From assembly GCF_004010195.1 (NCBI RefSeq), contig NC_057754.1, forward strand, positions 9,577,516 through 9,622,750: DNA of 45,235 bases. The letters run 5' to 3'. The translations under genes and the position numbers were made by a program. This document shows, one piece after another, positions 1 to 45,235 of the stretch. The notes under the pieces are model-generated. The model saw nothing but the letters and a program-made list of their open reading frames with translations. It ran no database searches and was not told where the DNA came from. Origin of the DNA: Chiloscyllium plagiosum (taxonomy: Eukaryota). Position 1 is the first letter of the stretch; each line of letters starts with the position of its first letter.

Positions 1-91
1 TTGACTTGTATTTTTATGGCTGCTTGTGCTTGTTCCTTTCTCAGTGGCAGGTTTCTCCCTATCTAGCCCTCTCAAGATTTTGAAAACATTT

Positions 92-295
92 TGTCATGAT
101 TGGAATCAGGTGGACCTCATAGAACATGAGTTCCCTGTTACTCTGGCGCAGTCAGGGAGCTCTGGTTGACAGATGTAAACAGGAGTGTCAGATATCCAGT
201 TCACTCTGAGAGCTGGTTCTGAGTGAGGCCAGTGTCACGTACTATGCACGTGTAAATAAAGGGTGACTTGGTGACAGGATACTAGTCTCTGTGGA
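92..295 (+). repeat. 5' LTR of Mag-like Gypsy element
   Basis: Starts TGTCATG. Blocks ATGAGTTCC, AGGGAGC.CTGG.TGACAG, GAGTGTCAG, TAAATAAAG.GTGA and CTGTGG recur in 6303-6527. Confidence 0.75.
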
Positions 296-443
296 TAGAA
301 ATGAAAATGCCCCGACAACATTTGCTTGCAATACTCAGAACTTAGTACGTTACAGTGCAGTTCAACCTCTTCAGCCCTCGATGTTGCGCCGACCTGTGAA
401 ACCAATCTGGTCTTTTTATGTTGGGGTAAGCATTTCTGGCATC

Positions 444-935
444 ATGCTGTTATTTGGGAAGCTTGGCTCTTTCAATCCTCCTGTTGAAGACTGGGCCCAG
501 TACATAGAAAGAATGCATTTTTATTTCTGGGCAAACAACATCGAAAATCAACGAGTAATTCTCCTGACACCTTGCGGACCCGCAGCCTTCTCGGTCATTA
601 GGCGCCTTACTTTTTCTGAGGCGCCAGATAATGAAACCTTTTAAGAGTTGATGGATTTAGTTAAGGAATATCATGAGCCCCAACCTCCTCTAATTCTGAG
701 GTGCTATCAGTTTTACTCGGCAATTAAAGAATCAGGGGAAAACTTGTTGAAGTTTTTGATGAGGTTAAGATGACTGGCAGAGGCATGTGACTTTGATTTA
801 ACCTTCAATGAGATGTATGTGGGATTGGTATGTGGGATTAAGTATGTAACCATGTAAGAGCACTTACTAGCTGAAGCCCAGTTGGACTTCAAACAGGCAC
901 TACAACTGCTCTCTCATTAGAAAATACAGCAGGTG
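444..935 (+). pseudogene. gag: Gypsy (Mag-like) gag remnant with stops and frameshifts
   Basis: MLLFGKLGSFNPPVEDWAQYIERMHFYFWANNI..., then FKELMDLVKEYHEPQP...LAEACDF in a shifted frame. Confidence 0.8.
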
Positions 936-947
936 GAGCATATTTTT

Positions 948-2262
948 AAAAAAATGATAGTAAGAAGCCCAGGGAACTGTAGACCAGTCAGCCTGACATC
1001 AGTGGTGGGCAAGTTGTTGGAGGGGATTCTGAGGGACAGGATTTCCATGTATTTGGAAAGGCAAGAACTGATTAGGGACAGTCAGCATGGCTTTGCATGT
1101 GGGAAATCGTGTCTAACTTGATTGAGTTTTTTGATAAAGAGGATTGATGAGGGCAGAGCAGTGGATGTTGTCTATGTGGACTTCAGTAAGGCCGTTCAAC
1201 ATGCTTCCACATGTAATTTGGTTAGCAAGGTTAGATCACACAGAATACAGGGAGAACTAGCCATTTACATACAAAATTGGCTCAAAAGTAGGAGACAGAG
1301 GGTGGTGGTGGAGGGTTACCTTTCTGACTCCAGTCTGTGACCAGCGGTGTGCCGCAGGATCAGTGCTAGCTCCACTGCCTTTTGTCATTTATATAAATGT
1401 TTTGGATGTGAACATAGGAGGTATGGTTATAAGTTTGCAGATAAAACCACAGTTGGTGGTGTAGTGGAGAGTGAAGGTTAGCTCAGAGTACAACGGGACC
1501 TTGATCAGATGAGCCAATAGGCTGAGGAGGGGCAGATGGAGTTTAATCAGGATAAATGTGAGGTGATGCATTTTGGAAAGGCAAATCAGGGCAGGGCTTA
1601 TACTCTTAATGGTAAGGTTCTGGGGAGTGTTGCCGAACAGAGACCTTGGAGTGCAGGTTCATAATTCCTTGAAAGTGGACTTGCAGGCAGACAGTGTAAT
1701 GAAGAAGGCCTTTACTGGTCAGAGCATCGAGTATCAGAGTTGGAATCCTGTGTTCAATTCTGGTCTCCCTCCTATAGGAAAGATGTTGTTCACCCAGAAA
1801 GGGTTCAGAAAAGATTAACAAGGATGTTGCCAGGGTCGGAGGGCTTGAGCGACAGGGAGAGGCTGAATAGGCTGGGGCTGTTTTCCCTGAGCATCAGAGG
1901 TTGAGAGATTTATAAAATCATGAGGGGCATGGATATAGTGAATAGACAAGCTCTCTTCCCAAAGGTAGAAGAATCTAAAACTGGAGGTCATAGGTTAAAG
2001 GTGAGAGGGGAAAATTTAAAAGGGGCCTAAGGGGCAACTATTTCATGCAGAGGGTGGTTGTATGTAGGAAGAGCTGCCAGAGGAAATGGTAGAGGCTGGT
2101 ACAATTACAACATTTAAAAGGCATCTGGATGGGTGTATGAATAGGAAGGGATGGGGGGATATGGGTCAAATGCGGACAAATGGGACTAGATTAATTTAGG
2201 ATATCTGATCGGCATGGATGAGTTGGGCTGTTTCTGTGCTGTACATCTCTATGACCTCTGTA
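948..2262 (+). mobile_element. 5'-truncated CR1 (HER1-like) LINE: RT to 3' tail
   Basis: [44 protein letters not shown]; ends in a CTCTATGA-type tail. Confidence 0.9.
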
Positions 2263-2494
2263 TGAGTTAAAGGATATACCGATGGAAGTGGACACCAGGC
2301 CGACTGAGTTTGGGAAAAACCACTTGAGTGAAGGCAATTGCATAGCACCACTCAGGACATACATTGAACAGAGGGACTTTAGGTCAGCCCCAAAAGACCC
2401 CAAAACAAAGCCAAGCCTTTGGCTAAAGGAGTTGGGAAGTCATGTTGAGGTTGCACAAGACAGTGGTGAGGCCTCCTGTGGAATAGTGTGTCCA

Positions 2495-3002
2495 GTTCCG
2501 GACACCCTGCTATACGAAGAATAAGCTGGAGAGGGTTCAGAAGAGATTACCAAGATGTTGCTGTGCATGGGACGTTTGAGTTATAAACAAAGGCTGGATA
2601 GGCTGGGATGTTTCTCACTGGAGCATAGGAGGTTGAGAGGTGACCTGATAGAGGTCTTTAAAATAATGAGGGGTATAGATAGAGTTAATGGTAGTTGTCT
2701 TCCTGCTAGGATGGGAAAATTTTAAGACACACTTTTAAGGTGAGAGGAGAAAGATTTTTTAAAAAATGAGGGCATTTTTTTTACATGGAATGTGGTTTGT
2801 GAGTGGAATAAAATCCTGAGGAAGTGGTGGACATGGGTACAATGGCAGTGTTTAAAAGTCATTTGGATAAGTACATGAATAGGAAAGGGTTTGGAGGGAT
2901 ATGGGCCAGGTAGGTGGGACTAGTTTTGTTTGGGATTGTGCTCGGCATGGACTGGTTGGACCAAAGGGTCTTTTTCTGTGATGTATGATTCTATGACTCT
3001 AT
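2495..3002 (+). mobile_element. CR1 LINE 3' fragment
   Basis: GAGAGGGTTCAGAAGAGATT...GAGAGGTGACCTGATAGAGG and tail GATTCTATGACTCTATA. Confidence 0.85.
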
Positions 3003-3199
3003 AAGCCTCATCCAAATGGTTGACAGTTTTTCAGGACTCAGGTCTGTAGTTCCTGCCACCATGCAGACTCAAGACAGCAAAAGAGTCCCACAAGACCTAA
3101 ATTTGAGTCAGAGAACTCAGAAACTGGTATTCAGGAGAGTGCACACCTTGGGAAGCTCATCTATATCTGATTTGGAACAGTTAAATTTCTGAGCAACAT

Positions 3200-3592
3200 C
3201 CAAATAAGAACCAATCAAAATAAGCATCTGGTTACACCGTCATCTGGTTCTAATGGAGGTTGATACCGGCGGCTCTGTCAGTGATTGCAGAACCAGTCCT
3301 CAACAAAATTCATTCTGGACTTCAACCCTTAAGGTCGAAGACCTTAGCGAGACTGAGAACCTATATCAGGGCACATTTACAGATTAAGATTACAACTTTG
3401 GTTCCGATCTCGTACGAGAAGCAACTGCTTCAGTTCCCACTGATTGTAGTAAAAGACTCAGGCCTGAGCTTGATGGGGTTAACTTGGTTCAGAAAGATTC
3501 ATCTTGATTGGCTCAATGTTTTTTAATGAGAAAATGACTGTCTGAGTGAAGTCCTAATTTAAATACCCGGACGTTTTTCAGGAAGGTCTGGG
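3200..3592 (+). pseudogene. pol: Gypsy aspartic protease remnant
   Basis: LVLMEVDTG active-site motif (GATACCGGC at 3262); LRTY...LIVVKDSGLSLMGLTWFRKIHLDW. Confidence 0.8.
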
Positions 3593-3594
3593 TT

Positions 3595-4800
3595 TTGTGT
3601 TGTTTAAGAATTGCTCTTTCAGTCACTAAGAGTTTCCTGGGGGTGGAAGAAGTCACTTTGGGTGTTTTACAGAGAGTAAGCAATGCGAGGTTTTTGGAAT
3701 CAGCAAACATGCTGGAGTTGGGGCTGCCTATGTCTGTGAGGAAAGGGGAGATAATTCAGACAATCACACAGCATTTACAATTGCCAGAAATGCCATTAGA
3801 ATCTTGGGAATTGGCTAAAATTCAATTGCATGTGAAACAGTTTGAATTATGATTAAAAGCAGAGGGAAAAGGAAAGGAAAGGAAGGCCCGAGGAGAAGAA
3901 AGGGAGAAAGAAAGAGAAGAAAGGGAGAGAGAGAGAAGAAAGGGAGAAAGAAAGAGTTTTTAAGCTTCAGAGGTTGGAAATGAAAACTGAAAAGTCAACT
4001 TACATTGGTGGAGGCAGAGGTAAAAAGTAGGAGTGATGGGGACTGTGATGACTGTCATCGCCCCAAAGACCTGGTGAGGATCTTTTTAAATATGTCTAAA
4101 CTTGACGAGAAGGATGCAGAATCCTTTTTCATTCAATTTGAGAAAGTGGCTAAACAAATGAAATGGCTCGTGACCACGTGGGTATTGTTGATTCAAACGA
4201 AATTGGGTTGATCCAAACAAAATTGCATCACAATTTGAGAAAGTATTTAGGAAGTATAATGAGGTGTAAAGTTAGAGAGTTTTGAGAAGATTTGTAGCTC
4301 AGGTTGAGGTTCTGGATGTAGGTTTGCTCGCTGAGCTGGAAGGTTCATTTTCAGATGTTTCATCACCATACTAGGTAACATCTTCAGTGAGCCTCCGGAC
4401 AAAACTCCATCTTAAGTGCATATGAACTAGGACCAGAAGCCTATAACAATGTTCAAGAATCTAAGGAGGGACTCTGGTCAAATGTACATGGAGTTTGAAA
4501 GGATCAAACAAAGTAATTTTGATCAGTGGATAAGGGCACTGAAAATATATCATACATATAATGCTTTTATAGGGACAATTATTTTACAGGAGTTCAAAAA
4601 TTCACTTCCTGAAGTACAGAGAACTCATGTGGAAAAGCAGAGAGCTAAGACTGCAAGATTGGCAGTGGAAATGACGATGATTCTGACGTCAATTTTAATC
4701 TCAAAGGGATAAATACTGGGGAAAAGAGAAATCCTCAGGTGGTAAGGGAAAATGCGATCTCATTGAAGATAGTAAGGGCAGTTTACCACAGGGTAAAAAA
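3595..4800 (+). mobile_element. gag: Nested gag of a second Gypsy lineage (Gmr1-like, SCAN-related capsid), decayed
   Basis: E/R-rich coiled coil (3870-3955); LDEKDAESFFIQFEKVAKQMKW...WVLLIQTKLG; ILSAYEL.PEAY..FKNLRR...FDQWIR; LQEFKNSLPE. Confidence 0.7.
4276..4400 (-). mobile_element. Penelope terminal-repeat fragment (family B) with hammerhead motif
   Basis: Minus strand 4387-4354 reads CTGAAGA TGTTACC TAGTAT GGTGAT GAAA CATC. Homologous to 15190-15468 and 35045-35130. Confidence 0.8.
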
Positions 4801-4911
4801 AAAACAATTGACTTAACTGCAACGCTATCAAAATATTTAATAAAATAATAGATATATTCACTACTGCTAATTAACTACTCCAGTCTAGTAACATCCCATG
4901 AACATCCCATA

Positions 4912-5598
4912 GTTCCTTGAAAGTAGCGTTACAGGTAGATAGAATAGTGAAGGAGGCGTTTGGTATGCTTTCCTTTATTGGTCAGAATATTGAGTGTAGG
5001 AGTTGGGAGGTCACGTTGCAGCTGTACAGGATGTTGGTTAGGCCGCTTTTGGAATATTGTATGCAATTCTGGTCTCCTTCCTATCGGAAGGAAGTTGTGA
5101 AATTTGAAAGGGTTCAGAATAGATTTACAAGGATATTGGCAAGGTTGGAGGGTTTGAGCTACAGGGAGAAGCTGAATAAATTGGGGCTGTTTTCCCTGGA
5201 GCATCGGAGGCTGAGGGGTGACCTTAAAGAGATTTTGTCGAATCATGAGGGGCATAAATAGGATAAATAGACGAGTTCTTTTCCCGGGGTGTGGGAGTCC
5301 AGAACTAGAGGGCATAGGTTTAGGGTGAGAGGGGAAAGATATAAAAAAGATCTCAGGGTCAACCTTTTCACAGAGAGGGTGGTGCGTAATTGGAATGAGC
5401 TGCCAGAGGAAATGGTGGAGGCTGGTACAATTACAACATTTAAAAGGCATCTAGATGGATATATGAATAGGAAGGGTTTGGCTAGATATGGGCCAAGTGC
5501 TAACAAATGGGACTCAAGTAGGTTGGGATATCTGGTTGACATAGATAAGTTGGACCGAAGGGCCTGTTTCCGTGCGGTATGTCTCTGTGATTCTATAA
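4912..5598 (+). mobile_element. CR1 LINE 3' portion
   Basis: QLYRMLVRPLLEYCMQFWSPSYRK...LFSLEHRRLRGDL; tail GATTCTATA. Confidence 0.92.
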
Positions 5599-5789
5599 CA
5601 CCCCAGCAACTGCTATTAAAAAATTAAAATTAAAACTAAAAGTCCTGGCTCAGGGGAGTTTGATCCCATCCATTGAGGCTTCTTTTATTGTTCCAACCTC
5701 AGAAAAAACTTTTACTCTTTAGGTTATTGGATTCAAACAGACAGCTCTTCAAAAGAAAACAGGACAAAATACACCTCTGAAACCCATAG

Positions 5790-5975
5790 TATCATCATTG
5801 GAGCCAAGGACACCTTACATGTAAGCCAGGAAGCATTCCCATGATTCTGCAAGGCCTGCCCAATGCCATTTGCTTTCCATACAAAAGTAGAGGCAGAAAT
5901 CAGGAGGGTGGAAAGCAAAGAGATCATCAAACCAGTCCAATTTGTAGAATGGCAGCACCATTTGCACCTATGCTG
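5790..5975 (+). pseudogene. pol: Gypsy RT N-terminal remnant (resumes the Mag-like pol)
   Basis: FCKACPMPFAFHTKVEAEIRRVESKEIIKPVQFVEW(AAP). Confidence 0.75.
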
Positions 5976-6165
5976 ACAGGGTGATTTGGATCATTTCAAT
6001 GATTTTAATATTATCAAAATACTAAATTCAAATTTGATTGGATTGTGGTATCTTGGGGTATAATTTAAACTGATTGGTTAAATTTGAATTTGTTTTTATG
6101 CTCCATAGCAACACAGCTGTACTATTGGTTTCAACCAAGTGTTACATTGTTACCTTGTTCACTCT
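5976..6165 (-). repeat. LTR fragment related to the solo LTR at 36301-36989
   Basis: Shares TTGATTGGA...TAATTTAAACTGATTGG...AATTTGTTTTT...TGTTACATTGTTACC with 36790-36910. Confidence 0.6.
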
Positions 6166-6302
6166 GGGCACAAGAGGCGGGTTATGGTCCAGTACACACT
6201 GTTGAGGCTGAGTCAGAGGAACCGGATCCAGTGCAAAAATGCCTAGGAGAAGTGACAAGAAAAAGAATAACACCACGTTTGTGGGACTTAGAGGGGGAGG
6301 GA

Positions 6303-6527
6303 TACAGTGATTGTAGCTAGATCATCCATGTGTATTTCCTAGTAAATGAGTTCCATGATTGGGGCTGTTAACTCGGTCCAGTTAGGGAGCCCTGGCTGAC
6401 AGCTATATATGAGAGTGTCAGGATCTGAGAGTTGAGTCTGAGGGAGGCAGAACAGTGTCAAGCACGCTGAACACATAAATAAAGAGTGATTTGTTGATAG
6501 AATACTGGCGTCTGTGGTGTTATTTCA
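6303..6527 (+). repeat. 3' LTR of Mag-like Gypsy element
   Basis: Follows the PPT, contains AATAAA, ends TATTTCA, and is homologous to 92-295. Confidence 0.75.
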
Positions 6528-6639
6528 CCTTTAATAGCTCTCTTGCCTTCTCTCTCTAAGGAGAATAGCCTCAACTGCTTCAATCCATCCTCGTAACTGC
6601 TGTTCATCACCTCTGGAAGCCGAGACTGGGTTCAGTTCC

Positions 6640-6900
6640 CGTAATGGACTCCGCAATTCCCACAAGCCCCTTCGTCAGGGAATCCGCTCAATGGACCGTG
6701 TAAACGAATGCGCATGCGCTTAGGCGAAAGAATTACGCACGTGCAGAAGAAGGTTCATCCTCCTTTGTGGATGGCGGGAGATTGACCAATGGACTGTGCT
6801 GGAGGACCGGAAGAAGGCTGGTCCTCCACCCAATCAGAGCTTCCTCATTGTCTGAATGCGGATGTTACAGTTTGAGCTTCTGAAGCTGCTCTTTCCAGCC
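6640..6900 (+). promoter_or_regulatory. CpG-containing promoter, probably of ZNF gene 1
   Basis: ZNF143/SBS-like GCAATTCCCACAAGCCC (~6653-6669), NRF1 TGCGCATGCGC 6709-6719, E-box CACGTG 6738-6743, CCAAT at 6786 and 6830, ETS CCGGAAG 6807-6813. Confidence 0.7.
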
Positions 6901-6966
6901 CGGTTAAAGTGCTTCTGTTCTCTCTGAATGAAGATTGAGTGAAACCTCCTCCTCCGGCCAACATCT
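6860..6966 (+). other. Putative non-coding first exon of ZNF gene 1 (start approximate)
   Basis: Lies just downstream of the promoter motifs and ends at a donor CATCT|GTGAGC (6967). Candidate partner acceptor at 13684. Confidence 0.45.
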
Positions 6967-7097
6967 GTGAGCAAAACATTTTCTTTTTTCCTCATTTCCG
7001 TTTATTTTCAGATTCGGAGCTTAAATTGTTGACCTGCAGGAACTGAAGGGAAACTTAAGTGGAATCTGAAGAGAATGCAGACACTGGAAGGGGTTGG

Positions 7098-7393
7098 CCC
7101 ATGGGGTGTCACTGGCTGGACCTCCACTTAGTGACTAACCGTTGAGAAGGTGGTGGTGAGCTGCTTTCTTCAAACCCTGCACTCCATTTGGTGTAAGTAG
7201 ATTCACAATACAGATACAGAGCAAGTTCCTGAACTTTCACCAAGCAACAGTGAAGGAATGATGACAATTTCCCGAGTCAGGGTTGTAAGTGACTTGGAAG
7301 TGGTGTTGTTCCTATGTAATTGATGTCCTTGCCCTTCTAAGTAAAAGTGGCTGTGAATTTGGAGGGTGCTGTTCAAAGAATCTTGGTGAATTT
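7098..7393 (-). mobile_element. 3' UTR of a non-LTR retrotransposon (same family as 15905-17665 and 34930-35030)
   Basis: TTGAGAAGGTGGTGGTGAGCTGC...GTGAAGGAATG...GGTGCTG..AAGAATCTTGGTGAATTT matches 16190-16450. Confidence 0.7.
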
Positions 7394-8377
7394 AGTAAGA
7401 CTGTAAGAAATAGAAACAGGATTCCCCTACTGATCAAGAATGTACCTCAGTCCTAAATATACACAAAACGGTGGCCCCTGTGGCAAAGAGCTCCAAAGAT
7501 ACTCAACCTGCTGAGAGAAGAAGTTCCTCCTCATCTCAATCTTAAATTGGCAGCCATTAATTCTGAGACTGTACACTCTGGTCTTAGACCAGAGGTGAAA
7601 CATCGTTTCAGCATTAACCTGTCAAAATCTTCAGTCTCGTAAATGTCTTGCCTCTCATTCTTCTAAACTCCACTGAGTCAAGTCCCAACTTGTTCAACCT
7701 TTACTCATAAGAAAATCCCTCCTCACTGGGAATCATCCTAGTGAACCTTGTCTGGACCGCCTGCAATTAAAAAATATTTTTTCTTCAATAAGGGAACAAA
7801 AACTGCTCTCTGTTCTCCAGGTGTGATCTCACCAGCACCTTGTACAGTTACAAGACTTCGGTTGAAATAAGGGACAGCATTCCGTTAGCCTTCATGATTA
7901 CCGGCTGCACATTTGTGAGTGCTTTGTTTCATGCACAAGTCCCTCCAAGTCCATTTGTGTTGTTGTTTTCTGTAGGTCTTCACCATTTAAATAGTGCTGT
8001 TCTTTTGCGTTCCCTTCCAAAATGAACAACTTCACATTTTCCCACATTATAATCCATTTCCCAAATTTTTCCCCACTTAGGTTTAACCTATCAATAGCTC
8101 TCTGTAAATCATTTGTATTACTTTTGCGTTCGCCCTTTCTGGATGATTTTGTGTCATCTGCAAGTTTAGCCACAATATATTCACTTCCTTTCTCCAAGTC
8201 ATTAATCTATATTGTAAACAGTTGCAGTCCCAGCACTGAACCCTGTGGAACCTCACTGGCCACAGATCGCCTAAAACAAAATTCCTTAACCCTATTTGCT
8301 CTTTGTTGCCTGTTAACTAATTCTCTATCCATGCCAATATATTACCTCCAACACCATGGGCTCTTATGTTACGAATG

Positions 8378-8577
8378 AAAATAGAAATTGCTGGTAAAAC
8401 TCTGCAGGTCTGGCAGCATCTGTGGAGAGAAATCAAAGTTAACATTTCCAGTTCAGTGACTGTTCAGACTGAAGAACTGGACCAAAAACGTTAACTCTGC
8501 TTTCTTTCCACAGACCTGCTGAGTTTTCACAGCAATTTCTGTTTTTGTTTCTGATTTCCAGCATCCGCAGTTCTTTT
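8378..8577. mobile_element. Fold-back PLE terminal-repeat element (family C) with degenerate hammerhead
   Basis: Inverted arms AGAAATTGCTG...GCAGGTCTG...GTTAAC and GTTAAC...CAGACCTGC...CAGCAATTTCT. Centre TTCAG-A-CTGAA(GA) at 8463-8475. Confidence 0.8.
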
Positions 8578-8719
8578 AGGGTTTTTTTCATGACTTAACC
8601 GCTCGTGAAGTACTCTATCAAGCACCTTCTGGAAGTCCCAATACAATATAGCTACTGATTGATTTGGTGTCACGTGTATCCAAGAATAGTGAAAAGATTT
8701 GTTTATGATCAATACAGGC

Positions 8720-10350
8720 AGATCAGAGTAAGCAAGGAAGTACAAATCAAAAAGACTTAGAGACATACAAGTTCCATTGCACTAGGCAAGATCAACGTTA
8801 GCAAGATCAGCATTAGTTGAGGGTAGAGAGTCCATTCATCAGCCAGGAGGAAGCTGTTCCTGAACCTGCTGGTGCATGTGTTCAGGCTTCGGTATCTTCT
8901 GCCTGACAGAAGAGGTTGTAGGAGATTATTACTGGGGTGCTATGGATCCTTGATTATGTTGGCAGCCTTTCTGCGTCAGTGAGCCGTGTAAACGGAGTCC
9001 ATGGATGGAAGGTTGGCTTCTGTGATGGTCTGGGCTGTGCACATCACCTTGTGTAGTTTCTTATGGTCCGGGGCAGAGTAGTTGCCGTACCAGGCCACTA
9101 TGCACCCGGACCGTATGTTTTTAATGGTGCATCTGTGGAAGTTGTTGAGGGTTCTTATGGACGTGCCAAATTTCCTGAGCTGCCCAACAGGAGCCTTTGT
9201 GCCTTCTTGACCGTTGCATCTATGTGGCAAGTCCAGGACAGGTCCTTGGTTATTGTCTCTCCAAGGTCTTTACCTCTCAACCTCCATTCTGTTGATGTGT
9301 GTGCGGGCATGTTTTCCTCCTTTCTTTCTGAAGTCAATGATCAGTTCTTTAGTTTTGCTGATGTTGAGAGAGCAGTAATTCTCATTGCACTATCTCCCTC
9401 TATTTCCCTTCTGTATTTTGACTTATCATTGTTAGGCACCTGCCCTGTTACAATGGTGTTGTCAGCGAACTCGCACATAGCGTTCGTTCAGAATTTGGCA
9501 ATACAGTCGTGGGTATATAGGGAGTGCTGTAAGGGGCTGAGGTTGCATCCTTGGGGGGGGCTCCAATGTTGTGGAGGAGGTATAGTTACCCATGTTCACT
9601 GATTGCAGTCTGTGGGTCAGAAAGCTGAGGATCAAGTTGCAGAGGGCAGAACCGAGACCAGTCAGAGTTTTGAGATCAGTGGAGGAGATAATGGTGTTGA
9701 AGGCGGATCTCTAGCCAATGAGCAGGTGTTTAACATAGGTGTCCTTGTTGTCCAGGTGTTCCAGGGATGATTGTAGGGAGAGGGATACAGCATCTACTGT
9801 GGACCTGTTACATAAATAAGGAAATTGTAGGGGATCGAGACAGGCTGGGAGACTAGAGTTGATGTGGGCCGTGACCAGCCTCTCGAGATACTTCATGATT
9901 ATTGAGGTCAGAGTCACTGGCCAGTGGTCATTAAGGCATGCTGCATGTGCTTTCTTGGGTACGGAGATGATGGTGGTCTTCTCGAAGCAGGCGGGGACTT
10001 CGGCTTGTAGGAGGGAGGTTGAAGATGTCAGTGAATACCTCTACCAGCTGGTCCACACAGGATCTGAATGCTCGGCTGGGGGGTCCGTCGAGGCTTGTCC
10101 CTTTCCTTGGGTTGATTCCCAGGAAGACCGACCTGATGTCTGGTGACGGAGGGATACTGTGTCCGGTACTGTCGAGGCAGGCATCACCGCGCCGCTGGCA
10201 TTCTGCTGAAACCGAACATAGAAAGCACTGAGCACGTCAGGGAAGGATGTGTATTAGTCTGCTACCTTCCATGCTTCATTTTCTATCCCATACTGTTGTT
10301 TAGGCATTGCCATAGATGCCGGGAGTCTGTTTGGTAGGTATGGGCCTCTA
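8720..10350 (-). mobile_element. Rex1/Babar-type non-LTR retrotransposon, decayed
   Basis: TLTSIIMKYLERLV..HI..SLP..LDPLQF.Y..NRSTVDA...LEHLDNKDTYV; KDLSWTCHIDATVKKAQ; GCIVAWYGN.SA.D.KKL. Confidence 0.85.
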
Positions 10351-10359
10351 CCTTGGTCC

Positions 10360-11525
10360 AGTTCTCCAATCGGAGGTTGAACAATTCATCAGCTTCACCA
10401 ACACATTCCACCCTGACCTTAAATTCATCTGGAGCATCTCAGACACCTCCTTCCCCTTCCTAGACTTCTCCATCTCCATCAACGGTGACCGACTCAACGT
10501 TGACATTTTCTACCGACCCACCGACTCCCACAGTGACCTGGATTATACCTCCTCCCATCCTGACTACTGTAAAAATGCTATCTCGTATTCCCAATTCCTC
10601 CGCCTCCGCCACATCTGCTCCCAGGAGGACCTGTTCCACCACAGAACACACCAAATTGCCTCCTTCTTTAAAGACAGCAATTTCCCCTCCCACGTGGTTG
10701 ATGATGCCCTCCAGCGCATCTCTTCCACTTCCCACACCTCCGCCCTCGAAAACCACCCCTCCAAACGCAACAAGAACAGAACCCCCCGGTCCTCACNNNN
10801 NNNNNNNNNNNNNNNNNNNNNNNNNNNNNNNNNNNNNNNNNNNNNNNNNNNNNNNNNNNNNNNNNNNNNNNNNNNNNNNNNNNNNNNNNNNNNNNNNNNN
10901 NNNNNNNNNNNNNNNNNNNNNNNNNNNNNNNNNNNNNNNNNNNNNNNNNNNNNNNNNNNNNNNNNNNNNNNNNNNNNNNNNNNNNNNNNNNNNNNNNNNN
11001 NNNNNNNNNNNNNNNNNNNNNNNNNNNNNNNNNNNNNNNNNNNNNNNNNNNNNNNNNNNNNNNNNNNNNNNNNNNNNNNNNNNNNNNNNNNNNNNNNNNN
11101 NNNNNNNNNNNNNNNNNNNNNNNNNNNNNNNNNNNNNNNNNNNNNNNNNNNNNNNNNNNNNNNNNNNNNNNNNNNNNNNNNNNNNNNNNNNNNNNNNNNN
11201 NNNNNNNNNNNNNNNNNNNNNNNNNNNNNNNNNNNNNNNNNNNNNNNNNNNNNNNNNNNNNNNNNNNNNNNNNNNNNNNNNNNNNNNNNNNNNNNNNNNN
11301 NNNNNNACAATCCCACTCTTGGCTGCCTTTCCCCCCCCCTCCCAGGCCCACCACCGCCCCCTCCCCATTTATCTCTCTCCACCCCTGAGGCTCCCAGCGT
11401 CATGATGAAGGGCTTTTGCTCGAAATGTCGACTCTCCTGCTCCTTAGGTGCCTCCTAACCTGCTGTGCTTTCCAGCACCACACACTCGACTCTAATCTCC
11501 AGCATCTGCAGTCCTCGCTTTCACC
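10360..11525 (+). mobile_element. Penelope-like element: RT C-terminus, assembly gap, 3' terminal repeat with hammerhead-like motif (family A)
   Basis: FPFLDFSISI...DIFYRPTDSHSDLDYTSSHP..CKNAISYSQFLRLRHICS (PLE RT/thumb). 3' end has ATGATGA AGGGC TTTT GCTC GAAA TGTC (11402-11429) then ...CATCTGCAGTCCTCGCTTTCACC. Confidence 0.88.
10797..11306. other. Assembly gap (510 N)
   Basis: Run of N inside the Penelope element. Confidence 0.99.
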
Positions 11526-12656
11526 TTGGTCCAATACTGCCTCTTGGCATCCCTGATGGCTTTGCAGAGGTCTTATCTGGATTTCCTGTATTAGTCTGGA
11601 TCATTGTACTTGGTTCCCTTTTATTGACTCTGGCTAAAACTCTTGAAAAACTCTAATAAATTAGTCAGACACCATTTCCATTTCATGAAGCCAGGCTGAC
11701 TCTGATTAGATTTATGATTTTCCTGATGTTCAGCTTTTACTCTCTTAATAAATGATTCCAACACTTTGACGACAATAGAGGTTAGGATAATCCTCCTACA
11801 TTTGCCTGCTTTTTCCCTTTCTTGCTTTTGAATAGGAGCGTCACGTTGGGAATTTTCCAGTCCTCTGGTACTTCTCCAATGTCCAAGGATTTTTGGTTCA
11901 ATGCATCCGTTATTCCTAGCTACCACTATTAGGATCCTGGGATGCAAGTTAGGGAATAATTCACCATTAGCCCTATCAGTTTGTCTAATACTACTTCACT
12001 GGTGATTGTGATGGTACTTAATTTCTCCCCATAATCTTGAGCATTAATGGGATATTCAAAGTAGTTTCCATTGTAAAAACATCTGTTTAATTCCTCTGCC
12101 ATTTCTCTGTTCCCCATTGCTTTCTCTACCGATTCAGTTTCTAAGCGATCTTTGACCTTTCTCTTTCTTTTTGTATATTTAAAGTCTTGTCAGTTTTTAT
12201 ATTCCTCGCTAGTTTTCCCTCATAGTTTATTTTCTCACTTTTTATCATCTCAGTCCTCCTTTGCTGGTTTCTGATTTTATCCCAGTTTTCGGGGCTATCA
12301 CTGATGTTTTGCCTCCATATACACTTTTTTACTTTCAATTTGAATATTCTCCTTAATTTCCTTGGTGAGCCATGGTTGGATTCTCCCTCTCTCGGAATCT
12401 TTCCTCTTGTTTTTACCGAGAGTTTTAATGTCAATCACTGCTTGCTTACTGTCATTACGTTACAATTGACTACTGTATCTAACTCATTTCTTCACAATTC
12501 CCTTCAATTAAATTAAGGACAGTTGTCGTTGACCTAAGTTTCTTACTGTCAAACTGAAAATTAAATTCTATCATTTTATGATCGCAACTTTCTTAGAGAT
12601 CTTCTCTCCTAAGGTTGTTTATTAAGCCTGCCTCATTACCTATTACCAGATCCAAG

Positions 12657-12691
12657 ATAAAAATCACACAACACCATATTATAGTCCAACC
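12657..12691 (-). repeat. Short PLE family D terminal fragment
   Basis: TAAAAATCACACAACACCATATTATAGTCCAAC matches 39780-39812. Confidence 0.65.
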
Positions 12692-12827
12692 AAGAGAAAA
12701 GTTAGCCTCTTTCCCAATATCCGTAACTAAAGGGGTGATTTGTCCAGGAGATGACTGATATTTAAGTGGACGGTAAATTAGTATAGGACGGAGATGTGCA
12801 TTGTTATTATGCAATATGGTATTCATT

Positions 12828-13148
12828 GGGCAGCATGGTGGTTCAGTGGTTAGCACAGTTGCCTCACAGCACCAGGGACCTGGATTTGATTCCAGCCTCA
12901 GGTGACTGTCTGTGTGAAGGTTGCACATTCTCCCCGTGTCTGTGTGGGTTTCCTCCGGGTGCTCTGGTTTCCTCCCACAGTCCAAAGATGTGCAGGTCAG
13001 GTGAATTGGCCATGCTAAATTGCCCGTAGTGTTAGGTGCATTAGTCAGAGGGTAATGGGTGTAGATGGGTTACTCTTCAGAGGGTTGCTGTGGATGCGTT
13101 GGGCCGAAGAGCCTGTTTCCACACTGTAGGGAATCTAATTTTATCTAA
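12828..13148 (+). mobile_element. tRNA-derived V-SINE (HE1-like), full length
   Basis: A box TGGTTCAGTGG, B-box-like GATTTGATTCC, V-domain TGCACATTCTCCCCGTGTCTG.GTGGGTTTCCTCCGGGTGCTC.GGTTTCCTCCCACA, CR1-derived 3' end GGGCCGAAGAGCCTGTTTCC. Confidence 0.9.
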
Positions 13149-13659
13149 TATTCAATATGTTATTTGTGGCTCTCTGAACTTAATGTCTAATTATTTCTAG
13201 TTTTTTCTTATGAAGTTAACTCCATTATATATTTCTAGCCATTTGGCACATTTGAATCCATGAGACTTTGTCTAAATCCCTGTGACCCTGCAAGTTTATT
13301 TCTTTCAAGCGCCCATCTAAATGTCAGTTTGAAATTGTTGATTGGCTCTGCTTCCTTGACTCTCCCAGTGGTGATTTTCATCCCATGAGCACATCCAGCT
13401 GAAATAAAAATATTCCTGAGATCCTTTTTTTCCAAATCAGTGAATCTACATTTATGTGAAAGTTGATATTTAGGGTCAGCGATTTTTTTCCTGTGACCGG
13501 GACATGAAGCAGCGAGCGTGGGTTAGCATGAATCATTGCCTTCAGGGGAATGGGGAGAGTGTCTACAGTGGAGTGGGATGGAGATGTTCAGCTTGTGGGT
13601 TATGAAATGTTCTACTAAAAAGTAGAATTGTTCAGAATTTCTATCCTGTACTGACAGTG

Positions 13660-13684
13660 ATTTTTTTGTAAATGTGTTTTACAG
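13660..13684 (+). promoter_or_regulatory. 3' splice acceptor of ZNF gene 1 terminal exon
   Basis: CTGACAGTGATTTTTTTGTAAATGTGTTTTACAG|; similar to the acceptors at 21481 and 28530. Confidence 0.7.
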
Positions 13685-13974
13685 AATGTGAAATGGAGAG
13701 GATTGGAAATCTCAAAGATCTGACACAGTCAATCAATTAATTGAGTCTCGAAACTCATTGGCGTGGAATCGAGTGAAATGTCGATCAGTTCTGTTTGCTG
13801 CCAAAGGTTTTGAACATCAGACAGAATGGAAAGGCACCAAGGCATATGCATGAGGGTGAACTGACAGTGGAAAGAGAGTAGAAACATTTCTTACTGTTCA
13901 TAACGGGGAGAGACTGCACATGTGTTCTACCTCATGGACAAGGCTCTAACTGGTCATTCAACCTGAAAGGGCAC

Positions 13975-14748
13975 ATGGAGAACCTCAATATGGAGCGGCC
14001 ATGGAAATGTGCAGACTGTGGGAAAGGATTCAGATCCCCATCTAAGCTGGAGATTCATTGTCGCAGCCACACTGGGGAGAGACCATTCACCTGCTCCATG
14101 TGTGGCAAGGGCTTCACTGATTCATCCAACCTGCAGAAACATCAGCGACTTCACACAGGGGAGAGGCCGTTCAACTGCTCCGAGTGTGGAAAGGAATTCA
14201 CTTTGCTATCCAAGCTGCTGACCCACCAGCGAGTTCACACCCGGGAGAAACCTTTCACTTGCTCGGAGTGTGGGAGAGGATTCACTCAGTCATCCAACCT
14301 GCTGAAACACCAACAGGTCCATGCTGGGGACAAACCGTTCCCTTGCTCTGAGTGTGGGAAGGCGTTCACGCAGTTATCTCACCTGCTGACACACCAGAGG
14401 GTTCACACTCGGGAGAGACCGTTCATTTGTTCAGAGTGCAGGAAGGGATTCACTCAGTCATCCCACCTGCTGACCCACCAGCGGGTTCACACCAGGGAGA
14501 GGCCGTTCACTTGCTCTGTGTGCGGGAAGGGATTCAGTGACTCATCCAATCTGCAGAAACACCAGCGAGTTCACACCGGGGAGAGGCCATTTGTCTGCTT
14601 GGAGTGTGGGAAGGGATTCACTCAGTTATCCCACTTGCAGACGCATCAGCGGGTTCACACCAAACAGAGACCATTTACCTGCTCTGTGTGTAGGCAGAGG
14701 TTCACTGATTCCTCCAACCTGGAGATACACCAGCGAGATCACAAGTAG
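13975..14748 (+). CDS. Tandem C2H2 zinc-finger protein, 9 fingers, 257 aa, no effector domain seen
   Basis: Open ORF with nine CxxC-x12-HxxxH units and TGERPF-type linkers; ATG context CACATGG; acceptor upstream and AATAAA downstream. Confidence 0.93.
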
Positions 14749-15007
14749 TTACAGGGGTCAGATTCTGCTTTCATTGCTGCTGTTAATTACATCCAGTGCT
14801 GAACGACAGTGGGTGAAGTCGGGCCTCTGGTTGGAGGGTGTCTTTCTGCTGGACTTGCTGGGCTGTCTGCTTGGTTTCCAGTAGCCTGATGCTGTTTGAG
14901 CTTGGACGGCACCTTTCCATTGAACTGATCTGCAAAAGCCAGACAATGTAGGTCTGTTTTATCCTGGATAGTTCATGGTGTTTTCCTACCACTACAGGTA
15001 TATCGAA

Positions 15008-15013
15008 AATAAA
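15008..15013 (+). terminator. Candidate poly(A) signal of ZNF gene 1
   Basis: AATAAA 260 nt after the stop codon. Confidence 0.55.
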
Positions 15014-15189
15014 TACATTTGCATCTGCTTCATAGAGTCTATAGCACAGGACCAAGCCAATTGGCTGAATTGGTCCATGCGAGTCCCCACCCTCCCCTTA
15101 TCATACTCCCCAAAAAATACCCCAACAACATACCCTTCTAATACTTTCTCCTTTATGAATGTATCCATTTCCCTGTAAAAGAATCCATG

Positions 15190-15468
15190 TGAGTTTTGAG
15201 AAGATTTGTAGCTCAGCTTGAGGTTTGGGACGTAGGTTTGCTCACTGAGTTGGAAGGTTTGTTTTCCAACGTTTTGTCACCATACTGGGTAACACCAGTG
15301 AGCCTCCGGTGAAGTGCTGGTATTTAACATGAGAAAACCCAAACACGTGACTAGAAAGCTGGCCACTAACACCAGTGCTTCACCGGAGGCTCACTGATGA
15401 TGTTACCTAGTATGGTGACGAAACGTCTGAAACTGAACCTTCCAGCTCAGCGAACAAACTTACATCCC
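15190..15468. mobile_element. Fold-back PLE element (family B) with 9-bp TSD
   Basis: Inverted arms ~15228-15321 and 15371-15467. GAATCCATG duplicated at 15181-15189 and 15469-15477. Confidence 0.88.
15385..15443 (+). ncRNA. Minimal type I hammerhead ribozyme motif, core intact
   Basis: TCA-CTGATGA(15394-15400)-T-GTTACC/TAGTAT/GGTGAC-GAAA-CGTC(15427)-TGA. Stem I TCA/TGA can extend via GGAGG/CCTTCC. Confidence 0.75.
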
Positions 15469-15930
15469 GAATCCATGCTGTTCAACTCAAGCACTCATGG
15501 TAGCAAGTGCCATATTCTCACCACTTGCTAGGCTAAGAGTTTTTTTTTTAAATGAAATCTTATTGGTTTATTGAAGCCTTTCATCATCATGAAATGTTCC
15601 ATCTGGTCACCCTTCACTCCTCTCTCTGTTAGAGCAAAGCCTCTCCTGAGGGTGAAATGCTCTCGGTTCTGATATTCTGTTGAATCTTCTCCAATGCCTC
15701 TATTTCCTTTCTCTAAATGGAGATCATGGATGGGGACAGTGGAGTTTACTTGTGGTTTGGAATTAATTGAACAGAACCTCCCCCATTTCTGAACTTCTCG
15801 CCCTGTGAAAAGGAGACCCACGTGGGGTTGTGCAAGGCTCATGGAACGTTGGTCCCTTGTTTCAAGGGGGTCGAGTTTTTTTTTGTTTTTCTTAATTTAT
15901 TCATGCAACATGGGATTTGCTGGCTGGGGT

Positions 15931-16160
15931 AGAAAACGAGGACTGCAGACGCTGGAGATCAGAGTCGAGAAGGTGTTGCTGGAAAAAAACAGCATCCCGG
16001 AAGCAGGAAAATTGACGTTTCGGGCCTAAGCCCTTCATCAGGAATGAGGCTGGCTGGTCGGCCAAAGGCGCTGAGAGATATATGGGAGGGGATGGGGCTT
16101 GAGGGAAGGTAACTGAGAATGCGATAGGGGGAGGAAGGTGAGGGAAAAAATGATAAGTGG
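15931..16160 (-). mobile_element. Penelope 3' terminal repeat (family A) with intact hammerhead core
   Basis: Minus strand 16041-16014: CTGATGA AGGGC TTAG GCCC GAAA CGTC. Homologous to 11330-11525. Confidence 0.85.
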
Positions 16161-16452
16161 CTGGCCATCATTTATTGTGTCCCTTCAGTTGCCCTTGAAG
16201 GTGATGGTGAGCTGTCTTCTTTAGCCATTGTTGTCCACGTGGTGTAGGTTGACCAAGAGAGGGAATTCCAGGATTTTGACCCAGAAACAATGAAGGAATG
16301 GTGATATGTTTCAAGTCAGGATGGGGAGTGGCTAGAAGAGGAATTTGCAGGTGGTTGTTTTCCCATGTATCTGATGCCCTGTTCTTTCAGGTGGAAATGT
16401 GTGTGGGTTTGGAAGGTGCTATCGAAGAATCTTGGTAAATTTTTGCAGTGCA

Positions 16453-17195
16453 TAGAGTCGTAGAGACGTACAGCACGGAAGCAGACCCTTCGGTCCAACT
16501 CGTCTATGCTGACCAGATACCCTAACCTAATCTAGTCCCATTTTTCAGCCCTTGGCCCACATCCCTCTAAATCCTTCCTATTCAGATACTCATCCAAATA
16601 CCTTTTAAATGTTACAATTGTACCAGCCTCCACCACTTTCTCTGGCAGCTCATTCCATACACACACCACTCTCTGCATGAAAACGATGCTCCTTAGGTCT
16701 CTTTTATATCTTTCCCCTCTCACCCTAAACCTATGCCCTCTAGTTCTGGACTCCCCCAGCCCAGGGAAAAGATCTTGTCTATTTATCCTATCCATGCCCC
16801 TCATGATTTTATAAACCTCAATAAGGTCAACCCTCAACCTCCGCTCCAGGGAAAACAGCCCCAGCCTATTCAGCCTCTCTCTGTAGCTCAAATCCTCCAA
16901 CCCTGGCAACATCCTTGTAAATCTTTTCTGAACCCTTTCAAGTTTCACAACATCCTTCCCAGAGGAAAGAGATCAGAATTGCACACAATACTCCAAAAGT
17001 GGTCTAACCGATGTCCTATACAGCCGCAACATGACCTCCCAACTCCTATACTCAGTACTCTGACCAATAAAGGAAAGCATACCAAATGCCGCCTTCTCTA
17101 TTCTATCTACCTGTGACTCTACTTTCAAGGAGCTATGAACCTGCACTCCAAGGTCTCTTTGTTCAGCAACACTCCCCAGGACCTTACCATTAAGT
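16453..17195 (-). mobile_element. CR1 LINE 3' portion, well preserved
   Basis: ORF 16532-16948: KLERVQKRFTRMLPGLEDLSYRERLNRLGLFSLE... Confidence 0.93.
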
Positions 17196-17924
17196 GCATC
17201 TTGTAGATAGTACTGCTGTTACTAAGTGTCAGTGGTGGAGGGAATGGATTTGGTGTGAATCAAGGGGGCTGCTTTATACAGGATGGTGTCAAGTTTCTTT
17301 GAGTGTTGTTGGAGCTGCACCCATCTAAACAAGTGGAGAGTATTCCATCACACTCCTGTCTTCTGTCTTGTAGTTGGTGGACAAGCTCTATGAGTTATTT
17401 GCTGCAGTATTCCCAGCCTCTGACTTGCTCTTGTAGCCACTGTGTTTTGCAGTGATTCCAGTCGGGTTTCTGGTCATTGGCAACCCCTAAGATATTGATA
17501 GGAAGATTCAGTGATGTCATGGCGCATTGGTTCGATTGTCTCTTATTACAGATGATCATTATCTTTCTTTTGTGTGCTGCGAATTTTACTTGCCACTCAT
17601 CAGCCAGATCCTATTGCATTTGAACATGGACTGTTTCAGTAACCGAGCAGTCGTAAATGATCTTGAACCATAGAAGAGTGTATGAGCAGGAAAGCCTTAC
17701 TGCACCTGTACAAGATGCTGGTGAGACCACGTCTGAAGTACTGAGAGTAGTTTTGGTTCTCTTATCTAAAGAAATATATTATTTAATTAGAAGCAGTTCA
17801 GAGAAGGTTCACTAGCATGATCCCCAATGCAGAGAGGATTGTCTTAAGAGCAAAGGTTAGACCTGTTGGAATTTAGAAGGAAGATGATGTCGTTGAAACA
17901 CAGGATTCCTAGGGGGCTTGACAG

Positions 17925-18613
17925 TGTTGGGGATGGCAGTAAATTGAGCAGTGGGTGACTTGCTCCTAGCGGTCCAATTTAGAAATACCGCGTCACACAA
18001 GCCTTGAGTATTGACAGGTTTATTTGAGATTCTGGATCAGTGGTGCTGGAAGAGCACAGCAATTCAGGCAGCATCCGAGGACAGGCAAAATCGACGTTTT
18101 GGGCAAAAGCCCTTCCCGAAATGTCGATTTTGCCTGTCCTCGGATGCTGCCTGAATTGCTGTGCTCTTCCAGCACCACTGATCCAGAATCTGGTTTCCAG
18201 CATCTGCAGTCATTGTTTTTACCAGGTTTATTTGAGAGTTCATGGGGAAAGACGAGGCGACCGAATAGCCGCAAGTCACTCCGAGATACAAAGAATCGCG
18301 TAATTATATAGGTTACAATCGTTTAGCAATTAGCAAACTGTTAATTGCAGGATAATGAGCAAGATGGCATCTTGCCCAGTCATTAGCTTCAGTCATGTAA
18401 TGTCTGGACAGTGTCAGTTAGTAGCTGACAAGCAGATGTTAGTAGACAATAGGTCCATGCAAAGGTATCAGTACAGCGGCAAGGCCAACCATCTTAGCTG
18501 GGCATGAGAAACACAAGATTTTAGCAGTCAGGCATGAAGATGGGATTCAAAATGGTTTCCAGGCTCTTAATATGTGACAAAATGGCTGCCATGAATCTCT
18601 CAATTCTCCCACA
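17925..18613 (-). mobile_element. Solo LTR (ERV/Gypsy-type)
   Basis: TGTTGGGGA...TCTCCCACA termini, (A)CAG on both sides, interrupts a CR1. On the minus strand, TATATAA (~18304-18310) precedes AATAAA. Confidence 0.65.
18027..18222. mobile_element. Young fold-back PLE element (family A variant): perfect 69-bp inverted arms, 15-bp TSD
   Basis: 18027-18095 is the exact reverse complement of 18123-18191. CAGGTTTATTTGAGA occurs at 18015-18029 and 18223-18237. Confidence 0.93.
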
Positions 18614-19034
18614 CAGAATAATTGCCAAGATGATGTTTCACCTCATGGGAGGGTATAGGACCACAAGGCATAGTCTCAGAATAAAGGAGTGCTAATTTAA
18701 GATTCAGATGAGGAATTTCTTCTGAGGGTTGAGTCTTTAAACCTCCTTGCCACAGAGAACTGTGTTATGGAACCCTTGTGTATATTTAATGCTGAGATAG
18801 ATCAGAAGGGGAATCAAGGGTTACAGGGAAAGGGCAGGAAAATAGAGTTGATGATTATCTGGTCAGTCACGGTCACGCTGGTGGAGCAGACTCAATAGGC
18901 TGAATGGCCCAATTCTAATCCTAATGTTTATTATCTGACGTTCTGGCCAATGAAGTATTGAACAAACATAAGGTGGAGACGTCAGGGTTGGACCTGGATG
19001 AGCAGAGTCAAAACTCAAACGACACCAAGTAATA

Positions 19035-19110
19035 GACACACACACACAATCTCTGCTTCCCTCCCTCTCTGTCTCTCTCTCCCTAACACTCTCTTGCTCA
19101 CTCTCACACG
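19035..19110. repeat. CA/CT-rich simple sequence
   Basis: ACACACACACAC...CTCTCTGTCTCTCTCT...CTCTCACAC. Confidence 0.6.
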
Positions 19111-19114
19111 TAAA

Positions 19115-19716
19115 CAATGGGGGGGATTATCTCATTCAAGATTCTTTTCTGTCAAAAAAGTGGACCTCAACTTAAAACATAGACAGAATCAAAGCAGGAC
19201 CTCACACCTAAAATGCATTCTCTAACCTGAGGTACCACCTATTGTACATTGATAAAACCTTTAATTATCGGTGGACAAAGACTTGAAAGTAATTTGCATT
19301 TTAATCAAGCAGGAGGTTGGAGGAACACAGCAAGCTAGGCAGCATCAGGAGATGGAGAAGTTGACATTTCTTCAGGAATGCTCCCCCTATCCCCACCTCC
19401 TGAAGAAGGATTATACCCAAAATGTCGACTTCTCCACCTCCTGATGCTGCCTGGCTTGCTGTGTTCCTCCAGCTCCCTGCTTGTCTACTTTGGATTCCAG
19501 CATCTTCTGTTTTTTTAAAACTTTAATTTTGCATTTTAATCAGCAGTCTGCTTCCTAACGATTAAAGGATTCAACTTTTAAAGTTGTTAACTTTTTGCTT
19601 ATCAATATTGTGTCTTATGTTTCCCTATCATACCATACCTGAGGACGGAGCAGAGCTCCGAAAGCTTGCAATTTCAAATAAACCCGTTGGACTATAACCT
19701 GGTGTTGTTGGTTTTT
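19115..19716 (+). mobile_element. Penelope family D 3' region with hammerhead motif (5' boundary uncertain)
   Basis: CTGAGGA C GGAGC AGA GCTCC GAAA GCTT (19639-19667) followed by CAAATAAACCCGTTGGACTATAACCTGGTGTTGT, which matches 39753-39942. Confidence 0.7.
19308..19527. mobile_element. Fold-back PLE element with 15-bp TSD nested in the family D element
   Basis: Arms 19308-19370 and 19420-19482. TTTGCATTTTAATCA at 19293-19307 and 19528-19542. Degenerate core CTGAAGA...ACCC-AAAA-TGTC at 19400-19426. Confidence 0.85.
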
Positions 19717-19717
19717 G

Positions 19718-20397
19718 AGACCTTCGAGTGCAGGTTCATAGCTCCTTGAAAGTGGAGTGTTAGGTAGATAGGATAGTGAAGAAAGCATTTGTTGTGCTTT
19801 CCTTTATTAGTCAGAGCATTGAGTATCGGAGTATGGAGGTCACGTTGTAGCTGTACAGGACAGTGGTTAGGCCAATTTTGGAATATTGTGTGCAATTCTG
19901 GTCTCCTTCCTATCGGAAGGATGTTGTGAAACTTGAAAGGGTTCAGAAAAGATTTACAAGGATGTTGCTAGGATTGGAGGATTTGAGCATAGGGAGAGAT
20001 TGAATAGGCTGGAGCATCTGAGGCTGAAGGGTGACCTTGGAGGATTATAAAATCATGATGGGTGTAGATTGAGTAAATAGACAGGGTCTTTTCCCTGGGT
20101 TGGGGGGAATTCAGAATTAGAGGGTATAGGTTTAGGGTGAGAGGGGAAAAGATTTAAAAGGGACCTAAGGTGCAACTTTTTCACACAGGGTGGTGTGTGT
20201 ATGGAATGGGTTGCCAGAGGAAGTGGTGGAGGCTGATTCAATTATAACATTTAAAAGGCATCTGGATGGATATGTGCTTGGAGGAATATGGGCCAAGAGC
20301 TGGCAAATGGGACTAGATTAGGTTAGGATATCTTGTCATCATGGATGAGTTGAATTGAAGGGTCTGTTTCTGTGCTGTACCACTCTGTGACTCTATA
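19718..20397 (+). mobile_element. CR1 LINE 3' portion
   Basis: Same family as 4912-5598; tail CTCTGTGACTCTATA. Confidence 0.9.
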
Positions 20398-20409
20398 AGT
20401 AAACCTAGA

Positions 20410-20750
20410 GTGACTCAGTGGTTAGCACTGCTGCCTTACAGCGCCAGGGACCCAGGTTCGATTCCAGCCTCAGGCAACTGTCTTTGTGGAGTTTGCACAT
20501 TCTCCCAGTGTCTGTATGGGTTTCCTCCGGATGCTCCTGGTTTTCCCCCAAAATCCAAAGATGTGCAGGTTAGGTGAATTGGCCATTCTAAATTGCCCAG
20601 AGTGTTCAGGGATGTGTAAGTTAGATGCATAAATCAGTGTAAATGAAGAATAATAGGGTAAGGGAATGGGTTTGGGTGGGTTACTCTTTGGAGGGTCGGT
20701 GTGGGCTTGTTGGGCCAAATGGCCTGTTTCTACACTGTAGGGATTCTATG
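20410..20750 (+). mobile_element. V-SINE (HE1-like)
   Basis: GTGACTCAGTGGTTAGCACTGCTGCC, B box GGTTCGATTCC, V-domain, 3' GGGCCAAATGGCCTGTTTC...GATTCTATG. Confidence 0.9.
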
Positions 20751-20879
20751 GTGGACAGCTTTCAGCTTTCACAGAATTACAGAAGGAGCCATTCGGCCCA
20801 TCGTGGCCGCAAAGGCTCGCTAAATGAGAATCATTACCTAAATGTTTCCTTGAATATGTCACCCCGTCAAAGAAGACAT

Positions 20880-21400
20880 TTGGGATGTTGCGGCCGCTGC
20901 ATTTGCACCTTCCACCTTCTCTCATTGCAAAGGACAGACTGGTGAATGGTCGGGTGATTGACGGAAGCTCTGGGCCAATAGAATCAGGGGACCGGACGTC
21001 CACGGACAATCGCAGGCGGGGCGTGCCTGGCATGGCGGCACGTGACCACCGCAGCCGGCGTCACCCCGGCGCAGGCGCAGCGTTGTCGCGGCCGCAAAGG
21101 TTGTGTTGCTCCTGACATGGAAGGGCCGTGATTGATAAGTGATATTAAATCTTCGCCAGGAAAGGAATGGAGCCGTTGAGTTGACCGTGAACAACTTATA
21201 GCTGTGCGTAGATACAAATTAGAAGGTCCCTTTCTCAAATCCGGAGGACGTGGCTGTGAGCTGCGGGGTTCCAGCAGCGCTGACCCTTCCGTTCTAAACC
21301 GCCATTTTTATTGGGGGAGGTAAATATTCAATAGGACGCATGCGCGGTAGCTGTGGTTATGAGGCAGCAAGCAGGAGAGCGCATGCGCTCCTATACCTGC
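20880..21400 (+). promoter_or_regulatory. CpG-island promoter, probably of ZNF gene 2
   Basis: Highest CpG density in the window. ETS CGGAAG 20962, CCAAT 20975, GC box GGGGCGTG 21018, YY1-like CATGGCGGC 21031 and CCGCCATTTT 21299, E-box CACGTGAC 21039, NRF1 sites at 21336-21345 and GAGCGCATGCGCTC 21377-21390. Confidence 0.8.
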
Positions 21401-21481
21401 ATGGTCTGGGTGGAGGATTGTATCTTCCAACTTATTTTGTAACGATTGACAGTAATTTTGTTTTATGAACTCCTTTCACAG

Positions 21482-21572
21482 ATTGTAAATACAGGAGGAT
21501 TTGCAAGTCAAGCCAAGGTTCAGGCAATTCGTCAGGACCCGATTATTTGAATGTGGAACGTGAAAGGTTTGT
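21482..21572 (+). pseudogene. Relic start of a ZNF terminal exon, possibly a 5' UTR exon
   Basis: Acceptor TTGACAGTAATTTTG...TTTCACAG|. GGAGGATT...TCAGGACC.GA...TTTGAATGTGGAA resembles 28531-28625. Candidate donor GAAAG|GTTTGT at 21566. Confidence 0.55.
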
Positions 21573-21579
21573 TCAACTT

Positions 21580-22420
21580 ATGGAATCATACAGCACGTTA
21601 GAGGCCCTTCAGCCCATCGAGTCCTGCCGACCTATCTACACTAATCCCACTTTCCAGCACTTGGCCTATGCCCTTAACTGTTATTGCATTTTCAAGTACT
21701 TGTGTATTTTTGTAAAAAGTTTGTAAGGTTTCCCATCCTAACTAGGAGATAGTGAGGACTGGAGATGCTGGAGAAGTCAGAATCGATAAAAGTGTGGTGC
21801 TGGAAAAATCACAAATGTCGATTGTTGCTCCTCAGTTACTTCCATCTTAACTACCCTCCCAGGCAATACGTTCAAAATTCCCAGCATATTCACTGAGTTC
21901 CCCCTCAAACCCTCTCCAGACCTCCTGCCATTCACCTTTAACATTAACATTATGCTATTGACTCTTCAACTAAGGAGAATAGCTGCTTTCAATGTATTCT
22001 GTCTGTGGCTCTCATCTTATACACCTTAATCAGGTTCCCACCCCGCCCCAATCTTCTTTGCTTCAAAGAAAGCTACCCAGGTTTATCTAGCCTCTCTTCA
22101 TTGCAGAAGTGCTCCATCCCAGGTCATGTCTTGGTGAATCTGAATCTCCAGTACACTCACATCCTCCCTGTAATGAGGAGACAAGAACTGCACACAGTAC
22201 TCCAGCTATGGCCTAACATAATCTCCCTGCTGTGATAATCTATGCTGTGCTGTCCTGTATGCTGCCGTAACTACCCTGTTAGCCTGAACTACCACCCTCC
22301 TTTTGAGCTTTCTGGTGTCCTGCTATTCAGTGACTCCTTTATCTTGACACTTCTTCCAAAGTGCATCACCTCACTGTTTCAGCGACAAACTACATCTATC
22401 AGTGATTTGCCATTATGAAC
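21580..22420 (-). mobile_element. Old CR1 3' fragment
   Basis: GAATCATACAGCAC..AGAGGCCCTTCAGCCCATCGAGTC...AGAACTGCACACAGTACTCCAGCT.TGGCCTAAC. Confidence 0.7.
21745..21836. mobile_element. Short family A PLE terminus with partial inversion and degenerate TSD
   Basis: AGTGAGGACTGGAGATGCTGGAGA...GTGGTGCTGGAAAA then AAATGTCGATT..TGCTCCTC. Flanks TTCCCATCCTAACTA and TTCCATCTTAACTA. Confidence 0.7.
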
Positions 22421-22534
22421 AAGGGAATGTATCTGATTGGACAGGCACCAAAATATTCAAACACCTAGTTCGACCTGGAGTCTGTGTTCAGTTCTGGGTC
22501 CTTACTAGAGTGTGGAATAGATTTATCTGAATGA

Positions 22535-22745
22535 TTTGCCCAAAGATGTGTGGGTTAGGTTAATTGGCCATGCTAAATTGCCCACAGTATCCAGGGACAT
22601 GCAGGCTAGATTAGTTAGCCATGGGAAAGGCAGGGTTACAGGGATAGAGAAGGGGGCTGGATCTGGGTGGAATCCCCTTTGGAGGGTCAGTGTACTTGAT
22701 GGGCCAAATGGCCTGCTCTGAAACTAAGGATTCTCTAATTCTATG
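22535..22745 (+). mobile_element. V-SINE 3' half
   Basis: CCAAAGATGTGTGGGTTAGGTTAATTGGCCATGCTAAATTGCCC...GGGCCAAATGGCCTGC. Confidence 0.8.
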
Positions 22746-23178
22746 AAGGATACCTGGACTGCAGAGAATGGATTATGAGGAAAGGTTTAACACTGATCAT
22801 TGAGTCAGTGTGGCACATGCTGCATGCAGTCCATCAAGTTCAGTCTGGCTCTCTGTGAAGCAATACACACTCGAGTGCCTACCCTGATTAGCTTTTATAA
22901 ATTATTGATCACTTTCACTCACCACTGTCTTACACAGTGTGTTCTGGGTATTATCAATCACTACATAAATAAAGTGTGTGCTTCCCTGTATAACTTTTTC
23001 AAAACTTTTTTTTGGCGTATGTACCTTCAGCTAATTGAAACAATGTTTCCTTTTGTATACCTTTTCTAAACCTGTCGACACCTTTTACACCTCAATCAAA
23101 TCTTCCCTCAAGTTCTTTGCTTCAGCTCTAAACTTCTCCAAACCAACCATTTGACTAAATTCCCTTATTGTAGAACCA

Positions 23179-23337
23179 GGAGAAAGTGAGGACTGCAAAT
23201 GCTGGAGATCAGAGCCGAGAGCGTAGTGCTGGAAAAACACAGCAGGTCAGACAGCATCCGAGGAGCAGGAGGATCGACATTTCGGGCATAAGCGGGCTGA
23301 TGCCCAAAACGTTCAATTCTCCTCCTTCTCAGATGCG
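23179..23337. mobile_element. Family A PLE terminus with short inversion and 13-bp TSD
   Basis: TATTGTAGAACCA at 23166-23178 and 23338-23350. Junction TTTCGGGCATAAGC|GGGCTGATGCCCAAAACG. Confidence 0.88.
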
Positions 23338-25114
23338 TATTGTAGAACCATTCTGGTAAATCTCATCTGCATTCTTTCAAGGGCCAGCATGGAGACTGGA
23401 ACTGGAGCAATCCTCTTGTTGTGGCCCCAACAGGATTTTACAAAAGGCCAACATGCTCTTCCGGGTTGTTGTACTTGAGCAGAACTGCACACAGTACTCC
23501 AGCTCTGTACAACTCCAACATTACTTCCATGCCCTTATACTCTATGCTACAACTAATGAAAGCAAGTATCCCATGCGCCACCTTAACTATCTCTTTTGCA
23601 CACTTTGCTGACTTTGGGGATCTGTGAATAATTACCCCAAGATCCCTCTGTTCCTCTAAGTGACCCAGTGCTCTCCCATTCATTAAATACTCCTTCACCT
23701 TGTTGTTTCTTCCAGAGTGCATCACCTTGCACTTACTGGGATTGAATACCATCTGCGCTTCTGACTAACCCATCGATAACTTCCTTTAACCTACAACCAT
23801 TTTCTCCGCTGATAAGTCTCGACCAATCTTGGTGTAGACTGCAAATTTGCTTACCATTCCCTCCACGCTTCCACCTATATCATTTATGTATATAACAAAC
23901 AGTAAAGGTCCCAGTACTGAGTCTTGTGGTACACCGCTGGACACCGGCCTCCAGTCACTCAATCTGCATTCTACCATGACCCCTTGTGACCTATTACTAA
24001 GCCAGTTTCAGATCCATTTTACTACGTTTCCCTCAATTCCATGTGCTTTAACCTTCTCAATCAGTTTCCCATGTGGGACCTTGTCAAAAGCTCTGCTGAA
24101 ATCCATATAAACTGCATCGATTGAAGTTCTCGTTCGTACACCTGATCATGTTTTCAAGAAATCGATCAAATTTGTGAGGCAGGACCTTCCTCTCTGACAA
24201 ATGCACCCTGACTATCACTAATTAACCCATGCCTTTCAAGTGGATATTAATTCACTGCTTAAGAATTTTCTCCAATATAATGCCTACAATTGACAGAAGA
24301 CACACCGGTCTGTAATTTCCTGGTTCATTTCTACCATCCTTTTTGAAAAGTGCAGCCCCACATTCATCATCCTGCAGTCCTCCGACCAGAGAGGAATTAT
24401 AAATTTGCGTCAAAAACCCTTCGGTTTCGTGCCTCAGCTCCCACAGCAGCCTGGGATGGAATTCGCCCGGATCAGGGGATTTGTCTATTTTTAAGCCTGA
24501 TAGCGCCTCCATTGCCTCCACGTTTCATGCATCATACTGTGCAAGTTGCTCACAGTCCCTTTTCCTGTGCTCCTCTAGGGCTGCAGCTGAGTTGTCCCTT
24601 TGGATTTTTTTAATAGCCTTTCTCATTTTCCTCACCCCGTCCTGAATTGTCTGAGACATCTGGGGGTCTCTGAACTTAATGCTCCTACATCTCCCTCTAA
24701 AGGGTCCATGCAGGACCTGTACCCCCCTCCCCCACTCCTTTTTGAATGCCTTCCATTGCTCTGCGGGAGACTTACCCACAAAGAGCTGTTCCCAGTCAAC
24801 TGTTGCCACGTCCTGCTTTATTTTGATAAAATATCCATTCCCTCAGTTCAAAGCTATCTTTAGCAGGCCATCTTTTATCCTTGTCCAGAACAAATTGGAG
24901 CCACATCATGTTGTGCTCACGATCGCTAAAATATATTCTCCCACTGCCACATCAAACATTTTCCCTGCTTTTTTCTCCATAACGAGATCCAGTACTGTGC
25001 CTTCCTTTTATTTGGGCCTTCTACATATTGATACAAAAAACTCCCCTGAATCCATTTCACAAAATCGGCCCCCTGTGAACCATTAACACTGTGACTTTGC
25101 CAGTTTATGTTTGA

Positions 25115-26612
25115 ACCTAGAACAGTACAGCACAGGAGCTGGCCCTGTGGCCCACAATGTTGTGCCAAACATGACGCCAAATTAAGCTAATCCCTTCCAC
25201 ATGCCCTGGATCCATATCCTTCCATTCCTTGCAAAATCATATGCTTATCTAAAAGTTCCTTAAATGCCCCTATCAAATCTGCCTCCACCACACCCCTGGT
25301 GTTCCAGACTCCCACCACAGTGTTTTTTTAAACAAGAAACTTACCCCTCACATCTCCTTTTGAAATTTCCCCATTCCACCTTAAATGCATGCCCCCGAGT
25401 ATCAGACATTTCAGCTCTGGGAAAAAGATTGACTGTCAACCGTATCTATGCATCTGATAATTTTATAGACTTGCATGAAGTCTCCCCTCAGCCTCTGCCA
25501 CTCCAGAGGAAACCACCCGGGTCTTTCTAGCTTCTCCTTATAACTCATACCCTTTAAACAGGGGCAGCAGCCTGGTAAACCTCTTCTGCGCCCTCTCCAA
25601 AATCTCCATAGCCTTCCTGTAATGCGGCAACCAGAATTGAATGCAATACTCTTAAGCGTAGCCTAACCAAAATCTTATAAAGCTGCAACATGGCATCCTG
25701 ACTCATGTACTTAATTCCCTGACCAATAAAGGCAAGCATGCCATATGCCCCTGCTTTACCACCCTATCTAGTTGTGTTGCCACTTCAGGGAGCTATGGAC
25801 TTGAACCCCAAGATCCCTGTGTACATCAGTGTTGTTCAGGGTCCTGCCATTAACCCTATACTCTTCCTTAATATTTGATCTCCCAAAGTGCAGCAACTCT
25901 CACGTACCCAGATTAAACTCCATCTGCCACTTCTCCACCCATATCTGCAAATGATCTACATCCTGTTGATCTGTATCCTTTGACAATTTTCCACAACTAT
26001 CCACAACTCCACCGATCTTTGTGTTGTCTGCAAACTTACTAACCAACCCGTCTACTTTTTCATCCAAGTCATTTACGTATATTGCAAACAGTAGAGGTTT
26101 GGTTCAAGTCTGATTCCCTGCAGAAGATCAGCAGTCATGGACACTCAACCAGCAAAACACCCTTCTACCACAACCCTCTGCCTTCTGTGGGAAAGCCAAT
26201 TCTGAATCCACATGTCCAAGTCACCATGGATCTCATGCATCTTAAACTTCTGGATGAGCCTACCATGAGGGATCTTGTTGAAAGCCTTACTAAGATTCAT
26301 GCACACAGCATCCACTGCTCTACCCTCATTGATCATCTTCAGCACCACCTCAAAAATATTCAACCACGTTAGTAAAACATGACCTGTCCCCCACACAGCC
26401 ATGCCAACTGTCCCTAATTAGGCCATCCTTTTCCAAATGCGTGTAAATCCTATTCCAATGATTTTCTCTGATAGCTTCCTAACCACTGATGTGGGACTCA
26501 CTGGTCTGTAGTTTCCTGGATTATCCCTTTTGCTGTTCTTGAACAGAGGAACAATGTTAGTTATTCCTCCAGGATGTCTCCAGTGGCAAGTGAGGATACA
26601 AGATGTTGGGAA
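25115..26612 (-). mobile_element. Nested CR1 LINE (RT to 3' tail)
   Basis: MLAFIGQGIKYMSQDAMLQLYKILVR; NLSKAFNKIPHGRLIQK...[17 protein letters not shown]. Confidence 0.85.
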
Positions 26613-28321
26613 AATTGAAATCCCCTAGTATAATTATCTGATTATTACTCTTACGCACCCCTATGAACGATCTGCATATTTGCTCCTTTATTTCCTGCTG
26701 ATTCTTTGGAGACCTATAACGCACTTCCTAGTAAAATGGCTGCTCCCTTAATATTCCTAAGTTCTACCTTCAGAATCTCATTTGAGGACACTTCCAAGAT
26801 ACCATCTCTCCTTATTGCAGTAACTGACTCCTTAATCAATTATGATACTCCACCACCCTTTTTACACCCTCCTCTGTCTCACCGAAAGATCCTATTCCCT
26901 GGCATGTTAAAGTGCCAGTCCTGCCCTTCCCTCAGCCATGATTCTGTGATTGCAGCATCATACTTCCATGTGCCGATCCATGCCATTGACTTGTCCATCC
27001 ATTACACTTCCAGCTACACCACATTAAAGTAGACCATCTTTCCTTGCCATACTCTCTTGACACTTAGCATAGCTGAACTCCTTGTGATTTGCTTCCTTTG
27101 TTGTGTGTCCTTTGTGTGTCTCTGTTTCATTGATTCTGTATCCCCTCCTCGTGCCAGTCTTGAGGAGGTGAACTCCTCCTAACAGCACGAGCAAACCTAC
27201 CTGCAAGGCTGTTGATTCAGATGCAGACCGAAGTCCAGTTTGTGCATGTCCCACCTTCCCCAAAACAGTCCCGGTGATCCAGGAACCTAAGACCCTCCCT
27301 CTTGCACCAACTGTTGAGTTACGCATTCATCTGTCCTATTTACCTCTTTCTATACCGCTAGCACAAGGGAGTAATCCGGAGATTATGACCATTGAGGTCT
27401 TGATTTTTAATTTTCTGCCTAGCTCTGAGTTCTTGCTGCAAGACCTCATTTCCCCATTTTGCCCATGTTATGGTACCAAAATGTATCATGACTTCTCACC
27501 CTCCACCCTCCCCTTTCAGGATGCCCGACAGGCCATTCAGTGACATCCCTGACCCTGGCACCAAGGGAGGCAATGCATCTTTCTGGAGTCACGTCCTTGT
27601 CTGCAGGTACACCTGTCTGCTCCCTATTAAAGAATCCCCTGTCAAGGTAGCTCTTTCTCCCCCACCCCTCCCACCATATAGTTGAGCTGCTTATGGTGTC
27701 AGAAGCTTTGAAACTGGAATATTGGTTAGTGAGAGGAGCCCCGGGAGACTCCTGAACTACCTGCCTGTTCTTTCTGGAAAGTTATTTCGCCCATTCCCTT
27801 CTTTCCTTGTGGATGCACCCAGTGTCTCCAGTTGGTGAGACCCAGAGCTTCAGCTTCTGCAGCTGGGAGCACATCCTGCACGCATGATCATCTAGGACGC
27901 TGGCAGCATCACATTAGACAAGCGACACATTCCACTCAGTTGGCCTCTCCTGACATCTCTTAACTTAAAATCAATGCCTTAGACGAGAACTATTAGACAT
28001 CCGACTCCATCGCTAAAGTTAACTAACTATGATCTCACTGCTCTAAATCTGTACGATAAGAAAGGGTTAACTGTTAGGGGCCCAGTACTCTCCAATCCAG
28101 AGCCTTTCTTACCTTTTTGAAGTTGTAATGTCAGCAGGATTCACATTGAAGATTCTCGCCATGTTCCTGCAGCTTATCGGTCACCATGTCCCTCTCCACC
28201 ACTGCCTCTGGAAGCTAAGGGCCTTGTAAAGACTAGGCCCGAATCCGCACTAGATTTATAGGCTGATTCATGGTCACTTTATCGTCATGCCAACTCCACA
28301 AATGACCGGGTTCATTCAGCT

Positions 28322-28451
28322 AGGAAAAAGTGAGGACTGCAGATGCTGGAGATCAGAGCTTAAAAATGTGTTGCTGGAAAAGCGCAGCAGGTCAGGCAGC
28401 ATCAAAGGAGCAGGAGAATCGACATTTCGGGCATAAGAAGGGCATAAGCCT
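28322..28451 (-). mobile_element. Family A PLE terminus with 14-bp TSD, ending in hammerhead stem II
   Basis: GGGTTCATTCAGCT at 28308-28321 and 28452-28465. The insert ends TTTCGGGCATAAG-AAGGGCATAAGCCT. Confidence 0.88.
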
Positions 28452-28570
28452 GGGTTCATTCAGCTCCAGTTCACAGCCTCGGTGAGTTATTTGTTGCTCT
28501 GTTTTCTCCTGTTTTAAATCAATTTTACAGGAAAAGATTTAAAGTGGGAGGATTCAAAGCGCATTCTCTG

Positions 28571-29734
28571 ATGGAGCGGCTTGCCTCATCAGGACCTGAA
28601 TGTCATTGGCCTTTGGATATGGAAAGCAGTGAAGAGAAACCATGGAAATGTGGAGATTGTGAGAAGGGCTTTGATTACCCATCTAAACTGGAAACACATC
28701 GACGCAGTCACACGGGGGAGAGGCCATTCACCTGCTCGGAATGCAGGAAGGGATTCCGTGATTCCTCCTCCTTGCAGAAACACCGGCGTGTTCACACCGG
28801 AGAGAGGCCATTCGCCTGCTCCAAATGTGGGAAGGGATTCACTCAGCTTGCCCACCTGCTGAAGCATCAACGTGTTCACACCGATCAGAGACCTTTTCAA
28901 TGCCTGGAATGTGGGAAGTGCTTCAAACATTCTGGTGACCTGATGTCCCACCAACGGGTGCACACTGATGAGCGGCCATTCAGGTGCTCCGAGTGTGGGA
29001 CTGGATTCAGACAATCATCCGATCTCACTGTACACCAGCGGGTTCACACTGGAGAGAGACCATTCACCTGCCCTGTGTGTGGGAAAGGATTCATGACTTC
29101 ATCCGACCTACTGAGACACCAGCGGGTCCACACCGGGGAGAGACCATTCACCTGCTCCGAATGTGGGAAGGGGTTCACTCAGTCGTCCAACCTTCAGTCG
29201 CACCAGCAAGTTCACACTGATGAGAAACTGTTCAGGTGCTCTCACTGCGGGTCTGGCTTCACAGGACTGTCTCAACTCCGTGTACACCAGCGAGTGCACA
29301 CCAGGGAGAGGCCGTTCACCTGCCCTCAGTGTGGGAAAGGATTCACCCAGTCATGTAACCTGCTGAGACACCAGCGCGTTCACAACGGGGAGAGACCGTT
29401 CACTTGCACAGAGTGTGGGAAAGGATTCACCCAGTCTTCCCACCTGCTGATACACCAACGTGTTCACACGGAGGAGAGGCCATTCAGGTGCTCGCACTGT
29501 GCTGCTGGCTTCAGGCGATCATCGCAACTCATCGAACACCAGTATATTCACACTGGGGAGAAGCCATTCACCTGCTCTGTGTGTGGGAAGGGATTCACTC
29601 GGTCATCCCATCTGCTGACACACTTGCAAATTCACAAGCAACTCCCCATGTTGGATTTCATTGTTAATCCATTCCGAACTGAACTGTGTTCATTGGAGAC
29701 TGTTTCGGCTAATAAACTGCAACCCAGTCATTGA
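28571..29734 (+). CDS. Tandem C2H2 zinc-finger protein, 12 fingers (387 aa from ATG 28571; alternative ATG 28619)
   Basis: Open ORF with twelve CxxC-x12-HxxxH units; acceptor TTTTACAG| at 28530; no KRAB, SCAN or BTB seen. Confidence 0.92.
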
Positions 29735-30249
29735 GATCATCCAGTCAGCTGCTTAACATCACTTCCTCACTTTCACCAGCCACTGGACAGAATTACTGCT
29801 AATGTTCCTCCTTGCCTGAACCCTGAACCTTTCTCTCGCTTAGCTCCTCCCTCCATTTGCCTCGCCTTTCCGTTTTGTCCACGTAGCTTGGGTGATCAGT
29901 TTTGAAGTCTTGAACCAAGGGTGAGAGCAGGGGAGGGACTGAGAAAATCGTGAAGCAAGCAGTGACCATGATTCTTCGACAGTTCAAGAGCAGGGTGGGT
30001 GGGCGAGAGCTGAAAGAATCGTGAGACTTAATGGTTTGGGGTTATGAGAGCAGATTGGGTGGGTTTGTGAAGTCTGGGACTACAAATGGAGTTCAGAATT
30101 CTGGCACTGGTAAACCTGTGTGTGTTTCGGAGATGCCTGGTTGTGTGGTAAGGGCTATCCGCGTGTATGTCGGTCATTGTGCATCTGTGTGGGAGGGTGT
30201 GTGTTTGGAAATTGGGGTCCCCTTTAAAATATTTAGAATTTCTTCTGTA

Positions 30250-32316
30250 ACATGAGACTTTGAAGAAGTAATGAAGAGGATTGATGAGGGCAGAGCGGTG
30301 CACATGATCTATATGGACTTCAGTAAAGTGTTCGACAAGGTTCCCCATGGGAGACTGGTTAACAGGGTTAGATCTCATGGAATACAGGGAGAACTAGCCA
30401 TTTGGATACAGAACTGGCTCAAAGGTAGAAGACAGAGGGTCGTGGTGGAGGTTTGCTTTTCAGACTGGAGCCCTATGACCAGTGGAGTGCCACAAGGATT
30501 GGTGCTGGGTCCACTACTTTTCATCATTTATATAAATGATTTGGATGGGAACATAGAAGGTATAATTAGTAAGTTTGCAGATGGCACTAAAATTGAAGGT
30601 GTTGTGGACAGTGGGTTACCTCAGATTACAATGGGATCTTGACCAGATGGGCCAAAGGGCTGAGAAATGGCAAATGGAGTTTAATTTAGATAAATGTGAG
30701 TGCTGCATTTTGGAAAAGCAAATTAGAGCAGGACTTATACACTTAATGGTAAGGTCCTAGGGAGTGTTGCTGAACAAAAAGTGCAGGTTTATAGCTCCTT
30801 GAAAGTGGAAAAGCAAATTAGAGCAGGACTTATACACTTAATGGTAAGATCCTAGGGAGTGTTGCTGAACAAAGAGACCTTAGAGTGCGGTTCAAAGCTC
30901 CTTGAAAGTGGATTCGCAGGTAGATAGGATAGTGCTGAAGGCGTTTGGTCTGCTTTCCTTTATTGGTCAGAGTATTGAGTACAGGATTTGGGAGACCATG
31001 TTGCGGCTGTACAGAAAATTGGTTAGGCCACTTTTGGAATATTGCGTGGAATTCTGGTCTCCTTCCTATCAGAAAGATGTTGTGAAACTTGAAAGGATTC
31101 AGAAAAGATTTACAAGGATGTTGCTAGGATTGGAGAATTTAGCTATAGGGAGAGGCTGAACAGGCTGGGGCTGTTTTCCCTGGAGCATTGGAGGCTGAGG
31201 GGTGACCTTTTAGAAGGGAGAACTAGCCATTTGGATACAGAACTGGCTCAAAGGTAGAAGACAGAGGGTCGTGGTGGAGGTTTGCTTTTCAGACTGGAGC
31301 CCTATGACCAGTGGAGTGCCACAAGGATTGGTGCTGGGTCCACTACTTATCATCATTTATGTAAAAGATTTGGATGTGAACATAGGGGGTATAGTTAGTA
31401 AGTTTGCAGATGGCACTAAAATTGAAGCTGTTGTGGACAGTGGGTTACCTTAGATTACAATGGGATCTTGATCAGATGGGCCAAAGGGCTGAGAAATGGC
31501 AAATGGAGTTTAATTTAGATAAATGTGAGTGCTGCATTTTGGAAAAGCAAATTAGAGCAGGACTTATACACTTAATGGTAAGGTCCTAGGGAGTGTTGCT
31601 GAACAAAGAGACCTTAGAGTGCAGTTCAAAGCTCCTTGAAAGTGGAGTCGCAGGTAGATAGGATAGTGAAGAAGGTGTTTGGTATGCTTTCCTTTATTGG
31701 TCAGAGTATTGAGTACAGGGTTTGGGAGACCATGTTGCGGCTGTACAGAACATTGGTTAGGCCACTTTTGGAATATTGCGTGGAATTCTGGTCTCCTTCC
31801 TATTGGAAAGATGTTGTGAAACTTGAAAGGATTCAGAAAAGATTTACACGGATGTTGCTAGGATTGGAGAATTTGAGCTATAGGGAGAGGCTGAACAGGC
31901 TGGGGCTGTTTTCCCTGGAGCATTGGAGGCTGAGGGGTGACCTTTTAGAGGTTTATAAAATCATGACAGGCATGGATAGGGTAAATAGACGAGGTATTTT
32001 CCCTGGAGTGGGGGAGTCCAGAACTAGAGGGAATAGGTTTAGGGTGAGAGGGGAAAGATTTAAAAGGGTTCCTAAGGGGCTACATTTTCACACAGAAGGT
32101 GGTATGTGTATAGAATGAGCTGCCAGAGGACGTGGTGGAGGCTGGTACAATTACAGCATTTAAAAGACATCTGGATGGGTATATGAATAGGAAGGGTTTA
32201 GAGTGATATGCTCCAAGTGCTGGCAAATGGGACTCTATTAGGTTGGGATATCTGGTCAGTATGGACGAGTTGGTCCGAAGGGTTTGTTTCTATGCTGTAC
32301 ATCTCTATAACTCTGT
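30250..32316 (+). mobile_element. CR1 LINE with internal tandem duplications
   Basis: RT motifs [29 protein letters not shown] occur with 30386-31214 repeated at 31215-31949. Confidence 0.92.
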
Positions 32317-33254
32317 AACATGGTTAAATGAAGTCATGGTTGCAACTAGCCTTCGACACGCATCAACACAATATTTATTGGGCGCCACACTGCTCTATTA
32401 TTATGAGTCTGTAAGTTTTGAAGATGCATTTTTGCTAATGGAGAGAATGGAACCTGCCTTCCAAATGGGGGTGAGCAAGGGGACAACAGTCACCTTAGCA
32501 TCGTGAGTAGCTGCTTGTGGTCATTGGCTGAGGGGCTTTAAACAGGTGACTTACGCAATATAGATGGCCGACCCTCAAAATAAGGTATGCAACAAGGATA
32601 GCTGGGGAGAGAGAAAGGATCCAGAGAAACAAGCCACTACCATCTTGGGAGAAGACCTGGAGTACCCTGATGTCAGCCCAAGGAAGGGACAAAGATTGTT
32701 ACTGCCAAAGACTGCACAGTATCAGTAACAAACAGTCCATCACTTCAAAACTACCATCCCTGATCCACCATTCGATAGAACAGCTTCAGGTCCAGATGAT
32801 GTATTTGCGCTGTCAGTCGTATGTGGTTGTCTAATTAATGTATCATATACAAACTGCTGTTTAATAAATTTTTAGAAAATAGCTGCAAATTGAAAACTGC
32901 CTATATTAGGTAAAGTCACCATAGTCTCAGAGAACCATAGTTACAATGCAAACTACTGGTGAGTTTAGTGTAGTGTGTGTTGGATGGTGTGTGTGTGTGT
33001 CTATCTTTGACTCTGCTGCAGCTTACTTAGCAACCCGGCTGTGCTGTTCTGAATGATGGTCGTGTTAATCTTCACCTTAACCTGTCCTAATTCTTCAGCT
33101 GGTTAATTGATTGAAAGCAGGGCATCTTGTTCTAAGAATGCCATTCTCTGACTGCCTCGTACTTGCTAAGTCAGTCCTTTTGTGTACACACACTCTTTCA
33201 CCATGGTCCTGCCACGTCTGGAACAAATGTCAAAATATTTCCTTCAAACAGACA

Positions 33255-34900
33255 GGGTTTCAGCTTGAGCTGATTGATGTAGGGAGTGAGAAAATATTGG
33301 AGGTTTTGTCAGGCTTAAAAGTGGACAGATCCCCATGAGATATTGAAGGGTTAATTTGTTCTTCTGACCTGCAGGAAATTGGATGTCCGGGGGAATAGGG
33401 TGGTATGCCTCATCTTACAGGTAGAATGTAAGGAATTTACATTCCCATCTCTTGTCATTCAGAGCCATTTGCATAGCCATTTCCTAGTTATTCAGAGTAA
33501 AATAATTACATTATCAGCCCCTATTCACAAATCAATAAGAACACTCCAATTAAAATTGTGACTACTCCCTACAGTTTAAAAAAAGACATTCACAACAGAT
33601 CTGGCCATAAAGGGATGATTTACATTACATTGTTTCTGGAAATGATGTGATCACTACATTGTTTATTGAGTGGCATGTGACTGGAGGAATGGCTGGGGGT
33701 TGTCTTGTGGGCATCACTGACTGTAATGTGAAACTCCTGTACTGTATAAAGGAAGGACTGGTTCTTTTGTTTGGAGAGATCCTTGACATAGCTCCACAAG
33801 CTCTCCGAAGTGTGTTAAGGGTTCCTACAGAAAGCTTGTACTTAATAAAATATTGGTTGTTCACAGAGGTTGGTGTGTTGCAGTTGCACCAAGTGTGTAA
33901 GAACCCCAAGACAAAAGAACATAACGCCCACATACAGATGAGTTGTTTGCCCAGCTGCTGTGAGGTGAGGGAGAAAAGCACAGAGCCTTTGACCAAAATT
34001 TTAAATTCTGCTCTGGCCACAGAGGAGATGACACGAGTGACAGCAAATATGCTTCCAGTTTTCAAGAGGTGTGGTAAAGCTAAACCAGGGAATTATGACC
34101 AGTGAATCTCACATCAGTGGTAGTGAAGCTATTGGAGAGAATTCTGATGAGAATTAATCTCCAATTTAAAAACCCAGGCTTGATCAAGGATAGAAAGCAT
34201 GGTTTGGTCAGAAGGCAATCATACCTAACAAATTTGGTTGAATGTTTCTAAGACTGTCAATGAAGGTAGTGTAGTTTCTATCAATTTCAGCAATGCCTTT
34301 GATGCAGTCCTAAATGGGAGACTGATGAAAGAAGGTTAAAATACATGGGATTCAGGATAATTTGGCAAATTGCATCCAAAATTGGCTTAGTGGCAGGCAA
34401 CAGATGGTGGTGATAGGCAAATTGTGTGACTAGAAGCCAGTGGCTCACCACAAGGATCATTGGGTCGTTTATTGTTTGGGATATGAATCTTGCTTGTTGG
34501 GGGTGAGGTGAGACTTTGAACGCTCCTTGTACTGTTACTTCTTCCATTGTATGGCAGGACATTAGAGAACTTAGAAGAATAGAGGGATCTTGGGGTGCTT
34601 GTCCACAAACTCCATGGAAGTGGCAGGGCAGGTTAATAGAGTAGTTAAGAAAGCATTCAGATTGTTTTATCAATGGGGTTGTAGATTGCGAGATCAGGGA
34701 GATTATGTTGGCGCTGTCAGGATTTGGGTTTGCTCACAGTTGGAGTAGTGTGTGCAGTTCTGGTCTCCCCACCATATAAAGGATGTCATTGCACTGGAGG
34801 AGTGCAGAGGAGATTCACCGACGTGTTTACTGTGCTGGATTACTTTAGCTGTGAAAAAGAGGATGATAAGCTGAGGTTGTTGGAGCAGAGCAGGTTGATG
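33255..34900 (+). mobile_element. Old CR1 LINE fragments (33255-33340 and 33960-34900) around an unidentified insert
   Basis: LSGLKVDRSP; ANMLPVFKR..KAKPGNY; DFS.AFD.V-like segment; VQFWSP...GVQRRFT. Confidence 0.7.
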
Positions 34901-34929
34901 AGCTCCCCAATATCCACTACAGATGCTCA

Positions 34930-35032
34930 GTAGCAGTAGTGTGTACTATCTACAAGATGCACTGCAGAAATTCACCAAAGATCCTCAGACAGCACCTTCC
35001 AATCCCACGACCACTTCCACCTAAGGACAAAG
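34930..35032 (+). mobile_element. LINE 3' UTR fragment (family of 15905-17665)
   Basis: TACTATCTACAAGATGCACTGCAGAAATTCACCAAAGATCCTCAGACAGCACCTTCC is the reverse complement of 16410-16452/17195-17215. Confidence 0.7.
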
Positions 35033-35044
35033 GGACTCTTTATG

Positions 35045-35528
35045 GTGTAGGTTTGCTCGCTGAGCTGTAGGTTTGATATCCAGACCTTTCATTACCTGAC
35101 TAGGTAACATCATCAGTGGCAACCTCCAAGTGAAGTGAACCTGTTGACTCCTGCTTTCTATTTATATGTTTGTCCTGGATGGGGTTCCTGGGGTTTGTGG
35201 TGATGTCATTTCCTGTTCGTTTTCTGAGGGGTTGATAGATGGCATCTAGATCTATGTGTTTGTTTATGGCGTTGTGATTGGAGTGCCAGGCCTCTAGGAA
35301 TTCTCTGGCATGTCTTTGCTTAACCTGTCCCAGGATAGATATGTTGTCCCAGTCGAAATGGTGGGGTTTTTTTCCCCCGTGTGTAGGACTACGAGGGAGA
35401 GAGGGTCGTGTCTTCTTGTGACTACCTGGTGTTCGTGTATCCTGGTGGCTAACTTTCTTTCCGTTTGTCCTACATAGTGTTTGTGGCAGTCCTTGCGTGG
35501 AATTTTGTAGACGGGACTCTTGTTGTTT
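35045..35528 (-). mobile_element. Penelope element family B: GIY-YIG endonuclease plus terminal repeat with hammerhead
   Basis: VYKIPRKDCHKHYVGQTERKLATRIHEH...HHFDWDNISILGQ...REFLEAWHS...INKH. Minus 35116-35083: CTGATGA TGTTACC TAGTCA GGTAAT GAAA GGTC. Confidence 0.9.
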
Positions 35529-35559
35529 CCCTCACCACCTGCTGCAGACTCAGTCTAGC

Positions 35560-36300
35560 AGCCATGTCCTTTAGGATCCCACCAACTCGATCCCTGGTGC
35601 TGCCCACCAGAGTACATTTTGCACCTTTGCCACCTGTTGGTCAGCATGGAGGAGTAGTGATTCATCAGCCAAGAGGGGATGGTATATGGTAATCAGTAGG
35701 TGGTTTCCTTTCCCATGTTTAACTTCAAGTAATGAGACTTTGTGGGGTTCAGAGTGAATGTTGAGGAATCCCAGAACAACTGTCTCCCAACTAGGTACCA
35801 CTGTGCCATCATCTCTGCTGGGTTTGTCCTACTGGTGGGCCTGGGATGGTGATGATGGTGTCTGTAAAGTATGATTGTGAACATGACTATTTCAGGCAGT
35901 TGCTTGACTCGTCTGTGAAACAGCCTCCCAATTTTGGCACTCTCCCTCAGATATTAATAAGGAGAGCTTTGCAGGGTCAACATGGCAATTTTTGCCATTG
36001 TTGTTTCTGGTGCCTGGATCAATGATAGGTGGTCCATCCGGTTTCGGTTCTTCATTGAAACCTATAGCAAGTAAGACAACTGAGGGACTTGCATTTCAGA
36101 AGGCAATTGAGTCAACCACATTGCTGTGGCTCTGCACTCACGTATAGACCAGACTAGATGAGGATGATAGATTTCCTTCCCTGAATGGCATTAATGAGCC
36201 AAAAGGATCTTTCGGGACAATTGTCAATGGTTTCATAGACATTCATAGATTCTTAATTCCTGATCTCTTTCATTGAATTCAAATTTCACTATCTGCCATG
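35560..36300 (-). mobile_element. LINE APE-endonuclease / 5' region remnant
   Basis: EPHKVSLLEVKHGKGNHLLITIYHP..ADESLLLH...QNVLW. Confidence 0.7.
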
Positions 36301-36989
36301 CATTACAACACAGGGTAAACCTTCCTACTTAATTTAAAACCAGCAGCGCAGAAAAGATTTATCCCGTGCAGTAATCTAAAAATCGAGTGGCCAGGAATTA
36401 TTTAAAGTAAAACTTAATAACTTTATTTCTTAAAGTGTAACAGGGAATAATTAACTAACCACTACTTGCAATTTCTTTTCTAACCTATCTGTTACCTTCC
36501 CTTCTATAATACTAGTCCGATAAAACTCCCAATTAAAATTTACAAAACAACACTTCTTATCTCAAAGCCAGGCAGCTGTAGATTCTTGTCTTTGGATCTT
36601 CCTGTGTCTTCTTTTCTCCTTGTTAGGAATTTCTGCATCATAAGTTACTGATCAAAAAAGTACGTTTTCAAGCAGTCTGTTTACATGCTGGGCCGTTACA
36701 GTTCTCCCCTCAACTGTTCAATTTTCCCCGGTCTTATACTCCAGAGCATCGGATTGTGTCATTGGCTTTTAAGATGCCAATATACTCAACTTGATTGGAG
36801 TTTGTTATGTTTTGGGTGTAATTTAAACTGATTGGCCGAATTCAAATTTGTTTTTGTCTCCAAGCAACAAACTAATTGAGTTGTTCGACCCACTGTTACA
36901 TTGTTACCATTTTTTAGTACACTCGGTGCTGGGTCAGGTAGTTCTACTGCTTTTAACTCTCTTAAAGGTACACCCACATCTTCATAACG
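36301..36989 (-). mobile_element. Solo LTR (probably Gmr1-like Gypsy)
   Basis: Termini CATTACAACA...TTCATAACG (imperfect inverted), CATG on both sides (36297-36300 and 36990-36993), minus-strand AATAAA at 36422-36427, homology to 5976-6165. Confidence 0.65.
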
Positions 36990-37020
36990 CATGACAAGAT
37001 CATTCACTGGGGTTTCTCAT

Positions 37021-37069
37021 TGGATGCTGCCTGACCTGCTGCGCTTTTCCAGCAACACATTTTCAGCTC
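37021..37069 (+). repeat. Tiny family A PLE fragment
   Basis: GGATGCTGCCTGACCTGCTGCGCTTTTCCAGCAACACATTTT is the reverse complement of 28364-28403; TTTCTCA on both flanks. Confidence 0.75.
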
Positions 37070-37109
37070 TTTCTCAATTAATAGTTGAACAATGATAGCA
37101 CTACGCCAG

Positions 37110-37400
37110 TGTCTTCCCAGTCAATTTGTGCTGGAGAGAGGCCGTTCATCTGCTCCATTTAGGGAGAGGGATTCACTGAGCTACCCATCCTCATAACACA
37201 CGGCAAATTCACACTATCCCTCCTGTAGGAAGCCGGTAGTGTTTTCTTTTGACCCTAAAGCACAGCGGTGAGTTCTGGGTGTGGAAGGTGAATCAGTAAG
37301 TCAGCCTTTCTCTCACACGTGTACACACCGGGGAGAAGCCATTCACTCAGTTATTTCACCTAATGATAAAGCAGCGAGACCATAAGTCTCTGACGTGATT
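37110..37400 (+). pseudogene. Degenerate C2H2 zinc-finger gene remnant
   Basis: GERPFICSI*GEGFTELPILITHGKFT and [23 protein letters not shown]. Confidence 0.75.
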
Positions 37401-39752
37401 CAGTTCTGTTTATGTTCAGGATTGATAGCCTGATAATATAGCGCTTTGATTTTTCCGCTTCATTCAAGAACTCTCAACAGGTTATAGTTTACGGTAAAAT
37501 TATGAACTTTGACTCCAGTCCTAAATTGATCTTTGAAAAAAAATGTACAATTCATTGATTTGAAAGGTTTCACTAAATAAAATTAAATGAGAAATTAATT
37601 CTGTCTGATACTTGTCACCGATTTCCCATTTGCCCGAGTGTACACACAGTGTGCATCATGAAATTAACTTATCAAGGAATGTGAAGCAGAATTGGTATTG
37701 GTGAAGTTTGGAAGTCGTCGAGTTGAATCATTTCTGACCCAGCAACAGCAACATGAAGTAGAGATGAAACCCACAACAAAGACAACCAACTCGCTGGAGG
37801 TGACGTTTTTCATTGAAATGAAAAGTAAGGGGTGACCTGATGCACAACATCAGCAAGAATAACCTGAAAATAGCTGAGACAGTTGCGCAAATAAAGGAGC
37901 CTGTCAAGAAATATCAGCTGTCTGTGACAATGGAAATCTGTGCTCTGACGGTGCCTCCCGAGAGTGCCCTCGGACTCTGTTGGGAGTGCTGGCTGGTCTG
38001 TTGTATACCAGCTCCCTGGTTTTGACACTGGGCTTATGTAGTGAAATGTTGTTTGATGAAAAGCACAGGAGGCAGATGCTTCAGTGGCAAAAGAAACTCT
38101 GATTAAAACAAGCAAAAGTGAAAATATGTACAATATGAAAGAAAATGAATATTTCAAAAAAAAAACCCAATGTTCAAGTCAAGTGAGACTTATCTGATGC
38201 CTAACTAGCACCCCAGTTTAAAATTACAAAGAGCTGTTAATCACTGGGTGATATGGGAAAGGAAAGAGAGATCGACAAAATACTAATCCTGGGGTCCTAT
38301 CTTGCTTCCCTTCCCCTGGGATGCCCTGCACCATCGGCCACAAAGCCTACCCTTCCTACACCATCTGAGCTGGGACAGAGGGTTTCGATGTCCTTATGCT
38401 TACCCCCCTGAAGTAGCTTCTGTTGGCTTGGACGGTGGTGGATGTCACTGGCACTGCCCCAGTTGGTATCTCTGCTCTCTGGTTACTTCTTGGAGGTTTG
38501 TGGATAAGAAAATCATTTGCTCTCTTTTCCTGAGTCTGTGACTCACGGCGACTGGCTGTGTCTGATTCTCTGGACTCTGGCCAAACCTCTCACTGAATCC
38601 AACCCTCCGATCTCTAAGGAGTTATTGCCCAGTTATACTGACTGTCGGTTCCCTGATCTCGAAATCTGGGTTTGATGAGTGAGCTGTTGTTCCTCCTCTG
38701 AGGGCTGAATGATTCTCCTGATTATTAGAGAGGTGTGAATGGTTCTCCAATAAAAATGTTTACGATTGTTTTGGATGTCTATCTTTCTCTTGGATGGACG
38801 CAGGTTAAAGTTTTACTGTTAAGTGCAAGGCCTTCACATTCAAAGACAAACAGGTTTGTATGTGGTACAATGACGTGGAATGTTCAGTATCTCTGTGTCT
38901 GAGTAAAGTGATTACAAGTTGAATGGGTTTGTGTTTTTATGGGTCCCAGCATGTCTCAGTGGTTTGCTCTGCAGGCTGGTGTTTCATTATGTTTAGCTGA
39001 GGTGTTGTGGGGGGGGTCTTCCTTACTCTTGACAAGCTAAACCCTTGTTCCAGACAGCTGGCTTGCATATTGCCTGCTCTGTCTCAGCCATAGAGCTCCG
39101 TGAGTCTTCGTTCAAATGTGAATTCCGCAAACTCTTGTCCCAAGTTCAGAGGGTTTTAGTCCAGGGTATCTGATGGGGATTTCAGCCTTACAACACCAAA
39201 GTTCCCAGATGCGGTTGGGAGGTGGTAAATTCTTCACTGACTGAAATAAACAGCAGTCTCGCTGGATTAAGCATAACTTTGAGCGATACCACCATTTCAG
39301 AAACATCTTCTTGTCTCAGTTTGATTATCTCCAATGACTCCTGTCATGGTTAAGTTGGACAAGGAACACTGACAGTTGAAAAAGCCATTAGTTGCCTACT
39401 AAGTAGAAAGAGCACCAGCAACAAGGGACTTGCCCTAAACTGCTGACGCATGGAAACCCCTAGCTACTACCACAGCTTCATGTTCTCTTCTGGGAAGTCA
39501 GATCCCCCATTGTATTAGCCACAAAGATTTACATAAAACAAGGTGCCTGTGGGGATTGCAATAGCTGCAAGGGCATTTCACTCAGCATCATGGGAAAAAT
39601 CTTCATTCAGGTCATGATTAACTGGCTCCATCCACTTGCACAGTGAGTGTTGCCAAGAAGCACAGATCCTGTGCTAGTAGATCAACATTGGACAGGATCC
39701 CCTCCAGTTGGCAGCTAGAATAAAAGAAGCAGGATATACTTTTGTCGATCTC

Positions 39753-39942
39753 GATTTGGAGGAGCTGGGGTGGACAAAGTTAAAATTCACACAACACCAG
39801 GTTATAGTCCGACAGGTTTATTTGGAAGTGCTAACTTTTGGAACGCTGCTCCTTCATCAGGTGGTGAAAGCAGTGCTTCGAAAGCCTGTGCCTCCAAATA
39901 AACCTTTCGGATTGTAACCCTGGTGTTGTGTGATTTTTAACA
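39753..39942. mobile_element. Fold-back PLE element (family D) with 11-bp TSD
   Basis: Arms GTTAAAATTCACACAACACCAGG... and ...CCTGGTGTTGTGTGATTTTTAAC. TTGTCGATCTC (39742-39752) and TTGTAGATCTC (39943-39953). Minus core CTGATGA AGGAGC AGC GTTCC AAAA at 39860-39836. Confidence 0.85.
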
Positions 39943-40007
39943 TTGTAGATCTCAGGAGAGCATTCAAGAATATCAGCAAGGCAGGATTTGACAAGGTTTT
40001 CGGGAAG

Positions 40008-40110
40008 TTCTGAAGAAGGGTCACTGGATCTGAAATGTTAACTCTGACTTCTTCTCCATTGATGCTGCCAGACCTGCTGAGACTCTCCAGCAATTTCTGC
40101 TTTGGTTTTG
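40008..40110 (+). mobile_element. PLE family C terminus with hammerhead motif
   Basis: CTGAAGA AGGGTC ACTG GATCT GAAA TGTTA (40010-40040); downstream sequence matches 8490-8560. Confidence 0.8.
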
Positions 40111-40319
40111 GGGAGTTGTCTGTGTACCAAAGCTCCTCAGTCTGATCCATTCCTTTGCTCTGTATTGAATACTGTGACAGCTTCACTTCCAAGTTTCAAG
40201 GTGAAGAATAGAATGGAACAGAGACCAATACCATTGCTGGATAGATATGAGTAATAAAGACTTCCCTCAGGGAAATTTCCTGACTGATGGAATAGGCAAC
40301 TGGTTAGTAACATTATAAG

Positions 40320-40975
40320 GACAAATCAGGTCAGGGCTCCCATTTAATGGTAAGGTCCTGCGGAATGTTGGCAAACAGAGACCTTGGGGTGCAGGTTCAC
40401 AGTTCCTTGAATGTGGAGTTGCCGTAGACATGGTGGTGAAGGAGCCATTTGGTACATTTGCCTTTATTGGTCAGTGCATTAAGTATAGGTGTTGGGAGGT
40501 CATGTTTCAGCTGAACAGGACATTGGTTAGGCCACTTTTGTAATGCTGCATTGAATTCTGGTCTTCCTGTTATTGGAAAGATGTGAAAAAAGATTTACAA
40601 GGATGTTGCCAGGATTGGAGGATTTGAGCTGTAGGGCAAGGCTGAATAGGCTGGGGCTTTATTCCGTGGAGTGTCAGACGTTGAGGGGTGACTTTATAAG
40701 GTTGATAAAATCATGAGGGGCATGGATAGGGTGAATAGCCAAGGTCTTTTTCTTAGGATGGGGAGTCCAAAACCAGAGGGGACATATTTACAAAGCACCT
40801 GAGGAGTAACTTTTTATGCAAAGGGAGCTGCGTGTACGGAACAAGCTGACAGAGGTTGGTATAATTACAACATTTAAAGGACATCTGAATGGTTACATGA
40901 ATAGGAAGGGTTGAGAACGATATGGGCCAAATGCTGGCAAATGAGATTAGGTCAGGTTGGAAGGTCAGGTTGGAA
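40320..40975 (+). mobile_element. CR1 LINE 3' portion
   Basis: TTAATGGTAAGGTCCTG...GTGCAGGTTCA...GGTTAGGCCACTTTTG...ATATGGGCCAAATGCTGGCAAATG. Confidence 0.85.
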
Positions 40976-40979
40976 TGTC

Positions 40980-41385
40980 TGGTTGGCACCGACATGAGAC
41001 TCAATGGTCTGTAATTTCCTGGTTCATCGCTAACACCTTTCTGGAAAAGTGGAAACGCATTAGCCTTCCCGCAGTCCTCTAGCACTTTCCCCGTGACCAG
41101 ACAGGAATTAAACATGTGTCAAAGCCCCTGCAATTTCTTGCATTGCAACCAGCCCCTGTCTCCCCCGGGATGCAATTCACCTGGACCACAGGAGATTTGT
41201 CCATTTTTAAGCCTGACAAAACCTCCCCATTTCCTATGTCAAACTGTGCAAGTTCCTCACAGTCCCTTTTCTTTAACTCTGCAACAGAATTCTCCTTTTC
41301 CAGAGTGAAAACTGAACAGAAGCAATCATTTAACACTGTTCCAATATCCTGCAGCTTCATACACGGTTTGCCCCCTTTCTCGCGA
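40980..41385 (-). mobile_element. CR1 ORF2 internal fragment
   Basis: LNDCFCSVFT.E; KANAFPLFQKG..DEPGNYRPLSL. Confidence 0.8.
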
Positions 41386-41499
41386 TCAGAGACTGATGAG
41401 TTAAAGGAGGGGACTGACACATGCTGTAGCTATCACAGAACAATGATTAAGGGAAGGGTTGGTCTGGAAGGTCAATATTCCAGGCTATGGAATCATTAG

Positions 41500-42478
41500 G
41501 CAAGATAGCGGAGGAAAATTGATCAGGGTGCTTAGATTTAAGGGAAGGAGCAGAAGGATTAGAAAAGCTGGGAGGCAAGTTGTTTCACCCAGAGGATGGT
41601 GGGAAGCTGGAACTCAGATCATGGAAACAGACCCTTTAGTCCAACCAGTCCATGCCGACCATGTTTCGAGACTAGGACCCATGGGCACAGCCTTAGAGGA
41701 GGTCAATTTAGAACAGAAATGAGGAGACATTTCTTCAGCCAGAGAGTGATAGGCCTGTGGAATTCATTGCCATGGAGCGCAGTGGAGGCAGGGACATTGG
41801 GTGTCTTCAAGGCAGAGATTGATAAATTCTTGATCTCACAAAGAATTAAGGGCTATGGGGAGGGTGCAGGTAAATGGAATTAAAATGCCCATCAGCCATG
41901 ATTAAATGGTGGAGTGGACTTGATGGGTTGAACGGCCTTGCGTCCACTCCTATGTCTTATGGTCTTATGGTTTCCAAACTGAACTGCTCTCACCTGCCTA
42001 CACCTGGCCCATTTCCCTCCAAACCTTTCCTATTGATGAACTTATCCAAATGTCTTTTTAATATTTTAACTGTGCCTTCATCCATCCCTTTCACTGGCAA
42101 TTCATCCCACACACAGACCTGTGTAAAAGAGTTGCCCCCATGCCCTTGTTAAATCTATCTCCTCTCACCTTAAAAATATGCTCCAGGGGAAAAGACCCCT
42201 GTCATTCACCTTATCTATACCCCTCATGATTCTATAAACCTAAAAAAAAGTCACCCCTCAACCTCCTACACTCCAGTCTTTCAGTCTATTTTTGTATCTC
42301 AATCCCTCCATTCCTGATAAAGCTTTGATGAACCCTCTCCAGTTTAATAACATCCTTCCTATAACAGAGCAATGAGAACTGCACACAGTATTCCAGAAGA
42401 GGCCTGTACAACCTCAACACGATGTCCCAATTCCTATACGCAAAGGTCTGAGCAGTGAAGACAAGCATGCTAAACTCA
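41500..42478. mobile_element. Interleaved CR1 3' ends (+ 41500-41615; + 41665-41970; - 41617-41665 and 41971-42478)
   Basis: FRTEMRRHFFSQRVIGLWNSLP with tail TCTTATGGTCTTATGG; minus-strand LYRPLLEYCVQF. Confidence 0.8.
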
Positions 42479-42481
42479 CAC

Positions 42482-42930
42482 GGAGGAAGTGAGAACTGCA
42501 GATGCTGTAGATCAGAGTCGAGAGTGTGGTGCTGGAAAATCACAGCACCCCAGGAGCAGGAGAATCGACATTTCGGGCTTAAGTCCTTCATCAGGAATGA
42601 GGCTTGTGAGCCAAGGGAGTGGAGAGGTAAATGGGAGGGGGGGATGCGGCTGGGGGGAAGATAACTGAGAATGTGATCGGTAGATGGAGGTCGGGGTCAT
42701 GGTGATTGGTCAGAGAGAAGGGTGGAGTGGATAGGTGGGAAGGAAGATGGACAGATAGGACAGGTCGTGAGAGCGGTGTCAAGTTGGAAGGTTGGAACTG
42801 GGATAAGGTGGTGGGAGGGGGAATGAGGAAACTGGTGAAGTCCACATTGATCCCGTGTGGTTGCAGGGTCCCAAGGCAGAAGTTGAAGGGTTCTTCCTCC
42901 AGACGTCAGGTGGTCAGGGTGTGGTGACCA
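42482..42930 (-). mobile_element. Penelope family A: endonuclease C-terminus plus terminal repeat with hammerhead
   Basis: RLEEEPFNFCLGTLQPHGINVDFTSF. Minus 42594-42567: CTGATGA AGGAC TTAA GCCC GAAA TGTC. Confidence 0.88.
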
Positions 42931-42959
42931 CCTCGCACGACCACACTCTCGTGCTAACC

Positions 42960-43520
42960 TCACTGCCTTGTAAGGTTGATAGGCCTCCTCCTCTGTTCTT
43001 GGCTGCACTTTAGCCCCACACTCCTGATCTTTGAGCACCCGCTGCAGAGGGGAGCGGAGGGGACTCCCTGTGGGGTCTGCTCCTGGGCCTGGCCAAACTG
43101 GACATTAACAGGTCCAGACAGTGGACTGTGAAGGGGGCTGTTTCTGCCGACTGCCTGCCCCTCTTCTGTGGTTATGTTCGAGCCCGAATGTCCTTGGAGA
43201 GGGGGCATGTTGTATCCACCAACACTCGCAATGCCTTTAGGGAGAGTGGGCACTGCAGGGAGTAGAGTTTTTTTTACTTTAACCCCCTGCCCCATTCTAT
43301 TTGGATTTGATCCCTACCCTCCCCTTCACTTTTTCTTTCACAGTCATTACCCCTACCAGGCTCTGACTGGGGCTAGTTCCCTGGCCATGTGGGTGTTTTT
43401 TCCTGGTGGTGGAAAACACTGAGGATAACATTATCTCGCACATAGTGTTTTCACTGACTCCTGCACTTACACACTCACAACAGGGGTGCTGTGGAAAAAA
43501 AGAAGAAAAATGATGAAAAA
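42960..43520 (+). mobile_element. Tx1-type (L1 clade) LINE 3' end
   Basis: LHFSPTLLIFEHP; LLLGLAKLDINRSR; DCLPLFCGYVRARMSLER..VSTNT...F; A-rich end at 43495-43520. Confidence 0.7.
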
Positions 43521-43521
43521 T

Positions 43522-43836
43522 GCACTTAATGGTAAGGACCTGGGAAGTGTTGCCGAATAAAAAGATGTTGGAGTGCAGGTTCATAGTTCCTTGAAAGTGG
43601 AGTTGCAGATAGCTGGGTTAGTGAAGAAGGCATTTGGTACACTTGCTTTTATTGGTCAGAGCATTGAGTATAGGAGTTGGGAGGTAATGTTGTATCTGTA
43701 CAGGACATTGATTAGGTCAATTTTGGAACACTGCATTCAATTCTGGTCTCCCTCCGATATGAAAGATGTTGTGAAACTTGAAAGGGTTCAAAAAGATTTA
43801 CAAAGCTGTTGCCAGGGTTGGAGGGTTTGAGCTAAA
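43522..43836 (+). mobile_element. CR1 fragment
   Basis: KKAFGTLAFIGQSIEYRSWEVMLYLYRTLIR. Confidence 0.85.
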
Positions 43837-43839
43837 GGA

Positions 43840-45128
43840 AGACAAAGAACCTTGCAGCACAGGAACAGGTCCTTCAGTACTCCATGGCTGTGCCAATCCA
43901 GTTCCTCTATCTAAACCTGTCGCCTATTTTCTAAGGATCTGTATCCCTCTGCTCCCTGTCCATTCATGTATCTGTCTAGATACATCTTAAATGATGCTAT
44001 TGTTCCCACCCCTCCACTGGTAACATGTTCCAGGCATCCATCGCCCTCTGCATGAAGAACTTTTCCCATATATCTCCCCAAAACGTTTCCCCTCTCACTT
44101 TGAACTTGTGACCTCAGAGTCTTCCACTCTGGGAAGAAGTTTCTTGCTATCCACCTTGTCTAAATCTCATGATTTTGTAGGCCTCAATCAGGCCCCCTCA
44201 GCCTCCTTCTTTCTAATAATCCTAATCTCCTCAACCTCTCCTCATAGCTAGCACCCTCCATATCAGGCAACATCCTGGTGAACCTCCTCCGAACCCTCTC
44301 CAAAGCATCCATATTCTTTTGGTAATGTGGCAACCAGAACTGCACAGTATTCCAAATGTGGCCGAACCAAAATCTTATACAACCGTAATGTGACCTGGCA
44401 ACACTTGCACTCAACACCCCGTCTGATGAAGGAAAGCATGCCATATGCCTTCTTGACCACTCTATTGACCTGCGTTGCCACCTTTAGGGAACAATGGACC
44501 TGAACACCCAGATCTCTCTGTACATCAACTTTCCCCAGGACTTTTCCATTTACTGTACAGTTTGCACTGGAATTGCATCTTCCAAAATGCATCACCTCAC
44601 ATTTGTCCAGATCGAACTCCATCTGCCATTTCTCTGTCCAACTCTCTAATTTATCTATATTCTGCTGTATTCTCTGACAGTCCCGCTCACTACCTGCTAC
44701 TCCACCAATCTTAGTGTCATCTGCAAACTTGCTAATGAGGCAACTTACACCTTCTTCCAAAACATTTATGTATATCACAAACAACAGTGGTCCCAGCACA
44801 GATCCCTGTGGAACATCACTGGTCACAGGTCTCCAATTTGAGAAGCTCCCTTCTATTACTACTCTCTGTCTCCTGTTACCCAACCAGTTCTCTATCCATC
44901 TAGCTAGTACACCCTGGACCCTATGTGACTTCACGTTCTCTATTAGCTTACCATGGGGAACCTTATCAAACGCCTTACTATGTGACATCTACATCCCTTC
45001 CCTCATCAATCAACTTTGTCACCTCTTCAAAGAATTCTATTAGGTTTGTAAAACATGACCTTCCATGCACAAAAACCATGCTGCCTATCACTGCCCATTT
45101 TCCTCTAAATGGGTATATATCCTAATCC
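43840..45128 (-). mobile_element. CR1 LINE RT to 3' tail
   Basis: 241-aa ORF 44263-44988: SKAFDKVPH...VPQGSVLGPLLF...KFADDTK...RDLGV...LVRPHLEYC. Confidence 0.92.
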
Positions 45129-45129
45129 G

Positions 45130-45235
45130 TCAGGCTAAACGCCAGCTCGCGGACACCTCCTCCTACTGCCCCCTTGACCATGACCCCACCTCCCACCACC
45201 AAACCATCATCTCCCAAACCATCCAGAACCTCATC
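45130..45235 (+). mobile_element. Penelope RT N-terminal fragment (runs off the window)
   Basis: RQLADTSSYCPLDHDPTSHHQTIISQTIQNLI, the RQL.D...Y..L..DPT motif of PLE RTs. Confidence 0.75.

Follow-up and report, generated by a model that had tools for sequence, protein, structure and literature searches.

The hammerhead ribozymes described here, carried by Penelope-like elements (PLEs), can be set beside a small number of known systems. The minimal hammerheads reported by Cervera and de la Pena (2014; PMC4209133) are type I motifs with an unpaired base between positions 9 and 10.1, a G10.1-C11.1 pair, a palindromic 15.2-16.2 segment and a U3-A8 core variant; they form several consensus families per genome and occur mainly as solo copies from truncated PLEs, with close opposite-strand pairs among them. 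All of these traits recur in the DNA of the shark Chiloscyllium plagiosum considered here, which differs in that the available part of that account maps no 5′ end positions and covers no shark. In the complex insertions described for endonuclease-positive (EN+) PLEs (PMC8557442, PMC3846280, PMC2377424), head-to-head arms, a one-sided tail, target duplication and partial tandems are found as they are here, and in D. virilis an internal promoter resides in the upstream repeat. The commonest product in the shark departs from these published insertions in being an ORF-less, hairpin-like insert of 200-250 bp made of two arms of ~80-140 nt.

Two further systems bracket the comparison. PAc of Anolis carolinensis (Frangieh et al. 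2024; PMC11167929) is a Poseidon element, whereas three of the four shark families are Neptune-type, and a stop at the 5′ edge of the hammerhead, as seen here, is not described for PAc in the available part of that report. The non-LTR retrozymes (10.64898/2026.07.22.740005) resemble the shark units in being non-coding, derived from PLE ends and equipped with a type I hammerhead, with many solo copies, but are defined by head-to-tail units with complete hammerheads, none of which occur in the present sample. Published accounts already cover the motif and its dispersal as solo copies, together with the inverted arm and the tail (PMC4209133, PMC8557442, PMC11167929), and neither the ribozyme nor the element type is new. 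A search confined to the literature returned no account of PLE hammerheads from sharks.

Hammerhead-bearing inserts in the window and the genome

The window is a stretch of 45,235 nucleotides (NC_057754.1, positions 9,577,516 to 9,622,750), for which a preliminary description had listed 11 hammerhead motifs and assigned them, correctly, to the minimal hammerheads of PLE terminal repeats. The coordinates and strands of all 11 were verified. A strict minimal-hammerhead descriptor (CUGAnGA, a bulge of 0-1, stem II of at least 4 pairs, GAAA and UH) accepts six (4387 −, 15394 +, 16041 −, 19639 +, 35116 − and 40010 +), against a mean of 0.14 and a maximum of 2 in 100 dinucleotide shuffles of the window; the remaining five are decayed (Table 1). 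Only the motif at 15394 retains core, stem II, palindromic stem III and a 3-bp stem I intact. Reversed decoys of the window and of the first 60 census stretches gave 0 matches, and these together with the shuffles rule out a chance origin. Rfam returned no hammerhead match in the window at E up to 5; the family A hairpin pair accounts for its miRNA match at 18060-18157, its two U6 matches fall within LINE sequence, and all three score far below gathering. Monomer folding was uninformative, yielding the catalytic fold for none of the window copies. Additional ends of the same families had been overlooked at 12652, 18006-18229 (a pair), 21744, 23166, 28320 and 37016, as had inverted partner arms at 8366, 15174, 19306 and 39856, which brings the window to ~17 insertion sites in 44.7 kb.

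Table 1. PLE-derived features of the window (strand given as. for head-to-head pairs)
Feature	Position	Strand	Details
Family B (Poseidon-type) terminal stub, tailed	4276..4398	-	hammerhead 4387-4354; stem III palindrome decayed
Family C head-to-head pair	8366..8589	.	minus arm short, plus arm tailed; decayed hammerhead 8469 (stem II broken, GAAA lost); no clear target duplication
Family A Neptune-type element, 5′-truncated	10316..11529	+	RT C-terminal part 10316-10795, then gap; terminal repeat with decayed hammerhead 11402-11429 (C3 changed) and tail
Family D fragment	12652..12690	-	only sequence downstream of hammerhead; 15.9 bits
Family B head-to-head pair	15181..15477	.	plus arm with intact hammerhead 15394-15427; 9-bp direct repeat at 15181 and 15469
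Family A stub	15932..16158	-	hammerhead 16041-16014, with stem I broken at its first pair; preceded by ~105 nt of terminal repeat
Family A head-to-head pair, cut within core	18015..18237	.	15-bp target duplication at 18015 and 18223
Subfamily E (A/C group) head-to-head pair	19293..19542	.	decayed hammerhead 19400-19426 (stem II broken, GAAA lost); 15-bp target duplication at 19293 and 19528
Family D short stub	19634..19715	+	start at ~-5; hammerhead 19639-19667
Family A tail-only fragment	21744..21813	-	
Family A tailed stub	23166..23293	-	truncation within stem II
Family A tailed stub	28320..28437	-	truncation within stem II
Family B element, 5′-truncated	35040..35554	-	frameshifted GIY-YIG, then hammerhead 35116-35083; short end
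Family A fragment	37016..37060	+	downstream of cleavage site
Family D head-to-head pair	39747..39953	.	hammerhead 39860-39832, G12 changed; 6-bp direct repeat at 39747 and 39948
Family C stub	40004..40105	+	start at ~-4 to -6; hammerhead 40010-40039
Family A element, 5′-truncated	42480..42930	-	GIY-YIG end, 3′ UTR, hammerhead 42594-42567 with mismatch in stem II, tail

A census of 120 systematic 10-kb stretches (1,163,170 bases) contained 395 terminal-repeat ends, or 1 per 2.9 kb, which extrapolates to ~1.2 million genome-wide; the density of about one per 3 kb and the prevalence of ORF-less units first noticed in the window extend to the genome. The ends have a median length of 117 nt, and 35 reach the upstream edge of the model. 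An intact motif is present in 92 of the 395, equivalent by extrapolation to ~270,000-310,000 copies, compared with maxima of ~4,000 in coelacanth and ~9,000 in Xenopus in PMC4209133. This load is ~30 times the largest figure in the available part of that report, a ratio that sets an extrapolation beside counts made with another descriptor.

Coding sequence, fold and decay of the families

All four families (A-D) are 3′ terminal repeats of endonuclease-positive PLEs, and A, C and D are classed as Neptune-type and B as Poseidon-type. Families A and B had been described as joined to PLE RT or GIY-YIG coding sequence, and both links hold. Because the window copy at 10316-11529 crosses a 510-base assembly gap (10797-11306), its RT-hammerhead join draws support from other loci: of 30 RT loci, one being the window and two overlapping, 26 are followed on their own strand by a family A hammerhead. 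The family B hammerhead follows GIY-YIG in 30 of 30 loci, at a distance of ~180 nt in 28. Families C and D, previously attributed to PLEs on architecture alone, are now tied to PLE coding sequence as well: among long copies, GIY-YIG occurs upstream on the same strand, within 1.3 kb, in 5 of 13 for C and 6 of 25 for D.

A 725-aa frame of family A (locus L181) matches RVT_1 (E 2.8e-6) and, at its C-terminus, GIY-YIG (E 6.5e-4), both under the Pfam cut-off, and the RT loci show the same RT-to-GIY-YIG order. A zinc-finger-like CX2-5CxxC linker between RT and EN can be read in translations of A and C and is decayed in D; it is also present in Nematis and so cannot separate Neptune from Nematis (PMC8557442). 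Family B has no linker zinc finger, and its ORF starts at stem II (DNA of L169 and L152-L180), as in PAc (PMC11167929). Partial tandems in which the terminal repeat runs into the ORF start were found in family A only (at least L202, L243 and L272-L290), where the first in-frame ATG lies ~165-175 nt downstream of C3, past the tail. Owing to assembly gaps, no full-length intact element was recovered among the loci examined.

When subfamilies are clustered on downstream sequence only, their majority lines keep the minimal type I hammerhead fold, namely the core, the bulge before 10.1, stem II, palindromic stem III, UH and stem I, the last with a mismatch in most A subfamilies. Within the alignable A/C/E/F group, 89% of cells are paired versus 20-45% with slid partners, and two-sided changes affect stem I, stem II and the C3-G8 pair, including a core swap from C3-G8 to U3-A8. 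The stem II covariation originally proposed for all families is thus borne out within this group and was too strong a claim across B, D and A, whose stem II differences are not counted as covariation because these families cannot be aligned. Protein coding was rejected as the cause of motif conservation, the frame across the hammerhead being open in A and closed in C and D. A separate feature of C, E and F is a pyrimidine tract with AG at helix I, resembling the end of the D. virilis intron.

The catalytic G12 decays at the CpG rate: it is changed in 25 of 109 A copies and 19 of 51 D copies, nearly always from G to A at a CpG. Non-CpG core positions of A copies are changed in 3.0% of cases versus a downstream mean of 7.6%, although sites that vary between subfamilies enter that mean and the best downstream block matches the core in constancy. 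Selection on the ribozyme is likely confined to source elements, with inserted copies decaying neutrally.

Ends, arms and junctions of the inserts

Of the 349 5′ ends mapped in families A, C and D, 162 lie in the interval -14..+5 relative to the core, a position that coincides with the 5′ strand of helix I. The hazard of ending there is 0.049 per nt against a background of 0.006, an 8-fold elevation. Ends were taken from local alignments and are accurate to within a few bases; the count leaves out 48 of 105 C copies and 16 of 228 A copies, which had no close reference. The family B pile-up is not significant (3 of 19). At the cleavage site (+26..+35) there is no excess, with 17 ends and a hazard of 0.005, and cleaved RNA was accordingly rejected as the template. 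This combination of ends at the front edge with none in excess at the cleavage site was the least expected result. Upstream flanks are not common to copies. A capped start site was discarded because the 5′ junctions show no excess of the G that a cap would leave (z 1.0, -0.6 and -0.05), and so was a spliced template, since family A and the main D subfamily have no pyrimidine tract-AG and the junction flanks hold no common first exon. The pile-up at the front edge of the ribozyme likely marks where RNA copying stops.

The ends form two classes, short and tailed, ~30-40 nt apart, and 72 of 87 head-to-head pairs combine one arm of each. Direct repeats of at least 10 nt flank 41 of the 87, compared with 4.5% of shuffled pairings; with target duplications of 10-19 bp, head-to-head pairs are single insertions. 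Their inversion junctions are nearly all unique (81 distinct among 86 pairs). Among solo copies, only 20 of 143 have a target duplication. Retrozyme or head-to-tail tandem arrays are absent from the window and from the 395 sampled ends, where the 23 same-strand neighbours within 1 kb are irregularly spaced. The fixed ends or junction common to copies that characterize SINE- or MITE-like units were not seen, and flanks are unshared.

Of the two origins initially envisaged for the short units, abortive insertion is thereby favored, and a non-autonomous population is disfavored by the unique junctions and the lack of tandem arrays. Given these two observations and the CpG-rate decay of G12, the units are likely abortive insertions and not a self-propagating ribozyme system. 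The very word "system" was an overstatement, considering that 92 of 395 ends are intact, that G12 decays like any CpG and that the features are already in print.

Origin and meaning of the short units

Taken together, minimal type I hammerheads occur in at least four EN+ PLE families, and their short units are, with considerable confidence, abortive, dead-on-arrival products of the elements' own RNA. By extension from Anolis PAc (PMC11167929), the PLE protein would cut both target strands and prime cDNA from each, one cDNA beginning at the short start site and the other at the tail site, on uncleaved RNA as template. Synthesis of each cDNA would usually cease 80-140 nt along, where it meets the hammerhead's front edge, and the two would be joined head to head. 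The putative stop may reflect where the template RNA begins on its 5′ side, or an obstacle there formed by structure or bound protein. In source elements the ribozyme is predicted to cut as a dimer or with protein help. A more specific version, in which the 5′ strand of helix I in Neptune-type elements is the physical 5′ boundary of the copied RNA and a strong-stop-like cDNA arises on each target strand, is put forward only tentatively.

The second arm might instead arise, with no second priming on the other target strand, when a single cDNA folds back to prime itself (or does so on an antisense template) at a small hairpin surrounding the core, so that the 5′ pile-up would mark sites that permit fold-back. 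Self-priming has been proposed for inverted PLE junctions (PMC3846280), the two arms of a pair are more alike than average (for 22 of 80 pairs the partner ranks within the closest 5% of its family), and several A junctions join a +6..+9 start to a -1..-10 start. However, the partner is not the closest copy in 66 of the 80, junction offsets spread widely, solo and ORF-bearing copies have both end classes and the same 5′ pile-up, and in vitro PAc begins at two start sites and elongates both strands of the target (PMC11167929). We regard fold-back as conceivable but doubtful. A SINE-like or non-LTR-retrozyme family that is transcribed, self-cleaving, perhaps circularizing and re-inserted by the PLE protein would suit the very high copy number and the preferred unit size; retrozymes from PLE ends are reported, including in one chondrichthyan (10.64898/2026.07.22.740005), and PLE ends can mobilize other sequence in trans (PMC3846280). 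Such a family is nonetheless improbable given the unique junctions, the cleavage site free of end excess, the match of stubs to subfamilies that also have ORF-linked copies, and the absence of regular head-to-tail arrays from the 395 sampled ends, a sample size that leaves room for rare arrays elsewhere in the genome.

Least probable of all is use by the host, with the dispersed ribozymes cleaving its transcripts or regulating them. The ~270,000 extrapolated intact motifs, the slightly greater constancy of core over downstream positions in A copies, and an RNA run of the same or a related organism in which both strands are read would be compatible with host use. The 1,482 reads of this run come from a poly(A) single-cell library, of a kind unsuited to revealing molecule ends, and show no pile of such ends; a second run yielded none. 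The large pile of loose read ends at -4 is confounded by subfamily divergence there and is not counted as support. Yet 97% of the placed reads continue into unrelated sequence, as would passengers in host transcripts; G12 decays at the CpG rate; helix III is a mere 4-nt palindrome, and such monomers failed to cleave in vitro (PMC4209133, PMC11167929); and in pairs each motif may be trapped by pairing with its antisense arm into a long hairpin.

The role of the PLE hammerhead and the origin of inverted insertions are open questions in the field (PMC8557442, PMC11167929). With ~1.2 million ends from several families, the shark genome allows end positions to be counted at high power, and the counts indicate that cleaved RNA is not a favored template and that, in three sequence-distinct families, the hammerhead's front edge is where copying tends to stop. 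Should abortive copying up to a boundary at helix I prove correct, the roughly one million two-armed stubs would constitute a fossil record of where PLE copying is primed and where it terminates, and the part played by the hammerhead during insertion would be that of a boundary or a binding element, with no cutting involved.

Hammerhead-bearing ends in the window and across the genome

All 11 hammerhead motifs claimed for the window in the preliminary description were found. Six pass a strict minimal-hammerhead descriptor (CUGAnGA, zero or one bulge, a stem II of at least four pairs, GAAA and UH), vs. a mean of 0.14 in 100 shuffles of the window, and the other five are decayed; the motif at 15394 is the sole window copy with every element intact. 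Profile searches of the window revealed ten extra ends absent from that earlier listing, and an Rfam search of the window returned no hammerhead match. Head-to-head pairs, composed of two inverted arms, fold into long hairpins that annotation could mistake for miRNAs or MITEs and that could also act as double-stranded RNA substrates. Assembly gaps sit inside long Penelope-like element (PLE) copies, often between the inverted arms, in the window and at many PLE loci, and long copies are therefore probably under-assembled.

Coordinates of features in the window and at loci elsewhere in the genome (L-numbers)
Feature	Location	Strand	Remarks
Head-to-head pair, family A	window 18015-18237		15-bp target duplication; not in earlier listing
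Family A pair, miRNA-like score	window 18060-18157		weak Rfam miRNA-precursor score, 35.8 bits vs. 100
Assembly gap inside long PLE copy	window 10797-11306		
Subfamily F, U3-A8 core	L085:4817-4874	+	also L096, L223, L228, L010, L012
Partial tandem insertion	L202:5045-5850	-	
C2H2 zinc-finger array	window 13882-14748	+	long, single exon, ~9 fingers
C2H2 zinc-finger array	window 28448-29734	+	long, single exon, ~12 fingers
LINE fragments, presumably CR1-like	window, many sites across 1122-44988		numerous
Local duplication within LINE fragments	window 30386-31921		near-identical
Decayed frame	window 8976-10253	-	presumably resembles another non-LTR RT
Decayed frame	window 3984-4712	+	presumably resembles LTR-retrotransposon gag

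Abundance in the 3.56-Gb assembly was estimated from 120 sampled 10-kb stretches, placed at round-number positions and confined to 38 large contigs (1,163,170 called bases). The census contains 395 ends (A 196, C 89, D 87, B 23), a density of 3.29 +/- 0.22 per 10 kb that extrapolates to ~1.2 million ends genome-wide. The core is covered by 262 of the 395, and 92 pass the descriptor, which extrapolates to ~270,000 intact motifs. Applied to the first 60 stretches, the strict descriptor matched 51 times, vs. 0-3 in five shuffles. Counts reported for the coelacanth (~4,000 motifs) and Xenopus (~9,000) were made with that study's own descriptor (PMC4209133).

Element identity and the conserved fold

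Families A to D are PLE 3′ terminal-repeat ends with a minimal hammerhead. PLE RT lies upstream of the family A end in 26 of 30 RT loci, and one family A copy holds a 725-aa frame in which RT is followed by GIY-YIG, both matching below the Pfam cut-off; GIY-YIG precedes the family B end in 30 of 30 loci. Families C and D, formerly assigned to PLEs on architecture only, are now tied to coding sequence: a same-strand GIY-YIG lies at most 1.3 kb away in 5 of 13 long copies for C and 6 of 25 for D. The 3′ UTR of family D is long and carries (CA)n repeats, and may place its coding sequence past the 1.3-kb reach in some copies. The cysteine linker of Neptune/Nematis elements is present in A, C, and D and missing from B. 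With C3 of the hammerhead core numbered 0, the family A repeat runs beyond the tail into the ORF start, ~165-175 nt downstream. Family B, like PAc, the Poseidon element of Anolis carolinensis (PMC11167929), has an ATG at stem II and a reading frame that stays open across the tail.

When copies were clustered solely on sequence from +36 onward, the majority sequence retained the complete fold in 13 of 14 clusters of at least four copies, the exception being one small decayed cluster. Pairing was assessed within the alignable A/C/E/F group, in which E and F are subfamilies, on 43 real copies (39 chosen by downstream similarity plus four further window copies; two picked copies cut within the core were omitted). 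Paired cells amounted to 89%, vs. 20-45% with slid partners, a measure inflated by related copies. Two-sided changes occur at two pairs of stem I, two pairs of stem II, and the core pair, although the number of pairs so changed lies within the shuffle range (126/500). Subfamily F, of which the first 100 stretches contain four copies and the window none, has U3-A8 instead of C3-G8 at the core pair and its own covarying stem I; the same swap is published for Schistosoma hammerheads (PMC4209133). Every family has a 4-nt palindromic stem III.

Inserted copies look neutral, because G12, altered in 23% of copies in family A and 37% in family D, decays like nearby CpG sites. Counter to neutrality, other A core positions changed in 3.0% vs. 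a downstream mean of 7.6%, a contrast inflated by subfamily-variable sites.

Anatomy of the insertions and the limits of copying

The ends split into two classes, short and tailed, ~30-40 nt apart. In 72 of 87 tight head-to-head pairs there is one arm of each class, where independent arms would give about half, and a direct repeat of 10-19 nt flanks 41 of the 87, vs. 4.5% with shuffled flanks. The pair is therefore a single insertion. Among 86 pairs having both ends called, 81 junctions are distinct, and no regular tandem arrays occur among 395 sampled ends. The inserts are independent products, and no fixed mini-element was copied; of the two options envisaged earlier, abortive insertion is supported and a non-autonomous population is not. 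Target duplication is less frequent in solo copies (20 of 143, vs. 1.5%), and 15 of them retain an inverted-arm remnant. The L202 insertion consists of an inverted short arm, a repeat extending ~430 nt into the ORF start, and a second repeat from -8, flanked by probable 12-bp target duplications; this partial tandem looks like a template jump. Separately, L127, L128, and L129 on one contig (C12) form a segmental duplication younger than the stub insertions, with ~92% identity across 1.5 kb or more that includes the same stubs.

Of the 349 copies in A, C, and D whose 5′ ends were mapped against references picked by downstream similarity, 162 begin within -14..+5 (A 97/212, C 28/57, D 37/80), with a hazard per base 8.3 times background that returns to background further upstream; in family B the count is 3 of 19. 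By exact walks the most frequent 5′ end is -4 for A and D and -2 for C, on helix I's 5′ strand. At the cleavage site there is no excess over adjacent bins, with 17 of these 349 copies ending at +26..+35. Flanks upstream of the piled-up ends are unshared, save for remnant arms, so an unmodelled subfamily was rejected as the cause. Among the listed loci with an ORF start, 21 were examined and the core was reached in eight, of which four stop at -8..0 and four continue. Neither a cap-derived G at 5′ junctions (A, C, D) nor a first exon common to their flanks was found. Just upstream of the core, a pyrimidine tract plus AG that looks like a 3′ splice site, and like the end of the D. virilis intron, terminates at helix I in C, E, and F (e.g., L085, L125, L131) and is missing from A and the main D subfamily.

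PAc offers a model for this anatomy: it is reported to cut and extend both target strands, to start reverse transcription internally at two sites, which define the tail, and to use uncleaved RNA as template, its hammerhead cleaving only with protein (PMC11167929). By extension from PAc, two cDNAs, one per target strand and primed at the two start sites, would yield a short and a tailed arm with target duplication, and both would tend to halt at the front edge of the hammerhead. A fair rival makes the second arm by fold-back self-priming, as proposed in PMC3846280. The stop may be the 5′ boundary of the RNA or a structural or protein block, which the data do not separate; a promoter reported inside the D. 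virilis repeat (PMC2377424) is consistent with the former.

PLE minimal hammerheads, scattered solo copies, inverted arms, the tail, and the duplication are all already published. Literature searches, which took in neither Repbase nor Dfam entries, found no paper on shark PLE hammerheads; a preprint describes retrozymes in one chondrichthyan (10.64898/2026.07.22.740005). The hammerhead-bearing stubs are real and belong to a known kind of element, and their value lies in providing a very large set of footprints for the PLE mechanism.

Follow-up and report, generated by a model that had tools for sequence, protein, structure and literature searches.

We analysed a 45,235-nt stretch of the Chiloscyllium plagiosum genome (NC_057754.1 of assembly GCF_004010195.1, positions 9,577,516 to 9,622,750; hereafter the window). 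It holds 3' end-pieces of Penelope-like retroelements (PLEs) with a minimal hammerhead motif, of which a window scan found 17 insertions: eight with an inverted 5' arm and nine non-palindromic copies. Four sequence families are seen (A, B, C and E), with B cross-matching A. Positions within the elements are counted from the C of the CUGAnGA core (+1); in family A, stem II is +9..+20 and the cut site follows +28. Boundaries were called by hand and the sample is small (n=17), a weak match at 37986-38033 (E 0.027) and a reverse transcriptase (RT) fragment at 45131-45235 that continues past the window edge being excluded. The inverted, head-to-head insertions, with their target-site duplications (TSDs), are:

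8378..8580, family B: junction 8468/8469; long arm on + strand from +1, lacking 5 nt of the stem II 5' strand; short arm on - strand from -1; 35-nt tail; TSD looked for, none found
15190..15468, family C: junction ~15327; long arm on - strand from about -27, short arm on + strand from about -65; 37-nt tail; 9-nt TSD 15181-15189/15469-15477
18030..18223, family A: junction 18115; short arm on - strand to +6, long arm on + strand from +18; arms 97% alike; 35-nt tail; 14-17-nt TSD
19308..19525, A-variant: junction ~19382; long arm on + strand from about -17; short arm on - strand from about -5, lacking stem II between two GAA; 15-nt TSD 19293-19307/19528-19542
21745..21841, family A: short arm from +22, long arm on - strand from about +63; 12-nt TSD (1 mismatch)
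23179..23337, family A: junction 23293/23294; long arm on - strand from +11, 44-nt short arm on + strand from +9; 13-nt TSD 23166-23178/23338-23350
28322..28451, family A: long arm on - strand from +12; inverted part from +6, then a loop flip (junction 28437); 14-nt TSD 28308-28321/28452-28465
39753..39942, family E: junction ~39866; long arm on - strand from -6, short arm on + strand from about +11; 26-nt tail; 11-nt TSD (1 mismatch)

The arms of 21745-21841 and 28322-28451 do not overlap, and both were left out of the arm-to-arm tail lengths. Sizes range from 97 to 279 nt, for which "standard-sized", the earlier note's word for the palindromes, is a loose term. The non-palindromic copies are:

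40007..40103, + strand, family B single copy: tail-less; 5' end about -2; 11-nt TSD (1 mismatch)
19634..19716, + strand, family E single copy: tail-less; 5' end about -2 to -6; TSD looked for, none found
4277..4403, - strand, family C single copy: tailed; 5' end about -12 to -16
42483..42931, - strand, family A long copy: into the endonuclease C-terminus (about -330); core at 42594
10361..11522, + strand, family A long copy: spans an N gap and reaches the RT thumb region; 11-nt TSD 10350-10360/11523-11533, called by eye
15928..16157, - strand, family A copy: 5' end about -116; 7-nt TSD
35041..35512, - strand, family C-related copy: tail-less; to a GIY-YIG-like frame (about -396); 9-nt TSD
37017..37070, + strand, family A short copy: tail-less; starts about +41; 9-nt TSD (1 mismatch)
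12663..12690, - strand, family E short copy: tail-less; starts about +52; 11-nt TSD (1 mismatch)

Four of these nine extend 116 to about 1,040 nt upstream and two begin downstream of the ribozyme. Five end at the tail-less boundary and four are tailed, and therefore each of the two ends primes alone. An earlier description had overlooked the insertion at 21745-21841, all nine non-palindromic copies and a short inversion at 42909-42932.

Element identity and the hammerhead motif

Upstream of the repeat, the piece 10367-10786 shares 80% identity over 140 aa with a Chiloscyllium punctatum RT protein (P0001) that scores above cut-off for RVT_1; on its own this window piece gave no Pfam match. The segment 35378-35515 matches GIY-YIG below cut-off (E 0.023), and 42828-42917 aligns with the C-terminal end of P0003 (E 2e-7), a protein that itself scores 21.7 bits for GIY-YIG, where the cut-off is 22.6. 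Judged by eye, homolog P0003 carries a cysteine-rich RT-EN linker (the corresponding window region is the N gap) and the protein closest to family A has such a linker of Neptune-like type; a Zn-finger-like linker in this place marks the Neptune clade. The eight inverted insertions combine an inverted 5'-truncated copy, a one-sided tail (26-44 nt in the five large ones) and, in seven of the eight, a TSD, as in endonuclease-positive PLEs; no full-length pLTR-ORF-pLTR unit in partial tandem lies in the window. Pfam searches with three window translations returned nothing relevant, and repeat translations did not match the N-termini of nine homologs, leaving a tail-ORF overlap without support.

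The best copies of all four families show the features of a minimal hammerhead (CUGAnGA and GAAA boxes, extra base, stem II, palindromic stem III). Many copies are decayed, and self-cleavage, which in this class proceeds as a dimer, is predicted from the motif; an Rfam search gave no hammerhead match, and co-folding of decayed copies did not yield a catalytic dimer. An Rfam match to mir-2007 (18060-18157) is the palindrome itself, far under the gathering score. MITEs and fold-back DNA transposons have symmetric terminal inverted repeats, fixed ends and a fixed TSD length; here arms differ by the tail, centres and sizes vary and TSDs span 9-17 nt, and we rejected this class. We also rejected non-LTR retrozymes, which are head-to-tail tandem units with a hammerhead in each (bioRxiv 10.64898/2026.07.22.740005); there are no such tandem units among the 17 copies. 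Family pattern scans found 0 loci in viral contigs and 0 in metagenome contigs, and a prokaryote scan gave one match, in a bacterial MAG contig, regarded as chance.

Breakpoints in the window and in public sequencing runs

The long-arm 5' end falls at -6..+28, a 34-nt ribozyme window, in 7 of the 17 insertions, where geometric truncation predicts 1.8-3.2 and uniform truncation 1.2-3.3 (P 0.00005-0.027 over both models; 0.001-0.03 for geometric models alone). Among the 16 breakpoints of the eight inverted insertions, 12 lie at -6..+28 and 5 in stem II. The clustering of 5' breakpoints at the hammerhead is thus real, and the stall mechanism proposed for it is not supported. This comparison with uniform and geometric truncation, suggested in the earlier note, upheld its observation within the window, as did the recurrence of the pattern across four families. 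At each of the seven places where that note had put a junction we found one at or adjoining the position given. Its claim that three of them lie inside stem II held less well: the junctions are present, but at 18104-18114 (a spacer made of loop II, the stem II 5' strand and two core A's) stem II contains just one of the two breakpoints, and 28437-28451 is a mere 14-nt scrap of switched stem II sequence and no palindrome. All eight junctions are distinct and seven of the eight insertions have TSDs of their own (9-17 nt), and therefore the junctions were not inherited from a single master palindrome; this rules out the common master per family that the note had named as a threat to its reading.

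We mapped public runs of the same species label for one family (A; reference 42480-42779, core at 42594). The loose-end rows, of which 24 of 1,208 are listed (not strictly ranked by count), show single-copy 5' ends. Of the 11 listed rows on the 5' side, nine are at 42597-42602 (-3..-8), and ends pile up at -3..-5 (42597-42599), with 233-472 contigs per row: 233/468/472 at 42597/42598/42599 in X11 and, at 42598/42599, 405/389 in X5 and 352/259 in X9, 42597 being absent from the rows listed in both. Their flanks are long and unrelated (agreement 0.30-0.34, median 122-255 nt), those at 42598 being A/T-rich with agreement of just 0.30-0.31; true 3' ends (42482) look similar (492, 417 and 197 contigs; agreement 0.35-0.36). 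Neither stem II nor the cut site holds an end among the same 24 of 1,208 rows. Raw-read depth on both strands in X21, an RNA run, was 632, 639, 590, 464, 90 and 27 across 42560-42619: it holds at the cut site, declines by 8% across stem II and drops at the 5' edge. The boundary at -3..-5 is, for RT, the far edge of the ribozyme, and it lies on an initiator-like motif. YYANWYY is the initiator motif, and -4 is the A of a match to it (background rate 1-2% per base) in two of four scanned family A-type copies and in the family E single copy; families B and C lack it at that position, as do the family E copy at 39866 and the other two family A-type copies.

Part of this signal comes from subfamilies, which leave the reference at -5/-6: X11 has a G-rich loose consensus at 42599, and at 42598 the loose consensus of X21 represents a related upstream sequence (agreement 0.46). 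The peak at -3..-5 is therefore inflated. Depth has a trough at 42620-42700 and a second peak at 42720-42749, a segment that keeps 20-56% of the ribozyme depth; we rejected the profile as a direct truncation curve, since mismatches peculiar to the reference (42579, 42584) shape it, as does divergence among subfamilies. The first loose letter past 42598 is an extra sense-strand G in all three contig sets. In full-length L1 insertions cap copying leaves an extra G (PMC11702581, accessible text), but the G seen here is a single letter of the consensus, from runs of a single species of which two share a sample, and it may be a subfamily's own base instead of a cap mark. The table of positions where many molecules begin or end was empty; one joint among 15 of 131 listed is on opposite strands, fold-back joints being below resolution. 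A single-cell poly(A) run has no bearing on the element's own expression.

Explanations for the clustering

The breakpoints likely lie at the hammerhead because the element RNA begins there, and not because a folded ribozyme blocks copying. We hold it reasonably probable that this RNA starts about 4 bases before the core, that RT runs off its end, and that the cDNAs are joined head to head. As published for other PLEs, the terminal repeat would hold an internal promoter, from which a capped RNA would start at about -4 on the initiator-like sequence. The element protein would cut both target strands, and RT would begin inside the RNA at either end of the 26-44-nt tail, 80-125 nt from the RNA start (both steps modelled on the accessible part of PMC11167929). 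A single stub would come from one cDNA; two, one per target end, would produce an insertion whose long arm has the tail and whose short arm lacks it. Little microhomology would then be used to join the free ends, and 0-25 nt would be lost, either during joining or afterwards, shifting the junction from -4 to positions within the core and stem II. There are indeed copies that end 116-1,040 nt upstream; they may stem from priming in the 3' repeat of the full transcript. The ribozyme would mark the spot because it lies close to the 5' end of the RNA, and stem II, as a hairpin, would perhaps contribute occasional slips.

In all five large palindromes the short arm ends 26-44 nt inside the long arm and, where there is a TSD, within 0-1 nt of it; microhomology at primary junctions is 0-1 nt where readable. 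The short arm extends further 5' in six of eight insertions (two by 1-2 nt only, one a 7-nt scrap), which one self-primed cDNA would not yield directly; a simple snap-back fits two of the eight, plus the 42909-42932 inversion. Against a general start at -4, family C ends at -12..-65. The Penelope start site of D. virilis also lies within the pLTR (PMC2377424), but helix I follows it only after 46 nt and an intron of 75 nt (PMC4209133 and PMC2377424, as far as accessible), and a -4 start is therefore not general. More tentatively, and leaning slightly against it ourselves, we suggest that shark PLEs may mainly copy the 80-125 nt at the head of their own capped mRNA, primed once from each end of the target break, the palindrome being two cDNAs that meet at the cap site.

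The earlier note had RT stall or switch template at the folded hammerhead, with stem II giving inverted microhomology. This is distinctly unlikely, even though the breakpoint counts in stem II and at -6..+28 agree with it, the best 24-nt hairpin window includes stem II in five of nine folded copies, the switch at 28444 uses 4 nt of stem II, and stem II is skipped or cut in three to four arms (deletion or flip in one arm at 8469, 19370 and 28444 among the eight inverted insertions, with a possible fourth at 39867). An RT moving 3' to 5' should stop at the 3' foot of the fold (+21..+33), but the listed species-wide ends lie beyond it, at -3..-5 with the whole motif copied and 0 in stem II among the 24 of 1,208 rows listed; the predicted junction (GAAA complement, stem II once, GAAA) is at none of the eight primary junctions and has 0 occurrences in the window with up to 2 substitutions allowed; the hairpin windows are weak (-3 to -9 kcal/mol in decayed copies), others equalling or exceeding stem II in four of nine; and the 7-8-nt inversion at the 5' end of 42483..42931 (42909-42932), about 330 nt upstream of the ribozyme, counts against fold-driven inversion. 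A model in which two RTs meet at the paired stem III of a dimer was rejected because 15 of the 16 breakpoints are 5' of stem III. A role of the ribozyme fold in insertion structure is not supported by these data; stem II retains a secondary one, through lesions in one arm. If both arms instead reached about -4 as a near-perfect palindrome, later central genomic deletions aided by stem II could have shifted the junction into the ribozyme, altering the joining step of the run-off reading and letting a single snap-back cDNA explain the polarity. Long palindromes undergo central deletion, although our literature search for this found no paper; single copies end at -2..-6, yet the 5'-most point is +6 to +22 in four of eight inverted insertions, and stem II lesions gather at palindrome centres. 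We still think it unlikely: the youngest pair (18030-18223) already has an 11-nt spacer, and the fixed tail-less end of the short arm is left unexplained.

The boundary might also arise from alignment, if subfamilies share a conserved ribozyme and matches stop at its 5' edge. The depth trough and second peak and the subfamily-like loose ends at 42599 and in X21 would suit this, but TSDs fix the true ends of seven of eight inverted and several single copies, and the long A/T-rich flanks at 42598 barely agree, which makes it very unlikely. A splice acceptor or some other site of processing where helix I begins, the place at which an intron ends in D. virilis (PMC4209133, accessible text), is highly improbable as the source of the boundary: an AG at -10/-9 stands behind a pyrimidine tract in three family A copies and 87 RNA reads depart from the reference exactly there (42602), but the contig peak is at -3..-5, not -8, and with a spliced template every copy should carry the same first exon, whereas loose flanks agree only at 0.30. 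Least probable of all is a 5' end set by self-cleavage (+29) or by a short non-autonomous master copy per family. Hammerheads have been proposed to process PLE RNA (accessible text of PMC4209133), yet 0 window copies start at +29, depth is not lost there, no listed loose-end row ends there, and PAc uses uncleaved RNA (PMC11167929, in part); for family A, self-cleavage as the source is largely refuted. Against a master stands the difference among all eight junctions, and a master single stub from -4, if there is one, would still begin at its transcript start.

Comparison with known systems

These data do not amount to a new element. How PLEs build inverted ends is still debated, and in vitro work on them ends at first-strand synthesis, with later steps beyond it; a sharp 5' boundary where the ribozyme begins, two fixed 3' ends and junctions new to each insertion offer a cheap genomic test of the cycle. 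If the more tentative suggestion of double priming on the head of the capped mRNA is true, tens of thousands of stub contigs would record in vivo where transcripts start, how the cap is copied and how priming proceeds from both ends, and would decide whether head-to-head units require an antisense template. A literature search that covered main texts and few subscription journals (Fig. S2 of PMC11167929 may bear on it) found no mapping of PLE 5' breakpoints against the hammerhead.

The comparisons that follow draw on the accessible portions of the papers cited. Poseidon from Anolis carolinensis (PAc; PMC11167929) cuts and extends both target strands, with two start sites bounding the tail; our insertions would resemble it in two internal RT starts that bound the tail about 110 nt from the ribozyme, in the cutting of both strands and in an uncleaved RNA template, and differ in that in vivo 5' ends and inverted junctions are mapped here. 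Like the type I minimal hammerheads of metazoan PLEs (PMC4209133), the motifs have the core boxes, an extra base before stem II and a palindromic stem III, and are mostly single motifs from truncated elements with some opposite-strand pairs; unlike that work, ours concerns shark families and breakpoints, and knows the ribozyme from sequence alone. As in L1 twin priming (PMC11702581), a second RT would be primed on the other target end and full-length 5' ends may bear an extra G, but L1 inverts an upstream part of the RNA, whereas here the same stretch is duplicated. R2 snap-back (PMC11371274) is favoured after full-length cDNA; there the primed arm reaches furthest 5', which holds for only two of our eight insertions.

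The closest likeness is to the head-to-head unit already published for endonuclease-positive PLEs: a pLTR with an adjacent inverted 5'-truncated copy, a one-sided 30-40-bp tail and a TSD (PMC3846280, PMC8557442). Ours share the arm shortened by a 26-44-nt tail, the 9-17-nt TSD, the palindromic junctions, and RT and GIY-YIG-like frames upstream of long copies; unlike that unit, most are ORF-less stubs of 28-280 nt, with the junction mapped relative to the ribozyme. PMC3846280 attributes head-to-head units to self-priming with an antisense template; the polarity and tail geometry of our insertions favour two sense-templated cDNAs instead.

Penelope-like insertions in the window

The window (GC content 44%) carries CR1-like repeats and two arrays of C2H2 zinc fingers, and is interrupted by a single N gap of 510 nt. 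It is shark-type DNA, since its RT fragment at 10367-10786 has its closest named homologs in Chiloscyllium punctatum (9 protein matches among 76 candidates, best 81%). Upstream of the long mini-element copies lie RT or GIY-YIG-like frames, and the mini-elements are the 3' ends of Penelope-like elements (PLEs). Other features of the window are:

10361-11522: one Penelope-like copy that encloses the N gap and has an 11-nt target-site duplication (TSD)
45131-45235: RT fragment of the same type, 89% to the homologous protein P0001 across 35 aa, cut by the window end
30386-31514: two CR1-like stretches, 829 nt apart and 97% alike (second offset 734 nt), explained by either recent duplication in place or misassembly
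13915-14735 and 28640-29628: C2H2 zinc-finger exons built of 84-nt repeats, the latter with a likely splice acceptor near 28530, ~80 nt downstream of insertion 28322-28451
6640-6760: CpG-rich, promoter-like stretch containing the palindrome GCGCATGCGC, which we take to be NRF1-like
42550-42552, 15991 and 21812: three family A copies that lack, or begin at, one common 12-nt segment flanked by two TGCTG words, either a subfamily or a recurrent slip

Profile searches of the window, seeded from its own four families (A, B, C and E) and omitting a weak match at 37986-38033 and the RT fragment running off the window, gave 17 insertions: eight with an inverted 5' arm and nine without, one of the latter carrying just an inversion of 7-8 nt. 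Seven of the eight inverted insertions are flanked by TSDs (9-17 nt); around the eighth, 8378-8580, none was found. Counting the C of the CUGAnGA core as +1 (family A stem II +9 to +20, cut site after +28), the long (tailed) and short (inverted, tail-less) arms start at +1/-1, -27/-65, +18/+6, -17/-5, +63/+22, +11/+9, +12/+6 and -6/about +11, with a margin of a few bases on the upstream limits for the A variant and for families B and E, whose available reference is short. The nine single copies begin near -2, -2, -12, +41, +52, -116, -329, -396 and -1040. The junctions of the inverted insertions are all distinct, and descent of the palindromes from one master copy per family, which the earlier note held would refute it, does not apply.

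Breakpoints relative to the ribozyme

With boundaries called by hand, 7 of 17 long-arm ends fall inside -6 to +28 (7/18 if the RT fragment at 45131-45235 is counted as far upstream). Geometric truncation (means 50-250 nt, 28-nt floor) predicts 1.8-3.2 ends there (P 0.001-0.027), and uniform models 1.2-3.3 (P 0.00005-0.024). The excess at the ribozyme is modest but real, and to this extent the clustering of junctions at the hammerhead claimed by the earlier note stands.

For a species-wide comparison we used the long family A copy 42480-42779 as reference, at 80% likeness, against contig sets X11 and X5 (one sample) and X9, and the raw single-cell RNA run X21. Matching records numbered 28,790, 30,556, 21,080 and 1,012, respectively, of which 7,480, 6,439, 4,246 and 966 fitted only partly. 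Among the 24 of 1,208 loose-end rows listed (not strictly the largest), 11 belong to the 5' side of the element: nine at 42597-42602 (-3 to -8), one at 42547, bordering a 12-nt deletion in the reference, and one at the far-upstream site 42766. The listed contig rows at -3 to -5 hold 233-472 records each, with long flanks unrelated to one another (agreement 0.30-0.34), the same character as the true 3' ends listed (184-492 records, agreement 0.35-0.42). None of these 24 rows falls on stem II (42575-42586) or the cut site (42566). Read depth in X21 stays level over the cut site, declines by 8% along stem II and then by about 80% at the 5' edge. Subfamilies diverging from the reference at -5/-6 add to the end peak, and the segment 130-150 nt upstream holds 20-56% of depth, so many copies are longer. 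Of 131 joints 15 were listed, one of them opposite-strand; fold-back joints are not separable in these data, and the direct test of palindrome centres is therefore the eight window cases.

At 42602, 87 X21 reads depart from the reference just past an AG behind a pyrimidine tract and share a common upstream sequence (agreement 0.75), possibly a host transcript's splice acceptor or a single expressed locus truncated there.

Stalling, snap-back or two cDNAs

RT travels along RNA from 3' to 5', and a fold would halt it at its 3' foot. The listed family A ends sit on the far side of the fold, so RT has copied the entire motif; this speaks against the stall at the folded hammerhead that had been proposed. 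Nor does stem II appear to supply inverted microhomology: the junction form so predicted occurs 0 times in the window, allowing up to 2 substitutions, and readable primary junctions show 0-1 nt. Stem II is not without effect: three inverted insertions carry damage to it in a single arm (deleted between two GAA at 19369-19375, half lost at 8469-8480, flipped at 28437-28451), lesions that may be polymerase slips during insertion or later palindrome-centre deletions. Snap-back of a single cDNA, for which R2 is a precedent (PMC11371274), fits two of the eight inverted insertions and the small inversion at 42909-42932. There a copy broken ~330 nt upstream of the ribozyme carries at its end, beside the TSD, an inverted repeat of 7-8 nt around a loop of 8 nt, a snap-back-like junction remote from any hammerhead.

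The inverted insertions fit better as two cDNAs, one primed from each target end, that would both run to the 5' end of the RNA and then be joined with some loss of sequence. We draw this reading from several observations that fit together: Poseidon of Anolis carolinensis begins reverse transcription internally at two sites flanking the tail, and extends both target strands with uncleaved RNA as template (PMC11167929); in the five large palindromes the short arm stops 26-44 nt inside the long arm; 5/9 single copies end at the inner boundary and 4/9 at the outer; and the short arm extends further 5' than the long arm in 6/8 inverted insertions. Most likely, then, the junction zone coincides with the ribozyme because the transcript begins there, not because the ribozyme is a roadblock. 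Position -4 is the A of a match to YYANWYY, presumably an initiator-like motif, in two of four copies of the family A type and in the single copy from family E (background 1-2% per base); a motif scan of the window copies found no such match in families B and C. The first loose letter past -4 is an extra sense-strand G in X11, X5 and X9 (one consensus letter). The extra G at full-length L1 ends is attributed to cap copying in PMC11702581, and ours could be alike, yet could also be a subfamily's own base.

Relation to published systems

PMC2377424 and PMC8557442 place PLE promoters and transcript starts in the pLTR (the element's terminal repeat), and in D. virilis an intron lies between transcript start and helix I (PMC4209133). 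Our literature search, made in main article texts, listed no publication locating PLE 5' breakpoints at the ribozyme edge. Tandem retrozymes, as described in bioRxiv 10.64898/2026.07.22.740005, were rejected for the mini-elements. The standard PLE unit, as described in PMC3846280 and PMC8557442, has the same inverted arm, tail and TSD as the insertions here, and minimal hammerheads in pLTRs, opposite-strand pairs included, are already described in PMC4209133. The junction pattern of the mini-elements is a refinement of a known system.
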